Origin: a virus
Lineage: Duplodnaviria; Caudoviricetes
Virus record (IMG/VR): IMGVR_UViG_3300012663_001722
Coordinates: 22,278-86,277 of that record
Length of the DNA stretch: 64,000 bases
Reading direction: 5' to 3' (one strand)
Positions within the stretch are counted from its first letter, which is position 1, and every line of letters begins with the position of its first letter. Of this stretch, positions 1 through 64,000 are shown one piece after another. The translations under genes were made by a program, and so were the position numbers. Below the pieces are notes generated by a model, which ran no database searches, was not told where the DNA came from, and saw only the letters and a list, made by a program, of their open reading frames with translations.

Positions 1-511
1 CTTCAAGTTTGCGAGCATATACACTTAACGAGCTGCCATCAATCTTGAGCGTAATATCACACACTTCACCAAAGGGCAAGTCAGCGATATTCTGCCAACG
101 CTCTTCATCAGTCTTAGGCAAGCCACGTGGCAAATAGCCAGCGGCGCTGAGATCTTGAGGAGCAGGTGGCTCATATTTAGTTACGCCAATAATTTCAGAG
201 ACTTCAGTGCCTGGCACAATATCACCATAGGCAACAAGTGCAGACCAAGTGCCAATAGACATCACGATGCCAAAGCTCCATTCGCCACGCAAACGACAAG
301 CCTTAACACGATTGCTACGTTTGCGGAACATTTCAGCCCACGGTTCGTCAGGCAGCACTGTATCAGGTTGGATTAGCACAACCTTATCTCCTTGAGAGAA
401 GGCATCACGAGCAACAATGCAGCGATAGCCAAGTACAGTTGCAATGTCGAGAGCATCGGCATTTGGGTGCTGCTCGATAGTTTTAATAGTTTCAATAGAA
501 GCGAGTTTCAT
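1..511 (-). CDS. RNA ligase, DRB0094-like family (N-terminal part; runs off the window)
   Basis: Manual translation from ATG 511: MKLASIETIKTIEQHPNADALDIATVLGY...LPKTDEERWQN...ITLKIDGSS. It has an OB-like N-terminus, the KTDEERxQN motif and ligase motif I (KxDG). Absent from the supplied ORF track because it is truncated. Confidence 0.85.
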   Translation of the reverse strand, partial: MKLASIETIKTIEQHPNADALDIATVLGYRCIVARDAFSQGDKVVLIQPDTVLPDEPWAEMFRKRSNRVKACRLRGEWSFGIVMSIGTWSALVAYGDIVPGTEVSEIIGVTKYEPPAPQDLSAAGYLPRGLPKTDEERWQNIADLPFGEVCDITLKIDGSSLSVYARKLE

Positions 512-522
512 AATTTTGTAGA

Positions 523-786
523 TTAGCCAGCGTGAAAGCTTGCGCAAACAACGCGAGGCAGTATTTCGTTTTCAGCAGCAACTCCGACTAGAGTAACGCT
601 CACATTTTCAGGCGAGCTCGCCCAGCCGCTATAACGATATTGCCAATCCGCGTCAGTCATAAAGACGTTACCGGACAAGCTAGGGTTTATACGGCGCGCA
701 ATTTCAACATCAGGTGCGACCACTACAGCATCGCTATAGGTATCATAGCCGCGATTTTCAGTTTGAGAGATATGGTAGATGTTCAT
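523..786 (-). CDS. hypothetical phage protein (87 aa)
   Basis: Clean ORF in the minus-strand gene string with tight spacing to neighbours. Confidence 0.75.
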   Translation of the reverse strand: MNIYHISQTENRGYDTYSDAVVVAPDVEIARRINPSLSGNVFMTDADWQYRYSGWASSPENVSVTLVGVAAENEILPRVVCASFHAG

Positions 787-788
787 AA

Positions 789-1058
789 TTATTTTGAGCT
801 AAGAAGAGAGGATTTTTTAGTGTCAAGGTCGATGGTTGCGCCTTTGTCAAAGTTGCGGAAGATTCGATAGCTTTCTCCCCAAACACAGTCATTTAGAAAA
901 CGGCGAAGACCAGAAGGTGTTCCAATTTCATGACATTCACCATCAACAATCACTGTATATTTTTTTCTGCAGGCTGCGCGTTGGTGCCCTTTGCAAATTT
1001 CGTTACAAGTCTTGATGATGTCAGTAATTTCGTTTGCTGTAAAGTAGGTGTTGCTCAC
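789..1058 (-). CDS. hypothetical early protein (probable leaderless GTG start)
   Basis: The track ORF 789..1094 runs through the promoter. The in-frame GTG at 1058 (GTGAGCAACACC) lies 6 nt after the -10 box. Confidence 0.65.
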   Translation of the reverse strand: MSNTYFTANEITDIIKTCNEICKGHQRAACRKKYTVIVDGECHEIGTPSGLRRFLNDCVWGESYRIFRNFDKGATIDLDTKKSSLLSSK

Positions 1059-1060
1059 AA

Positions 1061-1112
1061 GGAAATAGTACCACAAATCACGCGATTTGTACACCTAAAA
1101 ATGCATATTTTT
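1061..1112 (-). promoter_or_regulatory. early sigma70-type promoter cassette, copy A
   Basis: GTGTAC(1094-1089)-N18-TACTAT(1070-1065) plus an A-rich UP tract. The 52 bp are identical to 3755..3806 and 6818..6869. Confidence 0.85.
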
Positions 1113-1125
1113 TCATTTTTTTTTA

Positions 1126-1159
1126 GGGCCCCCTTAAGGGGGCCCCCTTAAGGGGGCCC
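1126..1159. repeat. 34-bp perfect GC-rich palindrome
   Basis: GGGCCCCCTTAAGGGGGCCCCCTTAAGGGGGCCC equals its own reverse complement. Confidence 0.9.
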
Positions 1160-1172
1160 CAGCCTAGGCCCT

Positions 1173-1661
1173 TTAGTCCAGGATTCCATGGAGAGCGGCA
1201 TCCAGCTTTTCGAGCAGCTCTTCTTTGCTATGCGCCAGAGGTACGCCATATCTCTCGCAAACAATGCGAACATTGCCTTTGCGCCAAAAGCCATCAGGAC
1301 AGCATACAACAGTTTTGTCATGATCAGCAAATAGGCCAAGCTCAAGCAAACTAATAGGACTCTTCGTAGCAGGATCAAAATAAAGAATGATCATATCAGC
1401 AGCGTCAAGATGATCAAGCTCCCAATTTACCTGTTCGTTAAATGCGTCGCTTGTATCAGTCCATGTGCTATCCCAATCAGGTCGACGAGGATTAAGAAAG
1501 ACGATTGGCAAGTGAGAATAGCGATTAGTAAACTCTTCTTGCCAAGGCTCAGCTACACCCATTTCGATGCTGCCAGCTAAAAAGATTTTTGGATAATCCT
1601 TATAGAGTGTCTTTTCTTCTGAGGTTAAAACGCGCGGTGCGTGTAATGTAATGTTTTTCAT
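1173..1661 (-). CDS. nucleoside 2-deoxyribosyltransferase-like protein
   Basis: KIFLAGSI...W...NPRR.DWD...QVNWELDHLDAAD.IILYFDP.TKSPISLLELGL pattern; start moved to MKNITL (1661). Confidence 0.8.
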   Translation of the reverse strand: MKNITLHAPRVLTSEEKTLYKDYPKIFLAGSIEMGVAEPWQEEFTNRYSHLPIVFLNPRRPDWDSTWTDTSDAFNEQVNWELDHLDAADMIILYFDPATKSPISLLELGLFADHDKTVVCCPDGFWRKGNVRIVCERYGVPLAHSKEELLEKLDAALHGILD

Positions 1662-1744
1662 ATTTTTTTGTAAAGATTGTAACGGCGGAAGCATTCCACT
1701 TAAGGCACTCTCTTTAAAGCTTAGGCTACCGTTAATATTATAAC

Positions 1745-3340
1745 TTAGAAATTTTTAGCAACTCGAGCACGAATCTCACTTAGAGTTTCAACAACACATT
1801 CTTTACCATTTGCAAATACAGGATAGAATGCGCAATTGCGAACTTCATCCCACGTTGCTTGATCTTTAAGCTCGAATCCATCTTCTGTTTCATAGACTGC
1901 AGTCAGACCTTTTGCACTCTTCTTCAGACCATTGTCAGTCTTAGGATCTTTGAAGATCTCTTTACCGACGATAGCTCCATTGAGCTCAACTTCACCATAG
2001 GTGCTCTTTACAGCAAAGCCATAGGTGTCACGAGTTACAATTGCATTAGGAGTTACAGCACCTTGATAGGTAAAGCTGCCAATACCAAAGACAATGTTGG
2101 TCGATGCAAAGCCTTTATCGGCGAGTCGTTGACAGATTTGCTCAGCGCGTTCAAGTGTAATACTGTCACCATAGATTGCACCAATGTGGCTGTCAAGCTG
2201 CTTATATCCAGTGCTGGTTTCGGTACCACCGAAGATTTCCCAAAGACACTGAATCATACCCTTGACTTCAAGCTCAGTGATTTCTTTGGTGTAAGGTGTT
2301 GGCGAGCCATTTTTATGCGATACAATATCAAAGATGTAATATTTTCCATCGCGAACTTCATATTCATCAGGCAAATAGCCAGTCACAATCTTAACTGGAT
2401 CACCACTGTCAGGACGAATCACAACCTTACCATCACGTGCCATGATCTTATCCTTCAGCTGTGTGCAAATGCCTCCATCAGGATCGACAACATTCCAGAA
2501 GTCCCATGTGTCCGAGACAATCGAAACAATGCCGCTTGGATAGACTTCGCTAATAAGTCGTGTAAATGTACCAACTTCATCGTCGAGTCCGCCCATGCAC
2601 ATCACGCTGTGTTCTGTTGCAGCAACCGAACCACCGACGAGTTCTTTCTCAACATCAGCGCCATAATATTCCTCGAGGAAATCAATAGCAGGCAATGTAT
2701 CAGTGCCAGTGAAGCTCAGTAAGTGAGCAGCTCCGCTCATAGATGCAGCCTCAAGACCAAAGTGGCCTCGGAAAGAGAAGTCGTGGCCTTGCCATGGCAC
2801 AAAGTCAATCGCTTCAGGTGCAGTTTTTTGAGCCCAACGATTTAGGATTCGACGATACATCAATGCAGTTGTTGCGCTTGTGCAAGGCCCCCAGATTGTC
2901 GTACTTAAAATCGTTTCAATAGCATTAGTCAGCCAGAAGAAACGAGGATCAGTATTCCATACGACAAACATTGGCACACGAAGATCAACGAGACTGCCTT
3001 CTGGCAAACTCCAGATTTCGAGAGGCAAATGGCCAAGAGCATGCAGATCACGAATGTGTGCATCACCAATCTGATTAGGCCCAAGATATGCAAGCAAGCG
3101 GCGAGCATATTTTGCTGTTACCTCATCCAATGGTCGCTCAAAGAAATTGCGATTCCAATCTTCAATCAAATAGCGCTTGATGAAATATTGCAAGCCAAAG
3201 AGTACGACCTTATCTTGACCCGCTACACGAGAGCCCCGCGCAGTAAGGTTACTAAAGACAAGTGTGCTGTTGCTTGGATATTGACGGCGATGGTCGACTT
3301 TATAGCCGTCGACAAGTAGTGGTGCTAGTGTATTATTCAT
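1745..3340 (-). CDS. nadV: nicotinamide phosphoribosyltransferase-like protein (Nampt/Namat)
   Basis: DGYKVDHRRQYP, HDFSFRG, ATEHSVM, VSIVSDTWD, IRPDSGDP, YGDSIT, FGIGSFTYQ, TRDTYGFAVK, KSAKG motifs. Confidence 0.95.
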   Translation of the reverse strand: MNNTLAPLLVDGYKVDHRRQYPSNSTLVFSNLTARGSRVAGQDKVVLFGLQYFIKRYLIEDWNRNFFERPLDEVTAKYARRLLAYLGPNQIGDAHIRDLHALGHLPLEIWSLPEGSLVDLRVPMFVVWNTDPRFFWLTNAIETILSTTIWGPCTSATTALMYRRILNRWAQKTAPEAIDFVPWQGHDFSFRGHFGLEAASMSGAAHLLSFTGTDTLPAIDFLEEYYGADVEKELVGGSVAATEHSVMCMGGLDDEVGTFTRLISEVYPSGIVSIVSDTWDFWNVVDPDGGICTQLKDKIMARDGKVVIRPDSGDPVKIVTGYLPDEYEVRDGKYYIFDIVSHKNGSPTPYTKEITELEVKGMIQCLWEIFGGTETSTGYKQLDSHIGAIYGDSITLERAEQICQRLADKGFASTNIVFGIGSFTYQGAVTPNAIVTRDTYGFAVKSTYGEVELNGAIVGKEIFKDPKTDNGLKKSAKGLTAVYETEDGFELKDQATWDEVRNCAFYPVFANGKECVVETLSEIRARVAKNF

Positions 3341-3392
3341 TTTTGTTGAGTTTGATATTAAGTGAAAAGTTTAGGAGAGTGGCTTAGTGCGG

Positions 3393-3731
3393 TTATGCTG
3401 TTCGAGTATATCGATAAACATCAAGAGTTGCACCATGTTTTGGAGCAATATTTTGATAGGCATGAGAACCGAAGTGGAAACGTGCTGCCATCAGAGATTT
3501 CGCCCGTTCGCGATAAATCATAGCATTTGGATTGTTCTGACCGAGGCGAGCACGAACCTCGATTTTTAAAATTTTTGGCTTATATGAAGGATCCTGTAGA
3601 GCTAAGAGTCTCTGTGCAGCATTATGCCGACGATTTTGTTGTCGAATTTCTACAATTTGAGCGAGGCCTTTTGCGTCATTTTGAACGCTAAAGAGATAGG
3701 AGTCAGTGCGATTAGTGTGAATTGTTTTCAT
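3393..3731 (-). CDS. hypothetical early protein (112 aa)
   Basis: ORF directly downstream of promoter copy B. Confidence 0.7.
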   Translation of the reverse strand: MKTIHTNRTDSYLFSVQNDAKGLAQIVEIRQQNRRHNAAQRLLALQDPSYKPKILKIEVRARLGQNNPNAMIYRERAKSLMAARFHFGSHAYQNIAPKHGATLDVYRYTRTA

Positions 3732-3754
3732 AATATGTTAGAGATTGCTTACAG

Positions 3755-3806
3755 GGAAATAGTACCACAAATCACGCGATTTGTACACCTAAAAATGCAT
3801 ATTTTT
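3755..3806 (-). promoter_or_regulatory. early promoter cassette, copy B
   Basis: Identical 52-bp core; -35 at 3788-3783, -10 at 3764-3759. Confidence 0.85.
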
Positions 3807-3884
3807 TCACTTTTTTTAGGGGGCCCTGGGCTAGGCAGGGATCATTAAGCTTACTTGATGATGATGATATTGTATCAGAGTTTG

Positions 3885-4133
3885 TTACCAACTTGCTGCA
3901 GTTTGGTAGCCGCTATCGTATTTGAATTGCGCGTAGTCCTTGATGAAGTCATCGAAGCTATCATAGCGTGCGCACCATTCAAAAGAGTTTCCGCGGTCAC
4001 TTGCGTAAAAGCAATCGCAATCCTCTTCTCGATCAGTCTCAGCATTCCATCGAGATTCGACTTTGTGGGAGATACTCTCAATTGCAGCAATGCGTTTGAT
4101 GATTGCGATTTCTTCAGGAGTTACTTTGGTCAT
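3885..4133 (-). CDS. hypothetical protein (82 aa)
   Basis: ORF preceded by the repeated AACTCTAATACAATAA(C/T)ATT leader. Confidence 0.7.
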   Translation of the reverse strand: MTKVTPEEIAIIKRIAAIESISHKVESRWNAETDREEDCDCFYASDRGNSFEWCARYDSFDDFIKDYAQFKYDSGYQTAASW

Positions 4134-4156
4134 AATGTTATTGTATTAGAGTTCGT

Positions 4157-4411
4157 TTAGTAAGCGCGTGCTACTGCGTAAAACTTTCCGTCGATGTTTT
4201 TTTCGATGTCCCAATAGACTCGACGATTGCCGCATGTGCAACGACGATCAAAGCCGTCCCAGCCGCTGCACTCAATTTGACTTTCTTCAAGCCACTCATT
4301 GCAATTCATACCATCGAATTCGACATCGCCATTCTCTTGGGCATAGTCTTCGGCAGCTTTGATTGCTTCTTCAGGAGTGTTGAATGTTGCGGACCAATAG
4401 TTGTTGTTCAT
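4157..4411 (-). CDS. hypothetical Cys-containing phage protein
   Basis: C.GWDG..RRC.CGNRRV.W motif, possibly metal binding; preceded by the repeated leader. Confidence 0.7.
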   Translation of the reverse strand: MNNNYWSATFNTPEEAIKAAEDYAQENGDVEFDGMNCNEWLEESQIECSGWDGFDRRCTCGNRRVYWDIEKNIDGKFYAVARAY

Positions 4412-4433
4412 AATATTATTGTATTAGAGTTTG

Positions 4434-4622
4434 TTACCAGTAAGTGTAGATGAGAATCGTTCCATCCTCGTGACGGTACCTAGCATTCACATAATTCTGA
4501 ACGCAGCTATCATCGCATGTTTCGAACACTCCCAAACGCTCTTGAAGGTCTCTCATTGCATCGACATAGGCTTTACATGCTAATGCTGCTTCGTCGCGTG
4601 TGTTGTAAATGATTTCGGTCAT
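4434..4622 (-). CDS. hypothetical protein (62 aa)
   Basis: ORF with ATGA-type overlap to the upstream gene. Confidence 0.65.
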   Translation of the reverse strand: MTEIIYNTRDEAALACKAYVDAMRDLQERLGVFETCDDSCVQNYVNARYRHEDGTILIYTYW

Positions 4623-4891
4623 AATATTATTGTATTGTAGTTCCCAGGTTTAGCTGCTTTAAGAGCTTTGAGTGCTGCAGCGTTATCATTGAAGGTGCCA
4701 ACTGGAGTTACAAAGCCTCCGAAGTTTTCAAGCACCTCGTTGCGTACAACATAGTGAGTTACCTGACCATCACGGACACGAAAGCCAATCCAGCGAGCTT
4801 GATACACTCCATCCTTTTTAGCCTTAGCCTTCTCTTGAATGAAGAGGCGATTGGCTTGGTTGAGTTGCCCGTAGAAAATGACTTCTTTCAT
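4619..4891 (-). CDS. hypothetical protein (90 aa)
   Basis: ORF with 4-bp overlaps on both sides. Confidence 0.7.
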   Translation of the reverse strand: MKEVIFYGQLNQANRLFIQEKAKAKKDGVYQARWIGFRVRDGQVTHYVVRNEVLENFGGFVTPVGTFNDNAAALKALKAAKPGNYNTIIL

Positions 4892-5121
4892 GCTGGTAAT
4901 ACGGTTGCTGTTCCTAATTCCGTGTCGAACTCAATAAAGATATACTCGCTGTATTTAATCCATTTTTCTAGCTGTTCGTTAATCTTCTTGTATCGTGATT
5001 CAATCAATGATTCCGATTCGTCATCATCCAATCCTTCCATTTCTAGGACTTGGTTTTCTGCCGCTTCACGTATCATTTCGCATACGCCGTCAGGGTCTTT
5101 TAGTGTTAGTTTTAGTTTCAT
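4888..5121 (-). CDS. hypothetical acidic early protein
   Basis: Start moved to MKLKLT (5121) because the track ORF begins inside the promoter. Confidence 0.7.
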   Translation of the reverse strand: MKLKLTLKDPDGVCEMIREAAENQVLEMEGLDDDESESLIESRYKKINEQLEKWIKYSEYIFIEFDTELGTATVLPA

Positions 5122-5144
5122 GCTGTGGTGTTGCTTACAAGGAT

Positions 5145-5174
5145 ATTCTACCACAAAACGAGCAAAAAGTACAC
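5145..5174 (-). promoter_or_regulatory. early promoter, variant copy D
   Basis: GTGTAC-N18-TAGAAT followed by ATCCTTGTAAGCAACACC, the same initial transcribed sequence as the other copies. Confidence 0.8.
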
Positions 5175-5209
5175 AACTTTTTTCAAAAAAGTGCGTTTTT
5201 TCTCACTTT

Positions 5210-6157
5210 TTATAGCCCAATTGGCCAAATCGTGAGATTCTTGAGACCGGCATGAGAGATTTTGCGGCTATTCGTGATGTAAACACCATCAAACTCGCCG
5301 CACATCTTGACTACTCCCTTAAGGCAATCAGCATGCGAGACGCTCAAATAGACTCTTTTTGCGCCGACCTCTTTGAGCTTAGAGTTGAGTCCAATAAAGG
5401 TGCCGCCCATGCTCACAATGTCATCAAAGATTATGCAGTTATATTCGCTGAGGTTGCGATCATCGGCATGAACTTTAAAGCTTTGCAATTCACCTGTAGC
5501 AAGATCACGAACTTTCTCGCAATTGACTACGTCAAAATTATGGAATGTTGCAAACGTTGCTTTAAGATGTTTGACGATCTTTTCAATGCGTTTGCCTGCT
5601 CCAGCGTCTGGACAGATAATCATAAAGCTATTCACTCCAGTTTTTTGATAGATGTCAGCTACAGCCTTTTCGGCATAGACAAGATCGTCAAGAAGCTCAA
5701 CATTATTGATGAGTGCTGGAGTAACATCGCTATGAGGAGTTAGGATATACACAGCATCAAAATTGCAACGATTAATCATATCAGCATAGACTTTGACTGT
5801 CAAGCTTTCGCCTTCATTGCAAACACGATCTTGACGTGCGCCAGGAAAATAAGGCAAAACGAGACTAATGTTTTTGAATCCAAGACGACGAGCTGCATCA
5901 GATGCAATTACAACTCTGAAAAAGTCTTCGACATTATCTGCGCGTTGTGTAATAAACAATTGAGCATTAGGATCTTGAGTTGCATCAGCTAGATGGTCAG
6001 TGAATCTTAAATATGGCTCACCGCCTAGAAAGGTGCTTTGCTTGATCGCGAGATGAAACTTTTCATCTGAATTCACCGGTGTGAAGTCAGGGTCGAGGTT
6101 AGCGATAAAAATTTGTGTGGTGCTAACGGCCCACTTTAGGTGTAATTGTTTTTTCAT
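5210..6157 (-). CDS. prs: ribose-phosphate pyrophosphokinase-like protein (Prs/Adps)
   Basis: FLGGEPY, LPYFPGARQDRVC..GESLTVK, TPHSDV, CPDAGAGKR, IFDDIVSMGGTF motifs. Confidence 0.9.
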   Translation of the reverse strand: MKKQLHLKWAVSTTQIFIANLDPDFTPVNSDEKFHLAIKQSTFLGGEPYLRFTDHLADATQDPNAQLFITQRADNVEDFFRVVIASDAARRLGFKNISLVLPYFPGARQDRVCNEGESLTVKVYADMINRCNFDAVYILTPHSDVTPALINNVELLDDLVYAEKAVADIYQKTGVNSFMIICPDAGAGKRIEKIVKHLKATFATFHNFDVVNCEKVRDLATGELQSFKVHADDRNLSEYNCIIFDDIVSMGGTFIGLNSKLKEVGAKRVYLSVSHADCLKGVVKMCGEFDGVYITNSRKISHAGLKNLTIWPIGL

Positions 6158-6399
6158 AAATTGTTTTTCTTAGGTCCACATATAGCCACTTTAGTAAATG
6201 TTTTTGTAAAAAGTTCATTGTCAATTGTATTTGCAACAGCTGTTAACTGTACATGATTTGGTATATTTGTTGCAAGGAATTCTCGATCGAGAAAATCAAT
6301 ATTTTTCCAAATCTCCCGCCTAAATTTTGTTTGAAAACCACAGTCTTCTTCCATTGCATGCCAGTAATCATCATCAAGTTTAGTGGCAATGCAGATCAT
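6154..6399 (-). CDS. hypothetical protein (81 aa)
   Basis: ORF with 4-bp overlaps on both sides. Confidence 0.65.
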   Translation of the reverse strand: MICIATKLDDDYWHAMEEDCGFQTKFRREIWKNIDFLDREFLATNIPNHVQLTAVANTIDNELFTKTFTKVAICGPKKNNL

Positions 6400-6569
6400 A
6401 ACATATGTGGCTCTGAGCCAAAAACTACGTTGCTGCTATATCTCTCAGCGTTATAAACAAAGTTCATAATATTGCCCCATGGACTTACTTCAGTATCTTC
6501 GCATTCAGTCTCAGAAACTAAGACCCAACCATATTTTGGATCAGTATAGACCCACGCTTGTTCTTCCAT
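6396..6569 (-). CDS. hypothetical protein (57 aa, not in the track)
   Basis: Manual translation MEEQAWVYTDPKYGWV...EPHML*. It fills the gap, and its TGA overlaps the next ATG. Confidence 0.6.
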   Translation of the reverse strand: MEEQAWVYTDPKYGWVLVSETECEDTEVSPWGNIMNFVYNAERYSSNVVFGSEPHML

Positions 6570-6576
6570 AATTAGT

Positions 6577-6798
6577 TTAATAATTTTTGAAAACTCCAGT
6601 GCTTTCTTGATATTTGAATCCTTTACGATATTCCTCGATCTCTTCAGAGGTCAAGTTCTCAACCTTTTCTCCGACATATGTGCCAGCTGGGTACCAGTGT
6701 GGTTCAAAAGCTCGGCGATAATAGGCATCGGCCGATCCGCGATCAAAGAGTGAGCCGTTTTTGTTGCGATCAAATTGTGGTGGGAAGAAGTCTTTCAT
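6577..6798 (-). CDS. hypothetical phage protein (DRGSADAYY motif)
   Basis: Start moved to MKDFF (6798), downstream of promoter copy C. Confidence 0.7.
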   Translation of the reverse strand: MKDFFPPQFDRNKNGSLFDRGSADAYYRRAFEPHWYPAGTYVGEKVENLTSEEIEEYRKGFKYQESTGVFKNY

Positions 6799-6817
6799 AA
6801 TGTGGTGTTGCTTACAG

Positions 6818-6869
6818 GGAAATAGTACCACAAATCACGCGATTTGTACACCTAAAAATGCATATTTTT
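6818..6869 (-). promoter_or_regulatory. early promoter cassette, copy C
   Basis: Identical 52-bp core; -35 at 6851-6846, -10 at 6827-6822. Confidence 0.85.
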
Positions 6870-6933
6870 TCACTTTTTTTCAAAAAATAAGGGGCCCCAG
6901 CAGGACCCCTAAGTTTTTATGGGCCCCCAGCCC

Positions 6934-7620
6934 TTAGTTTTTTGCCTTTTGTGCTCTTTTTTTGGTTTTTGCAGGCTCAGCTGTAGCAGCTGCAGCAGCA
7001 GCTTCGACCGCAGCAGCCTCTACCTCAAGCAATGCATTTCGGGCATTTAGTCTTTCAACGACTACATTGCAATCCATCCAAATATCTTTGTCATCAATCA
7101 GGCTGTCAATTTCCTCTTCAGTCAAAAAGTTCTTATAGGCTTTACGCAAGATGTGTTCACTCCATTTGCGCTGATGAATAACGCTCTGATACATTTCACC
7201 GCCTTTGCCAACTACACCGCCGCTATAGTTATGAAATAGGAAAGCGCTATGTTCATTTACAAGATATTCGTCACCTGCTAAAAAGATTAGCGTTGCTGCA
7301 CTCATGCATGCTCCTGCTACATTCATAACCAAATGAGCATTGCTTATTTCAAATGCCTGTAGCAATTGAACAGCAGTAAAGAGATTGCCACCTGGACTAT
7401 TAATGTTGATTTTAATAATATCGCTCTCACGAGCATTGCTTATGATATGAAACCATTCAATATAATCTTCGGGATCACCGATCTCACCACAGAGATAAAA
7501 TTCAATTAGATTGCCATAGTCTCCAATATAGACATCTTTTCCTTTAGAAAAAATATCTTCAATTGAATTTATTTTGGCTGTTGTGGGCTTGCTATTGTTG
7601 AGCACGATTTGTTTTGTCAT
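6934..7620 (-). CDS. clpP: ClpP-like serine peptidase (S14)
   Basis: YLCGEI, ININSPGG, GACMSAATLIFLAGD, FLFH, KDIWMD motifs; Ala/Lys-rich tail. Confidence 0.85.
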   Translation of the reverse strand: MTKQIVLNNSKPTTAKINSIEDIFSKGKDVYIGDYGNLIEFYLCGEIGDPEDYIEWFHIISNARESDIIKININSPGGNLFTAVQLLQAFEISNAHLVMNVAGACMSAATLIFLAGDEYLVNEHSAFLFHNYSGGVVGKGGEMYQSVIHQRKWSEHILRKAYKNFLTEEEIDSLIDDKDIWMDCNVVVERLNARNALLEVEAAAVEAAAAAATAEPAKTKKRAQKAKN

Positions 7621-7624
7621 AGAT

Positions 7625-8302
7625 TTACTTATTCGTTAGATAGTATTGTGTTAGAGTATCATATAATGGCTTAATAAAGTTTTTGGTCTTTTCAATAAAG
7701 ACAATTGGTTGCGGATCATCATCAACTGCCATAATAATAACGATCTGATTGATCTTGATGCCTGTGCGCTCTTCAAACATAATCGCATAGGCCGTAGCTT
7801 GTTGAAAATAGTTTGAAATGTCTTCAGCACTCTTGCGGCGACGACTAGTTTTAAAATCAACAATACTATATGTGCCATTATAGTTTGCAACAAGATCAAC
7901 GCGACCAGCTGTGCGTAGCGTATCACTATATAGTGGACACTCTTGTAAGATCACTTCATTAATGTGACTATCAAGTATGGGACGTATGCTCTTAAAAAGA
8001 GCGCGTTGATGAGGCATATCACTTGGCAGAAAATAGTCTGGATTGTTGTCAAGATAGCGTTCAACAATCTCATGCATTGCTGTGCCTCGAGTTGCAGCAT
8101 GACGGCATATTCGATCTGCCTCTGCATCTCCTACATTTTCACGCCAGGTTTTTAAGTGATCTTTGCCTATGCTGCCAAGTATTGTGGTAATGCTAGCATA
8201 TGCTGCACCGTCTGGTGTTACATATCGACGACCATTTTCGCCATTCTCGACAGCTAAATCACTATAGCCAAGATCAACTGGCGAATGTTTGAATCGATTC
8301 AT
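7625..8302 (-). CDS. PD-(D/E)XK exonuclease
   Basis: RRY.TP.G..Y.SITTIL, RGTAMHEIVE.YL, AGRVDLVA, IVDFKTS, YFQQATAYA. Confidence 0.9.
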   Translation of the reverse strand: MNRFKHSPVDLGYSDLAVENGENGRRYVTPDGAAYASITTILGSIGKDHLKTWRENVGDAEADRICRHAATRGTAMHEIVERYLDNNPDYFLPSDMPHQRALFKSIRPILDSHINEVILQECPLYSDTLRTAGRVDLVANYNGTYSIVDFKTSRRRKSAEDISNYFQQATAYAIMFEERTGIKINQIVIIMAVDDDPQPIVFIEKTKNFIKPLYDTLTQYYLTNK

Positions 8303-8361
8303 TTGTCTCTTTTTGGACCGCCTCGTTTGTCTTTGTTTCGATCACCTTTGGATTTTCCCAT
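8299..8361 (-). CDS. tiny basic peptide (20 aa)
   Basis: MGKSKGDRNKDKRGGPKRDK*; its TGA overlaps the exonuclease ATG. Confidence 0.45.
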   Translation of the reverse strand: MGKSKGDRNKDKRGGPKRDK

Positions 8362-8439
8362 AGTCTTTATAGATTAAAGGTTTTATTTAATTGTTCCAAT
8401 GTCTAATTGTATTAGCAATAATGAAAAAGCTGCATGCAA

Positions 8440-8703
8440 TTAGAGAGTTTCAATGGTGTTTTTTCGACCTGATTGTTTTTTTACTTTGTTAAGAACATCA
8501 TTCCAGCCAGAGCCAGCACGGCGTATAACACTAACAACACCGCCACCATCATAGCTTACACTTGGTGCAGCTAGACAACGAACGATTTTGCCCTCTGTCC
8601 CACAATGCGGACATGGGCTTTGTGTTGGAAGATCACGATCAGCTAGTCTTACGCTCTGTTCCCAACGGGTGTCGCAATCGCTGCAATGATAATCATAGTT
8701 CAT
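8440..8703 (-). CDS. FmdB-family zinc-ribbon protein
   Basis: YDYHCSDC...CPHCG. Confidence 0.8.
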   Translation of the reverse strand: MNYDYHCSDCDTRWEQSVRLADRDLPTQSPCPHCGTEGKIVRCLAAPSVSYDGGGVVSVIRRAGSGWNDVLNKVKKQSGRKNTIETL

Positions 8704-8704
8704 A

Positions 8705-9154
8705 TTAAATTAAATTAGGAAATGCCTTTTGAACAAGAGCTTCTGTAAGTTTAGGATAAAGATTCTGCAACTTTTTGTCTTTCATCGCAATAAGAATTTT
8801 TGCATCAGCTGGATGACATGTTTCAAGAAGCTTGATAAACACAGTCTCACGCTTTACGCTGCCAATTTGTTTTTTAGCGCCCTTAACAAGATATGCCAAA
8901 TCAAAGATCGCCTTTTCAATGTGGCGATATTGCATGCCTGCGATATCTGGTTGCAGACTATATGGCGGTGCTCCTTCCGGCAAATCAAAAGTTACGCTAC
9001 TCTTATAGTTGGCTTGCAAGATTGTCTTGATTGCAAATGTGCTGTATTGTTGTAAAATAGCGGCGCGATCATCGATATTTTTTGCTTCACTTACCAATAC
9101 GAAAACTTCGTGTGGCAATTTAACCTGATTATGTTTTGCTGTTTGTTCTTTCAT
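8705..9154 (-). CDS. conserved T4-like hypothetical protein
   Basis: ...KRE.VFIKLLE.CHPADAKILIAMKDK pattern; start moved to 9154 (ATGA overlap with rnh). Confidence 0.75.
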   Translation of the reverse strand: MKEQTAKHNQVKLPHEVFVLVSEAKNIDDRAAILQQYSTFAIKTILQANYKSSVTFDLPEGAPPYSLQPDIAGMQYRHIEKAIFDLAYLVKGAKKQIGSVKRETVFIKLLETCHPADAKILIAMKDKKLQNLYPKLTEALVQKAFPNLI

Positions 9155-10017
9155 TTTTTTACGAAAAATTCTTCTGCAGAACCAACCAATTGATTGCACC
9201 GTTTGCTAATCAAATAGTTTAGAACCTTAGAATTGTTTTTTGCACTCTTACGTGCATATTCTTCATTTATAGAATTAATTAAATCCTCTGGAATTTGAGT
9301 CAAGTCAATCATCTTCATATTGCGCATATAGTTTCGATATGTCTCAGAATTCAAATATTCACTTGGCTGTTTAGTTTTACTTGCTTCATACCATGAGTCA
9401 AGAGTTTTACTTGATAATGGCTTTTGACGGCTGCCGCTTACAAAGACACTATCTTCGCTAAGAACGTTTGGCACACCATCACTTGTATCACCTCGCATAA
9501 TATGTTCAAAGAGCATGCGATGCGGGTTTTTCTCAACAATCTTTTTCTTAAGTGCTGGACTAAATTGTTCAACATTGCTATAGCGCTGCAACTGACCAAA
9601 ATCTTTATCGCTACTAATAATCATAATTGGCTCGCTCTGGCCAAATTCTTGTGTATTTGCTACAAGCGTTGCAATAATATCATCAGCCTCTGCACCTCGG
9701 ACTTGCAGCACTCGATATGGCATAAATTCATCAATCTCTGCTTTTACAGTATTGATAATCTCATAGATCTCTTTCCAATCTCGATCGCTTGACTCGCGAT
9801 TGGTTTTACGTGAAGCTTTATATTCTGCAAAAACAGTTTTGCGCCAGCTATTGCTATCACAAACAATAACCGTTTCTCCATAGTTGTCGCGATATTTTGC
9901 ATTATACATGCGTAAGCTATTTAAGATCATGTGCCGCACAAGAGCCTCATTGAGGTTTTGTTTTGGTTGTGAAAGTACGCTGCTAATGCAAATGCCCGAA
10001 AAGTCAATAATTGTCAT
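9151..10017 (-). CDS. rnh: T4-type RNase H (5'-3' exonuclease)
   Basis: IIDFS, SWRK..F..YKASR, GAEADDIIA, SSDKDF.QL, RGDTSDGVPN, NMKMIDL. Confidence 0.92.
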   Translation of the reverse strand: MTIIDFSGICISSVLSQPKQNLNEALVRHMILNSLRMYNAKYRDNYGETVIVCDSNSWRKTVFAEYKASRKTNRESSDRDWKEIYEIINTVKAEIDEFMPYRVLQVRGAEADDIIATLVANTQEFGQSEPIMIISSDKDFGQLQRYSNVEQFSPALKKKIVEKNPHRMLFEHIMRGDTSDGVPNVLSEDSVFVSGSRQKPLSSKTLDSWYEASKTKQPSEYLNSETYRNYMRNMKMIDLTQIPEDLINSINEEYARKSAKNNSKVLNYLISKRCNQLVGSAEEFFVKK

Positions 10018-10024
10018 ACGTTCT

Positions 10025-10468
10025 CTATTCTACACAAGAATTAGAATTTGTAAACTCTTTTTTTAATTTTTTTACGTGGTTGCGGTGAATGCGCGCCTGT
10101 ATAATGCCATTGTAATAGCTGTCATCTAGGAGGACTTGTCGATCCATTTGTTCCTTAAGCTCCAAATAGCCCATAACACCAGCAGTCTCGCAAAGATGAA
10201 GTATCTCCCTAGAAAAGCGACTGGCTCCAAATTCTTCAACAAGTGCCTGGGTTTCTGTTGAACTGCCAAAATAGTTTTTCCAGTCGCTTTCCTTTACGCT
10301 CCGACGTTTTCGAGTTTTGCCCTTTAATGGTGCTTTGGTTACTTTGCTCCAGAACTTTTTCTTGCCAATGTATTTTTTACCATTCACAAGATCTGTAAGA
10401 AGATAGACAAATCCAAGATATTCGCCTATCATCTCACTTGTAAACTCCGTATCATTATAAATCCACAT
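10025..10468 (-). CDS. denA: GIY-YIG endonuclease II-like nuclease
   Basis: GFVYLLTDLVNGKKYIGKKKF...ESDWKNYFGSS...F.REIL..C....Y.E...Q....VL....YYNG. Confidence 0.75.
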   Translation of the reverse strand: MWIYNDTEFTSEMIGEYLGFVYLLTDLVNGKKYIGKKKFWSKVTKAPLKGKTRKRRSVKESDWKNYFGSSTETQALVEEFGASRFSREILHLCETAGVMGYLELKEQMDRQVLLDDSYYNGIIQARIHRNHVKKLKKEFTNSNSCVE

Positions 10469-10484
10469 ATTTTATCTATGACTC

Positions 10485-10688
10485 TCAATAATCATCAATG
10501 TCACAAATATCGTCTTCACAAATATCTGATCCGCAAAATGGACAATATCGAGGCTCGCGGCATTCTTCAAGATCATTATAAATCTCTTGATCAAGCTCTT
10601 CTACATCTGCGCTCCAAAGATCATCACTATCATCCCATGTTAGTTCATAGACCAATCTGCAGCAACTACATTTAAACTTTTCAACCAT
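10485..10688 (-). CDS. small zinc-finger protein
   Basis: CSCC...YCPFCG. Confidence 0.65.
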   Translation of the reverse strand: MVEKFKCSCCRLVYELTWDDSDDLWSADVEELDQEIYNDLEECREPRYCPFCGSDICEDDICDIDDY

Positions 10689-10691
10689 AAT

Positions 10692-12353
10692 TTATGCTTC
10701 ACATGTTTGGCAACTAACAATACTGCGGGCAAGATTTTGCGCAGGATTTGTACCGCGTTGATAATAGAGACTCTTAATGCCATTTTCCCATGCAAAGATT
10801 TGCAGATCGCTGACATCCTTTGGTTTTGTATCAGTACTAATCATAAGATTTAAACTCTGACCTTGATCAATATAAGGCTGACGTTGTGCAGCTTGTATGA
10901 CAACATCCTTTTGCGAGATCTCAGCAAACGTCTTAAAGACTGCACGAGTTTCATCGCTAAGTAATTCAGTGAGATGTTGTACACTACCACCGTGTATTAG
11001 AATATCTTTCCAGACTGAAGCTTTGTCTGCACCTTTGTCGGCCAGTACTTTTTTCAGATATGGATTCTTATATGTGAATTTACCTTTTGCAAGATCCTTA
11101 ACAAAATAGTTACTATTTAGTGGTTCAATGCTTGGCGATACCTGACCTAGAATAGCACTGCTTGAAACAGTTGGCGCAATAGCAAGTGTTGTTGCATTAC
11201 GACGACCATAGCCTTTCAATAATTCTGGCTCACCAAAAATTTGAGCAAGTTGGCCAGTAGCAGAATCAGTTCTTTCACGAATCGTTTTCCAGATTTCAAC
11301 GTTGCGAGCTTGAGCTTCAATAGTTTCAAATGCAATGGCATTCTTTTGTAGATAGCTATGCCAGCCAAGTACACCAACACCAAGTGCTCGCTGATTCATT
11401 GCAAATTTACGAGGAGCGCTCATGTGTGGAATGTCTGCAGTCTTGTCAATAAACTCGCTCATGACTGCATCCAAGAAATAGACGAGGGTTTCAATCGCAT
11501 CAGTATCTTTAATCTCTTCCCAATTTTCAAGATTGAGACTGCTAAGATTGCATACAAAGCTTTCGTCAGGACTGCTGCTTAACATAATCTCACTACAAAG
11601 ATTGCTTGCATGAATTGTCAAGCCCTTATCTTTATAGACCTGAGGTGCGGCATCATTAACATTATCAGTAAAGAACAAATAAGGATAGCCACTTTCAAAA
11701 CGCTTTTTAATAATCTTGCCCCATAGAGCACGTTTAGTTTTATCTCCATTAAGCATGCTTTGCATCCATTCATTACTAATGCATGCACCAATGCTCATGT
11801 TTTGAATAGCATGGCCATCACTGCGAATCTTTAAAAATTCTTCAAAGTCTGGATGATCAACTGGCAGATATGCTGCAAAACTGCCACGACGCACACTGCC
11901 TTGACTTACTACATTCATAAGAGTCTCATAGAGCTCCATAAAATGAACTGCTCCAGTGCTTGTGCCTTCACTATTAATTGCACTGCCGCGGCCGCGAAGA
12001 GCTCCAAAATATGCACTTGTGCCACCGCCGTATTTTGTCATCATTGCAACCTCAGCAATCTTTGACCCAGCAATTTCACTTAGTGTGTCATCAATATAAC
12101 TACCAAAGCAACTAATTGGCAAGCCTCGATCTCGACCGAAATTTGCCCAAATAGGACTACTCAAACTATAAAAGCCTCTATGCAAATAGCCTAAAAACTT
12201 ATTTGCGAATCCATCAATTTTTAAAATGTGTTCAGCACTAGCGGCAATTGCTGTCATTCGTTCTTCTGCACTCTCACCCTCAAGTAAATAGCCTCTGCTC
12301 AAAAATTTGCGGCTATCTTCATTCAACCAATATATTTCCATAGTATCATTCAT
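10692..12353 (-). CDS. nrdA: class I ribonucleotide reductase alpha subunit (short, no N-terminal ATP-cone evident)
   Basis: LPISCF, GGGTSAYFG, RRGSFAAYL, SNLCSEI, CNLSSLN, AIAPTVSS, IDQGQSLN, KSLYY; C-terminal CxxC. Confidence 0.95.
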   Translation of the reverse strand: MNDTMEIYWLNEDSRKFLSRGYLLEGESAEERMTAIAASAEHILKIDGFANKFLGYLHRGFYSLSSPIWANFGRDRGLPISCFGSYIDDTLSEIAGSKIAEVAMMTKYGGGTSAYFGALRGRGSAINSEGTSTGAVHFMELYETLMNVVSQGSVRRGSFAAYLPVDHPDFEEFLKIRSDGHAIQNMSIGACISNEWMQSMLNGDKTKRALWGKIIKKRFESGYPYLFFTDNVNDAAPQVYKDKGLTIHASNLCSEIMLSSSPDESFVCNLSSLNLENWEEIKDTDAIETLVYFLDAVMSEFIDKTADIPHMSAPRKFAMNQRALGVGVLGWHSYLQKNAIAFETIEAQARNVEIWKTIRERTDSATGQLAQIFGEPELLKGYGRRNATTLAIAPTVSSSAILGQVSPSIEPLNSNYFVKDLAKGKFTYKNPYLKKVLADKGADKASVWKDILIHGGSVQHLTELLSDETRAVFKTFAEISQKDVVIQAAQRQPYIDQGQSLNLMISTDTKPKDVSDLQIFAWENGIKSLYYQRGTNPAQNLARSIVSCQTCEA

Positions 12354-12365
12354 TAATATTATATA

Positions 12366-13364
12366 TCAAAACAAATCATCTTCATCAAAGCTCTGGTTTT
12401 TCTTGCTATAGCCAGTATCTTTTGTATGAAAGAAGTCTGTCATATTATTTCCAAAGAGCTCTTCATCAAACCATGTTGTGGCTTCTAGCAGTTCAGTATT
12501 AATATCTTCAAATGGTGCTTTGAAACCAATTTGAATCATGCTATTGTTAATACGATTTTTAATAAACTCTTTGAGCAGTGGTGCACTCAGTGCTGGCTCT
12601 TGTATGCCATTGATCATCCAATCAACAATCTTGCTCTCTGCTTTAAATGCTTCATGCGCTTCATGTGCGATACGCTCTTCAAGCTCTGCATCAAATAGAT
12701 CTGGCAACTCTTCACGAATCGTATTAATAATTTTCATGCCAACGAGAGCATGAATGTTTTCTTCATTGCGTGTATATTTGACCTGTTGATCTGTATCAAA
12801 TAGCACATTGCGATAGCGTGCAAACCAGTTAATGACATAGAACTGACTAAAGAGACTTACGTTCTCAACAAAGAGTGTAAACAAGATAAGAGCATAGAGA
12901 TATTGTTTGCGACTATCTTTATAAAATTTGTGGGTATATTTACGAAGATATTTTACTCTTCCTTGAATCCAATCAAGTTTTAGATTCTCTTCAAATACAT
13001 CCTCCATATCAAGGACCTTTAACAATCTCTCATAGGCATTATTATGAATTACTTCAATATTTGCCATAACATAGCCAAGATCTTGCAAACCAGGATGTGG
13101 TAGATTCTCACCGAGTTTAGCCCAAAAAGTCTTGACTGCAACTTCGATTTGACCAACTGCACTTAATGTTCGTATTATAATTTGTCGTTCCTGTTCTGTC
13201 AAGACTGTCTTAAATTGGTGTAGATCTGCATTAAAACTAAATTCCTTATCTGTCCAAAATCCATTATGCATGCTCTCAATAAACTGTTCTGTCCATGGAT
13301 AGCGATTAGGTTTTCGACTAATTTGTTCATCAAATATCGTAGTAGGTGCTTGTTCTATTTTCAT
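12366..13364 (-). CDS. nrdB: ribonucleotide reductase beta subunit
   Basis: EVIHNNAY, VENVSLFSQFY, NEENIHA, TDFFH...Y.K. Confidence 0.95.
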   Translation of the reverse strand: MKIEQAPTTIFDEQISRKPNRYPWTEQFIESMHNGFWTDKEFSFNADLHQFKTVLTEQERQIIIRTLSAVGQIEVAVKTFWAKLGENLPHPGLQDLGYVMANIEVIHNNAYERLLKVLDMEDVFEENLKLDWIQGRVKYLRKYTHKFYKDSRKQYLYALILFTLFVENVSLFSQFYVINWFARYRNVLFDTDQQVKYTRNEENIHALVGMKIINTIREELPDLFDAELEERIAHEAHEAFKAESKIVDWMINGIQEPALSAPLLKEFIKNRINNSMIQIGFKAPFEDINTELLEATTWFDEELFGNNMTDFFHTKDTGYSKKNQSFDEDDLF

Positions 13365-13371
13365 TTAATAT

Positions 13372-13401
13372 AGTATAAATTATTTTTGTGAAATTGTAAA
13401 C
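13372..13401 (-). promoter_or_regulatory. sigma70-type promoter for nrdB (leaderless geometry)
   Basis: GTTTAC-N18-TATACT-N7-ATG. Confidence 0.75.
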
Positions 13402-13402
13402 C

Positions 13403-13729
13403 TTATTTTGAAACTTTTCTTCGAATCATTTTTAATTCTCCGGTTTTGGAGTTACGCAATAATATCGTTTTATTAGGATTTTTCGTTGCATATTCATGAA
13501 TAGCCTTTTGTTGTTCACTGCTGCAATCAAGTTCTCCTAGCCATTCTTCAGTTGTGGCTTTTCTCTTATTCTCAAAACGTCGCCATACTCTTGGCACAAG
13601 ATTAAACATTTTATATTTCTTTCGATCCATGCCAAGTGGAATTGGATTGTCTGCTATTGCATCAGCTGACATACTTGGAGCATTATTGCCTGCCTCCCCT
13701 CCTGAAATTTCATCTTCTTTTATTTTCAT
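13403..13729 (-). CDS. hypothetical late protein
   Basis: ORF preceded by TATAGATA-N6-ATG. Confidence 0.7.
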   Translation of the reverse strand: MKIKEDEISGGEAGNNAPSMSADAIADNPIPLGMDRKKYKMFNLVPRVWRRFENKRKATTEEWLGELDCSSEQQKAIHEYATKNPNKTILLRNSKTGELKMIRRKVSK

Positions 13730-13760
13730 CTAGACTATCTATAAAGATTCGCGATTCAAC

Positions 13761-14135
13761 CTACATCTCTTTTAGTCTCTTAGCAACTAAAAGATCGCTT
13801 GGTATATCATGAAAATCATCATAGTTAATATAGTTATAATACATAAGAAATGTTTTTAGCGCTGGCCACTGAGTCTCCTTAAGCTTATAAAAACACATGT
13901 TTGTTGCCGCTTCATAGCGAAACACATTAAAGATGCAAATTAGATGATTGCTAATAAGACGCTCATGCAATTCACCTTTATCAGTATATTGTGTAAATAA
14001 CTTTTTGAGATATTTAAATCGGTCAAGATCCTCATTAAACTCATTAATGTTTAGAATACGAGGATTGTTATAATTTTGTGCAGCATATAGCACAAAATTT
14101 TCACCGCTTATTGAATTATGATCGATTCTATTCAC
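13761..14135 (-). CDS. conserved T4-like hypothetical protein
   Basis: LYAAQNYNNP...EF.EDL.RFKYLKKLF..Y....L.ERLI.NHLI. Confidence 0.8.
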   Translation of the reverse strand: MNRIDHNSISGENFVLYAAQNYNNPRILNINEFNEDLDRFKYLKKLFTQYTDKGELHERLISNHLICIFNVFRYEAATNMCFYKLKETQWPALKTFLMYYNYINYDDFHDIPSDLLVAKRLKEM

Positions 14136-14397
14136 AGATTTTTATCTTAAGATCGCTGCTGCCAATCCTATATATTCTGTGGTATTCCATTTTTGGAATA
14201 TGGAGTTTATCACCGATGCGTAATTCAAAAGGCAATTGATTATCGCACTGTAGCATCCAGCCAACTCCTTCGAGTATTTCAATTTCACGTGATTCATGAT
14301 CTCGGTGCCATACCATTTCATCATCGTTAACATCATGCTTAAATAAGCGTTCATATGATTCATCATTTGTTTTTTTATCAATATATGGTTTATTCAT
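14128..14397 (-). CDS. cupin-like hypothetical protein
   Basis: WHRD...REIEILEG.GW.LQ.DN.LP..L..GD...IP...YHR; start moved to 14397. Confidence 0.65.
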   Translation of the reverse strand: MNKPYIDKKTNDESYERLFKHDVNDDEMVWHRDHESREIEILEGVGWMLQCDNQLPFELRIGDKLHIPKMEYHRIYRIGSSDLKIKICE

Positions 14398-14398
14398 A

Positions 14399-14935
14399 TT
14401 ACCAGAAAAATGATCCTCCACCCTTAAGACCTAATTCTTTTGCATAATAAGGCAATCGACATGCCCAATAACCAGGCTTTGTTTTATCTTTCTTTGTTGA
14501 ACATTTATGTCTTGCCGCAAAACTAGCTCGAGCCTCTGGATCATTTATTTTTGCATTCAGACCAGTTGTATCACCAAACTCTACCTTAATTACATTACCT
14601 TTATCATTCTTAACAAAGACATAAAACTTTTTGCTGCCGCCTCGTTTAGGCTTATTAAGTTCAGGTTGAGTTTCTTCTATTAAAGGATGATCAAGCGGAA
14701 CGATCTCTCCTTCATAGAGAGCAGATTCACCAATGTCACTTTCAAGTATCATCTTTTCAAAGCTAGTTGGTGCTAGTTCATCTATGCGAGTCTTAGCATA
14801 TCTAAATAGTTCATAATAGCTTTCACTATGTGGCCTAAAAATATTTTCAGCAATAGGTATATTATTCTCAATATGAAAATCAAAGGCCTTTTCAATATCA
14901 ACACGTTCACTTAAAATATTTGCTAATTTTTTCAT
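14399..14935 (-). CDS. conserved phage protein (KKFYVFVKN...ARHKC...YWAC C-terminal domain)
   Basis: Start moved to MKKLANILSE (14935) because the upstream part of the track ORF lies inside the hairpin element. Confidence 0.75.
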   Translation of the reverse strand: MKKLANILSERVDIEKAFDFHIENNIPIAENIFRPHSESYYELFRYAKTRIDELAPTSFEKMILESDIGESALYEGEIVPLDHPLIEETQPELNKPKRGGSKKFYVFVKNDKGNVIKVEFGDTTGLNAKINDPEARASFAARHKCSTKKDKTKPGYWACRLPYYAKELGLKGGGSFFW

Positions 14936-14941
14936 TTTTTG

Positions 14942-15007
14942 GTTTACAAACTTTCTAGTATATGTATAATAGGTGCTTAGCACCTCCCGCTGAATTTATG
15001 AAGCGGG
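14942..15007 (+). ncRNA. counter-oriented promoter plus double-hairpin element, copy 1 (candidate sRNA or origin)
   Basis: GTTTAC-N17-TATAAT, then AGGTGC-TTA-GCACCT and CCCGCT-GAATTTATGA-AGCGGG. Confidence 0.55.
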
Positions 15008-15077
15008 TAATAATATTTAAATGTTCTTATAATTTATCTATATTTGTTAATAAAACATTAAGATCTTAGTAATCATA

Positions 15078-16352
15078 TTAAAGTATGCTATTCCAATTTA
15101 AGGAGCCATGAACATTGCCGCCGCCAGTGCTTAAGTGGCGGACTCCTAATGTAAATGTATCAGAAGCACCACCGATCGTTCTGCCTAATTGATGTTCAAA
15201 TGCATATTGTAAATTTTCATTAATTATTTCACGAGATCGATTGCTACTTTCAAATAGTCCACTTTCTTCAACAATCCCGCCTGTCATTGAAGTTGCAGTT
15301 ATGTTATATTCTAACACTGATCCACTACCAGTATGTGTTGTCCAACTTCCTCCAGTAATATCGGCGTTTCGTATAAGAGCATATTCATAAATGATTCCAT
15401 TTCCAGTGCCAAGAATATGAACTTGTGAAGGTAAAACAATAGCATCAGTATATCCACTTTTCAAACGAAGTGATACAACTGGAGCATATCCGCCGCTTGC
15501 GACTGAAGTACTTGCAATAGCTGTTGTTCTTGTTGCAGCCCACTGTTTCGTAATAGGTTCATAACCGCCTTCAGATATTACAGTAGAACAAATTTGCTTC
15601 ATTGTAGTTGAGCCGCTTGTAGCTGCTAAGTTTTCAATTTCATAGCGAATAGGCAAGCAAGCTGTTGACATATATGTCGTTGTTCGGGCGTTATCATTGT
15701 GGAATGTATGAGCTACAATTAAGTGGCCATCTACAACAAATCCGCAGCGAACATCGCCTACACCCAACCATTCAATATCCATCCAAAATATTTGAGCTTT
15801 AGTAAAATCAATTGTTCGGCCACTATAACCTGTACCGTCAAACTTATCACCATTCCATTCGCTACGTGACGCAGTTAGCGTAGTATTAAGGCTACGACTG
15901 CGAATCTTTAATGAAACGGTTTCACCATCAGCTTCAAGAAATATACCATCATCATTTCCAAAATAGCCAATGCGTTGGCGAACATTTGCCTTAAGAGTTC
16001 CTAAACAAAAACTAGCAAGAATTAGCAAACTTTTTCCAGGCTGATACGACATTACTCGACGTGTTTCGCGAACAACTTTGCTGCCTGACTCATTCGTTAC
16101 AGCTAGCGCCATTACGTTTTCAGTTGCCACGTGAGTAGCAGTTCCATTTGTTGTGGTTAGCGTGTCCCACTTGCCATTATCGCCATAACGATATTGACTA
16201 TCAAACAATGTGAATGGTGCACTTGTTCGTAGTCGACCAAATGCGTCAGTTAACGATCCGCCCGGTGTTAACTGATCGGCCAACATATGAACTTCATATC
16301 TCGCTCCGGCGTTCGTTAATTTCTTAGATTCTGATAAGTATTGAGTAGGCAT
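15078..16352 (-). CDS. conserved phage protein, possibly virion-associated (DAFGRLRTS..FTLFD family)
   Basis: 424-aa beta-rich ORF rich in Thr and Gly, in the late region. Confidence 0.75.
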   Translation of the reverse strand: MPTQYLSESKKLTNAGARYEVHMLADQLTPGGSLTDAFGRLRTSAPFTLFDSQYRYGDNGKWDTLTTTNGTATHVATENVMALAVTNESGSKVVRETRRVMSYQPGKSLLILASFCLGTLKANVRQRIGYFGNDDGIFLEADGETVSLKIRSRSLNTTLTASRSEWNGDKFDGTGYSGRTIDFTKAQIFWMDIEWLGVGDVRCGFVVDGHLIVAHTFHNDNARTTTYMSTACLPIRYEIENLAATSGSTTMKQICSTVISEGGYEPITKQWAATRTTAIASTSVASGGYAPVVSLRLKSGYTDAIVLPSQVHILGTGNGIIYEYALIRNADITGGSWTTHTGSGSVLEYNITATSMTGGIVEESGLFESSNRSREIINENLQYAFEHQLGRTIGGASDTFTLGVRHLSTGGGNVHGSLNWNSIL

Positions 16353-16370
16353 ATTTTATTTAGAGTTATT

Positions 16371-17099
16371 TTAAATGCATTTGCGAATTATATCGGCTTC
16401 TTCGTCACGTCGACGTAACAAACCATCAAGACCTTTACCAACCCATAATCTTTTCATTGCAATTATTTGATCTGCAATATATTTATAAAGTTCTTTGTTA
16501 ATTGGTTTAGTTGCAATAGCGTCTTTTATATTTTTCATTTCAACTCGAGATGCACCCTTTGTGCTGCCACCTCGATTAAAGACAATTGATACAAGAGCTC
16601 CAAAGGCATCAGGATGTAGCTTATCAGCTCCAGGAAAACTCGTCTTGGTTAGTTTAATAAAACGAGGCAATGTTCTCTCATTAAATACTTCCTGAGCGCT
16701 GCTCCATGGAATGTTAATATCCTTTAGACCTGAGATTTTTCCACTAGCAGCTTTGCTCTTTAGACCAATACAACCATGCAAACGAGCAAAAACCTTTGCA
16801 TCAAGTTTGTTTTTCCAGTCACGAGCAAATCCTTCTGCTGTATTATAGCCTAGATCATAGCCAATGCCGATTGTAACACCGCTCTGGCCGCCTGGATAGG
16901 TTGGTCTTTGCAATGCTTTTTTATAATAGCTTTCTCCACCTGTCTCATGTTTAATTATGAGATCATATGATTTCTTAGTTAAGCCATGTGTTTTATCAAG
17001 TCTTTTTTCAAGTATCTCGGGAGATACACTAGTTGGGGTTTCAATAATCTTTTTAGTAAAGATCTTGCCAATTGTGTTTAATATTAATTGTTTAATCAT
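16371..17099 (-). CDS. lysozyme-like muramidase (pesticin/T4-lysozyme-like), candidate endolysin
   Basis: HETGG...YPGGQSGVTIGIGYDLG...ALVSIVFNRG...GLLRRRDEEA. Confidence 0.8.
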   Translation of the reverse strand: MIKQLILNTIGKIFTKKIIETPTSVSPEILEKRLDKTHGLTKKSYDLIIKHETGGESYYKKALQRPTYPGGQSGVTIGIGYDLGYNTAEGFARDWKNKLDAKVFARLHGCIGLKSKAASGKISGLKDINIPWSSAQEVFNERTLPRFIKLTKTSFPGADKLHPDAFGALVSIVFNRGGSTKGASRVEMKNIKDAIATKPINKELYKYIADQIIAMKRLWVGKGLDGLLRRRDEEADIIRKCI

Positions 17100-17503
17100 A
17101 ATCCTCTGTTTGTATTTTGCACAGCACTTAGTGCGTTTCTATTATTAATTACACGACGTAAGATTTCCTGAGTTACGTCAGATATTTTTTGTAGCATCGG
17201 CTTTTGTACACCACCTGTCGAACCATTCTCAAGGCTATTCATCGCTTTTATGAAAGCAGCAATTTGATTTGCCGGCACACCGAGAGTTGGTAAAATTTTT
17301 GATAGCTTAAATTTATCACTAGCTAGATCTTCACTAACTCGTTGGCTAAATGATAGAGCTAGCAAGCCCTTTACGAATTTTGCGGCAGCGGTTGCATCTG
17401 TTTTTGACAGATATTCTCCGTTTGCCGCAAGATCTAGTAGCTGCAGCGCCTGATCAGCAGATATGCCAAGTGCGACGCTTAAGCGATCAATTGATTCAGT
17501 TAC
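17096..17503 (-). CDS. start-less ORF; probable -1 frameshift extension of the upstream protein
   Basis: The frame is open from the A9 run (17504-17512) to 17096 (VTESIDRLSVALGIS...NRGL*). There is no ATG before the track's TTG at 17365. Confidence 0.55.
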   Translation of the reverse strand, partial: VTESIDRLSVALGISADQALQLLDLAANGEYLSKTDATAAAKFVKGLLALSFSQRVSEDLASDKFKLSKILPTLGVPANQIAAFIKAMNSLENGSTGGVQKPMLQKISDVTQEILRRVINNRNALSAVQNTNRGL

Positions 17504-19047
17504 TTTTTTTTTAACTCGATCGATTCCTTTAATCCGCCTGCTGCTTTATATGCAGTATAATCAGCTACGCTCTTTTTAATATATTCCTTTGCGTTGCCTT
17601 TAATTACAACACTATATGGAGCTTTTTGATAATCAGTTTGAGTCAACAGCGTTTTACTCTCAGGATGCACATACATGCTAATCACTTTGCGATCAGTTGG
17701 ATTCCAATGCTTCGCAAAATCGGTATCTTTTACTGATTTAAAACCAGCATTAACAAGATCTGGGTGCAGTGCTTGGTTCTTTGCAGAACCTGATGCAACT
17801 GAATTATCTTCTACCATAGCTTTAATATAGTTAGAAACATCTTTGATATTAGCAAATGTTTTGTGTTGTTTGGCATCTGCTACGAAATAACTATCACCAT
17901 CTAATTCACTTGTTACACCAATTACTGTATCAGCATATTTGCCAGCACGCATCTGTATAGCGTAAAGACCTAGCAGCTTACCATCTTTGTTATACTTTTT
18001 GAAAAATGGGTGATCTTTTGGTACAACAGTAAAGTCATGTTTTTTCAAGAGTTCGATAAATGCAAGAGCATGAGGTGTTTTATCGGCTTCAGCTAAAATT
18101 TGGCCTAGTGATTTACTAACGCTTTCATTTTTATTTTTATCAAAAAGATTTGTCAGTGCAGCAACAAAGCCCTTTATGTCTTTATAACGTCCAACGTTGT
18201 CAAGACGTTTTGATTTTGCATCAGTATCATGAATAAAGAAACTAGCTTTTTCACCAATCATAAACATGCCAATTAGAATGTTTTTGTGTTTTTTGCTGGT
18301 ATAGAGATGCAGCAGATCTTTAGCTTTATCAACTTTTGATACTGCATCAAATAATTTAGTTCCTGCTTTTACACGATTAAATTGATGTTTAGCAATCATT
18401 TTAATTACGCTCTTTGGCATAACATAATCTTTTAATCCCGCCTCTTCCGGCTCAGCAATTTGTTTTGCTTCGTTTAATTCATATTGACCCTTTTTGAGTG
18501 TAAGATTAATTACATCTCCCTTTTTATCGCTCTTTTTATATTGGACATTGATGCGACCATCTGGAAACTTGTGGAAGATATCAACCTTTTTGCCATTCAA
18601 TCTAGATCCGATGAAAGTGACAGTTGCAGTGCCCATTGAATGTGATCCAGCTGCTTCATCCATACGTTTACCAAAGGTGCTATGAACAAGATCATCGAGC
18701 TTTTTGTGAAACTCTGTTTCATCATCTTTGCTGATGCCAGGATCTTCTTCTCCATCAGAAGCTTCTAATTGCTCCTCTTCCTCTTCGTCATCTTTGCATG
18801 TATCGCAACAAGCATCAAAACCATATGCTTCAAGAGCACAATCGCATGCTGATTTAATGTGCTCACGAGTTGAACTAATGCATTCCATCATGCTTTCATC
18901 CATTTCAGAGTCAACGTCTTGTAGACCTTCAATTAGATTATTGCACATTGTGATGATCTCATCAAGACATGCAAAGGCATCTTCACATGTGTTTTCTACA
19001 TCTTCTTTTAACTGTGTTGGTTTTAATATTGCTGCTAAGCTTTTCAT
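17500..19047 (-). CDS. large multi-segment late protein (putative internal head protein)
   Basis: Start moved to MKSLAAILK (AATAAATA-N5-ATG); Cys/acidic N-terminal part; repeated (L/I/V)xE boundaries; ends ...IELKKK*. Confidence 0.75.
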   Translation of the reverse strand: MKSLAAILKPTQLKEDVENTCEDAFACLDEIITMCNNLIEGLQDVDSEMDESMMECISSTREHIKSACDCALEAYGFDACCDTCKDDEEEEEQLEASDGEEDPGISKDDETEFHKKLDDLVHSTFGKRMDEAAGSHSMGTATVTFIGSRLNGKKVDIFHKFPDGRINVQYKKSDKKGDVINLTLKKGQYELNEAKQIAEPEEAGLKDYVMPKSVIKMIAKHQFNRVKAGTKLFDAVSKVDKAKDLLHLYTSKKHKNILIGMFMIGEKASFFIHDTDAKSKRLDNVGRYKDIKGFVAALTNLFDKNKNESVSKSLGQILAEADKTPHALAFIELLKKHDFTVVPKDHPFFKKYNKDGKLLGLYAIQMRAGKYADTVIGVTSELDGDSYFVADAKQHKTFANIKDVSNYIKAMVEDNSVASGSAKNQALHPDLVNAGFKSVKDTDFAKHWNPTDRKVISMYVHPESKTLLTQTDYQKAPYSVVIKGNAKEYIKKSVADYTAYKAAGGLKESIELKKK

Positions 19048-19066
19048 AGTTCTATTTATTGTTTTG

Positions 19067-20578
19067 TTATTTTCCAAATTCATGACCTGCGACTCTACGC
19101 ATTTCTGCACTAAATTGCTCAAAACTTGGTTTTGTTTTGAAATATTTGATTGTAAGATTATCCTTTTCTTTGCCTTTAATTCTCCAAAGATAGCCTGCAG
19201 CTTTGCGCTCAGGATCTGTTGTTTTTACGACACGTCTCTCATAGCCAGCTTCCCAAGTTTCCTCAGTCAGTGATGACTCAGTCATTGCTTTATGCTTTTT
19301 CCAAAGATCAGCATCAGCTGTTGTTCTTGTTTTACCTCCAGTAATAAAGCTATTTACTCGAGCATAACCCCATTGTTGTTGATTTGCACCTGGTCGATGA
19401 CCAGTTTTCCATGCAGCAAGACCACGATTATAAACTTGTTTTAATATACTAAAACTAATACCACTAGCATCAGATTTCTTTTTTAATGCAGAGTCAGCAT
19501 CCTCTTCAAGATCCGAAAACTTATCATGATATGCCTTTGTGTATTTGCTAGTTTTAGTTTGCTTTGAATCTCCAGGTGCAGGCTTATATGCATCTGGATC
19601 ATCGTCACTCATTTTCGTTTGTTTAGCGAACTGAGCTTTTCTTTTTTGTGCAGTTGATTTACTTAATCCAGTATAATATTTTTCAGATTCAACAAAACGT
19701 TTTGCGTCATCTAATGTTTGACCCGGAGTATCGCGCTTATAAATGTTTGCTGCGCGAGTTGTGCCATATTCAAGAACCTTTGATTCATCAAGATCTATCT
19801 GATTTAAGAAGAACTTTTTAATTTCTCCGCTTGGACTCTTTGCGCTAACAAAATTACTATGACGTTCAACAATCACATAGCTTTGGGATTTTGCTACAAT
19901 CTTATCACCTACATTAAAAATATTTCCAGAGATATAAGCTTCACGAACATCATCAATTTCTTTGTTTTGTTCTTTAACATTCAAACCATCTCTTACTGCA
20001 CTATATAATGCACTTGCATCTTTAAAGCCCTTTGGCATGCCAAGCATAAACAAATCAAAATCACCAGCAATTGCTGCAGCTTTTAGTTTGCTGCTGCTCA
20101 TGCCGTCGACGCCCTCACTATCAGGATCTCTTTCACCAGCACTCTTTACTTCAATAGTTTTAAAATCATAGTGACCATGTGCACCGGTTTTTCCATTATA
20201 GTCAGTTAGTAGTTTTTTGAAATCGGCAATGCGATCTCCACCAACAACAAATACAAATCGATTATAGCCTTCGTCATAAGCAGAGGCCGCAATTTGCAAT
20301 GCATTTTTTATATTTTTATTTGAGACAAAATGACGAGCAAACTCTGGAAACATTTTTCTCAAAAACTTAATCTTGCTATCATAGTCAAGAGGATTCTTTT
20401 TCTTATCCTGACTTTGACTACTATAGATTAAATAGTCTGCATTATCAGAGTCAGCTAAACTCTTAAGTCTTTTAAATAGTTTTTCGTGACCAATTGTTGG
20501 AGGATTAAAACGACCGAAGGTTGCATAGATTGCTCTATTTCCTGCAGCTTCATTTTTATATTCTTTGAAACTCTTCAT
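19067..20578 (-). CDS. HIGH-family nucleotidyltransferase (cytidylyltransferase-like) with extra C-terminal phage domains
   Basis: TFGRFNPPTIGHEKL, VVGGDR, SAGERD...GMSSSK; C-terminal DDDPDAYKPAPGD and ILKQVYNRGLAAW..GHRPG segments. Confidence 0.85.
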   Translation of the reverse strand: MKSFKEYKNEAAGNRAIYATFGRFNPPTIGHEKLFKRLKSLADSDNADYLIYSSQSQDKKKNPLDYDSKIKFLRKMFPEFARHFVSNKNIKNALQIAASAYDEGYNRFVFVVGGDRIADFKKLLTDYNGKTGAHGHYDFKTIEVKSAGERDPDSEGVDGMSSSKLKAAAIAGDFDLFMLGMPKGFKDASALYSAVRDGLNVKEQNKEIDDVREAYISGNIFNVGDKIVAKSQSYVIVERHSNFVSAKSPSGEIKKFFLNQIDLDESKVLEYGTTRAANIYKRDTPGQTLDDAKRFVESEKYYTGLSKSTAQKRKAQFAKQTKMSDDDPDAYKPAPGDSKQTKTSKYTKAYHDKFSDLEEDADSALKKKSDASGISFSILKQVYNRGLAAWKTGHRPGANQQQWGYARVNSFITGGKTRTTADADLWKKHKAMTESSLTEETWEAGYERRVVKTTDPERKAAGYLWRIKGKEKDNLTIKYFKTKPSFEQFSAEMRRVAGHEFGK

Positions 20579-20581
20579 ATG

Positions 20582-22138
20582 TTATTTAGTTGAAGATTTA
20601 TTTAGACTTTTTACAGTGCTAATAATACCATTCATGCCTTTCTTTTTAACACTATCTAAAAATTCCTTTGCATCTTCAATATTATCAAACTCTTGCTGAT
20701 AGATTTTAGATGTGCGGCCTACTGCATATTTTACAATAAACCCAATATCTTCTTCAAGTTCTTTTTCTTCTTCGCCCATGACCGAGCTGCTAATACGACG
20801 ATCACGATATTTTTTAGCGATATAACCACTGCTATCATTCCATGAACCACCAGTTGGATCAGTACGTTGCATATCTTTAAAATCAATTTCTTCACTGACT
20901 TCATTGCGCTGCCAACCTTTTAATATCTCGGAGCTGAAGTTGTTCTTACTGAATTCTAGTCGATCAACGAGTTTAACCGCACTCTGACCACCAAGATCTG
21001 TACTAATTGCAACATAACCTTCTTGACCTGTTACTTTAAAGCCATCTTTTGTTTTTACGAATGTGCTTAGTTCAGCAATACGATCAAGTTGAGCAATAAC
21101 CATTTTCTTTGCATTTACCAATGCACTTTGTAGATCATAGATTAGCTGTAGATTTTTGCGATTATCATCAGAGAAAAAGCTCATGGCTTTTTGCATCTTG
21201 TCTCGTGCTTGTTCTTTACCTTTATCGCTCTTTTTGCTTTCAATATCTTTTTCAAAACGATCACTCATCCATTTAATTAGAGCTGCAACCATTTTATCAC
21301 TGCTTGGTAAAGTTTCACCCTTACGAACAAATGTGTTGTTAAACTGTTCAAGCTTTTGAGCCAGATCAGGATCACCATAGATTGCTGCTAATGCTGTTGG
21401 CTTGATCTTCTTAAATGTTTGCTCGGCCGATGCGATATAACTTTGTAATTTCTTAGTGTCTGCAACACTCAACGATGCTTGCTTTGAAACATTCTTTAGA
21501 TCAGCTGTGCGCCACCAAACGCTAGGGATTTTCTTAAAGCTGCTTGTGTCGACCTTATATGTCGCCTTTAGACTATCAAATGTTTTACCAGTATATTGTG
21601 TATGAAATACTACACCAATTTTTGCTTTTAGTATATCCTCTGCACTTTCAACTGGAACAGCATAGACGATGGTATTAGGGTGAAATGTAACATATTTCTT
21701 ACCATCAATTGTTTCAGTCTTAAGATCGTCATGAGTGAACATCATATCACCTTGTATAATGCCTTTGATGCCTAGCTTTTGCAACTCGTTAAAAGCAACA
21801 ATCATTTTTGCTTGCAAATCACCACTTGTATCGGCCTTAACTTCTTCAACACTTGTATAGACTTTAGGATCTTTATTAAAGATACCTTTTTTCGCAACGA
21901 AAAACTTTCCAGTTTCGGGATGTTGGCCAGCGAAAACGGCAGGTGCTCCATCCCATTTTACTGTTACACTGCTTGATGATTCACCGCCGCTCATTGATGC
22001 AGTCAGTGATTTAAGACTAGAGATTGCTTGTTGTACACCATCTGCACCGCCATAAAGAACTAAATCGTCGAGGTGGGTCATGTGTGTATTTTTACCAGCT
22101 ACGCTGGCTTCGTAGATATACTTTTTAAAAGTTTTCAT
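20582..22138 (-). CDS. conserved T4-like protein with ATP-dependent ligase/nucleotidyltransferase motifs (DUF6267-like)
   Basis: KNTHMTHLDD, TVKWDGAPA (motif I), QGDMMF (III), EGYV (IV), VKLVDRLEFS..N (V). Confidence 0.75.
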   Translation of the reverse strand: MKTFKKYIYEASVAGKNTHMTHLDDLVLYGGADGVQQAISSLKSLTASMSGGESSSSVTVKWDGAPAVFAGQHPETGKFFVAKKGIFNKDPKVYTSVEEVKADTSGDLQAKMIVAFNELQKLGIKGIIQGDMMFTHDDLKTETIDGKKYVTFHPNTIVYAVPVESAEDILKAKIGVVFHTQYTGKTFDSLKATYKVDTSSFKKIPSVWWRTADLKNVSKQASLSVADTKKLQSYIASAEQTFKKIKPTALAAIYGDPDLAQKLEQFNNTFVRKGETLPSSDKMVAALIKWMSDRFEKDIESKKSDKGKEQARDKMQKAMSFFSDDNRKNLQLIYDLQSALVNAKKMVIAQLDRIAELSTFVKTKDGFKVTGQEGYVAISTDLGGQSAVKLVDRLEFSKNNFSSEILKGWQRNEVSEEIDFKDMQRTDPTGGSWNDSSGYIAKKYRDRRISSSVMGEEEKELEEDIGFIVKYAVGRTSKIYQQEFDNIEDAKEFLDSVKKKGMNGIISTVKSLNKSSTK

Positions 22139-22683
22139 ATGTATTGTGCAGAGATTTTATATTTCTCGTTAAATTGTTTAGTTTGAGCAGTATGTTTTAA
22201 TGAACTATATGGTATATTATAATCTTTAAGGGCATCCTTTAAACACTCATATTCTTTTCCATTAACAATAGCTCTTTTTGCTTTAGGATTTTTTGAACCA
22301 TTTTTATCATGTTTACCTTGTTTTTTACAACGTTCTTTATATTCTTCTTCTGTTAAATTATCCCAATAGTTTTTTACTACATTTGACATACTAGTATCAT
22401 CTTTAAATCCTGTATCACCTCCTTGACCACCAATATGTAAATTATAATAATCTGTATCTTCTACTGCATTTTCTAATTCAATATAATATTTTTCCATTTT
22501 TCTTAGATCTTCTTCACACTCGGTTGAGTATAATATCTCCTTTTTAAAATTAGAACTTCCATATTTCTTAATAGCTTGTCGTAGTAATATACCAGAACCT
22601 AAATAATATTTTTTATTTCCATTGCTTTTTCCGATATATTTTTTATCGTTTATTAAATTAGTTGTTTTATAAATGTAACCCAT
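22135..22683 (-). mobile_element. freestanding GIY-YIG homing endonuclease (Seg-like)
   Basis: MGYIYKTTNLINDKKYIGK...YLGSG...YYNL..GG.GG; own late promoter TATAAATA-N5-ATG; NUMOD-like C-terminus. Confidence 0.9.
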
Positions 22684-22716
22684 AATTGTATTTATAAAAT
22701 TCGCGTCTTCTATATG

Positions 22717-22785
22717 CTAATTTAAATCTACAGTGTTTTTGCCAGCAGCGCTAGCTTCAAAAATATATCGTTTTAAGCTTTTCAT
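22717..22785 (-). pseudogene. orphan 5' fragment of the DUF6267-like gene
   Basis: MKSLKRYIFEASAAGKNTVDLN*HIED versus intact MKTFKKYIYEASVAGKNTHMTHLDD. Confidence 0.8.
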
Positions 22786-22795
22786 TTTTACTTTA

Positions 22796-24079
22796 TTATT
22801 TTGGTTCGAACAATGGAGCTGAGTTAATAAAGTCATAAGGCTCAACATCAGCAAAACTAACTTTTCCACTAATTGCTTGTTTTTCACCTTCTTTAACACC
22901 GAATGACGCAATTACTTTTCCAGTTGGACCTTTAATATTTAAACTAACACCGCTTCTTTCTAAAGTAATTTTGCTCAAATCCAATTCCGGATGTTCTGCA
23001 ATAATTTCGCTCTTAACACCCCTTTTATTAAAGGTTATGACGCTCATTAGCATCTTTGTATCTTTGTCGGTAAAGCCCATAATCTTTAAAATATTTTCTG
23101 CAAACTCTTCTTTCTTAGAAATTGGTTTTAATACACTATAAACAATTTCAGCAACACGAGGATTAATAGGCTTACGAGCTTCATTACGCTTTTTATCGAT
23201 TACGTTAATATCGAGAGCCATCATGCCTTGTTCAGTATAACCAAGTTTTGTTAGTGCCTTTTTAGCAGAAACTTCGGCCGAGCCTCCTTTATTTAAACCC
23301 TTAATAGCTTGTTTAATTTTATCAAATTGTTTTGCTACTTCAATTAATTCTCTTAAGCGAGCATCCTCTTTAATCGCTTTTTTTACAGCATCACCCGCTT
23401 TTTTTCCACCAAGGTGAGTTGCTAATCCAACTGCTGTGGTATTAGCAAGTCCTACTTGTTTGCCTGTATATAGTTTTAAGGAATAGCCTTGAAGAGTTTC
23501 TTTTCCATTCTTTCTCAAAAAGAGTTGAATATCCGCTTTGCTGCTAATGCCACCACGTTGAAAACTTAAATTATCGCTATATCCTCCAATAATGACTGCG
23601 TCATTTTTAACAGCCTCGCTTATCAAATAGCGTGCCATATCTTCGCTGCCTTTTTTAATAATCATTTCAGCTTTAGCGAAGTTTTCAGAAGATACTTTTG
23701 TTTTTAGATCGTTTTTCCATTTTGCAACGCTATTAACAATATTATTTCTATATTTTTCATATTTTGCTGCAATCTTTACTCCAGGCATACTAATGCTATA
23801 AAGCATCAATAGTACCAACACTTCATTATAGTTACCCTGAATTGCGGCAAGTGCTCCTTCTTTCAATTCTTTTTCCATTTCAACTTTAATTTCAATAGGT
23901 ATAGTGATAGCTATTTCATCGCCAATTTCTGTGTTTTTTAGTTCACTAGAAAATAAACTTGAAATTTTATCTTTAAGGCTAGTCCATACACTTTTTAGTT
24001 TTAACACACCACCCTTCACAAAATCCTTAAATGATGTAAAATCTTCTGTAATTTGGTTTCTTTTATTGCTTTTCATCAT
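22796..24079 (-). CDS. hypothetical late protein, possible PD-(D/E)XK nuclease
   Basis: GNYNE...SKADI...GYSLK pattern; TATAAATA upstream. Confidence 0.5.
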   Translation of the reverse strand: MMKSNKRNQITEDFTSFKDFVKGGVLKLKSVWTSLKDKISSLFSSELKNTEIGDEIAITIPIEIKVEMEKELKEGALAAIQGNYNEVLVLLMLYSISMPGVKIAAKYEKYRNNIVNSVAKWKNDLKTKVSSENFAKAEMIIKKGSEDMARYLISEAVKNDAVIIGGYSDNLSFQRGGISSKADIQLFLRKNGKETLQGYSLKLYTGKQVGLANTTAVGLATHLGGKKAGDAVKKAIKEDARLRELIEVAKQFDKIKQAIKGLNKGGSAEVSAKKALTKLGYTEQGMMALDINVIDKKRNEARKPINPRVAEIVYSVLKPISKKEEFAENILKIMGFTDKDTKMLMSVITFNKRGVKSEIIAEHPELDLSKITLERSGVSLNIKGPTGKVIASFGVKEGEKQAISGKVSFADVEPYDFINSAPLFEPK

Positions 24080-24105
24080 GTCGTATATTCCTTATTTATA
24101 TAGTT

Positions 24106-24531
24106 TTAAATTTTAACAAATTTATTATATAGGATCTTTTCGTATTTGCGAGCTTCTCTTTCCCATGGTCGATTCCATTCATTTGCGATATCAGCAAATT
24201 GCTGACCTTTCCAGAGACTATATTTTGCCTTGTATACGAGCTCTTTTTTTGCATATTGCTTAACGTGAGCGAGCTCGTGAAATAGTGTACGTAATAACTC
24301 AGCATTATCAAGATCTTTATAGAGATCGATATAATAATAGTGAGGATCATCTGTACTATAGCATAGACCATAGGCACTATGCTCTTCTAATAGATTTGCC
24401 TTTCTTTTAACAATAAGCTCAAGTTTGCGTTTACTTGGCAGCAATTCTTTTAAGGCAAAATCTATAGATTTTTTTACGATAGCTTTAAGTGCTGGATCAT
24501 CTTTAAATCCATATATTCTTATGCGTATCAT
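24106..24531 (-). CDS. HEXXH zinc metallopeptidase-like protein
   Basis: RTLFHELAHVKQY...PWEREA. Confidence 0.8.
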   Translation of the reverse strand: MIRIRIYGFKDDPALKAIVKKSIDFALKELLPSKRKLELIVKRKANLLEEHSAYGLCYSTDDPHYYYIDLYKDLDNAELLRTLFHELAHVKQYAKKELVYKAKYSLWKGQQFADIANEWNRPWEREARKYEKILYNKFVKI

Positions 24532-24550
24532 AGTCTATCTATACTTAATA

Positions 24551-24577
24551 AAAAAGGGCTGAGGTTTCCCCCAGCCC
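24551..24577 (-). terminator. intrinsic terminator after the AAA ATPase
   Basis: GGGCTG...CAGCCC hairpin followed by a T run on the minus strand. Confidence 0.7.
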
Positions 24578-24592
24578 TTATCAAACAATAAA

Positions 24593-26131
24593 TTAGGCGT
24601 ATAGCGCAATCATTTTGGCAAGTTCTTCGCCACTAATTGATACACCTGCTGCACCGGCACCAGCTGCCATATTAAGACCTCTTTGTAGTTTTCGGAAGTT
24701 AGCAGTTTGTTTGCTCTTGCCTGCTTTAAGCAATGCAATAACGTCTTTACGCTTTTGTGAACTAAGTGTCAAACCATCTGCGATTTCCATATCATCAACA
24801 ATTTTTTCCATGTGTTCATATACTTCTTCATCAGTTGGATCAATGTCAATCATGAATGCACGTGTGCGAATAGCACCATCTGGATCGAGTTTATCCATGC
24901 TCAGGTTACTAATAAAGATAATACGACCTGTAAATTCGAAATAGCGAGGTATCATGCCCTGATCGAGAATCTCTTCGTCAGTTAGATCTCCATCGGGATC
25001 AGCAACGTTTTTACCCATTTTGTTCCAAACAAGTTTACGCTTTTTCTTTGTATCAGTCGCTGCTTTAATAATGTTGCGGCTTTCTTGATCTTTTAGGGCA
25101 TCATCGCTGTCATCAAACAAGATAACCTTATCTTTATATTTGAAGAGCAAACTATACATACCAGCTGCTGTTGCACTGCCTGTATTTTTGAAATAACCTG
25201 CGCCGTCTCTCAATCCAGCTTGACCTAAGATTTTTTCAACGCCGTGTGTTTTACCAACACCGCCACGACCCGCAATAAAGAGAGCGTTGCTTGCGCCGCT
25301 AATAGTCATGCGAATAAGGTTTTCCATGTGCTCAAGCTGCTTTTCATATACAAGACGCTCTACGTTATCTTCAATATATTTTTCTTTTGCGCTTGGTTCA
25401 TAGGTCTCATCACTGCTACCTTTACGAACGCTTACTTTTACGCAACCGAGTTTTGTAAGAATACGATCTTTATCATCTTTGAATTTTTTAAGATCAGCTT
25501 TTGTGCCAACAAAGACAAACTTGTTTCCGTTCTTTGTAATTACATCTTCGCTTGCATTTGCAACAAGATAGTCAAAGATTTTTTGGCCAGCGCTACGATA
25601 TGCTTTATAGACTGCAAGACGACTAAACTTAGGATCAGTAAGCATATCAACAACACCATCAAAAATGTCATTCATGTTAGATGATACACTCTCGACAATA
25701 AAGTTAGGCTTATATTGCAATGCGCTCTCATTAAGCTCTGCTTCGTCTGGCATTGTCCAGCCATCTTTCATATTAGAGCCAGTTAATACCGCTGCTGCAA
25801 CTGGTAAAGTCTTTACAAGACTAACTTTTTTGTCAAACTCAATAGTTTTCTTTGATTTGCCGTTAAATACGTCAATGCTTTGCAATGCCATCATATTGAC
25901 ATTCTTGCTAGACCAGTTAAAACGAATGCTTTGTTCTCCATTTTTGCTATAGAGACGAATGCCATGGCCACTGTGATCGCCGCTGCTAAACTTCTCAATT
26001 CCAGGATATCTGAAAAATTTGTTACCAGTCTTCTTGTTTAAATAGCTAATAATAATCTTTATTGCTCCATCAATAGAGCTGACATCAAGCTCTTCCTTTA
26101 AAAATTCATTAAATGATAATGTTGTCTGCAT
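24593..26131 (-). CDS. AAA+ ATPase (late, T4-like conserved)
   Basis: Walker A GRGGVGKT, Walker B ILFDD, FTGRIIFISN, AIRTRA. Confidence 0.85.
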   Translation of the reverse strand: MQTTLSFNEFLKEELDVSSIDGAIKIIISYLNKKTGNKFFRYPGIEKFSSGDHSGHGIRLYSKNGEQSIRFNWSSKNVNMMALQSIDVFNGKSKKTIEFDKKVSLVKTLPVAAAVLTGSNMKDGWTMPDEAELNESALQYKPNFIVESVSSNMNDIFDGVVDMLTDPKFSRLAVYKAYRSAGQKIFDYLVANASEDVITKNGNKFVFVGTKADLKKFKDDKDRILTKLGCVKVSVRKGSSDETYEPSAKEKYIEDNVERLVYEKQLEHMENLIRMTISGASNALFIAGRGGVGKTHGVEKILGQAGLRDGAGYFKNTGSATAAGMYSLLFKYKDKVILFDDSDDALKDQESRNIIKAATDTKKKRKLVWNKMGKNVADPDGDLTDEEILDQGMIPRYFEFTGRIIFISNLSMDKLDPDGAIRTRAFMIDIDPTDEEVYEHMEKIVDDMEIADGLTLSSQKRKDVIALLKAGKSKQTANFRKLQRGLNMAAGAGAAGVSISGEELAKMIALYA

Positions 26132-26153
26132 ATTTCTTATTTATACTTTTTAT

Positions 26154-27551
26154 TTATTCAACAGTGAAATCTTTAAAGTCATTGACCTTACGCGATTTAT
26201 TAGAAAATGGGCTGCTTACAACTGGATTTGAAGTTGGGCTTGCAGCATTAATTAGATTTGCTGTAGGATCTGCAATATCGTAGAGCCTCATTTTTGCTCG
26301 ATCAAGACCAACGGTAAATCTCTTATTTTTGGATATATCATTATAACGATTTTTAAGTTGTTTGATCATAAGCTGACCCATGCTTTCAAGCTGTTCAGTG
26401 CTTAGCAATGCAAGAAATAGATCTGCGGTGGCTGGCAAACCGAAGCTCTCACTTGTATCTGTAAGCTCCATATCACTGCTGCTTGCACCTTGTCGATTTA
26501 CTTGTGTTGCAGTCCAGATTGGCACGTTATTTTCAACAGCAAGGCCTCGCAATTCTTCAGCAATTGCTTTTACAAGACTATATGTATTTACACCGCCGCT
26601 TAGACCTTTGATTCTGCTGCTTGCACAAATATTTAAATAGTCAATAAAGATTACATCGGCTTTGAAATTCTTTTTAAGAGCTAGCTCGTTTATAAGAGCT
26701 CTAAAATGTCCAGCATGTGCGCTTGCAGTGGGATATTCCTTAATAAGAAGTTTGCCTCTTGTCTTTTTAGCAAGATCGCCTATCTTACTTGAGAAGCTGC
26801 TTTCACTGAGATTTTTTAGTTGATCAATTCGAGTATCAAGCAGATTGGCATCAATACGCTCAGCAATGCGCTCTTCTGCCATTTCCATAGTAATATAAAG
26901 CACATTCAAGCCTTGTGAGAGATATGAACTTGCAAAGTGACACATAACCAAACTCTTACCAACGCCAGTGCCAGCCATTAGTAGGTTTAGTGTCTTGCGA
27001 CCTACTCCACCGTTTGTAATGGTATTGAGCATATCAACATCAAAAGCAATCTTATCTTCTTTTTTATGATAAAAGTCATAGCGAGCAGCAGCATTGTCAA
27101 TATAATCATGACCAACGTTTGTATCAAAGCAAACACTAAGTGCACTGCTTAGCAACTCAGGGATCATGCCTTCTGTTTTATTAGATCGCTTGCCATCAAT
27201 AATAGCAATGCTCTCCATCACGGCATTAAAAACTGCTCGATCTTTACACCATTTTTCGGTGTTTTCGAGCAACCATTCTCTATCTGTTTCAAGTGGAGTT
27301 GCAAAGCCAGTTAGATGTTTTGCAATCTCAGAGATATGTGGACTATTGACAATATCTGCAGTCTGGCATTCAACAGCCAGACTTGTCGCATTTGGTCTAT
27401 TATTATATTTTGTGATATATGCCTCAATGAGTTTAAAAGTTTCCTTTGTTGCTCCTTCAAAATATTCTGCCTTTAAATGCGGCAGCGCAGTTCTGCAAAA
27501 TTCTTCATTTGTTACGAGATTATTAAGAATGATTTCTTCAATGCTGTGCAT
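26154..27551 (-). CDS. 41: replicative DNA helicase gp41
   Basis: AGTGVGKS, YITMEMAE, LIKEYPT, FIDYLNI, ATQVNR, SESFGLPATAD, KNRY. Confidence 0.97.
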   Translation of the reverse strand: MHSIEEIILNNLVTNEEFCRTALPHLKAEYFEGATKETFKLIEAYITKYNNRPNATSLAVECQTADIVNSPHISEIAKHLTGFATPLETDREWLLENTEKWCKDRAVFNAVMESIAIIDGKRSNKTEGMIPELLSSALSVCFDTNVGHDYIDNAAARYDFYHKKEDKIAFDVDMLNTITNGGVGRKTLNLLMAGTGVGKSLVMCHFASSYLSQGLNVLYITMEMAEERIAERIDANLLDTRIDQLKNLSESSFSSKIGDLAKKTRGKLLIKEYPTASAHAGHFRALINELALKKNFKADVIFIDYLNICASSRIKGLSGGVNTYSLVKAIAEELRGLAVENNVPIWTATQVNRQGASSSDMELTDTSESFGLPATADLFLALLSTEQLESMGQLMIKQLKNRYNDISKNKRFTVGLDRAKMRLYDIADPTANLINAASPTSNPVVSSPFSNKSRKVNDFKDFTVE

Positions 27552-27819
27552 ATTTTTCAGTTAAAATGTTGTGTAGTATTTTGTTCATAATTGTTTTAAA
27601 ATCGTCATCTCTGTCCAATTCAGATGTGCATTCATAGAGTTCATTGCCATTCTCGATTTTAAAACTATAGTGCAATGTAGCACTATCTTCATTCTCAGTT
27701 ACGCTTACGCTTGAGTAATAGTATTTAATGCCAGCATATTCACCAGTTAGTAATTCAATGCTAGTGTGCTTTTCATCATGAGTGCTTGGCACTAATTTAT
27801 AATGTTTGTTTTCAATCAT
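27538..27819 (-). CDS. 40: gp40-like head vertex assembly chaperone
   Basis: Sits between uvsX and 41 as in T4; ...IEL..GEY.G..Y.Y..V...DF...M..IL..IL. Confidence 0.55.
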   Translation of the reverse strand: MIENKHYKLVPSTHDEKHTSIELLTGEYAGIKYYYSSVSVTENEDSATLHYSFKIENGNELYECTSELDRDDDFKTIMNKILHNILTEKYAQH

Positions 27820-27826
27820 AAAATTA

Positions 27827-27845
27827 GGGGAGACATTGTCTCCCC
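27827..27845 (-). terminator. hairpin downstream of uvsX
   Basis: GGGGAGAC-N3-GTCTCCCC followed by TAATTTT on the minus strand. Confidence 0.55.
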
Positions 27846-27857
27846 TTTAGGTTAAGA

Positions 27858-28895
27858 TTAATTTTCTTCTTCTTCGAAAAGGGCTACACCGCCAAGTTTA
27901 TAGTTTTGTTCAATCTTGTCTTTAAAGTTAGTTTGATTAAACAGCAGATCCCAGAATTCTTTATTATCTGTATCAGCTGCTCGCAAGTTGCCAGTCAATG
28001 GGCTTGCCGTTTCAGGATCATATGCCATATACCAACCATTTTTTGGTTTTTGCACATAGCCAAGTTTAAGCGCGAGATCAAGCAAGCCACTCCATTTACT
28101 TACGCCATGTTCATAGGTAACAAGCAAAGGAATCTTACTGCCCTCGCGAACTGTTCGACTCTTTTCAATCTTGATATTGAACTTGAATCCAATTAGATCA
28201 GTGCCATCTTTTTCTTGTGAACGGCTAATAAACCAAATTGCATTTGCACCATAATATGCACCTTTACCACCACTTAGAATAGTCTTGCCATACATCTTTT
28301 GCTCTTCATAGGTATGTCCAATTGCAATCATTGGAATATCTTTGAGAGTAAGATATGGCGTAATCATTCTGAAAAGACCTTTGAGTGCTTTAGCTCTGCT
28401 CATATCAGCAGCACTATTTTCGCTAATTGCATCATCAATTTCTTTTTTACTTGCGATGTTACCAAAGCTATCAAGAATAATAAAGACTTTTTCTTTTTTA
28501 TCAATAGCTTCAAGCTGATTAACAATGTCGAATTTAAGCTCTTCAATATTTTTTACTGGAATATGAAGCACTCGACTTGTATCAATGCCAAATGTTTCAA
28601 AATAGCTCTGTGGACTGCCAAACTCACTATCATAAAACATCAATACACCATCATCATTTGCTTTTAGCCATGCTGCTGCCATAAGCAAGCTTAATGTACT
28701 CTTAAAGCTTTTGCTATCACCAGCAAAAATGGTTAATCCATTCGTAATGCCTCCATCAATCTTTCCACTTAGGCCAACATTTAGCATTGGCACGCCAACA
28801 CTAATTAACTCCTTTGCTTCAAAGAATGACGAATCAGCCAACACTTCTGCCTCTTTAACTCGGCAGTTCTTTTTTAGTTTCTCTAATAATGACAT
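27858..28895 (-). CDS. uvsX: RecA-like recombinase UvsX
   Basis: GDSKSFKS, FYDSEFG, ILDSFGN.ASKKE, DMSRAK, IGHTY, SGG.G..Y.A. Confidence 0.95.
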   Translation of the reverse strand: MSLLEKLKKNCRVKEAEVLADSSFFEAKELISVGVPMLNVGLSGKIDGGITNGLTIFAGDSKSFKSTLSLLMAAAWLKANDDGVLMFYDSEFGSPQSYFETFGIDTSRVLHIPVKNIEELKFDIVNQLEAIDKKEKVFIILDSFGNIASKKEIDDAISENSAADMSRAKALKGLFRMITPYLTLKDIPMIAIGHTYEEQKMYGKTILSGGKGAYYGANAIWFISRSQEKDGTDLIGFKFNIKIEKSRTVREGSKIPLLVTYEHGVSKWSGLLDLALKLGYVQKPKNGWYMAYDPETASPLTGNLRAADTDNKEFWDLLFNQTNFKDKIEQNYKLGGVALFEEEEN

Positions 28896-28899
28896 ATCT

Positions 28900-29271
28900 C
28901 TATCTTATACTGTTTTTTTCGTATTGTACACCTAATTTTCTATTTAAAAAGTCCCTATCAGGACTTTGACCTTGCATTTGTCCTCGCGAATATTCAACGG
29001 CAAAGCTACAATAGTTAATAGTATCTTTAAAACTGTCTTCAATACTCTCAAAGTTTGGAGAGTAGTTTGGATCATGTTGCATCGCTTCAATGACACTACG
29101 AATACGCAGCATTTTAGCCCAAACAATATCAAGCAGTGTGCTTACTCCATTTGGATAATAGTCAGCTTGTTGAATGCTGCTATATGGATTCTGATAATCA
29201 TTTCCCTTTTTGAGTTGTAATTCTACACACTCTCGTAATACCTTTACGCTTTCTTTTTCTTCTAGTCTCAT
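28900..29271 (-). CDS. DUF1599-like / nucleotide-modification-associated helical protein
   Basis: LQLKKGNDY...KMLRI.SV...FESIEDS..D.INY; start moved to 29271; adjacent to gp42. Confidence 0.65.
   Translation of the reverse strand: MRLEEKESVKVLRECVELQLKKGNDYQNPYSSIQQADYYPNGVSTLLDIVWAKMLRIRSVIEAMQHDPNYSPNFESIEDSFKDTINYCSFAVEYSRGQMQGQSPDRDFLNRKLGVQYEKNSIR
28902..28931 (-). promoter_or_regulatory. sigma70-type promoter for uvsX (leaderless)
   Basis: GTGTAC-N18-TAAGAT-N6-ATG. Confidence 0.7.
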
Positions 29272-29272
29272 G

Positions 29273-29953
29273 TTATTTTTGTTTATAAATTTCTCCAGTT
29301 TTTGCATAGTGTTCAACAAGATAAAACTGTCTTTCGTATAGATGTAAATTACCAACTTGCCAGACTATATCTCCAGGCAAGATGCCAAGATCATCAGCTA
29401 GTGCATGCTGAACGTGACATTGCCATGCATAGTCGTTGCGATAGCCAGCCCATGCATCATTGCTTCGCATCTGCACAACTGTTTGCAATCGACCATCGCG
29501 AATTTGATATTGTACTGTATTTGTACAAATGAAATCGCTCATGCCATCTGTATTATATTCATAGTGCATACTTGGTCGAGTATAGATCATAACAGCGCGA
29601 CGGCTATTAGGATTAGTTCTTAATTCAAGCAATACGTTTTGATATTGATTATAGTTCTTTTCGTGCCAAACCAAATAGCCATAGTTGCTATTAATATATC
29701 CACCTTTACTTGCTACTTGTTGCCAGATCTTTGGCACATCACCCGGAATATCATCTACTCTTAGACTTTGAGAGAGATACCATGCCAGTTCGCGTGTGAC
29801 ATAATCTTCGTTGACTTCACCGAAAATACTTGGCTCATCAGCAATAAAACTAGCGCCCAATATTTCGATTGTTTTGCAACCAGTCTTATCAGTTGTAAAC
29901 TGTCCTGAATTATAGGCAGTTAAAAAATTATTTCTTATATCTGTTATCAACAT
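29273..29953 (-). CDS. 42: dCMP hydroxymethylase gp42
   Basis: Colinear with T4 gp42 as recalled: DKTG.KTIEI.GASF.ADEP, PKIWQQVAS, INSNYG, IYTRPSM, SDF.CTNTVQY, MRSND..G.RNDYAWQ (Asp at the dCMP-specificity position); start moved to 29953. Confidence 0.88.
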   Translation of the reverse strand: MLITDIRNNFLTAYNSGQFTTDKTGCKTIEILGASFIADEPSIFGEVNEDYVTRELAWYLSQSLRVDDIPGDVPKIWQQVASKGGYINSNYGYLVWHEKNYNQYQNVLLELRTNPNSRRAVMIYTRPSMHYEYNTDGMSDFICTNTVQYQIRDGRLQTVVQMRSNDAWAGYRNDYAWQCHVQHALADDLGILPGDIVWQVGNLHLYERQFYLVEHYAKTGEIYKQK

Positions 29954-29957
29954 AGAT

Positions 29958-30371
29958 TTATACATAACGGTTAATTGTTGCACGATTATCAAGCAACATG
30001 ATCATATAACGACGATCGAATTCTTGGATCTTTTCAATTGCTGCGCGCAAATTTTGTTCATCAATTTTGCCGTGAATATATTCCAATTCAGTTTCAATAA
30101 GCCAATTGACCATAAGCTCACGATCATTATTTAGATATTCGATAAATTCTTCAAAATCTATACGAGTTTGATCAGCTGGCCAAATATAATCACCAGCTAA
30201 AGTTTCTGTTACATGCTTATAGAAAGTTTCACCTGCTTTAAACAAATGACATCTAATGTCATCGTTTTCTGCGACAATGAGACAATCAATTGCATTTGAC
30301 AATTCATGGCTTGTTGTTTGCATCTCTTTTGTTTTTATCATATTGTTATGGAATGTATTATAGTCTATCAT
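29958..30371 (-). CDS. hypothetical protein
   Basis: ORF in the gene string; start uncertain. Confidence 0.6.
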   Translation of the reverse strand: MIDYNTFHNNMIKTKEMQTTSHELSNAIDCLIVAENDDIRCHLFKAGETFYKHVTETLAGDYIWPADQTRIDFEEFIEYLNNDRELMVNWLIETELEYIHGKIDEQNLRAAIEKIQEFDRRYMIMLLDNRATINRYV

Positions 30372-30398
30372 GTTTTTTGTATTTTGTAAATCATAAAA

Positions 30399-31343
30399 TC
30401 ATATTAAAACGCTTTCAATTGCCCAATTAAGAGCTCTTTGGCTTTCAGTATGCAAATCTCGGCTTTTATACCAGCCTCCAGTATCGGCGTCAAGTTGTTT
30501 AGCAATCATTTCAAGATCATATGCACTTATATCAAAGCCGCGTTTGAGGGCATTTGCGGCTGTTGAGCAGAGTATAAGATACATCTTATGATACCAACCA
30601 CTCGTAGTTAGTGCTCGATATTCTGCAACTGCTTTTTTATTAACAAACGGACAATCAACATAGCTGCTCCATTTAGCATTGCGATTTAAACGCTGACGCT
30701 GATAATCAAGCAACTTTTGTTTAATCTCATCACTTAGTTGTGCCTTAAAGCTTGTGCTCTTGAAACTATTGTCATTATACTCAACACTTGCGAGAAGTTC
30801 ATCAACTTTAATAGGCTCTCCGTTAAAACTATGGAAAAAACTATATGCTTGTGGATATTGTGCAGGCACATAATACATGCGACTAAGATCTTTAGTTTGT
30901 GGATCTCCTAGTTCATTATATCTCTTATTAAGCGCATACCAAAAATGTTTGATTTCACCAGCTGCGATATCTCGATCACATGCTAAGACTATTCTAAACT
31001 TAGCATGTTCAGCACGACTGCTTGAGCTGTTATAAACCACACACTGACAATCCTTAAAGGTATCAATAACGCTTTGAGCATCACCATTATAGTCATCAAT
31101 ATCGAGTGCAGCCCAACCAGCCCAGCATTCAACATTGACATTTGCTCGTGTTGAATCTGGTTTATAAACAGCTGGACTAATTAGTGGACTGCCCTGTCGT
31201 CTTTCATCGCGTTTGGGTTTATAGCCAGGCTGAGTGTATAGATTATGCAAACATTCAACAAACTGTTCCCAGTTTTCAAACTCACCATGTCGATGAGTCT
31301 TGTTATCAAAAATTGATTTGAATATTGTAAAACCTATTTTCAT
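30399..31343 (-). CDS. archaeo-eukaryotic primase-polymerase-like protein
   Basis: LISPAVY, AALDIDD, YNSSS....KFRIVL, DPQTKDLSRMYYVP. Confidence 0.75.
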   Translation of the reverse strand: MKIGFTIFKSIFDNKTHRHGEFENWEQFVECLHNLYTQPGYKPKRDERRQGSPLISPAVYKPDSTRANVNVECWAGWAALDIDDYNGDAQSVIDTFKDCQCVVYNSSSSRAEHAKFRIVLACDRDIAAGEIKHFWYALNKRYNELGDPQTKDLSRMYYVPAQYPQAYSFFHSFNGEPIKVDELLASVEYNDNSFKSTSFKAQLSDEIKQKLLDYQRQRLNRNAKWSSYVDCPFVNKKAVAEYRALTTSGWYHKMYLILCSTAANALKRGFDISAYDLEMIAKQLDADTGGWYKSRDLHTESQRALNWAIESVLI

Positions 31344-31747
31344 ACAAGTTCAGAAAAACGGCCATGATTGCCGCTATGATTTGGTGGTTGCCAGCCTTCT
31401 GGCTTAATTAAGTCTGGAAGACCAAAGGCATTTGGTCGACTTGCTTTTACGCCAACCTCTTTATTCATATTTGCAGCAAGTACTTCATTCCATGCTGCAT
31501 GACTATCAACACCAAAAAGATCAAGTGTGCCGATCGCGACAACACAAAGATCAATCAATGCATCAACTGTTTCTTCAGAATCACGACGCGTAATTGCTTC
31601 TTGCAATTCAGCTAGCTCTTCTGCTAGAAAGCTTACTCTAAATTTAATAAACTCATGTAGCAGCTCTGGCGAAAGAGTCGCCATTTTAGCTTTTACATTA
31701 TAATGCTCATGCATCTTTTCAATATCTTCTACCCAGTTTTGTGACAT
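31340..31747 (-). CDS. MazG/HisE-like NTP pyrophosphohydrolase (candidate dCTPase)
   Basis: FLAEELAEL...EETVDALIDL..VAIGT...V..ANM.K...LIKPEGWQPP. Confidence 0.8.
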   Translation of the reverse strand: MSQNWVEDIEKMHEHYNVKAKMATLSPELLHEFIKFRVSFLAEELAELQEAITRRDSEETVDALIDLCVVAIGTLDLFGVDSHAAWNEVLAANMNKEVGVKASRPNAFGLPDLIKPEGWQPPNHSGNHGRFSELV

Positions 31748-31769
31748 ATATTTTTTTAGTTATTTGTTA

Positions 31770-34292
31770 TTATGCGAAAAAGTCTTCGAGGCTTGAACGC
31801 TCCTCTGCGCTCCAGCCAATTGCATCAAGAATTAGTTGTATTGGCTCAAGAAACGCCTTTTGAAATTGCATATCAAAGTCAATATAACTTTCAATCTTAA
31901 ATTCAATTGGCAGTTTACCAACAAATGCTATGCAATTTTCTCGTGTTGGATTTTGTGGTCGCAAGAATATGTATTTAATCTTTTCTCCGTTTTTAATCTT
32001 TGGCACATTTTTGCAATTCACTTCATCAAGCAACCAGTTATGCATAAGACATCCACGCACATGCAGCGGTGTGCCCTTTGTATAGATGGTTTTGCGATCA
32101 GCATATTTGCGAACATTAGTAACACCGCGCGGCAATCCAATTTGTTCAGGAGTCATGCTTTCAAACTCACGTCTAAATTTAGCAATTGCATCTTGTGTTT
32201 GTTTTTGATTGCCGCTAATAATAACAGAGAATAGATTTTTCATAGCTTCACGACAAACCTTTGGCGTACTGCTTTTTACTGCTTCAATGCCTTTCATTTT
32301 AATTTTAGGCTTTGCATATTGTACGCCTTCACTGTTATGCACATTCAGAATATATCTTTTCTTTGCAGTCCAGATTGCGCGATCAGCAATAACTTCTCGC
32401 TTCATATTCATAGTATTTTTATATGCTTGAGTCATATCAGCGAGAGTTTTAAATGTTTTTTGAAAAAGAGGCTCAAGTGCCTTGGAACCAAACTCATCAA
32501 GAAATGCTACTGGATTTTTAGGTGAGAATTGATTAACTACGTCTTCAACATTCAAATAGATGCTATCAGTGTCCATTGCAATAACATAGTCTTTAGACTT
32601 TGTGTTTTTCAAAAAGCTATTGAGATATGTATTGATTGCATACTCAGCTTTGTTAATAACAAGCTGGCCAGTAAGTGTAATGCCTTCTGCAATAAGAATA
32701 TCAAAATAGCGGAAATATTTGTTTGCAATAGCACCGTAAAGACTATTCATCAAAATCTTGATACACATCTGCTCAGTATCAAGCCGAGAGATTTCAGATA
32801 CGAGAGCTGGAGACTTTGAGATTTCATAGTCTTGCTGTTTGCCTAACATCTCCTTTTTAATAATCACGCGGCGATTATAAAGCTCTTCAACAATCGCTGG
32901 CAAAAAGCCCTGTTTATCTCGACGAAATGTTGCACCATTTGCGGCAACAGCAAGATTATCTTCTAAGCCATCAATTTTAGATAGAGTCAATAGCTTATCA
33001 GGACCTAATCCACTAATCACGCTATGTCGTACGAGCATTTCGGGACTCATGTTATATTGAATAATGATATTAGGATATAGACTATTCAAGTCGAAGCTTA
33101 GCACCCAATTATACATGCCAGGTTTTGGATCCTTAACATATCCACCAGCATAGTCTTGTGCAAAGCTAGCTCTATTATTTGGTGGTACAGCAATTTTTTT
33201 ATTTGCGAGATAGCGAAAGATAATGCTATCCCAGATACCAACAGTGCCGAGTGTATCGGCATAGTTAACACCGCCAAAATAGGCAAGTGTAAAAACTAGA
33301 TTAAGCAGGCCGAGCTTTTGCTCAAAGCGTTCAATAAGTTCAACGTCAACAACGTTATATTCAACATATGTTTGATAGTCTGTTTCATAGAGATTTTTTA
33401 GACTGCCACTATAATCAACCTTATTTTCGCCAAGCACAACTTCAGCGATATGATCAAGCTTATAACTTTCTTGTTGACCATATGTGTTGAGAGTAAATTT
33501 CTTAAAGAGCTCAAGATAGTCGAGTTGTTGTATGCCTACGATATTATAACCATATTGCTCTTGACCTTTGACAGTGACATTGCGCTCTTCAATTTGTTTC
33601 CATGGACTAAGCTTAAGAACTTCTCCTTCATCAAGCAAAAGACTGCAGCGATTAACAAGATATGGTATATCGAAAAAGTTTGTGTTCCAGCCAGTAATAA
33701 CATCAGGTGTATTATCAGGATCACTCCACCAATCAATAAAGTCTTGAAGCATATCAGACTCTTTGATAAACTCGCGATATTCAATTTTCAAATGGCGAAG
33801 CTTGCTAATTGACATGTCATATTCTTTAAGACCCCAAACAATATAAACATCTTGTCGACTACTCTTAACAGTAATTGTTAGCACACGATTGCTTGCCATG
33901 CGTGCTTCACTATAGCTTCCTTCTTCATCGCAGTCAACCTCAATATCGATATACGCAATATCAATAAAACGCTTGACATAGTCAATCCTATCTGGAAATT
34001 GGCTTTGAATAAACGCAGGAATCCAACGATCATTGCCATAGATCTTAAAACCAGAAATGCCTTCATATTGTTTTGTAAAAGCTCGGGCTTCGCTCATGCT
34101 ATCAAATCGAACTGGCTCCAGAGCTTTGTCATCAAGACTGCGCCAACCGCTTTTTGGATCCTTTGATTCAACATATAGACATGGCTTATATCGAAAGCTT
34201 TCATAGAGTTTTTTACCGCTCGCATCATAGCCTCGATATTTAATGCTATTCATGTGGCGATCCACGTTTGTATAAAAACCAGTTAATGTCAT
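31770..34292 (-). CDS. 43: family B DNA polymerase gp43
   Basis: YIDIEV, GWN...FDIPY, YNVVDV, SFDLNSLYP, KILMNSLYG, DTDS, KKRY. Confidence 0.98.
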   Translation of the reverse strand: MTLTGFYTNVDRHMNSIKYRGYDASGKKLYESFRYKPCLYVESKDPKSGWRSLDDKALEPVRFDSMSEARAFTKQYEGISGFKIYGNDRWIPAFIQSQFPDRIDYVKRFIDIAYIDIEVDCDEEGSYSEARMASNRVLTITVKSSRQDVYIVWGLKEYDMSISKLRHLKIEYREFIKESDMLQDFIDWWSDPDNTPDVITGWNTNFFDIPYLVNRCSLLLDEGEVLKLSPWKQIEERNVTVKGQEQYGYNIVGIQQLDYLELFKKFTLNTYGQQESYKLDHIAEVVLGENKVDYSGSLKNLYETDYQTYVEYNVVDVELIERFEQKLGLLNLVFTLAYFGGVNYADTLGTVGIWDSIIFRYLANKKIAVPPNNRASFAQDYAGGYVKDPKPGMYNWVLSFDLNSLYPNIIIQYNMSPEMLVRHSVISGLGPDKLLTLSKIDGLEDNLAVAANGATFRRDKQGFLPAIVEELYNRRVIIKKEMLGKQQDYEISKSPALVSEISRLDTEQMCIKILMNSLYGAIANKYFRYFDILIAEGITLTGQLVINKAEYAINTYLNSFLKNTKSKDYVIAMDTDSIYLNVEDVVNQFSPKNPVAFLDEFGSKALEPLFQKTFKTLADMTQAYKNTMNMKREVIADRAIWTAKKRYILNVHNSEGVQYAKPKIKMKGIEAVKSSTPKVCREAMKNLFSVIISGNQKQTQDAIAKFRREFESMTPEQIGLPRGVTNVRKYADRKTIYTKGTPLHVRGCLMHNWLLDEVNCKNVPKIKNGEKIKYIFLRPQNPTRENCIAFVGKLPIEFKIESYIDFDMQFQKAFLEPIQLILDAIGWSAEERSSLEDFFA

Positions 34293-34298
34293 GTCACT

Positions 34299-34328
34299 AT
34301 ATTACCACAAATTTTATCATTTGTAAAC
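34299..34328 (-). promoter_or_regulatory. sigma70-type promoter for gp43 (leaderless)
   Basis: GTTTAC-N18-TAATAT-N6-ATG. Confidence 0.8.
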
Positions 34329-34330
34329 CA

Positions 34331-34357
34331 AAAAAGCACTGCTTAAGCAGTGCTTTT
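34331..34357. terminator. bidirectional intrinsic terminator
   Basis: AAAAAAGCACTGC-TTAA-GCAGTGCTTTT. Confidence 0.75.
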
Positions 34358-34382
34358 GTTTTAAGAATATTGGAACTTAATA

Positions 34383-35036
34383 TTATTTAATAGTTTTGCC
34401 AAACAATAGTTCCTTTGCTTGCTCTAATATTGTTTTTCCACTATAATGAGATTCGTTTTTCATTTTGGAGATTTTGGCTAAATCAACAATGGATCTTTTT
34501 AAGCCGCTCATATCGGCAGGAGACTGCAAATATAGCTTGCCAATATTTTTTAGTGCAGAGGCAGCAACTGTTGCACGTGTTCTAACTCCATCTTTTTCTT
34601 TTTGCAATATTAGATTAAGAAGATCTTTGCCTGCGACTAGTGGTTTTAAGTATTTGGTAACATAGTTAACTGTTAAAAAGTCAGTTTTTACCCCTTTATC
34701 ATTTTCTAGGCCATAGCTCTTTAATTTAGCTTTCGTAGCTGCACTTTCATTATTAATAATCTCAGTAAGAGCAGCTAATGCCTCTTTATAATTATTTTTG
34801 AAAAATGTTTTTGCGATACTATTAATTAGGGCATTGCTATCTTTTAGACACTTAAGAAGTGCATCAGCATAATATTGATTCATATCATCAACTGAGATTT
34901 CTGTTTTCATAATACCAGCTTTTGCCTTTGATGCAGACTTTAATAGATCCTCTGAATCACCAATAAATTGTTCTGTAGCATCTTGATAAGCAACGGCAAT
35001 ACTTTTTATTAATTTCTTATATTGATCTTTTTCCAT
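34383..35036 (-). CDS. hypothetical late helical protein (217 aa)
   Basis: ORF with TATAAATA-N7-ATG. Confidence 0.7.
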   Translation of the reverse strand: MEKDQYKKLIKSIAVAYQDATEQFIGDSEDLLKSASKAKAGIMKTEISVDDMNQYYADALLKCLKDSNALINSIAKTFFKNNYKEALAALTEIINNESAATKAKLKSYGLENDKGVKTDFLTVNYVTKYLKPLVAGKDLLNLILQKEKDGVRTRATVAASALKNIGKLYLQSPADMSGLKRSIVDLAKISKMKNESHYSGKTILEQAKELLFGKTIK

Positions 35037-35057
35037 ATTATCTTATTTATAGTTTTT

Positions 35058-35480
35058 TTACTTTTTAACTACTCCAATTTTATATTTGGCTTCAAGACTC
35101 CATTCACTCTTTTCGCGATATGGTACAATCTTGATGCTCTTTAGGCTGCTAACGTTATTAGCAATCTTATTGCGATCAACAATAGTGCATAGTCCCCAAT
35201 CGTGCAGCAAGCTTGCAATTGCATTACGACGAGCAATGTCATCGCTACTCAATGTGCTAGGCTTGCCATCAAGCATAAAGAGCTCTTTGAAATGGCAGAT
35301 ATAATAACGACCTTGTTTATGCAAGATGTGACAGCTTTGCCAAAGTTTCTTTTCTTCGTTTTTACTTGCGACACCAATACGTGTTAGCGTCTCTTTAACC
35401 TTCAAGAAATCATCTGGCTCTTCAAGTGAAATCTCTAGCATCCAGCTACTATTCCATTCATAATCTGATTGTGTTGTCAT
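35058..35480 (-). CDS. regA: translational repressor RegA
   Basis: LEI.L.EPDDFLKVKETLTRIGVAS...LWQSCHILHKQGRYYICHFKELF.LDG...RRNAIA.LL.DWGL; start moved to 35480. Confidence 0.95.
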   Translation of the reverse strand: MTTQSDYEWNSSWMLEISLEEPDDFLKVKETLTRIGVASKNEEKKLWQSCHILHKQGRYYICHFKELFMLDGKPSTLSSDDIARRNAIASLLHDWGLCTIVDRNKIANNVSSLKSIKIVPYREKSEWSLEAKYKIGVVKK

Positions 35481-35493
35481 GTTACTATTTATC

Positions 35494-35925
35494 TTAACAT
35501 TTTCCTCCAACATTCATAGCAAGTCGCAATTCTCGCAAAGCATCCTCTCCGAAGAGAGGCAATACTTCTCGAGCTTTTTGACTGCTATAGCCATAGCGAC
35601 GTTTGATTAGTTCAACATCATCGCCGTCTGGCAATGCCTTGAACCATTTACTAAAACGTTTGCGAGGCCTCAGACTATGTCGATAAAAATCATATGACAT
35701 TTTTGCTGGCAAGTCATGATGAATATTCATCTCATTTGCAAAGAGTATGCTATCTTGAAAAAAGCTTAATCCGCGATTAATCATAAACGAGTTATAAGCC
35801 TTTTCATTCTCAGAGACTGTCGCTTCTGTTGGAGTAGCAGTGCTATCACACAACAAATCATCGACCTTTGGGCCACTATTAATATTTGTTAAAATATCAA
35901 AAAAGTTAATTGGTTTTTTACTCAT
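35494..35925 (-). CDS. 62: clamp loader small subunit gp62
   Basis: YNSFMINRGLS.F.D.I.FANEMN...YDFY...RPRKRFSKW...YGYS..KA. Confidence 0.9.
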   Translation of the reverse strand: MSKKPINFFDILTNINSGPKVDDLLCDSTATPTEATVSENEKAYNSFMINRGLSFFQDSILFANEMNIHHDLPAKMSYDFYRHSLRPRKRFSKWFKALPDGDDVELIKRRYGYSSQKAREVLPLFGEDALRELRLAMNVGGKC

Positions 35926-36857
35926 TTCCAATTTACTGTTCCCATAAGTTCAGTGCAGCATGCAACAAGATTAATTTCTTTATCTGCTACAAAACTAGAT
36001 TTATATTGATAGTCGGCTAGAATAAGAACAGCTGCTGGTTTACTCGCAGGCTCGATCCAACTATCCATGTTATCATAGATCTTGCGAAAGACATATGTGC
36101 TATCGCCATTGCTGCTATTTGCAACCCACTCACGCATAGTCTTAAAGTTTTTAGTTTTAAGGCTATCACGCAGAACTTCAAAACTATCATCACCGCTATC
36201 AGCTAGAATGTGAGCTCCGATACTACCACTTAATGCGTGACGTTGACATTCGCCAATCACTCGTCTCCAGTCTGGAGCATGCTTGCAAATAAGTTGGGCA
36301 AGCACAGCATCATCTGCACTTACACCTTCGCTTTGCAAGATATATTGCAGCCGTTGCATAAACTTGCCTGCTAATGAAGCTAGTGTCTTTTTATTGACAT
36401 TAAATTCAACTACAGTGCATCGACTATGCAATGGCTCAATAATACGATTTTTGAAATTACAAGTTAAGATGAAACGACAGTTATTACTAAACTCTTCCAT
36501 AAATGCACGCAACGCTGGCTGAGTGCTATGAACGCCGAGATATTCGGCCTCGTCAATAATAACAACTTTGGTGCCACCACTTAAACTAATACTGCTTGCA
36601 AATTGTTTAATTTTGTTTCGCAGCACATCAATGCCACTCTCTTCAGAGCCGTTGATGAAAATCCAATCACACCCCATTTCTTTGCAAAGTGCCTTTGCTA
36701 GTGTTGTTTTGCCAGTGCCTGCGCTGCCAGCAAAAATCATATTTGGTACATTGCCACTCTTAACAATCTCTTGAAAGGTTGTCTTAAGAGTTTTTGGCAG
36801 GATGCAATCTTCAATTTTTTGTGGTCTATATTTTTCTACCCAAAGTGTTTCTGTCAT
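35922..36857 (-). CDS. 44: clamp loader large subunit gp44
   Basis: LWVEKYRP, GSAGTGKTT, IIDEAE, RFILTCN, SRC, PDWRR. Confidence 0.97.
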   Translation of the reverse strand: MTETLWVEKYRPQKIEDCILPKTLKTTFQEIVKSGNVPNMIFAGSAGTGKTTLAKALCKEMGCDWIFINGSEESGIDVLRNKIKQFASSISLSGGTKVVIIDEAEYLGVHSTQPALRAFMEEFSNNCRFILTCNFKNRIIEPLHSRCTVVEFNVNKKTLASLAGKFMQRLQYILQSEGVSADDAVLAQLICKHAPDWRRVIGECQRHALSGSIGAHILADSGDDSFEVLRDSLKTKNFKTMREWVANSSNGDSTYVFRKIYDNMDSWIEPASKPAAVLILADYQYKSSFVADKEINLVACCTELMGTVNWK

Positions 36858-36860
36858 AAT

Positions 36861-37115
36861 TTATTGTTTCTTCAATGCGTCATATAATGATTTAATATCG
36901 CTGGTTTCTTCTTCAAAACTTGCTCCAGCTCGTTTATGATAGAGACGCGCTACCTTACGAACCATTGGTTTTGGCAGATCAAGACTATCATGCACAGCAT
37001 GAATAATTTCTTTGATCTGATCTTTAGCAGCATCGACAATATCGAGCTGCTCATCAATTTCTTTGATCGCATCATAAAATGCGACTCGATCTGTTTCAGA
37101 CTTGAATTCAATCAT
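36861..37115 (-). CDS. dsbA: DsbA-like dsDNA-binding protein
   Basis: IKEI...ARLYHK...FEEE...I..LYD, resembling T4 DsbA. Confidence 0.6.
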   Translation of the reverse strand: MIEFKSETDRVAFYDAIKEIDEQLDIVDAAKDQIKEIIHAVHDSLDLPKPMVRKVARLYHKRAGASFEEETSDIKSLYDALKKQ

Positions 37116-37117
37116 GT

Positions 37118-37381
37118 TTATAGAGGAAGTTCAAGTTGTTGTTGAGCTGCGTCAGGTTGGCAATCACCATCACAAACTTCAAGCTGACGCTCGCAGTCGC
37201 AGTCGGTTGAGCATTCTGCTTCAACCTCAGATTCTAGCATCTGACCGAGAAACTGCATGGTAGCATATACTTCACCAACAAGATGCAATTCATCTTCATG
37301 AAATGCTGCTCGATCGCGGCATGCTTCAATAATTGCCAATACACAGAAAAATGGATTTTTATTTGCTTCGATTAATTTCAT
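37118..37381 (-). CDS. hypothetical protein (87 aa)
   Basis: ORF with a Cys-rich C-terminus. Confidence 0.6.
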   Translation of the reverse strand: MKLIEANKNPFFCVLAIIEACRDRAAFHEDELHLVGEVYATMQFLGQMLESEVEAECSTDCDCERQLEVCDGDCQPDAAQQQLELPL

Positions 37382-37394
37382 AGTAAGTTATCTA

Positions 37395-38066
37395 TTACGC
37401 GTTAAATGTTGAAGTCTTTTCAAGTGCGATGTAATATTGAACGCCTGCACCAGCGTGAGTCCAATGACTAATAAAGCGTTTGCTAAGCTCGACACTATAG
37501 TCACCATTTAGCAACTTAAGATTGGCAATCAAAATATGAAAGTCAAAGCTATCAGTATTGTCATTGCTAGAGTCAAGCAGCAATTCAAAACTATTTGCGC
37601 TACTATTTTTTGGATCACTAATTCGTGCAATAATCTTGCCGCTATTGCCGACAATACTCAACACACTTTGACCAAGAATTGCAGCAGCTTTGCGTAATTG
37701 ACCAAGCTGAGCATTTGAAAATGATACTGTCACATCAACGCTAGGCATAGTAATGCTCTTTTGTGGATGTGTAAGAATATTTGGATCTGCAAAACGATAG
37801 TTTGCGCTGATGCCTCCATCACTAATCTTGACGCTCTTGTCCGAGAATTCAAGTTCAGCATCAGTGGAGCCGATCAAGCCATATACATTCATGAATTCAT
37901 TGAGATCATAGATTCCAAAGTCAACATCAAAGGTTGGGCTTGCTGTAGCATAGATGCTTTTTGCATCGTTAATTGTATCAAGCGGCTTATTAGCCTTGAC
38001 AACAAGATTAGGGTTGATTGACGCAAAATTGCGTAGGATTTCGATTGTGTTTGTTTCTAACTTCAT
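37395..38066 (-). CDS. 45: sliding clamp gp45
   Basis: MKL..NTIEILRNFASINPNL, FGIYDLNEF, Y.FADP.IL..P, NLKLL.GDY, YYIALE. Confidence 0.95.
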   Translation of the reverse strand: MKLETNTIEILRNFASINPNLVVKANKPLDTINDAKSIYATASPTFDVDFGIYDLNEFMNVYGLIGSTDAELEFSDKSVKISDGGISANYRFADPNILTHPQKSITMPSVDVTVSFSNAQLGQLRKAAAILGQSVLSIVGNSGKIIARISDPKNSSANSFELLLDSSNDNTDSFDFHILIANLKLLNGDYSVELSKRFISHWTHAGAGVQYYIALEKTSTFNA

Positions 38067-38163
38067 AGTGTTATTAATATATCATAAGGCGTGATGTTTG
38101 TAAACAAAAAAATACATCTTGTCGACCACCACAATCGACAAGATGCTATTGCTAAGCGAGCTA

Positions 38164-38433
38164 TTAGCCACGCTTAGGAGATCCCAAACGATAGCGCATA
38201 ACTGTGCCACCGGATTTGGTCTTACGAGGATTGCAATAGATTGCAGCTCCTTCGTTACGAAGATTATAAATTACGCGAGCAGGATCGGCGATGCCAGCAA
38301 GTTTAGCTTCAACTGTGCTAAATTCATGACCTTCTTCGAGAAAGCTATAAATCGCAGCGGCTTGAGTGCTATTTTTTACGAGACGAACGAATTTCTCGAG
38401 TTGTTTTTGTGTCAGTTTTGTACTTGGTTTCAT
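38164..38433 (-). CDS. winged helix-turn-helix protein
   Basis: FL..G...ST.EA...GI..P..VIY.LR.EG..I...Y.LG. Confidence 0.7.
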   Translation of the reverse strand: MKPSTKLTQKQLEKFVRLVKNSTQAAAIYSFLEEGHEFSTVEAKLAGIADPARVIYNLRNEGAAIYCNPRKTKSGGTVMRYRLGSPKRG

Positions 38434-38483
38434 ATGTTATGTTGTTTGTTGTTTTGTGATTAGTCAATATTGTCGACTAAAGC

Positions 38484-39662
38484 TTAGAAAGGGACTTCGT
38501 CAACTGCAGTGAGAAGAGTATTATCGGCGAGACTCTGTGCATCAATTTTGCTATAGAGGTCGAGAAATGCTTCGCGAGTATCGTTATCAAAGCGAGCAAT
38601 GCACATGCGAATTGCAGTCATGCGATCGCGAAAGATAGCAAAGCTCTTAACGATGTGACAGAGGCGTCGTGTAGAGACTACTTCATCCACACCTTCGTTT
38701 TCAAAGGTGGCGCGAATAACGCTGCTCCATGATACAAGCCTATTAGCAAACTCATCGTCATCGCATTGTAAGCTAGTCATATGCTTCTTGACAATTTTGA
38801 GCTCAGTAGCAAACTCAGGATATGGCTGGTCGATGCTAGCAACAAAGCGTTCAATGAATGCTTCGTCAATGATTTGAGCTGCCACATAGCGACCATCATC
38901 GCTGCCGCGACCCTTTGTGTTGGCGGTTGCAATGACGTTAAAGCCTGGGGCCGGAGTCACGGTCTCACCTGTTTTCTTGATGAGAATTGGCTTGCCTTCG
39001 AGAACGCCTTGCAAACACATAATTTTGTTGCTGCCGCGGTCGAGCTCATCAATAAGTAGGATGGCACCACGTTTCATCGCTTTGATGACTGGACCATGTT
39101 GGAAAACTGTCTCGCCATTGACAAGACGAAAGCCGCCGAGAAGATCATCTTCGTCTGTTTCGGGACTGATTTGCACACGCACATATTCGCGCTTGCTTTT
39201 GGCGCATGCTTGCTCAACCATAATGGTCTTGCCATTGCCGCTCATGCCGCTAATATAGAGTGGGAAAAACATGCGACTATCAACAATGCGCTTGACATTT
39301 TGATATTCTCCCCATGGAATGAAATTACTATCAACAGCAGGCACATAAATCTCATCGCTTGATACACTCTGCACTCCGCGTAGAGCCACAACTGGTGCAG
39401 CCTTTGGAGTTGGAGTTGGAGTTGGAGTTGGAGTTGGAGCTTGAGTTTGAACTTGTGCGGCAACTACGCCATCGGCGAGATGCGCTAAGTTCCATGAGCC
39501 GCGACCAACTTTGTGCGTCATAAAGGTGCTATTTGCACCGTTATAGCTAAAGCCATTGGCACGTGCGTGCTCATAGATTTGAGTTGTGCTTGCTGTGGGC
39601 CAGGCGCCAATAGCTTTGAGTGACGCGAGGGTGGATTCGATATTTCCTGATTTAGTGGACAT
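38484..39662 (-). CDS. MoxR/CobS-like AAA+ ATPase
   Basis: GMSGNGKT, DEDDLLGG, LLIDELD, ATANTKGRG, AFIERF, STRRL; (PT)n linker. Confidence 0.9.
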   Translation of the reverse strand: MSTKSGNIESTLASLKAIGAWPTASTTQIYEHARANGFSYNGANSTFMTHKVGRGSWNLAHLADGVVAAQVQTQAPTPTPTPTPTPKAAPVVALRGVQSVSSDEIYVPAVDSNFIPWGEYQNVKRIVDSRMFFPLYISGMSGNGKTIMVEQACAKSKREYVRVQISPETDEDDLLGGFRLVNGETVFQHGPVIKAMKRGAILLIDELDRGSNKIMCLQGVLEGKPILIKKTGETVTPAPGFNVIATANTKGRGSDDGRYVAAQIIDEAFIERFVASIDQPYPEFATELKIVKKHMTSLQCDDDEFANRLVSWSSVIRATFENEGVDEVVSTRRLCHIVKSFAIFRDRMTAIRMCIARFDNDTREAFLDLYSKIDAQSLADNTLLTAVDEVPF

Positions 39663-39710
39663 AATATTGTGGTGTAGGAGAGAAGTTTTTCAGCCGCTGC
39701 TGACTTGGAT

Positions 39711-39740
39711 ATCTTAACAAAAAGGGAGAGAAAAGTAAAC
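39711..39740 (-). promoter_or_regulatory. early promoter for the MoxR ATPase
   Basis: GTTTAC-N18-TAAGAT, with GGGGGCCC and a poly-C tract upstream. Confidence 0.7.
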
Positions 39741-39801
39741 AAAAAAGTGATAAAAAGTGAAAATATTTTAGGGCCCCCTGGGGGGGGGGGGTGGCCTCAG
39801 A

Positions 39802-42156
39802 TTAGGCAATCAAGTCCATGAACTTGCTCAGAAAGACTCGGCTTTGCTTTTTGTTAGCAGTATGCTTCGTGAACTCCTTGGCGAGCTTATTACGACCTGC
39901 GCGGCTTTCAGTATCAAGATCATTGATGCTAAAGTCATCATCAGAGAGTTTAACTCCAGCACGAGCATCTCGCATTACGAAATAGCCGTCGAAGCCAAAG
40001 CCGCCGGGGATGTAGATCACTCGATCGTTTGAGCTTCGCGAAGCTTTCATAGTCTTTTCATAGGCAACATAGCCTTCGCCCCAAGTTTTGATATTTGGAA
40101 AAGCTGCGCTGCTAATATATGCATTAGAGCATTTGGCAACAAGATCTTTTTTGCCGCTAGTTGGCAAGAAGAAGCAAAGAGTGTTACTGCCGGTGACTGC
40201 TTTAAAGTCGAGCATCAATTGACTTGCCATTGCTGCTTTATCTGTAGCTTCGCGGGCAAAAAGCTTAATCTCTTTCTTATGCCAAACAAAGTTGCGGTGA
40301 GTGCTATGATTACGTGGGTCTTTGTCATGCAATGCATCATTGCCGTTTCTAATAACACCGAGACAGCCACCATCGCCATCGCTGATGAAAATTGTGTTCA
40401 TTTTTTGCACTCCAGTTTTTGCTCTAAAGGCATTGACAAGATGTGCAGCAATGATTGTTGTTTCATAGAGAGGTGTGCCGCTCATAGTTTCGATTTGGCT
40501 GCCAAAGATATTGCTACGACTACATACATAGTTAAGAAAAAGCTCTTTGCTTGCAGTTTCAAATTCGACTTTATTGAGTTCACTATTAAGCAGCTCATTG
40601 ACTGTCGCCCAGCGAAAATCAATATTGTCACCAATGCGAGATTCACGATAGTCAAAATTTTCACGGATCGAAGTAAAGCCATAGACAACAAATGGAACAC
40701 CAACTGCTTTGCAAAACCATACAAGCTCAAATGTTTGTTTGACAACATCAGATATTACTCCATCCATGCTTTGGCTGCAATCGAGAAAGAATGCCATGCC
40801 GTGGCTTTTGCTTTGGGCGAGGCGAGATACGTTCTTGAAGATTTGATCGTCATAGCGATAAGCATGCAATTTGTTAACATTGATCTGACCAGTTGTGGCA
40901 AGAGTAGCTCTGCTATATTCAAAGGCACTCTTTTTGCGTTCGAACTCTTTGACAAAGCTTGCTACACTTGACTTGCTGCTCTTTTTGAATTCGTTCCAAC
41001 GCTCATTCATTATGGAATTAGTCATAGCATCGTTATAGCGACTCAATTGTTTTTGACGCTCAGCGCGAACTTTCTTGAGATCATTGACACATTTTGCAAA
41101 GTCAGATGGGATTGGAGTATTGATTGAGCTATAGTCATTGCCTTCATGAAGCTTATTCAATTCATTGTCAAAGCTTTGTTGTGTAGAACAGCTATAGTCA
41201 GCTTCTTTAGATTCTTTGGCTTGAGTTTGAGATTTGACACTTTTGCCAGCGCCTGAGATTTCAGACTTATCATCTTGAGGCTGAGTAACTTGATTTTGAT
41301 CTTTTGAATCATCTTGAGAATCTTCAGTAGTAGAGTCAGCTTCAGTGCCATCATCGGCCTCGTCAGAATTCTCAGAGCTTTCAGATTTGTCGCTCTTGGA
41401 TTCTTCAGAAGCTTTATCGCTCTCAGAGCTTTGGCTATCTTCATCAGCAGGACTGATATGGCTTAGATTTTGAGTGTCGTCGTCACCTTCTTCGTTGCTT
41501 TGTTCATCGCAGCTTGGAGATGACATATCATCTTGAGAGTCTTGCTGCTGAGCAATTTGAGGATTGACGTTTTTGTCACTCTCGATAAATTCAATGATGC
41601 GACCGCAAACTTCAAGCACATCGCTCCATGTTTGTGTAGCGTCACATGCTTCAAAGAGAGCTTGCTCTTCAGCAGAGAATGTAATGCTTACTTGATCGCG
41701 CAGCTTGCCTTTAAGATTAAGGCGATCGAGAAAGCTCATTTGAGAAAGATCTTTGCCTGCGATCTTGAAAAAGTCTTGTTTCAAGAAGTAGTTATAACCA
41801 TTGCGAAATGGACTAATAAGTCCTGGGAAATTTTCTTGCACAAGACGCTCGATGCGAATATCTTCGACAATATTTGCAATGTCAAAGGGTGCTTTAGGAT
41901 AGCGCGTCATAAACTCAGTGTGTGCATCTACTGGAGTATGCAGCGCATGGCCAACTTCGTGACCTACTAGCAAGTCAGCTACATTCTTATCAGAGATGTT
42001 CCAACTTGGCAGGCCGAGGATTCGGTTTTTGACATCAAAGAAAGCGGTGCTATAATTGCCTACGCGAATCATGATGTTTTCTTTAGCCAAGAGACGAGCG
42101 AGTTGCTTTTGACTCTCGAAGTTGAAGGCTGGTTGTTTTGTGGTGGTGTTGCTCAC
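39802..42156 (-). CDS. CobT-like protein: HEXXH peptidase-like N-terminus, acidic linker, VWA domain
   Basis: GHEVGHALHT, NIVEDIRIE; MIDAS DCSQS, SGTPL, ISDGDG. Confidence 0.88.
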   Translation of the reverse strand: MSNTTTKQPAFNFESQKQLARLLAKENIMIRVGNYSTAFFDVKNRILGLPSWNISDKNVADLLVGHEVGHALHTPVDAHTEFMTRYPKAPFDIANIVEDIRIERLVQENFPGLISPFRNGYNYFLKQDFFKIAGKDLSQMSFLDRLNLKGKLRDQVSITFSAEEQALFEACDATQTWSDVLEVCGRIIEFIESDKNVNPQIAQQQDSQDDMSSPSCDEQSNEEGDDDTQNLSHISPADEDSQSSESDKASEESKSDKSESSENSDEADDGTEADSTTEDSQDDSKDQNQVTQPQDDKSEISGAGKSVKSQTQAKESKEADYSCSTQQSFDNELNKLHEGNDYSSINTPIPSDFAKCVNDLKKVRAERQKQLSRYNDAMTNSIMNERWNEFKKSSKSSVASFVKEFERKKSAFEYSRATLATTGQINVNKLHAYRYDDQIFKNVSRLAQSKSHGMAFFLDCSQSMDGVISDVVKQTFELVWFCKAVGVPFVVYGFTSIRENFDYRESRIGDNIDFRWATVNELLNSELNKVEFETASKELFLNYVCSRSNIFGSQIETMSGTPLYETTIIAAHLVNAFRAKTGVQKMNTIFISDGDGGCLGVIRNGNDALHDKDPRNHSTHRNFVWHKKEIKLFAREATDKAAMASQLMLDFKAVTGSNTLCFFLPTSGKKDLVAKCSNAYISSAAFPNIKTWGEGYVAYEKTMKASRSSNDRVIYIPGGFGFDGYFVMRDARAGVKLSDDDFSINDLDTESRAGRNKLAKEFTKHTANKKQSRVFLSKFMDLIA

Positions 42157-42162
42157 AAGGAA

Positions 42163-42192
42163 ATAGTACCATATTTTGAGTGGAAAGTAAAC
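42163..42192 (-). promoter_or_regulatory. early promoter, copy E (leaderless GTG)
   Basis: GTTTAC-N18-TACTAT-TTCCTT-GTGAGCAACACC. Confidence 0.8.
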
Positions 42193-42328
42193 AAAAAAGT
42201 GATATTTTTTTCATTTTTTTTCACTTTTTTCTCCAAGCTATGATGGGCATGAGAGAAAATATTTAGGGGCCCCCTGCCTGGAGGCCCCTTGGTTTTTATA
42301 AAAGCGCGCACCCAGGCGAGGGAGACAC

Positions 42329-44053
42329 CTACTCAGTCTCAGACTTGAGCCTCGTGAAGTTTTTCACCTTTTCAAACTCAAGCTTACGCTCAAATTTGCC
42401 ATCTTGCATCTCAGCATTGTGTGAGATAACAAAGACTCGTGTGCTCGGATCAAGTGTCTCCATAATCTTAAAGAGATTCTCGATACCCTCACCATCCAAA
42501 CTGCCATCAAATACCTCGTCAAGCATGAGTAGATTGGTGTTTGCACTATTCTTCATCTTTGAGATTTGTCTCCAGGCAAAAAGCAAGCTTAGATCAATAC
42601 GTGCTCTCTCGCCTTCGCTAAAGCTGGCATAGCTAAAGTCATCGCGATAGCGACTACGCAGAGTCTCGGTAAAATTCTCATCAAGCTCAAAGCTTACGAA
42701 AAAGTCAAGAACTTGCAAATAGTTATTGATCAGCTGATTCATGACTGGCAGATATTGACGAATAATCTTGGTTTTAATGCCAGTGTCCTTTAGCATCTCT
42801 GCAACTACATCATTATAGTGGCGATTGTCTTGTAGATTACTTTTAAGATCAGAGAGATTATCACGTTGACTCTTTAGAGTCTCAAGTTCAGATTGCGAGC
42901 TTTCAAGCGCAACAGCATCAGCAATACTATCTCTGGACTTTTTACACTCGGCCAATCTCTTTTCAAGATTTTGTAAATGCAAACTATTTGCATGAATAGC
43001 ATTTTGTAATTTAGCCAATTCATTTAATCGATCAGTGAGAGCTCGAGCTCTCTCTGCAGCCTGTGAAATTGTTTCAGTAATGCTTGTATCACCAGCTTGT
43101 AGTTCACTTGCTTTGTGTGTGCATATCTGCAGCGCTTTTTCACGAGTCTCAGTAGAGATGTCCTGAGTGCAAGTAGGGCAATGTGTATGTTCAGAATAAA
43201 ATGTGCTTTGCTCTTGCAGATCATTGTATTTTATTTTGATTTGAGTTTTTAAACCCTGCAACTCTGCAAGCTTTTCACGCTGCTTATCAAGTTTGATCTT
43301 TACACTGGGAGCATGAAGATTATATGTTTGTAGCTTGCTTGAGTTTTCCTCCAGCACACGAGCTATTTCGGAGTCGATATCTGCAATCTCAATATCAAGT
43401 TTATCAGAGTTATCACCACTAATCTTTTGTAGCTTTTCAATATGACCATGCTGCAATCGCACTCGCTCACGCAAACTCTCTAATTGACTCTCAGTATAGC
43501 GCAGCTGCTCTTTAAGCTTGCCTTGATTTTCTTTGAGTAGCGTATTCATTTTACTAAAGATGCTAATGTCAAGCAAATCTTCAATAACTGTCCGACGCTG
43601 GCCTTGAGGCAGCTGCATAAATGGTATAAAGTTACCACTGCCAAGAACAATGACCTGGTGAAAGCTCTTATGATTAAGTTTCAAGATGTTTGTCTCAAGA
43701 ATCTTTTGATAATCACGATTATGTGATTCCTGATTAAGCATCTCTCCGTCAAGCCAGATCTCAAAGATATTTGGTTTTTGCCCTCTTAGAATTCGATATT
43801 GTTTGGTGCCGCAACGAAACCATATTTCAACGAGCAGACCTTTGCCATTGATGCTATTCACAAGCTGAGTTTTGTTAATGCCTCGGTGAGGCTTGCCAAA
43901 AAGTACAAAGCTAATTGCATCCAACAGCAAACTCTTGCCACTGCCATTTTTTCCAACAATAAGAGTTGATCTATATCCTTCAAGATCAACCTCGACAGGA
44001 GAAGTACCAACGCTTAGGAAATTTACATATTTAATTTTTTCGAAAATGATCAT
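42329..44053 (-). CDS. 46: SbcC/Rad50-like recombination nuclease subunit gp46
   Basis: GKNGSGKS, LFGKPHR, CPTC hook, FSEGE..RIDL, LDEVFDGSLD, ISH. Confidence 0.96.
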   Translation of the reverse strand: MIIFEKIKYVNFLSVGTSPVEVDLEGYRSTLIVGKNGSGKSLLLDAISFVLFGKPHRGINKTQLVNSINGKGLLVEIWFRCGTKQYRILRGQKPNIFEIWLDGEMLNQESHNRDYQKILETNILKLNHKSFHQVIVLGSGNFIPFMQLPQGQRRTVIEDLLDISIFSKMNTLLKENQGKLKEQLRYTESQLESLRERVRLQHGHIEKLQKISGDNSDKLDIEIADIDSEIARVLEENSSKLQTYNLHAPSVKIKLDKQREKLAELQGLKTQIKIKYNDLQEQSTFYSEHTHCPTCTQDISTETREKALQICTHKASELQAGDTSITETISQAAERARALTDRLNELAKLQNAIHANSLHLQNLEKRLAECKKSRDSIADAVALESSQSELETLKSQRDNLSDLKSNLQDNRHYNDVVAEMLKDTGIKTKIIRQYLPVMNQLINNYLQVLDFFVSFELDENFTETLRSRYRDDFSYASFSEGERARIDLSLLFAWRQISKMKNSANTNLLMLDEVFDGSLDGEGIENLFKIMETLDPSTRVFVISHNAEMQDGKFERKLEFEKVKNFTRLKSETE

Positions 44054-45135
44054 AGACTATCAAGGGCTTGGGCTTCAACGTAAAGTTCTTGCAATAATGT
44101 TTTAATTCGATCTCTATCAAGATCTGTTTCAACAGCATCTACATAGTTATTAAGTAGACTAACTGTGTCTGTTGCAACAGTAGATTCATCGATCGTTACA
44201 TTGCTTGCATTATATTCATCAAAATTTTCAACGGTCTTTACTTCAAATGGATTTGCAGCTTGTATTGCATCAACGAATTTATCAAAGAGATATGGATTCT
44301 TTTTAACTCGCACAACAAGCTTAACATAAGTTGATGTTAGTGCACTAAAATCATATTCAGCAAGATCAGCATAGATGTTATCATCTGCATCGCTATCATC
44401 ATAAACAAGCTTATTGAAAAGAGTAATTGGATTGCGAATTGCATGCAACTCTCGAGTCTCACTGTCAAGAATGTGAAAATATTTTGGATCATCACAATCT
44501 GCCCACGTTAATTCATAGGGTGTGCCAAGATAATGTATATTGCCTTTGTCACTCTTTGTGTGATAGTGTCCACTTAACACACTCTCATAGCGAGAGAAAA
44601 GTTCTGCATTCATGCCATGACTCGCAGCTGGCATGCCTTTCATCATTTCAAATCCAGCTAGCTCAAGATGTGCACCAATTATTGGAGCTTGGGCAGTTTG
44701 TATAAACTCAATGCTGCTAGCATAATTCTCTGGGTTAATCCATGGCAGCAAGGCAATCTTTAAGCCATCATAATCCAAAATTGTTGGATTCATGTGTAGC
44801 TTAATAACATCGGCATGCAGCATGACAATCTCTTGCAAACTACAAACATCGTTCGTACTCTTGTAATAGACATCATGATTACCTGGAATGATATTCATAG
44901 TCATGCCATATTCACGAAGTTTTTCAATGAAATTGGCTTTGTTTGCAGCCAATGCTTTGATATTCGTAAATTTACGATGATCATAATAATCACCTAGATG
45001 CAGGATTTCAGTGATGCCTTGTTTTTTACATTCAGGAAAAAAGACTTCATTATAGAATCTCTTTTCATTATTGATAAAGACATCACTGCCGTTTTTAATA
45101 CCACTATGGGTATCCGTGATAATTGCGATTTTCAT
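44050..45135 (-). CDS. 47: SbcD/Mre11-like recombination nuclease subunit gp47
   Basis: ITDTH.G, LGDYYD, GNHD, GAHLEL, SGHYH. Confidence 0.96.
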   Translation of the reverse strand: MKIAIITDTHSGIKNGSDVFINNEKRFYNEVFFPECKKQGITEILHLGDYYDHRKFTNIKALAANKANFIEKLREYGMTMNIIPGNHDVYYKSTNDVCSLQEIVMLHADVIKLHMNPTILDYDGLKIALLPWINPENYASSIEFIQTAQAPIIGAHLELAGFEMMKGMPAASHGMNAELFSRYESVLSGHYHTKSDKGNIHYLGTPYELTWADCDDPKYFHILDSETRELHAIRNPITLFNKLVYDDSDADDNIYADLAEYDFSALTSTYVKLVVRVKKNPYLFDKFVDAIQAANPFEVKTVENFDEYNASNVTIDESTVATDTVSLLNNYVDAVETDLDRDRIKTLLQELYVEAQALDSL

Positions 45136-45776
45136 AGGGCTGCAAAAAAGTCACTCAATGGACCAAGTTCTGGAGTTTTTTTGGAGGGTCGACCTCTTTT
45201 CTTTTTAGTAGGTAATGGCTCATGATCCTTAACACTGCAAAGATCATCTTTATAAAATGCTCCATCAAGTTTATGACGAGCGCGTTCAATCATGCTTTCT
45301 CCGATCTGACCGCTGTCATCACCAAAGTCAGCAAATGAGTCAAGACTTGAACCTTCAATGAGTTTTTGTTTAATCTCCGTTTGTTTTTTCTCTTTTTCAA
45401 TGCGTCTTAAAAAGGCATAATAGCTGATTTGTGTAAAATAGCTAAATGCATTTGGTGTGCCTGTTCGAGTGGGAGCATCAATATTAAAGTTATTGACAAC
45501 CTTAATACAGTTTTCTACTGCATCCATAACCATATCATCGCGATAGCTATAGTTCATGAAGTTTGGACTTCGTGATAACCCACTAGCGATCTGATAAATC
45601 CCCAATGCAATATAGTCTGTAACTACAGGATCCTCCAAGCCAGTTGCTCGGGCAGTTTTAACACTTTGAACATATGAGGCCAAAGCCAAACTAAGTTCTT
45701 TATTGTTAATGTAATCAGATCCTTCTTTTCTTTTACGTGTACTTTTTACTTTTTTTGGTTGATCTTCTTCAATCAT
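45132..45776 (-). CDS. 55: late sigma factor gp55
   Basis: YINNKE, NF.NYSYRDDMV.DAVENC, NAFSYFTQI.YYAFLRRI.KEKKQ; start moved to 45776. Confidence 0.95.
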   Translation of the reverse strand: MIEEDQPKKVKSTRKRKEGSDYINNKELSLALASYVQSVKTARATGLEDPVVTDYIALGIYQIASGLSRSPNFMNYSYRDDMVMDAVENCIKVVNNFNIDAPTRTGTPNAFSYFTQISYYAFLRRIEKEKKQTEIKQKLIEGSSLDSFADFGDDSGQIGESMIERARHKLDGAFYKDDLCSVKDHEPLPTKKKRGRPSKKTPELGPLSDFFAAL

Positions 45777-45783
45777 GCTATCT

Positions 45784-45812
45784 AGTATACCACAAAACAA
45801 AAGTTTGTAAAC
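45784..45812 (-). promoter_or_regulatory. sigma70-type promoter for gp55 (leaderless)
   Basis: GTTTAC-N17-TATACT-N7-ATG. Confidence 0.8.
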
Positions 45813-45834
45813 AATTATTTTTATGAATTTTTTG

Positions 45835-45901
45835 GTTTACAAACAATCAGATTCATGTATAATAGGTGCCATGCACCTTCGGCTGAATGAAATGAAGCCG
45901 A
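45835..45901 (+). ncRNA. counter-oriented promoter plus double-hairpin element, copy 2
   Basis: GTTTAC-N17-TATAAT, then AGGTGC-CAT-GCACCT and TCGGCT-GAATGAAATGA-AGCCGA. Confidence 0.55.
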
Positions 45902-45990
45902 TAGATGATGCTGATTGTTTGCTCTTAAAATATCTATAAGAATAATTCTTATAACCAATAAAGCTTTTCTTTAAGAAAGCCGAATTAGGT

Positions 45991-47475
45991 TTAGATCTTA
46001 ACTGTATATATTTTGTAATTAAAGCCTTCTTTGTCATAGATGCCAACACGCTCTGCTCCATGCTTTAAACTAAAGTTTTTCTTTTTCTTCCATGAGAAGT
46101 TATCGCTAATATCATAGACTGTAGTAGCTTGACCATTATCGCTCAATCGCAAGCCTCGGCCAATACTTTGTAGGATTTTAATTTGACTTTTAGTGGGAGC
46201 AGCAAAAATAATATTATGTAGATTACGTATATTAATGCCTGTACTAAATGTAGCACTACTTGCAACAATAATTGCATTTGATTCGCTCTCTACTTCTCCA
46301 CGTATGCTTTCGCGAACATCAGTATCTGTTTCGCCACTGACATAATAGATCTTGCGATCTGGCTCTGCTGCAACCAACGCGGCATGCAATGGCTTGCCGT
46401 GTTTTACAACATAGTTGAAAATTACAAGTGTATTGCCTTTTAAGCCTCTAGCTAGATTAACAATAAACCTATTGCGAGCAGAGTGGGAAATAATGACATC
46501 AATCTCACTGGCATAATCCAGTTTGCTTACTGCCTTTTTAACTTCATCATCATAATCAAGCACAATGCAATGTATAGTCAACTCTGCAAGTGTTTTGCTC
46601 TCCATAAGAGCCTTTGTTGTTGTGACTTTAAATATTGGTCCAAAATGTCCAACAAGAACTCGCTCATTGCATTTGCTGCCATCAAGTGTGCCCGTTGTGC
46701 CAATGCGATAGCTTGCATTGGTTAGCGTATTCATAATGCTATTGAGACTCTTTGCTTTAAACTGATGTGCTTCATCTCCAACAATCATGCCATATTTTTT
46801 GAACCAATTTTCAGAACATGTAATTGCGCTCTGCCATGTTGTGATGGTTACGCGAGTGCCGGCAACTTCTTTTTCTTTGCCGCTATAGATGCGATGCACT
46901 AATTTTTCAGAATCAAATTCAGAGTCATGCGTACTATAGTCAGAGAAATCACTGGCGAGCTGTTCAACAAGACTAGTAGTTGGCACAACAACAAGTGCTT
47001 TTTCACTTTCATGATCAATATACCAACGAAGCAGCATATAGATGATCAAGCTCTTACCGCTGCCAGTCGGACTTAAGACAAGTGTTCTTCCGCTAGTCAA
47101 GCTTTGTACAACTGCTTCAATTTGATAATCATGAGGAGTTATGTTATTTCCTCGAGCAGACAGATTTAATTTTGAAATATAGTCAATCACCTCTTGTCGA
47201 GAAGGCAATGGTGCTCGCAAACTATCATCATATTCGATTTTATAATTACGCTCTTTTGCAAATTTTGCAACCTCTCCAATTAAACCATAAGGCAGTGTAT
47301 GCGATCTACTATCATACAAATATATTTTTCCATTCCATAATTTATTACGATATGCTGGAATAAACTTATAACCTTCAACTAAAAAGCTGAAGTGTTCGTG
47401 CAATTCCATCGATACACCACTATCATCAACATTAAGATGCACTTTAGTTTCATCAACTTTGTGTATTTTTATCAC
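45991..47475 (-). CDS. uvsW: SF2 RNA-DNA/DNA helicase UvsW
   Basis: SPTGSGKS, VVPTTSLV, GDEAH, GTTGTL, FSTGINI..LHN, QSIGRGLR. Confidence 0.96.
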   Translation of the reverse strand: MIKIHKVDETKVHLNVDDSGVSMELHEHFSFLVEGYKFIPAYRNKLWNGKIYLYDSRSHTLPYGLIGEVAKFAKERNYKIEYDDSLRAPLPSRQEVIDYISKLNLSARGNNITPHDYQIEAVVQSLTSGRTLVLSPTGSGKSLIIYMLLRWYIDHESEKALVVVPTTSLVEQLASDFSDYSTHDSEFDSEKLVHRIYSGKEKEVAGTRVTITTWQSAITCSENWFKKYGMIVGDEAHQFKAKSLNSIMNTLTNASYRIGTTGTLDGSKCNERVLVGHFGPIFKVTTTKALMESKTLAELTIHCIVLDYDDEVKKAVSKLDYASEIDVIISHSARNRFIVNLARGLKGNTLVIFNYVVKHGKPLHAALVAAEPDRKIYYVSGETDTDVRESIRGEVESESNAIIVASSATFSTGINIRNLHNIIFAAPTKSQIKILQSIGRGLRLSDNGQATTVYDISDNFSWKKKKNFSLKHGAERVGIYDKEGFNYKIYTVKI

Positions 47476-47487
47476 CGTTTTATTTTT

Positions 47488-48132
47488 CTATCTTTCGCGC
47501 TTTTTCCAAAATTGAGTTTTCTTGGCTCTTTCTGACCGTTCAACACTTTGTTCTTTAGCTGCTTTACTTATTTTTGCTCTAACTTCAGGACGACATGCAA
47601 CATTGTTTTTTCCTTTACACCCACATTTAGAATTGTCTCGTTTATCCATTTTTCCATCGGCCCACGCTTTTTTCATTCCATATATCTTATTTTCAGTTGA
47701 GGCTAATTTACCAAATTTTCTCTGATTATCTTTATCATTAAAAACACAATTGCTTCTTCCTTTAAACCAACCTTCCGGAATCACCGAGTCTTTTAGTATA
47801 TATTTGTCAATTTGTCCATCTGTTATCCACATTTTGTTTGAAACAGTATCTCCTCCATCACCTTCTTCGATTTTTAAGTTAGCCCAATCATCCGAATGCA
47901 CAACATCAAATTCAATACTCTTAGAAATAGCAAACAACTTAAAATCTTCAAATGAATCAGTTTCATAAATTAGTTCAGTAGTTATAACATCGCCATATTT
48001 AGCTAAATGTTTTTTCCAGCGAGTGCCAGAACCCTTATATGAAGAATATGATTCTCCTTCACTTCTAGTGTAACACAGATATTTTAATCCGGTTATCGTG
48101 TGGGTCTTAATCATCAGTTTATGAGTTTTCAT
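47488..48132 (-). mobile_element. freestanding GIY-YIG-variant homing endonuclease (Seg-like)
   Basis: KLMIKTH.ITGLKYL...YKGSG.RW..H...WANL..E.GDGG...WITDG; own late promoter GATAAATA-N5-ATG(48132). Confidence 0.8.
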
Positions 48133-48167
48133 AATTCTATTTATCAAATAGACGAATTCAGCCGTCA

Positions 48168-48278
48168 TCACATGCCCTCAGCATAAAATGTAAAATGCTC
48201 AGCGAGCTCCATAAGTGCGCCAGTATCAGCACATCTGACAAAGATCTCTGCTTCATTCTTTTTAGTTAGCTTAAACAC
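48168..48278 (-). pseudogene. orphan 5' fragment of uvsW
   Basis: GTG-FKLTKKNEAEIFVRCADTGALMELAEHFTFYAEGM* versus intact IKIHKVDETKVHLNVDDSGVSMELHEHFSFLVEGY. Confidence 0.8.
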
Positions 48279-48717
48279 CTGCTTGGAATTTCTTAAAGTC
48301 AATTATGTTCTTGATCGTCTGGTGTCTCCAGCGTAGCGTATCAAGTATTTCTTTGCATGTATCAACATACACACCTATATATTCACATGCCATTTTACAC
48401 TCGCTGATATCAGTGTCTGTATTATAATACATATCCATATCACCCTTAAGTGGCTTTGACATGCCATGAAACGGATCATATATCCATCCTCTAGCATCCA
48501 TTTCATCTTTTGTCATTTTGCCGTTATAATATAACCACTTGTCTTTTTTAAGTATAGCAAGATCGAGCTCTTTCTTTTTTAATCGTAGTTTAGCAATTGT
48601 ATAGAATTCAAGATATTTGCTATGCAGCATTGCACATCGTAAGGTTGTTTCATCAAGTGCATGCTCACTAATCTTTGAATCATTTGCCCATTGTTTTAAT
48701 AGCTCTTCAACATCCAT
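48271..48717 (-). CDS. uvsY: recombination mediator UvsY
   Basis: W..DSKI...LDE.......LHSKYL...KWLYYNGK...D...I...RW.HQTIKNIIDF.KF.AG. Confidence 0.9.
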   Translation of the reverse strand: MDVEELLKQWANDSKISEHALDETTLRCAMLHSKYLEFYTIAKLRLKKKELDLAILKKDKWLYYNGKMTKDEMDARGWIYDPFHGMSKPLKGDMDMYYNTDTDISECKMACEYIGVYVDTCKEILDTLRWRHQTIKNIIDFKKFQAGV

Positions 48718-48725
48718 GAAGTTAT

Positions 48726-49184
48726 CTATATAAGATCAAATTCGTCATAACTAAAGTTTATGTCGAAACTAGCATATCCAGGTTCACCGCTGCTATTAAA
48801 TTCGATTGAACTCAAACTGGTTGGAAATGCATTAATAAAACGAAAGCCACGACTAATATTAAAATGACTTGTTAGTGTTTCAATAGTAATGTCGGTTGTT
48901 TTAATATCAGATCCATCTTTTGCATTATGTTTAAGCCATGAGAAGCATTCGAGATATGCTGTCATCTTTTCATCACAAAGTAGTGTGCAATTAAGAGCAT
49001 CATATGTTAGACTATTGCCTGAAGTAAATCCTGGCAAATTTCTATATTTAGTTGATAACGCTTCGCTAGACACGCCCGGTAAATTAATAGTGGTTGCAAA
49101 AAACGACAACTTTGGAAATTCATTTGTTCCACCAATTACTATTCGAAATTGTGAATTGGCTAATAAACTATTATCAATGCTCAT
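48726..49184 (-). CDS. 3: tail completion / sheath stabilizer gp3
   Basis: F....INLPGVS...PG..LTYD.L....L.DE....Y.E...WL...F.F.NAFPTSLS.IEF. Confidence 0.8.
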   Translation of the reverse strand: MSIDNSLLANSQFRIVIGGTNEFPKLSFFATTINLPGVSSEALSTKYRNLPGFTSGNSLTYDALNCTLLCDEKMTAYLECFSWLKHNAKDGSDIKTTDITIETLTSHFNISRGFRFINAFPTSLSSIEFNSSGEPGYASFDINFSYDEFDLI

Positions 49185-49200
49185 GACTATATTTATGCAA

Positions 49201-49230
49201 AATAAAGCAGGGGAGCCGTAGCTCCCCTGC
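49201..49230 (-). terminator. intrinsic terminator after gp23
   Basis: GCAGGGGAGC-N4-GCTCCCCTGC followed by TTTATTTT on the minus strand. Confidence 0.85.
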
Positions 49231-49264
49231 TGGGTTTCGTCCTAAGGTAAAGGGACGTTAAGGA

Positions 49265-50590
49265 TTATGGGGTAGGATTACCGTTGTAGAATCCGTATTG
49301 ATTATTAAAGACAGCTTCACCTGCGTTGATGTTAGTCACGCTGAAGTTACGGAAATAAACGTTCGAATTCTCAGTAATTGCACCAAGAGTATTTGTTGCG
49401 CCAGAACCAGTGCTGAATGGGTTAGCAACTAGACCGTAACGAGTCTTGAAGCCAATTTTTGGCTGGAAGCTCGATTGATCAACTGCACGAACCATAGTAA
49501 GTGGTACATATGGGCAGTAGTAGATACCTGCGTCATAAGCATTCGAACCTTTGAAACCAACAGTGATATAATCAGCTGTGCTGTAAGGGTCGATAAACAC
49601 TTTCAAGCGGCCATTGATGATACCAGCAAATGTGTTGCCAGTGTCGTCAACGTTAAGGCTTGTTGACAATGCTGGAGCATAGTCAAGTACACCTGCTGCT
49701 GCAAGAGCGCTAGCTACGTTGCTGGAGCAGATAACAAAGTTACCTTTACCGCGACGTGTTGCTTTAGCAATCGCGTTAGCTTCTTTTTCAATTTGGAAAA
49801 GAAGAGACTTGAATTTTTCAACAGCCCAACGACCGTCTGCATCAACTGCAAGGTCAAAGTCACCGCCGATACCACCTGTGCTAGCAGAATAGTTAATTTT
49901 GCCAATAACCTCACGGTTAATTTCAGCAAGAATTTCTGTGCTCAAGATATTAGCAAGTTCAGTTTCAGCGTCAAGGCCGTGAACGCTCTTAAGATCTTGT
50001 GCAAGTTCCATTGAGTATTCAGCTTTAAGTTGACGAGTTTTAGCTTCAACAATGCATTTTTCGATTGTGAAACCCATTTCGCCGGAAATGTTACCTTCAC
50101 CAGCAGAACGGGAAAGACCTTCACCTGTTGGTGTACCAGCTGTACCAGCGAATGCTGTATTTGCTTCGTTGAAGAGAGCTTCTGGGTTAGCTGGAGGATT
50201 GCCTTGAGTTGCGTCAAGACCATCACCTTTTACTGCTGCGTCATGGCTATTGTAACGAGACTTCATCGCAAAGATAAGACCAGTTGGTCCTGTCATTGGC
50301 TGAACACCTGCTACGTCATAAGCGATGAGGTTAGGCATCGCGCGGCGTACAAGGCTAATAAGAACTGGATCCCAGCGATCAACACCTGCACCTTGATAGT
50401 TACCGCCTTGGGCGCTAACATCGGTCTCAGTTAGGTATTGTGCTTGTTCACGAGCTTCACGAGCCGCTTTTTGTTGGTTTTCCAAAAGAACTGCAGTTAC
50501 ACTCTTACGATATGTGTCTGCGAATTTTGGTGCGTCGGCAGCCTCAAGAATAGGTGCCCATTTTTTTTCTAGTGCTTCTGATTTAAACAT
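49265..50590 (-). CDS. 23: major capsid protein gp23
   Basis: KWAPILE, DPVLISLVRRAMPNLIAYD..GVQPMTGPTGLIFAM, ELAQDLK..HGLDAE.EL.NILS.EI.AEINRE, YCPYVPL, FKTRYG. Confidence 0.98.
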   Translation of the reverse strand: MFKSEALEKKWAPILEAADAPKFADTYRKSVTAVLLENQQKAAREAREQAQYLTETDVSAQGGNYQGAGVDRWDPVLISLVRRAMPNLIAYDVAGVQPMTGPTGLIFAMKSRYNSHDAAVKGDGLDATQGNPPANPEALFNEANTAFAGTAGTPTGEGLSRSAGEGNISGEMGFTIEKCIVEAKTRQLKAEYSMELAQDLKSVHGLDAETELANILSTEILAEINREVIGKINYSASTGGIGGDFDLAVDADGRWAVEKFKSLLFQIEKEANAIAKATRRGKGNFVICSSNVASALAAAGVLDYAPALSTSLNVDDTGNTFAGIINGRLKVFIDPYSTADYITVGFKGSNAYDAGIYYCPYVPLTMVRAVDQSSFQPKIGFKTRYGLVANPFSTGSGATNTLGAITENSNVYFRNFSVTNINAGEAVFNNQYGFYNGNPTP

Positions 50591-50620
50591 AGTAGTTATT
50601 TTGTTTTTTTAGTTTGGGAA

Positions 50621-51979
50621 TTAGTAAGTAACGCTTTTATTCATTGCGTTAAGTGCTTTTAGGTATTGTGACATCTCAGGGTCAAGTTTAGTTTTTTCTA
50701 AAATTTGTCCTTCGACGATTGTTTCAATTTCAGAATCTTCATAAGAATATGAAGCTTCTTCGGTTAGAGTTTTCGTTGTTTTATTCTTTGAACTCTTGTT
50801 CGTAAAATAAAACTCTTTGAGGGTTTTAACCTTATCTGCAAATGTGTTTTCATTTGTAAATTCAACGCTCTCTGCAAGCTTCTTCAAACGAAGTGCTTCA
50901 GTTTGTGTCAAATCTGCACATGCTTCTTCAATTGCTTTTTCGCGAGATAGATCTTCTACTTTTTCAACAAGACCGCCGAGTAGTTCAAGTGATCGACCAA
51001 GTTTGGTTTCAACCTCTTGTTTTTCCTCTTCAAGTTTTGCGAATAGGTCGAGTTTGCTAGCTGGAACTTCAACATAGCTTTCAGTGAAGAGAGTCTTCAA
51101 TGAGCCCATGAAATTTTCAGCAATCTCTGTACGAAGGCTGCTTTCAATCGCAACTTGATTTTCTTTCATCCATTGCTGTACAGCATAGGTGAGATAGCCA
51201 TCAATTTGCTCTGTAAGAGATTCTTCAACAGTTGCAACTGCTTCTTCAAGACGACGAGTATAATTCTTTTTAAGACCTTCTCTGATAGTATGAAGTTGTG
51301 ATTTAACCTCAGCTTCAAAAATAAGTGCAGCTTTGCTCTTAAATTCTTCAGTAAGACCTTCTTCACTTTCGATTAGATTACTGACGTTGGTAAGATCAAC
51401 TTTGAAGTTTTCATGTTGTTCTTCCTCTTCTTCATCCTCTTCTTCATCCTCTTCTTCAGAGTCAGCAGCTTCTTCCATATCATCTTCATCAGAATAAGCA
51501 GCTTCTTCCATATCATCTTCATCAGAATAAGCGGATTCTTCTACTTCATCTTCATCAGCTTCTTTCATAATTTCAATGCTGTCGACTTGAGTTTTGCTAG
51601 GATTAAAACGATAAGTGTTTCCTTTTTCATCAGTAATGTCAAGCGTTTCACGATTAACTTTATCGATTGTATAGGTCTTAACAAGTTGATCATTACCGCC
51701 ACGACCGTCATGATGACTAGTAGTAATCTCGATTTTTTGACCAGCTTTGAACTTATTATTCAAATTAGCTTTAACGAGTTCAGCCTTTTTGATTAATTTC
51801 ATTTCATCCATCTCTTCAGATTCTTCGTCAGCAGATTCCTCTACTTCTTCATCCTCATCTTCATCCTCATCTTCATCGCGCGATTCTTCATGAGACTGAT
51901 ACTCTGACTCATCAAGAGCGAGCAAATCAGAATCAACAATATCTTCGATAAGATCTTTTAGTTTTGATTTTTGTTTCAT
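50621..51979 (-). CDS. 22: prohead core scaffold gp22, with an acidic N-terminus and an inserted domain
   Basis: L.EEFKSKA..IFEA, D.YL.YAV..WM.EN..AI...LR.EIAE.FM..LK.LF.E.YVEVP. Confidence 0.9.
   Translation of the reverse strand: MKQKSKLKDLIEDIVDSDLLALDESEYQSHEESRDEDEDEDEDEEVEESADEESEEMDEMKLIKKAELVKANLNNKFKAGQKIEITTSHHDGRGGNDQLVKTYTIDKVNRETLDITDEKGNTYRFNPSKTQVDSIEIMKEADEDEVEESAYSDEDDMEEAAYSDEDDMEEAADSEEEDEEEDEEEEEQHENFKVDLTNVSNLIESEEGLTEEFKSKAALIFEAEVKSQLHTIREGLKKNYTRRLEEAVATVEESLTEQIDGYLTYAVQQWMKENQVAIESSLRTEIAENFMGSLKTLFTESYVEVPASKLDLFAKLEEEKQEVETKLGRSLELLGGLVEKVEDLSREKAIEEACADLTQTEALRLKKLAESVEFTNENTFADKVKTLKEFYFTNKSSKNKTTKTLTEEASYSYEDSEIETIVEGQILEKTKLDPEMSQYLKALNAMNKSVTY
51465..51530 (-). 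repeat. 33-bp tandem repeat inside gp22 (YSDEDDMEEAA x2)
   Basis: gcagcttcttccatatcatcttcatcagaataa occurs twice in tandem. Confidence 0.85.
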
Positions 51980-52069
51980 CCTTTTTGTTTTTGCTTTATT
52001 GAGAGGAGGTATATCCTCAGTCTCATAGTTTCACCTTTCCCATACTAAATTCAAATATTCCATAATATA

Positions 52070-52723
52070 TTAAAACTTAACTGAAATTTCAGTTAAGAAA
52101 TCTTTGAAAATTTTAGCTTGCTGTTCAGCAAGTTTTTTGCTTGAAAGCTTTTTAATTTTATCTGCTGCTTTATCGGCAGCAACTGCAACAATTTCGTTGC
52201 CTTTGTAAAAATATTCAACACCTTCCATAATGCCATTAACAAATGCACTGGGTGCGCTTGGATCTTGCACAATATCAACTGTAGCAAGAATAAAGTCGTC
52301 ATTTACTTTTGATGTGCCTTCAGTTTGACTAACACTGCCCATACCGCGGCTTGATACACCTAGCTGACAACCACCTTCAAGCAAACCTTTTGCGATATTG
52401 CCCATAGGTGTGTTTAGGATAAGAGCTTTGCCATAGACATCGTTTTTATCCCAACGCAATTCAGTGATACGGTGACTGACTTTATCGAGGTTAATTGCTG
52501 GACCTTCTGGGTGATTAAGTTCACCAACAGCGCGGCCTTTTGAAACATACTCTTTTACATAGCGATCAACCGCACTTTCAAGAACGTTCTTAGGATAGAT
52601 ACGTCCATTGCGATTTTTTTGCTCTGCTTGCATGAAAATACCTTCGATGATATATTTCTTATCACCCTTCTCACCTTCGGTAAGAAATTTAATATTTTCG
52701 TTATGTTCAGTAATTAACTTCAT
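52070..52723 (-). CDS. 21: prohead protease gp21
   Basis: IEGIFMQAE.KNRNGRIYP, GELNHP, VSHRI, LGVSSRGMGS, DIVQDPSAP.AFVNGIME. Confidence 0.97.
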   Translation of the reverse strand: MKLITEHNENIKFLTEGEKGDKKYIIEGIFMQAEQKNRNGRIYPKNVLESAVDRYVKEYVSKGRAVGELNHPEGPAINLDKVSHRITELRWDKNDVYGKALILNTPMGNIAKGLLEGGCQLGVSSRGMGSVSQTEGTSKVNDDFILATVDIVQDPSAPSAFVNGIMEGVEYFYKGNEIVAVAADKAADKIKKLSSKKLAEQQAKIFKDFLTEISVKF

Positions 52724-52777
52724 CTCTGATCTTTATTTATAAAAAATCACTCTTTAACTTTCGCTATTGCTGAAGTG

Positions 52778-53296
52778 TTAATATTGGGTTTTATTCCAAG
52801 AATCATATTCATTAATATATTTTTTAATTTCTTCTTGGCTATTACCATATATCACGATGTCGTCATCATATACGCCAAGGTATATCATATATGGCACTTT
52901 TGCTGCTACCGCTTTAGGTGGTAATTTTCCATCTTGATCTTTGTTTTTAAATTTATTAAGATCATCTTGCCAAGTTGAATCATCAAACTGACCTTTTGTA
53001 CCTACAACTGTATTAGTATGATTACCTGGAGCATATGTTTGAATAAGTTTCAAATTATTACGATCCATATAATCAAGTCTAAATTTCCAAGGGCATTTTA
53101 CCGCTTCATTTAAAATACTTTCGATCGGACTGCTGACATTAGTAAGACCTTCGTTGAAAATTTTATTCGCAACTTCAATCTTTTGTTGTTCAACAGCAAT
53201 AGTGATTTTATCTTTTATTATTTGATCAAGACGAAGATTAGCAATCTCCATTTTATTGTCTTGTACGTCTTGTAATAGATTTTTAATTTCGTTCAT
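52778..53296 (-). CDS. 67: gp67-like prohead core protein with a C-terminal extension
   Basis: Lies between genes 20 and 21; helical N-terminal ~50 aa (...K...A...QK.EVA..IF); extra ~105 aa after ILNE. Confidence 0.55.
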   Translation of the reverse strand: MNEIKNLLQDVQDNKMEIANLRLDQIIKDKITIAVEQQKIEVANKIFNEGLTNVSSPIESILNEAVKCPWKFRLDYMDRNNLKLIQTYAPGNHTNTVVGTKGQFDDSTWQDDLNKFKNKDQDGKLPPKAVAAKVPYMIYLGVYDDDIVIYGNSQEEIKKYINEYDSWNKTQY

Positions 53297-53318
53297 ACTT
53301 TTTATTTATATTTATAAT

Positions 53319-54932
53319 TTATGCTTCTTCAGGTGGAGCTTCATCTGGTTCTTCTTCTCCACTATCTGGAACAGAGCCATCATCTTCTGATCCACCTTCA
53401 CCAGGTGCTCCAAAATCCATGCCGCTATCACTTCCAAAGTCATCAGCGGGTGGTTCTTCTTTTTTACCTCCAGCTTTTGCTTCAGCATTTTCGCTATCCA
53501 TGCGCTCAATATCTTCATCGCTTTGATTGAGAATATTACTGCGTACCCATTTTTCACTATAATATTTTCCAATGTATTGCTCAATACTGCTCAATACTTC
53601 AAGACGATCTTTGATGATCTCAAACTCTTTGATCTCACTAAAATAGTTGTCTTCAATAAAGTCAACACTAATATTCTCACGAATAATTTTCCATTCTTCA
53701 GCTGTACAAACATTTTTTAGAATACATTGTACACGCAGTGCATTAATAAAGAGCAAGCTAAATTTGCGGCGCAATTTATTAATGAATTTTTGAAACTTAA
53801 CCTCTTCGCGAGTAATCTCAGAGACACGACCAATATTATAGGCATTGTCACTATCAAGACGACCAGCCGGTACGTTAAGCGCTCTATAGAGTTTTTTCTG
53901 GAAAAAGATAATATCTTCAATCTGACCTAGGTTTTCTCCACCTGGCAATGTTTGAATCTCTGTACCTCTGCCACCTTCACGACGTGGCAACCAGAAATCC
54001 TCCATGATGTTCATGCTCTTACGATCTTCTCGAACTTCACCGCTGCTAGCATCATATACAAGCTTATTTTTATATTTGCCCATGATGCCTTGCACATATT
54101 CTTCAGCTTTGCCCTTTGGCAAGTTACCTACGTCAATATAAAAGATACGACGTTCTGGTGCACGAGAGATACGATAGATAACCAAGCTATCCTCCATGAT
54201 ACGCAACTGATTCACAAGCTTAATGCACTTATGCAAATAGCTAATTGAAAACGCGCCGCTTTCATCAAGTATGCCGCTTGGCACATAGCATATACTATCA
54301 GGATGGATTTTTAACGCATCGCTGCTAGTATGAATATCTTCAGTATAGAGATAATATTCATCACTAATAAACTTAACACGAGCGCCAGTTTCTTTGTTTG
54401 TTCGAGTCGTTACCTCTTTAACCTTTTTCATTTTAAGAGGATCAATAAGACGCATCTCTTGAACACCCTTTTCAATTTTTTCATTATCAACAACAAGGTG
54501 ATAATAGAGTTTGCCATCAATATACCAACGGCGGAAAATATCATGGCCATCAAAGTTGAAGTTCAACATCTTAACGATGTTATCAAACTCATCGCGTAGC
54601 CTTCTTTTAATTTCATCTGGATAGTCAAGACTATCAAGTGTTAGTGTAACAGGTGTTTTATCATTGTCACTAATAATTGATGCATTAACAATATCGCTAA
54701 CAGCAAGGTCGCACTCAGGCTGAGCTGCTGCCATACGATATTTTAGGATAAGACCTTTTTCATCGTTGACGTTAATGTCATCCATATTCAGCACATGCCC
54801 ATAATAGGCACTAGTCATGCTGCCATTGATTTCAATGGTGCCGTCAGTTGAAATTGGGGTGGAAAAGCCTTCGATTGTTTTTGACTTTCCAGTGTCTACA
54901 GCTTTACCTATTTCGAATCCAAAAATCTTCAT
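53319..54932 (-). CDS. 20: portal protein gp20
   Basis: FRRWYIDG, EDSLVIYRISRAPERRIFYIDVGNLPKGKAEEY, EDFWLPRREGGRGTEI.TLPGG, ITREEVKF. Confidence 0.98.
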   Translation of the reverse strand: MKIFGFEIGKAVDTGKSKTIEGFSTPISTDGTIEINGSMTSAYYGHVLNMDDINVNDEKGLILKYRMAAAQPECDLAVSDIVNASIISDNDKTPVTLTLDSLDYPDEIKRRLRDEFDNIVKMLNFNFDGHDIFRRWYIDGKLYYHLVVDNEKIEKGVQEMRLIDPLKMKKVKEVTTRTNKETGARVKFISDEYYLYTEDIHTSSDALKIHPDSICYVPSGILDESGAFSISYLHKCIKLVNQLRIMEDSLVIYRISRAPERRIFYIDVGNLPKGKAEEYVQGIMGKYKNKLVYDASSGEVREDRKSMNIMEDFWLPRREGGRGTEIQTLPGGENLGQIEDIIFFQKKLYRALNVPAGRLDSDNAYNIGRVSEITREEVKFQKFINKLRRKFSLLFINALRVQCILKNVCTAEEWKIIRENISVDFIEDNYFSEIKEFEIIKDRLEVLSSIEQYIGKYYSEKWVRSNILNQSDEDIERMDSENAEAKAGGKKEEPPADDFGSDSGMDFGAPGEGGSEDDGSVPDSGEEEPDEAPPEEA

Positions 54933-54945
54933 AAACTATATATAC

Positions 54946-54966
54946 GCGGGGGTTTTTCACCCCCGC
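54946..54966 (-). terminator. hairpin between gp19 and gp20
   Basis: GCGGGGGT-N5-ACCCCCGC; no clear U tract. Confidence 0.45.
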
Positions 54967-54982
54967 TAAAATACATTACTGA

Positions 54983-55543
54983 TTAGTCAGTAATAACTTC
55001 GTTACCAACTCTTTCCCAGTATTGATATGCAAATTCAACTTCGAAACTTTCGACTTCGTCAGTTTCATAGCTGAGCTCAATTGCATTAACATTAACAGGA
55101 AATGCGTCGACAAAACGATATTGTGCAATACCAATATCTTCACTGCGGCCGCTCTTGTCAAGTTGAACTACTTGCAAATCGCGCATATAATTCAATGGTG
55201 CACCAACTGCAGCATCAGCCGCAAAGTTACGACTGTGAGAGTTAATGCTATTCATCCATTTTTCAAATGCGTTACGCAAATCAAAACTTGTGTCGTTATA
55301 GACTGTAACAGTCCAGTTGTCTTCAAATGTACGTTCACCTGCAACCTTTAAATTACGACCACGATATGGTACGTCAATCTTTGTGATTGTGCTAGCAGGA
55401 ATACTAGCAGCTTTAATCATAAAGCTTGCTCTGCGGGTTGTGTTTGTATTTCCAGCTATACTTGGAAAATCAACTACACACTTAAATAGGTTTGGTCTTG
55501 CGCCTCCGGCAAAATTACTTTTAAATTGAGAAATATTACTCAT
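54983..55543 (-). CDS. 19: tail tube protein gp19
   Basis: GGARPNLF, VPYRGR.LKVAG.RTFE.WTVTV.ND, FPVNV..IELSY, F.VEF.YQYW. Confidence 0.95.
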   Translation of the reverse strand: MSNISQFKSNFAGGARPNLFKCVVDFPSIAGNTNTTRRASFMIKAASIPASTITKIDVPYRGRNLKVAGERTFEDNWTVTVYNDTSFDLRNAFEKWMNSINSHSRNFAADAAVGAPLNYMRDLQVVQLDKSGRSEDIGIAQYRFVDAFPVNVNAIELSYETDEVESFEVEFAYQYWERVGNEVITD

Positions 55544-55567
55544 ATTATTTTATTCTTTCTTTATTAT

Positions 55568-57385
55568 TTATAGTATGTTTGTGCCAATAACTTCTTCGAA
55601 CGATACACCTGTGCGAATAGCTACAAAGTTTAGAGTGATATAGTTGATGCTCTTAGATGGCTTGATAAAGATCGTACCAACAAATCTGTTATTATCAATA
55701 ACTTCAGGAGTATTGTTACTTTCGTCACAAACTATTCTAAAGTCAATGATACCTCTACGACCTTGAACTTCGCGAAGATATGGCTCAACCGCATTTCTAA
55801 ATGCTGCACGAGTAAATTCGTCGTTAAGTTCAAATAGCAAGAATTTACTTGCAGTAGCAATTGCTTTTTCAATTGTAATAAAGAGACGGCGAACATTGAT
55901 GCGGTCAAACGCACCAGGTTTAGCTTGTGCAGTTTTATCACCAAAGAGAATAATGCCATTGCCTGGGCTGCTAATAAGTGGATTAATACGAGCAGTATAC
56001 AAATCATCGCGATCAGCTTGTTTTGGATTATAAGCAAGTTTTGTTACACCCAATAGATTGCCGCGATTAAAGCCCGCAGGACTAAACCAAGGATCAGCTA
56101 AACGATCTGTCTTAGCGCAAAGACCAGCCATATGTCCGCAAGCAGGAATCCATGCAAATGCGTCACGATAGCGATTATAAACATAAACTGGAGTGCTATC
56201 AAACACAACATAACTACTTGATGCATTGGAAAGACCAGAGAACTTGGCTTTAACATTAGTAAGCTTTGTAGAATCAACTGAAACAGTTGAAATTGATAAT
56301 GGCGCACTAATAAAAGCTAAGCAGTCTTTTCGTGTTGTATCTGCAAGCTCAATAAGCTTATCATCAACTACTTTTTGTGTAGTATTATCTGCAAAATTAT
56401 GTGCAAAAACAAAGTTAATATCAATCGCTTCTGTATTTTCAAATTGTCCTAGAGCTGTAACTAAATCAGCTTCGCCAAAACTTGATGCATCAGTTCCACC
56501 TTCAAATTGATATTCTCCGCCAAATAGTTCAGCTGTCCAGTAATTTGCATATTCCGCATTGGTTAAGCCACTCTTATCACCGCTAAAGTTTACACCCCAA
56601 ACATAGCTTGAGCTATTGTTGAGTACATCTGCCCAATAGATCGATTGGCCTGAAGAATTTTTGGCACCAGTAAAATAAGAAAGACCTTGATAAACTTCAA
56701 GAATTTCACCAGCAGAGCCAGTAATAAGACCAAGTCTATCATAAACAATAATTGTTACTTCATCTTCTTCTACTGTTTTGTTCAATAAAGCTGCCTTAGC
56801 AACGCTCCAATCCGTAGATGTTGGATCATATGTTTTTGCAGATTTAACAGCTAATGGTATTTCATTAGCGGCAGTATTAGAATCAATAGCAACAACACCA
56901 ATAGAATTACCAATAGCACCAGTATAGCGTGCAACAAATCTTATACGCGCTGCACGTAGTGCAGTTTGACTATTTGAAAGGTCACCAATATTATTAATAT
57001 TAAGACCTGGACCAATATATGTACCATTTGAACTATAACCATAACCATAACCATCTACATTATAACCATAACCATAACCAGCTGTAAAGTCATTTCCGCT
57101 ATGAGCATTTGTGCTGCTATCATCTGCACGAACAACACGTAATGTGTTGCTATACTTCAAATAGCTTGCAGCAGTTAAGAAGCTTCTTTCGAGATCATCA
57201 ACCTTTGTGGTTGGTGCTCCGAATAAAAGAGCTAGGTCGGTTTCAGAACCAACGTTAACTGGTGTGTTAACTGGTCCCCATCTAAAAAACCCTGCAAAAC
57301 CACCAACGCTTGTTGCTAGTGCGGGTATGATATTTGTCAAATCTGTTTCTTTGACTTCTACTCCAGGTGATATTAAAAATCCCAT
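55568..57385 (-). CDS. 18: tail sheath protein gp18
   Basis: SPGVEVKETDLT, FRWGPV, WFSPAGFNRG, FDRINVRRLFI.IEKAI, FELNDEFTR, IKPSKSINYITLNFVA. Confidence 0.97.
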   Translation of the reverse strand: MGFLISPGVEVKETDLTNIIPALATSVGGFAGFFRWGPVNTPVNVGSETDLALLFGAPTTKVDDLERSFLTAASYLKYSNTLRVVRADDSSTNAHSGNDFTAGYGYGYNVDGYGYGYSSNGTYIGPGLNINNIGDLSNSQTALRAARIRFVARYTGAIGNSIGVVAIDSNTAANEIPLAVKSAKTYDPTSTDWSVAKAALLNKTVEEDEVTIIVYDRLGLITGSAGEILEVYQGLSYFTGAKNSSGQSIYWADVLNNSSSYVWGVNFSGDKSGLTNAEYANYWTAELFGGEYQFEGGTDASSFGEADLVTALGQFENTEAIDINFVFAHNFADNTTQKVVDDKLIELADTTRKDCLAFISAPLSISTVSVDSTKLTNVKAKFSGLSNASSSYVVFDSTPVYVYNRYRDAFAWIPACGHMAGLCAKTDRLADPWFSPAGFNRGNLLGVTKLAYNPKQADRDDLYTARINPLISSPGNGIILFGDKTAQAKPGAFDRINVRRLFITIEKAIATASKFLLFELNDEFTRAAFRNAVEPYLREVQGRRGIIDFRIVCDESNNTPEVIDNNRFVGTIFIKPSKSINYITLNFVAIRTGVSFEEVIGTNIL

Positions 57386-57468
57386 ATTTGTTTCCTTTCA
57401 GTTGTTGTTAATAAGTTTATTGCATACTAAGTTTATGACTCACAAGCTTATTTATAAATTATACACTT

Positions 57469-59046
57469 TCAAAGTGTATGCCACTCTCTTGCATTATCTA
57501 TTAGTTGGTCATATGCACTGCCCATTGATGTTGTCGTTGAAACATAACCAAACGGTGGCAAATCCTCTTCCATCTCAAGCATCTTTTCACTATATAGTAA
57601 TTCTCGTAGGTCAGTATCACTCATGCCATTAAATACATCTGTACTCACAAACCAAGAGAAGAGTACGAAATTCATAACACTATCATCATGTGCACCTTCA
57701 CTTGCGGCAAAGCTATCACCCTTTGGTACAAAATTTGCGAGCTCACTGATTGTATAGGCATCAACAATGTGTAGTTTATTGCCTTCTAACAAATCCTTTA
57801 GATTGCTGCAACCAACGCGTTTAACCTTTTTTGTCATGACAACGCCAATGCCGTTACTCTTAACAGCACTTGTTGTAAACATATTTTCATATTCATAGTC
57901 ATAATAAACAGCGTTGCACACAACCTGACCAACATCATTGTTTTCAATAATAACAAGTGCCTGATTATATTGTGTTGCTGCTCGAACAATAAGATTAGGA
58001 AATAGCAAGGGTGAAATAGTATTGTTGCGATAGGTACAAACCTGCTTAAACGGTTTTGATGATATGTCAATTACTGAGAAGGTACTATAATCCTGTCCAC
58101 GACCTTTACTAACATCAGCTACAAGTATATAGGCATGATCTTCTTGCGGCGCCTCATAATAAGCAATATCATGCTGCATATTAATTGGACTTTGTGCTTG
58201 CATGCCAAGCAAGCATGTGCTATTTACTAGTGTATCTGCACTGCCGACAAATTCGCAACTAAACTCTTGTCGAAACTGTGCTTCGCTTGTATTTGCAATT
58301 GTATTAGCTCGCCAATCGTCATCTCGACCGGGCACATCCCGCCAATTAATAGTAAATGGTTTAAATTCATTGCTGTTACTAATTGCACCTTGCCATAGTT
58401 TATAAAACATATTGCCGACACCATTTGGTGTACTTGTAATAATAACCTTTGTATCACTACCGGAGCTAATTACAGGATATGTACTTGTATAAAATTCTTC
58501 GGCTTTATGTACAAAGGCAAACTCATCAAGAAAAATAATGTTTGCACTTATGCCCCGAATACTGCTGCTGCTTGTTGCAGCGGCAATAATCTCACTATTA
58601 TGTGCAAATACAATATTACCTTTATTAAGCACTCTTACACCAGGCTGCAAAAAGAATGGCAGATTTTCAAGCATAAGAGTAAAACGACTTAACATCTCGC
58701 GGGCAATTGCTCCTTTGTTTGCGAGTACTGCAACCCTTTTATCTGCGTTGAAAACCATATAGTGTAATAGCCATGCAACACTAGTCACACTCTTACCACT
58801 TTGTCTTGGAGCCAAAACAATACTAAATCGATTAGCACTATAGTGTTTTACAAGATTGCTTTGATAGCCACGTAATTCAAATGGCACGAGCCCATGATCC
58901 AGACTAATGACCTTTACATAATTCTTACAAAAATATTCGACATCATCACGACAGCGAATATATTCACTCACTTCATGTGCTGTAAAATTTTGTTGTACCC
59001 CATCTGCTTTTATTTTGGGGTTTCCATTATATGAATTATTTTGCAT
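57469..59046 (-). CDS. 17: terminase large subunit gp17
   Basis: PRQSGKS, IFLDEFAFV, ITSTPNG, FRQEF.CEF, ADVSKGRGQDYS, HDDSVM. Confidence 0.97.
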   Translation of the reverse strand: MQNNSYNGNPKIKADGVQQNFTAHEVSEYIRCRDDVEYFCKNYVKVISLDHGLVPFELRGYQSNLVKHYSANRFSIVLAPRQSGKSVTSVAWLLHYMVFNADKRVAVLANKGAIAREMLSRFTLMLENLPFFLQPGVRVLNKGNIVFAHNSEIIAAATSSSSIRGISANIIFLDEFAFVHKAEEFYTSTYPVISSGSDTKVIITSTPNGVGNMFYKLWQGAISNSNEFKPFTINWRDVPGRDDDWRANTIANTSEAQFRQEFSCEFVGSADTLVNSTCLLGMQAQSPINMQHDIAYYEAPQEDHAYILVADVSKGRGQDYSTFSVIDISSKPFKQVCTYRNNTISPLLFPNLIVRAATQYNQALVIIENNDVGQVVCNAVYYDYEYENMFTTSAVKSNGIGVVMTKKVKRVGCSNLKDLLEGNKLHIVDAYTISELANFVPKGDSFAASEGAHDDSVMNFVLFSWFVSTDVFNGMSDTDLRELLYSEKMLEMEEDLPPFGYVSTTTSMGSAYDQLIDNAREWHTL

Positions 59047-59052
59047 TTTTTT

Positions 59053-59119
59053 GTTTACAAACTTTCAACATTGTGTATAATAGGTGCCATGCACCTTCGG
59101 CTGAATGAAATGAAGACGA
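59053..59119 (+). ncRNA. counter-oriented promoter plus double-hairpin element, copy 3
   Basis: GTTTAC-N17-TATAAT, then AGGTGC-CAT-GCACCT and TCGGCT-GAATGAAATGA-AGACGA (one mismatch). Confidence 0.55.
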
Positions 59120-59133
59120 TAGCTGCAGCTTAT

Positions 59134-59574
59134 CTATGCCTGTTGATTTTGATTACTTAAGAATTTTTGAAGTTCAGTAGTTGTACCAACAAAAATTGCA
59201 TTGTTTGTTGTACTATTTGCCTCATTAGGCTTATTGCCTTTGATCAAAGTTTTACGCTGCTTTTGAAGATCAAGCAGCTGCTGATTCATTTCAGCGCTTT
59301 GTTTGATCATATTGCCAAGCACCTCATATGCTCTAGGGTGTTCAGCATCAGTAGCAAGTGCATGTAAGTTACTTATAACCTCATCGCTTGTCTCGAGAAG
59401 TTTTTTCATGCGTACTCGAGCATATTCAAAATCATCTTGCGCATCACTTATTAGTGCTTCATCACTTGGCTCAGGCGTTAAAATCTTTGGAGGAGCTGGA
59501 GCTGGCATCATAATCTCAAGCTGACCAGTCAAGTTTTTCATTAACTCACTTTTATGGGATTGGTCGGTTTTCAT
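59134..59574 (-). CDS. 16: terminase small subunit gp16
   Basis: DDFEYAR......L..........A...EHPRAYEV...MIK...TNNAIFVGTT.ELQK. Confidence 0.9.
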   Translation of the reverse strand: MKTDQSHKSELMKNLTGQLEIMMPAPAPPKILTPEPSDEALISDAQDDFEYARVRMKKLLETSDEVISNLHALATDAEHPRAYEVLGNMIKQSAEMNQQLLDLQKQRKTLIKGNKPNEANSTTNNAIFVGTTTELQKFLSNQNQQA

Positions 59575-60358
59575 AAATTACAGGTATAGGAGGAAATTGT
59601 TCTCCAAAATATTCAATCTCAAAGCTTTCATCAAGAGATGTTTGATCCTCATAATGTGCACGTGTTCGTGTTGACTCTAGGGGATTTGCACCAGACTCAC
59701 TATCAATATCAAAATAGCTAACATCAACTGCGGTAATTAATCCACCTCCACTTAGATTAACCGGAGAGCTAATGAATTTAACACGCACATCAAAGTCAAG
59801 TGTATAAATGACGGTTCGTCGACTATTTTCATAATCACCTTCATATGAGTCATCTTTGTTAACAGCAGTTAGACTAACAGGTATATCAGTCAAACTATCG
59901 GGACCTTCTAGACCCTTTGCAGTAACACTATATGTTGGATTGAAATATGGCAGAATCTGTTCAACAATTTGCATTGCTTCGTCATGACCACGACTTATAA
60001 TGCTAAGACTAAAGTTTAAGATATATGGCACAGCTTGCCATATTTTAACATTATTGCCATCGCCATCTTGCTGTACAGTGCGATTCATACGATTAAGCTT
60101 TGTCTCTGTGTCGAGATTCATACTTGTTATTTCAAAACTCATGCGAGGCAATTTGATACTAATAGCATCGCTTGGACCTTTAGCATTAATACGTGAGAGA
60201 TAGCGTTCAATTGGTGCATAGGTTAATGGGACACGAACTGTACCAGAACCACCACCATTTTCGGCAGGACGTACAATCTTTATATCATTAAAAAGTGTGC
60301 CAAAAATAGCTACAGTCTTTTTAATGGTTTTATTATAATAATATTCGCGACTCATCAT
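59552..60358 (-). CDS. 15: tail sheath stabilizer / completion protein gp15
   Basis: IKKTVAIFGTLFNDI, VPLTYAP, LPRMSFE, QIVEQILPYFNP, RRTVIYTLDF. Confidence 0.93.
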   Translation of the reverse strand: MMSREYYYNKTIKKTVAIFGTLFNDIKIVRPAENGGGSGTVRVPLTYAPIERYLSRINAKGPSDAISIKLPRMSFEITSMNLDTETKLNRMNRTVQQDGDGNNVKIWQAVPYILNFSLSIISRGHDEAMQIVEQILPYFNPTYSVTAKGLEGPDSLTDIPVSLTAVNKDDSYEGDYENSRRTVIYTLDFDVRVKFISSPVNLSGGGLITAVDVSYFDIDSESGANPLESTRTRAHYEDQTSLDESFEIEYFGEQFPPIPVIYENRPIP

Positions 60359-60361
60359 GGC

Positions 60362-61282
60362 TTAACTGGGCTCCCCAAATGGATTATCTTCAGAGAAATC
60401 AATAAAATCCTCTTCAATTGCTGTTTGTTTGAATTTGCTATTTTGGCTCATGCGATCATTAGTGAATAGCAAATCATTATTGTCACCAATGACATAGCTA
60501 TCTATAACTGTTGCAGTAGCACCTGATTTTGTGCCAGTAAAGACTGTGCCAACACCAAGTTGTGTAGGTGCACCGCTCATAAAGGTTGGCACACCAACAA
60601 CTATTTGATTTTTATTTTCATCAAGTTTATATTTGTAGAATTTAACAAGACCGCTTGTTGTAAGATATGTGAATGTTAGACTTTCACCAGCAAGAAACTC
60701 ACCAGTTGCAGTTGTAGAGTTATATTCAAAAATATTGCTATCGCTGTTATTATATTCAATGCTGTCAATCTCGTGCACACCTGTGTTTATGTTTTGACTT
60801 TCATATTCGAAAAGTTCACATGTGAGTGTCCAGATTGGTGCATCCTTTAGTTGTAAAAAGGGTTTTTCATTTGCCACATATTTGATTTCAAATAGTTTCT
60901 TAATTGGACTAAGCGGAAAGAATATCAAATCGCCTTCAGTTGGTCGATTGTTATTAGCTGCCATGCCATAGCGCCCAACGTCTTGAGTCCAACGACGTTT
61001 GCTAACTATAAGATTCATTTGATCTCTTATCTCAAGACCAAATTTACCAAGTAACTTGCCATCACCCTCATAGCCATCAATACTTTCAACATACATTTCA
61101 ATCTTAAAACTATGGCTGAAATTGCTTAGCAGATCTTCATTTAAGATATTATCCTTTGTTACAATATGACGTGGTATGTAATAGACGTCTGTGCCATAGA
61201 TCTTAATAGCCTCAATGATTAAATTTTCATAGAGTTCCTTTTCTGATCTTTGACCATTCTGGAAATATTGATTAGTAGGCAT
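60362..61282 (-). CDS. 14: neck protein gp14
   Basis: E.IKIYG.DVYYIPR, IEMYVES.DGYEG.G.LL.KFGLEIRD, PTEGDLIFFP, DFSEDNPFGE. Confidence 0.93.
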   Translation of the reverse strand: MPTNQYFQNGQRSEKELYENLIIEAIKIYGTDVYYIPRHIVTKDNILNEDLLSNFSHSFKIEMYVESIDGYEGDGKLLGKFGLEIRDQMNLIVSKRRWTQDVGRYGMAANNNRPTEGDLIFFPLSPIKKLFEIKYVANEKPFLQLKDAPIWTLTCELFEYESQNINTGVHEIDSIEYNNSDSNIFEYNSTTATGEFLAGESLTFTYLTTSGLVKFYKYKLDENKNQIVVGVPTFMSGAPTQLGVGTVFTGTKSGATATVIDSYVIGDNNDLLFTNDRMSQNSKFKQTAIEEDFIDFSEDNPFGEPS

Positions 61283-61285
61283 AAT

Positions 61286-62035
61286 TTATCCAACAAAAAA
61301 GTCAACAGGATTGCTATAGAAAAGATCAAATCTTTCTTTAAGTTCTTTAAGATCTGTGACAGCATCGTCATAAATCTGACGACCACTAATTGTCACACCA
61401 CCTGGTAATTGCATGCCTTCAAACTTGCTAAGATTCTGACCCCATTGTTTTTTAATTAGCAGCGTTAATAGCTCTTTAAGAGCCATGTCATTATAAACAT
61501 CTGGATAGCTATTAGGATCAACGCTTGTATAGCATTCAATAATAATAAAGTCACCAACCTTTGTTTTATCTCGCAATAGACCATGAAATTCAATAGTATC
61601 CATATGGCGAGCATAGCTTAATTGACCAGTATGACCAGTAATAATATTCTGCACAAGACTAATATATTGACTTGTCATCTCATAGTTAATAATGCCGCCT
61701 GGATTTCTTAGGCCATATACGTCATTAAGAAACATCTGATATTTAGCACTAAACATACTTGCGCTGCTAGTATCATTAAAACTAAGTATTCGTGTGACAC
61801 TTAGTATATTCTCTGGCAAATTGCTAATCTTATTATTATCAAGATCAGGCTGAGTTATCTCATGTTTAAGTAATGTACGCACAACTGCATCACTATGATA
61901 TTCTTGCCAGAATTGAATCGCTTCATCAATGCGATCTTCTAATTGATCATCATCAATATTAATCTCCATAACTGGTGCACCGAGTGCTCGCAAACAATAG
62001 TCGGCCAGTTCTTGTCTTGTACTAGGTCTTGCCAT
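61286..62035 (-). CDS. 13: neck protein gp13
   Basis: MARPSTRQEL.DYCLR.LGAPV.EINIDDDQ.EDRIDEA, KKQWGQNLSKFEGMQLPGGVT. Confidence 0.95.
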   Translation of the reverse strand: MARPSTRQELADYCLRALGAPVMEINIDDDQLEDRIDEAIQFWQEYHSDAVVRTLLKHEITQPDLDNNKISNLPENILSVTRILSFNDTSSASMFSAKYQMFLNDVYGLRNPGGIINYEMTSQYISLVQNIITGHTGQLSYARHMDTIEFHGLLRDKTKVGDFIIIECYTSVDPNSYPDVYNDMALKELLTLLIKKQWGQNLSKFEGMQLPGGVTISGRQIYDDAVTDLKELKERFDLFYSNPVDFFVG

Positions 62036-62050
62036 AAGACTATTTATGCC

Positions 62051-62365
62051 TTATTTAATAAACTTTTCAGGATCTTTCTGAAACATTTTGCCAAGCTTAA
62101 CAATGCCTGCAATGATCTCTGGTGTTATAACACCAATGATGCCATAGATAAGTGCTTTATGAAAACTACTAAGATCAGTGTGCTCTAATATAGTCCAGGC
62201 AATACTAGTAGTAACACTCGCACTGAATACGCGTTTAAGCTGTTCAAATAGACTTAGCTTAACACTACTACTCATAAGACGAGCAGCCATGGCCGCCGCA
62301 CCAATCACTGCGATAATCCAACCGCGCTCAACAAATTCTTTGGCCAAAGCTTTAATATCTTCCAT
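62051..62365 (-). CDS. small membrane protein, holin-like
   Basis: Two to three hydrophobic segments, basic C-terminus, late promoter TATAAATA upstream. Confidence 0.55.
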   Translation of the reverse strand: MEDIKALAKEFVERGWIIAVIGAAAMAARLMSSSVKLSLFEQLKRVFSASVTTSIAWTILEHTDLSSFHKALIYGIIGVITPEIIAGIVKLGKMFQKDPEKFIK

Positions 62366-62401
62366 ATAAATACTATTTATAAAAATAACAATATTAAGAT
62401 T

Positions 62402-62569
62402 ATGAAACGTATATCTATCAATGACAATTACAAACAGCTATTCTGGAAACTCGGTTGCGGAACAGTTGAATATATCGAAATTTATAATGAGGATGGAGAT
62501 AAACTATATTTTAAAGCCGGCTCAGGTCGGTTTCATATGTTAAGGGGGGAGCTAGCAGATTATCAATAA
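62402..62569 (+). CDS. hypothetical 55-aa protein on the opposite strand
   Basis: MKRISINDNYKQLFWKLGCGTVEYIEIYNEDGDKLYFKAGSGRFHMLRGELADYQ* fills an otherwise empty gap. Confidence 0.5.
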   Translation: MKRISINDNYKQLFWKLGCGTVEYIEIYNEDGDKLYFKAGSGRFHMLRGELADYQ

Positions 62570-62931
62570 GCTAGCTCAATTTTTTTCCAGGCACGGCCAC
62601 CATTCTCAGCAAAATCTGCTGGCACAACATAGTCAGTATCATAAAGAATATTTTCGAGAATAACTGGCACAAGCTGATAAAACTCAAGTGCCGGAGTTAA
62701 TCCTAATCCAGCTATTGCATTTAAAATGCTTATAACAGCATTTGTTGGAAACTCAGTGCTAATAATAGAACTTACACCAGATACAGTTGTTACTGATAAG
62801 AAAAAAACAATTGGATATGCAAGTGGACTATAATCAATAGTATATGCTCCTAATTGGTTTAAAGCATTGCGCGACTCGGTGAAAGTCGATGCTGTCATAA
62901 AATTATCAATATTTTGAGTTACTTGAGGCAT
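62563..62931 (-). CDS. hypothetical protein (122 aa)
   Basis: Clean ORF in the late region. Confidence 0.65.
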   Translation of the reverse strand: MPQVTQNIDNFMTASTFTESRNALNQLGAYTIDYSPLAYPIVFFLSVTTVSGVSSIISTEFPTNAVISILNAIAGLGLTPALEFYQLVPVILENILYDTDYVVPADFAENGGRAWKKIELAY

Positions 62932-62989
62932 AATGTTATTTATGTTTTTAATTTATTAGTAATTACTTATGGAACAGCAGGATAATTTG

Positions 62990-63292
62990 TTAATTTGTTT
63001 CTAATTCAAAATCTTCTGGATTGATTTCAATACGAGAGTCAAGTCCACCAAGCGTCTCTATGATAGCCGCAAACTCAGGAAAGTCCATTGGAGTTTGCGG
63101 CGGGTTGCCAAATAGTGGAGTAGAAAGTAGACAGTCATCGCATGTAATGAAGTGCAATCCTACGTGTGCGCCGCTATGGATAGGAGTACTGCCAGCCAGC
63201 CAGAACACAGGCATCCCGCGACTTGTCTGAGCTTCTGCAATAGCAGTATTGACTGCATCTGCTTGTTCTTTAGTTGTTACGAATCCGATCAT
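62990..63292 (-). CDS. hypothetical protein (100 aa), possibly tail-associated
   Basis: Tightly coupled to the upstream ORF. Confidence 0.65.
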   Translation of the reverse strand: MIGFVTTKEQADAVNTAIAEAQTSRGMPVFWLAGSTPIHSGAHVGLHFITCDDCLLSTPLFGNPPQTPMDFPEFAAIIETLGGLDSRIEINPEDFELETN

Positions 63293-63293
63293 A

Positions 63294-64000
63294 TTATGAA
63301 AGTGTTAATCCAGTGCAAGCCTCCCAAAGTGTTTTGAGGGTAGCAACATATGCTACATCTTGTGCAGAAGACAATTCAGTGCTGGTACTAAAGGCTCCTA
63401 TTGGGTAGTTCATCCCAATAGATCCATTGCTCTCTCCTAAAATAAACAAATTGGCAGAAGGGAATGTGGTTGCTACGCTACCATTGATAATCTCTGAATC
63501 TGTAGAACTAGATATGTGTTCTTTCAAGTAAAGATTATTTGCAACACTATCGTTACCAAGGCTAATGACGCTGGGCAGATTTGTAAAAAAACTATTAACA
63601 AATATCCGTTCCATCACACGAGTGTAAGAATAACCATCACTCCAAAAAGGAAAAATACTATTTCCAGATGCAGAATAATTATTTACACTAAACGGTATTG
63701 AATAATTTTCTTCTGGACCTCCCGGTAGAAGCATTGCAAAATGGAAACTATTTTTTGTAATACCTAATGCACCAAGATTAGTGTTGGTGTTCATATTGCC
63801 ACTGCTATTGCTAGTTACTTTTACACCCTTAGCTTCATGGAGAATAGAACCTGAAAATGTGCCGCTAGTAAGTGACTTCATGCAGATCGCATTTGCAGCC
63901 GCAAGTTGCCAAATTGGAAAGTAGATACGCTTATGTTTATCCCAGCGTCCTGCAGCTTTTTCACTGCTGATAAAAGTTGTTATTGCATTATTACGAGATT
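63294..64000 (-). CDS. probable tail fibre / receptor-binding-type protein, C-terminal part (5' end outside the window)
   Basis: The frame stays open from 63881 to 63998 (SRNNAITTFISSEKAAGRWDK...FPIWQLAAANAICMKSLTSGTF), so the track's ATG is internal; beta-rich, rich in Ser/Asn/Gly. Confidence 0.5.
   Translation of the reverse strand, partial: SRNNAITTFISSEKAAGRWDKHKRIYFPIWQLAAANAICMKSLTSGTFSGSILHEAKGVKVTSNSSGNMNTNTNLGALGITKNSFHFAMLLPGGPEENYSIPFSVNNYSASGNSIFPFWSDGYSYTRVMERIFVNSFFTNLPSVISLGNDSVANNLYLKEHISSSTDSEIINGSVATTFPSANLFILGESNGSIGMNYPIGAFSTSTELSSAQDVAYVATLKTLWEACTGLTLS

Follow-up and report, generated by a model that had tools for sequence, protein, structure and literature searches.

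Inverted early-promoter cassettes with covarying stem-loops at three gene junctions of a T4-like phage, a candidate early antisense or boundary element

The genome of a T4-like phage carries three plus-strand copies of a cassette of about 80 bp whose orientation opposes every gene of the phage. Our preferred reading, to which we give a probability of roughly 0.4, is that this inverted early-promoter cassette may act as an early antisense or boundary element. Within the 64,000-nt window (the whole stretch of DNA that was analysed), each copy reads GTTTACAAAC-N11-TGTATAAT, followed by AGGTGC-N3-GCACCT and then by a covarying 6-bp hairpin. Hairpins 1 and 2 abut each other and start directly 3' of the -10 box on the promoter strand. 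Exact plus-strand matches were found at 14942-14976, 45835-45869 and 59053-59087, where none is expected by chance. On rechecking, the original prediction was right about the copies, their coordinates and the succession of a promoter and two hairpins. It also placed correctly the -35 box 6 nt from a minus-strand ATG in copies 1 and 3, and copy 2 back-to-back with the gp55 promoter at 45812-45784 (Table 1).

Table 1. Coordinates of the three cassette copies and of their neighbouring features in the window.
Feature	Positions	Strand	Remark
179-aa gene, function unknown, immediately behind copy 1	14399..14935	-	
Copy 1 promoter: T run, -35 GTTTAC 14942-14947, 17-bp spacer, -10 TATAAT 14965-14970	14936..14970	+	predicted start ~14977-14979
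Copy 1 hairpin 1 / dyad AGGTGC-TTA-GCACCT	14971..14985	.	predicted start site at its centre
Copy 1 hairpin 2: CCCGCT / AGCGGG, loop GAATTTATGA	14986..15007	+	
Late-type box TATAGATA facing copy 1	15035..15042	-	
424-aa virion structural protein gene	15078..16352	-	copy 1 transcript would be antisense
gp55 late sigma factor gene	45132..45776	-	
gp55 early promoter GTTTAC-17-TATACT	45784..45812	-	back-to-back with copy 2; ATG 7 nt further on
Copy 2 promoter: -35 45835-45840, -10 45858-45863	45829..45863	+	predicted start A 45871; ancestral site
Copy 2 outer stem: spacer CAAACAATCAG 45840-45850 pairs with CTGATTGTTTG 45911-45921	45840..45921	.	z -5.4
Copy 2 hairpin 1 / dyad AGGTGC-CAT-GCACCT	45864..45878	.	
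Copy 2 hairpin 2: TCGGCT / AGCCGA, loop GAATGAAATGA	45879..45901	+	
Late-type box TATAGATA facing copy 2	45931..45938	-	
UvsW-type helicase gene	45991..47475	-	copy 2 transcript would be antisense
Large terminase gene terL, immediately behind copy 3	57469..59046	-	
Copy 3 promoter: -35 59053-59058, -10 59076-59081	59047..59081	+	predicted start A 59089
Copy 3 hairpin 1 / dyad AGGTGC-CAT-GCACCT	59082..59096	.	
Copy 3 hairpin 2: TCGGCT / AGACGA, one G-A mismatch	59097..59119	+	
Late-type box CATAGATA, overlapping terS stop codon	59131..59138	-	
Small terminase gene terS	59134..59574	-	copy 3 transcript would be antisense

All three copies present a T run, GTTTACA, a 17-bp spacer and TATAAT, that is, a consensus host sigma70-type (early) promoter. 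Throughout the 86-kb contig these are the only consensus promoters on the plus strand, and early promoters number 3 on this strand versus 11 on the minus strand. Neither the hexamers nor the T run vary between copies, whereas the 11-nt core of the spacer does, so these sequences look selected as promoters. Regarding the hairpins, both fold as originally described, with energies of -17.5, -16.1 and -8.9 kcal/mol for copies 1, 2 and 3; z is around -4 for copies 1 and 2, and copy 3 is weaker through its one mismatch. The proposed covariation of stem 2 was borne out, with compensatory changes at 3 of its 6 pairs (seven distinct sequences), and stem 1 is invariant. Copy 2 has besides an outer stem that encloses the -10 box and both hairpins, and copy 3 an outer stem of 6 bp with a different sequence. 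Signs of the folding strand differ among these elements. The loop of hairpin 2 is closed by conserved G-A / A-G positions around a variable apex, and this closing would be favourable on the plus strand only, which points to the plus-strand RNA. Some bases of hairpin 1 and of the outer stems belong to the promoter and would not be transcribed, which points to the sense RNA or to DNA, and a cassette type found at terS/terL in relatives keeps its 9-bp helix via G-U pairs on the sense strand only.

The early and late genes of this phage have their ATG 4-10 nt past the promoter box and are apparently leaderless. For this phage's own genes the distance from the -10 box is 6-9 nt, and for the gp55 genes of relatives 6-7 nt. 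Calibrated on these ATG positions, the predicted start of the cassette transcript falls within the hairpin 1 loop, on the 7th to 9th base counted from the -10 box. With such a start, the plus-strand RNA would contain hairpin 2 only, beginning 7-9 nt into the predicted transcript, and the 5' arm of hairpin 1 would be an untranscribed discriminator.

Conservation in relatives, a question raised by the original prediction, is seen at orthologous sites. In the uvsW-gp55 gap, 45 of 47 distinct relatives carry a backward promoter scoring at least 11/12, although their gp55 proteins are only 50-60% identical. The same backward sigma70 promoter is present in Pelagibacter phage HTVC008M and in phage C48C1, and the two cyanophages P-SSM4 (TTGACA-17-TACACT) and S-ShM2 (TTGACA-17-TAAACT) show by eye weaker -10 boxes at this site. 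Judged by its position and orientation, copy 2 is this phage's version of the backward promoter that stands back-to-back with the gp55 promoter in Kyanoviridae-type T4-like phages. Since relatives keep this promoter beside gp55, early antisense or boundary control is probably what the cassette serves, rather than production of a double-hairpin small RNA. A dyad abuts the -10 box in 25 of the 45 backward promoters, versus 1.7 in shuffles, and in none of 38 promoters of gp55 itself. It takes at least nine sequence forms among relatives, and many of the relatives' dyads consist of 4 A-T-rich pairs only, too weak for RNA hairpins. Compared with this ancestral arrangement, the present genome has three copies with a common dyad and a covarying hairpin, one of them at terS/terL.

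Copies 1 and 3 are, by comparison of orthologous loci, cassettes inserted into junctions that are tight in other relatives. The copy 1 junction (14936..15077) spans about 140 bp from the start of the 179-aa gene to the stop of the 424-aa gene; in relatives whose neighbouring genes are 83-93% identical, the gap is 11 nt. Close to its right edge the junction retains a relic start codon. Copy 3 occupies the terS/terL junction, and the cassette is missing at the orthologous junctions of relatives. A second cassette type, ending in a GAA-loop hairpin, occurs in relatives at terS/terL, at gp55 and at a structural-gene junction. Backward cassettes at terS/terL were found in nine loci of relatives, with TerL identities of 62-75%. 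In three relatives the second type is co-oriented with the genes as a 5' leader, including that of an early gene, so orientation may not matter. The cassette flavour is lineage-specific and repeated within a genome.

We found no gene and no terminator belonging to the cassette. Only frames of 15-23 codons follow the promoters, with neither a coding signal within the cassette nor coding-type conservation. Terminator scans gave no convincing plus-strand terminator behind the three sites, with totals of 2 to 5 sites where shuffles average 1.8 to 2.3; a weak plus-strand candidate about 200 nt downstream of copy 3 comes nearest. Neither the window nor 12 related loci gave an Rfam match at the gathering score (the best sub-threshold score was 19 bits versus a gathering score of 46), in line with the original statement that no description of the element was known. 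The lambda pO promoter gives OOP, a discrete 77-nt antisense RNA with its own terminator, and the layout here resembles it: the promoter lies downstream of a gene that it opposes, and a short untranslated RNA would overlap the 3' end of that gene. From the predicted start, the stop codon is about 45 nt away in terS, 120 nt in uvsW and 100 nt in the 424-aa gene. Unlike OOP, the cassette shows no intrinsic terminator and repeats at three junctions, and a discrete RNA of the OOP kind was rejected as a match. Upstream of copies 1 and 3 we found, within the contig, no early sense promoter that would require a block, a point against a blocking role of the cassette.

The original prediction also described minus-strand late boxes facing each copy. 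They are present, TATAGATA at 15042 and 45938 and CATAGATA at 59138, and belong to a real late-promoter variant of the phage, as 4 of its 8 minus-strand occurrences lie 4-6 nt before an ATG, like TATAAATA. However, they are absent beside the cassette in two relatives, L006 and L014 (85-88% protein identity), so that early and late promoters facing each other did not hold up as a core feature. Neither did the words TTCTTATAA and AGATCTTA, which had been pointed out as common to the flanks of copies 1 and 2: they are at chance level, with 59 of 300 shuffles reaching the alignment score of the flanks.

The closest described system is that of the PeSL (promoter-early stem-loop) cassettes of the T4-type phages RB49/phi1, T4/PST and KVP40/nt-1 (PMC2839356, PMC4122927). 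Both are short repeated cassettes that combine a consensus sigma70-type early promoter, an A/T-rich upstream tract (here the T run, in 3 of 3 copies) and a stable stem-loop; both have a genome-specific flavour and mark insertions that differ between close relatives. In PeSLs, however, the stem-loop precedes the promoter on the same strand (PMC4122927, Fig. 3 legend), while here it overlaps and follows the start. PeSLs lead into an ORF, with a Shine-Dalgarno site and start codon at the cassette's 3' end, and cluster in hyperplastic regions, whereas our promoters oppose all genes, serve no ORF and sit at core-gene junctions (uvsW/gp55, terS/terL). An upstream stem-loop acting as terminator and a co-oriented ORF with a Shine-Dalgarno site were both lacking, and identity with PeSL was rejected.

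One could argue that the cassettes are R-loop replication origins, in which the backward early transcript, hybridised in A+T-rich DNA behind the cassette, primes the leading strand and is later removed by UvsW. We regard this as unlikely. T4 ori(uvsY)/oriF and ori(34)/oriG join a MotA-dependent middle promoter (Mot box near -30) to an unwinding element (PMC3016281), and the likeness is that of a pre-replicative promoter leading into A+T-rich DNA, within or near late-gene regions and not far from uvsW/uvsY. The promoter here is strong, has no gene to serve and sits inside late-gene regions, where T4 early DNA synthesis starts as well (PMC3016281). The ancestral copy adjoins uvsW, a region on which T4 pre-replicative transcription also converges (PMC1524935). 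The A+T content from +30 to +110 is 85% in copy 1 and 74% in copy 2, versus a background of 62%, but copy 3 enters terS coding DNA directly (68%), so the proposed tract is clear for two copies only. Besides, the promoter is of early rather than MotA type (-35 GTTTAC at 17 bp, with no TGCTT box), the anatomy is not that of a T4 origin, and the transcript is not G-rich. T4 origins lack conserved hairpins, while here the hexamers and stem-loops are what is conserved, not an unwinding tract, and the dyad centred on the start site is left unexplained. To about the same degree we doubt that the cassettes are shuffled promoters with no function in the backward orientation, early modules having recombined and some having landed reversed in tolerant junctions. 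The insertions of copies 1 and 3 could be such neutral by-products; the lineage-specific repeated flavour and the occurrence of the second type in both orientations agree with this, and shuffling of PeSLs is documented (PMC2839356, PMC4122927). Yet the gp55-side promoter persists at 11-12/12 consensus beside a much diverged gene and the terS/terL cassette in nine loci, and this persistence of backward cassettes points to selection.

The originally proposed family of structured small RNAs, antisense or trans-acting, with the double hairpin as their body, appears a little less probable again. It fits the good folding of hairpins 1 and 2, the covariation of stem 2 and the conserved loop with its plus-strand closing pairs, but with the start predicted from the ATG spacing inside the hairpin 1 loop, hairpin 1 cannot form in the RNA. 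In addition, no terminator defines a 3' end that would make the RNA discrete, no Rfam family matches, and the covariance model, run over 0.5 Mb of related loci, found the three copies alone. That the cassettes are leaderless micro-genes is in our view very improbable. The predicted start of copies 2 and 3 coincides with the A of an ATG opening 22-23 codons (MHLRLNEMK...), 8 nt past the -10 box as in the real, apparently leaderless genes; a second in-frame ATG in the hairpin 2 loop opens 15-23 codons in all three copies, and the hydrophobic peptides resemble each other in the position of a Cys. Against this, copy 1 lacks the first ATG, the copy 3 frame overlaps the end of terS, and those relatives that have the ATG show a stop 0-6 codons behind it. 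Stem compensation changes residues radically (Arg/Pro and Pro/Arg/Trp/Thr), so it is the structure that is conserved and not the peptide. Least probable of all is that a promoter-proximal antitermination RNA would let the untranslated antisense transcript run far, comparable to HK022 put or lambda nut. In those systems two stem-loops (put) or boxA and boxB (nut) lie inside the transcript just after an early promoter. A structured RNA immediately behind an early promoter and the purine-rich GAA loop of hairpin 2, shared with the hairpin of the second cassette type that also leads an early gene, recall this arrangement; but only one stem-loop would be transcribed, no boxA-like element was seen and the element is far smaller than put, and the match was rejected.

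Returning to early antisense or boundary control, the cassette might work as follows. Early in infection the host polymerase would bind it and fire against the gene flow, and this backward firing may block, or collide with, polymerases arriving from the upstream gene. An untranslated antisense RNA, with hairpin 2 as its 5'-proximal structure, would cover uvsW, terS and the structural gene at their 3' ends. In the gene-sense transcript, both stem-loops, plus the outer stem in copies 2 and 3, may form an attenuator or stabiliser like the PeSL stem-loop. Once sigma70-dependent initiation ends, late promoters would read through these junctions.

The three cassettes lie in a parent viral contig of 86 kb, estimated to be 48% complete, whose genes are on the minus strand and whose core order is that of cyanophage-type T4-like phages (terS, terL, sheath..., then uvsW, gp55, gp47/46). 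Its nearest named relatives are in Kyanoviridae: phage C48C1, Pelagibacter phage HTVC008M, Methylophilales phage Melnitz and marine cyanophages. Each cassette is a plus-strand unit of ~80 bp with a sigma70-type early promoter that points against the genes (hereafter, the backward promoter), followed by hairpins 1 and 2. The sequence that the original prediction gave for the three sites proved exact. A 35-base pattern spanning the -35 and -10 boxes together with the first hairpin arm gave three matches where none was expected by chance, and it retrieved only these copies from the whole 86-kb contig. When these copies were aligned with four distinct orthologues found in other viral contigs, the seven sequences agreed throughout the T run, GTTTACAAAC, TGTATAAT and hairpin 1 (AGGTGC-N3-GCACCT), and the 11 bases between GTTTACAAAC and TGTATAAT varied freely; as far as sequence comparison can tell, selection maintains the promoter function of the cassette. 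In hairpin 2, the predicted compensatory change was confirmed, with both sides altered in three of the six pairs of the stem (CCCGCT/AGCGGG, TCGGCT/AGCCGA, CCCACT/AGTGGG). Here, 98.8% of the cells were paired and no shuffle reached the observed covariation score, which reflects few independent events, copies from the same genome being more alike than orthologues. The loop of hairpin 2 had a variable apex (UGAAA, UGUAA, UUUA) but kept one A-T pair constant, as well as its outer G-A and A-G positions.

The sequence sharing noted between the flanks of copies 1 and 2 was not above chance. A covariance model of the cassette, the search proposed with the original prediction, recovered only the three window copies from 0.5 Mb of related loci. 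Hence, the sequence family, found by exact pattern, appears to be confined to a close clade; a loose hairpin-1 pattern gave chance matches only when scanned in metagenomes. The suggestion that the element had not been described was borne out in Rfam, where it had no match at the gathering score or at permissive thresholds, and we found no description of it in the literature searched on T4 anti-late RNA, cyanophage start-site maps and antisense early promoters.

In order to place the start of the backward RNA, we used the spacing between promoter boxes and ATG codons. The ATG stands 6–9 nt past the -10 box in approximately eight of the eleven co-oriented early promoters of this phage, and 6–7 nt after it in gp55's own promoters among the relatives listed. 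Late boxes (TATAAATA, with the variant TATAGATA, and also NATAAATA) precede an ATG closely too; TATAAATA occurs in the window 12 times on the minus strand and once on the plus strand. This short spacing suggests that most messages of the phage may be leaderless. According to this calibration, the cassette start would be the 7th to 9th base after TATAAT, which falls in the loop of hairpin 1 in all three copies. The 5' arm of hairpin 1 would then be an untranscribed discriminator, and the backward RNA would hold hairpin 2 only. The phage has a second type of late-promoter box, (T/C)ATAGATA.

Positions of the cassettes and associated features (window coordinates unless stated otherwise)
Feature	Position	Strand or orientation	Remarks
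Cassette copy 1	14942-15007	plus	424-aa structural gene/179-aa gene junction; predicted start ~14977-14979
Cassette copy 2	45835-45901	plus	uvsW/gp55; predicted start A 45871
Cassette copy 3	59053-59119	plus	terS/terL; predicted start A 59089
Relic of old 179-aa gene start	15050-15085	minus	ATG and ~nine codons, flanked by the stop of the 424-aa gene and the cassette insertion
Late boxes	e.g. 26145, 22696, 35051, 62944	minus	ATG after 4-7 nt
(T/C)ATAGATA	48730, 24543, 13743, 10480	minus	4-6 nt before start codon (four occurrences)
Co-oriented early promoters	contig ~4197, ~7188, ~13869 (before the window)	minus	GTTTACTTTT...TGGTATAAT and one GTTTACAAAT...GCTATAAT
Closely spaced -35 boxes, P-SSM4	L470 1130-1160		palindrome TTGACAAACTTGTCAA
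Closely spaced -35 boxes, C48C1	L286 2430-2450		palindrome
TTGAT-TTAG-ATCAA	L412:7680-7700, also L449, L456		terS/terL type; directly after -10 box
Second type, loci from related contigs	include L402, L412, L449, L450, L456, L024, L025, L321, L329, L405, L407		
Second type at terS/terL	nine loci	backward	TerL 62-75% identical to the window's
Second type at gp55	one locus	backward	
Second type upstream of homologue of window gene 16371-17099	four loci	backward	
Second type as 5' leader of early gene	three loci	co-oriented	

A looser search for early promoters in the contig detected 11 on the minus strand, mostly in the early-gene region before the window, and three on the plus strand. A T run stands ahead of the three co-oriented promoters listed in the table, joined in at least one case (contig ~4197) by a small hairpin, which is the classical layout of the PeSL (the promoter-early stem-loop cassette of T4-type phages); they share an upstream TCATTTTTTG with the backward cassettes. 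The cassette itself differs from PeSL by its anatomy. Nor do its hairpins qualify as an intrinsic terminator on either strand, as no U run stands behind them and the sense (gene) strand offers no more than AUUAUA, which is complementary to the -10 box. Coding was also rejected as the main reading of the small frames, which lack coding-type evolution: the residue changes brought about by the covarying stem are radical, and copy 1 is devoid of the first ATG.

Regarding the origin of the copies, we compared the gp55 upstream regions of 47 distinct relatives, with gp55 identities mostly of 50–60%. A backward promoter scoring at least 11/12, mostly TTTACA-17-TATAAT, stood back-to-back with gp55's own promoter in 45 of them. 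Among cultured phages, HTVC008M, a pelagiphage, carries TTGACA-17-TATAAT followed by AGGCA-TG-TGCCT between uvsW and gp55 (backward promoter at NC_020484.1 80267-80295, minus strand), and phage C48C1 has a matching layout next to gp55. By-eye reading of P-SSM4 and S-ShM2 gave backward promoters at gp55 with weaker -10 boxes; P-SSM4, where the site is between PSSM4_117 and gp55, is thus a probable carrier. Copy 2 is therefore the ancestral site. In relatives whose TerL is at most 62% identical, terS and terL abut or overlap; where copy 1 lies, the gap is 11 nt in relatives with 83–93% identical neighbours, versus ~140 bp in the window, with a relic start codon at its right edge. Copies 1 and 3 are therefore cassette insertions. 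The present 179-aa gene uses a new start, with ~15 differing N-terminal residues. In some relatives, no more than a few bases separate the gp55 and backward -35 boxes, which make up a palindrome; the two promoters may occupy a common DNA stretch or compete for it.

Following the terS/terL insert of one relative, we found a second, widespread cassette type, TTTACA-17-TA(T/C)AAT with a 66–96 nt body ending in ACCGAAGGTTCCCGAAGGGA and then usually T, in 24 distinct examples and with no Rfam family match. Its sites are terS/terL, gp55 and junctions of structural genes. Judging from this distribution, the phage group habitually carries backward promoter cassettes at junctions of core genes. The cassette flavour differs between lineages and recurs within a genome, and the backward promoter has been repeatedly copied to the terS/terL junction. 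In some terS/terL cassettes, a TTGAT-TTAG-ATCAA centred on the predicted start fits the FNR/CRP-type consensus, TTGAT-N4-ATCAA.

The evidence on which strand folds is mixed. Pointing to the backward RNA, the G-A/A-G closure of hairpin 2 would be favourable on the plus strand only, and the body of the second type keeps the orientation of its promoter even when this is co-oriented with the genes. On the side of the sense RNA or DNA, part of hairpin 1 and of the outer stems consists of promoter bases that are not transcribed, so these structures would form only in gene-sense read-through RNA or in DNA. The outer stem of copy 2 joins the promoter spacer to the downstream flank (12 + 4 bp, z -5.4); its counterpart in copy 3 is 6 bp long and differs in sequence. 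Moreover, in the relatives' terS/terL type, a 9-bp helix is maintained by three or four G-U pairs present only on the sense strand, and the end motif of this type reads in sense as two CUUCGG-like loops, which are characteristic of intercistronic RNA in T4. For another subtype of the relatives, the result was ambiguous.

A dyad of 4–6 bp beginning 0–1 nt past the -10 box was present in 25 of 45 backward promoters of relatives, compared with 1.7 in shuffles (maximum 6) and 0/38 in gp55's own promoters. It takes at least nine sequence forms (AGGTGC, AATCTT, AATCC, ATAACT, AGGC, ACAT, AATC, ATTC, GATC), which argues for pairing and against one protein's operator; a common operator is unlikely, given half-sites wholly different between lineages. 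Many of these dyads are too weak for RNA hairpins. A dyad centred on the start poses a clean question for promoter mechanics.

Our preferred reading, with a probability of roughly 40%, is that the cassette is an inverted early-promoter module, a counter-transcription and boundary element of early infection. The stem-loops would exert their effect on the sense transcript and, in the case of hairpin 2, on the antisense RNA too. A true small RNA, for which hairpin 2 speaks, appears improbable; no convincing plus-strand terminator was found downstream of the three sites. R-loop origins are improbable as well: the cassette differs from T4-type origins in the defining promoter, and an A+T-rich tract is clear behind copies 1 and 2 only. 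The same low chance is given to neutral shuffled cassettes, a reading that accommodates the insertions and has to be set against the promoter's apparent selection.

Beyond the inverted early-promoter module, a wider reading, possible although unlikely, is that Kyanoviridae-type T4-like phages use backward promoters as a control device throughout the family, either as R-loop replication origins or as a self-lifting roadblock and antisense gate, in which the sigma70-dependent polymerase block would lift itself once late transcription takes over. Under either version, the start-centred dyad would be a new promoter feature, in which the discriminator complements approximately +3 to +9, a relation retained despite sequence turnover in at least nine forms. 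The perfect host-type promoter kept beside the late sigma factor gene serves no gene. These phages are not known to encode MotA or AsiA. Cyanophage- and pelagiphage-type T4-like phages rank among the most abundant aquatic viruses, and the conserved backward promoter would offer a handle on their early versus late timing without the T4 middle-mode machinery, and on their replication start sites.
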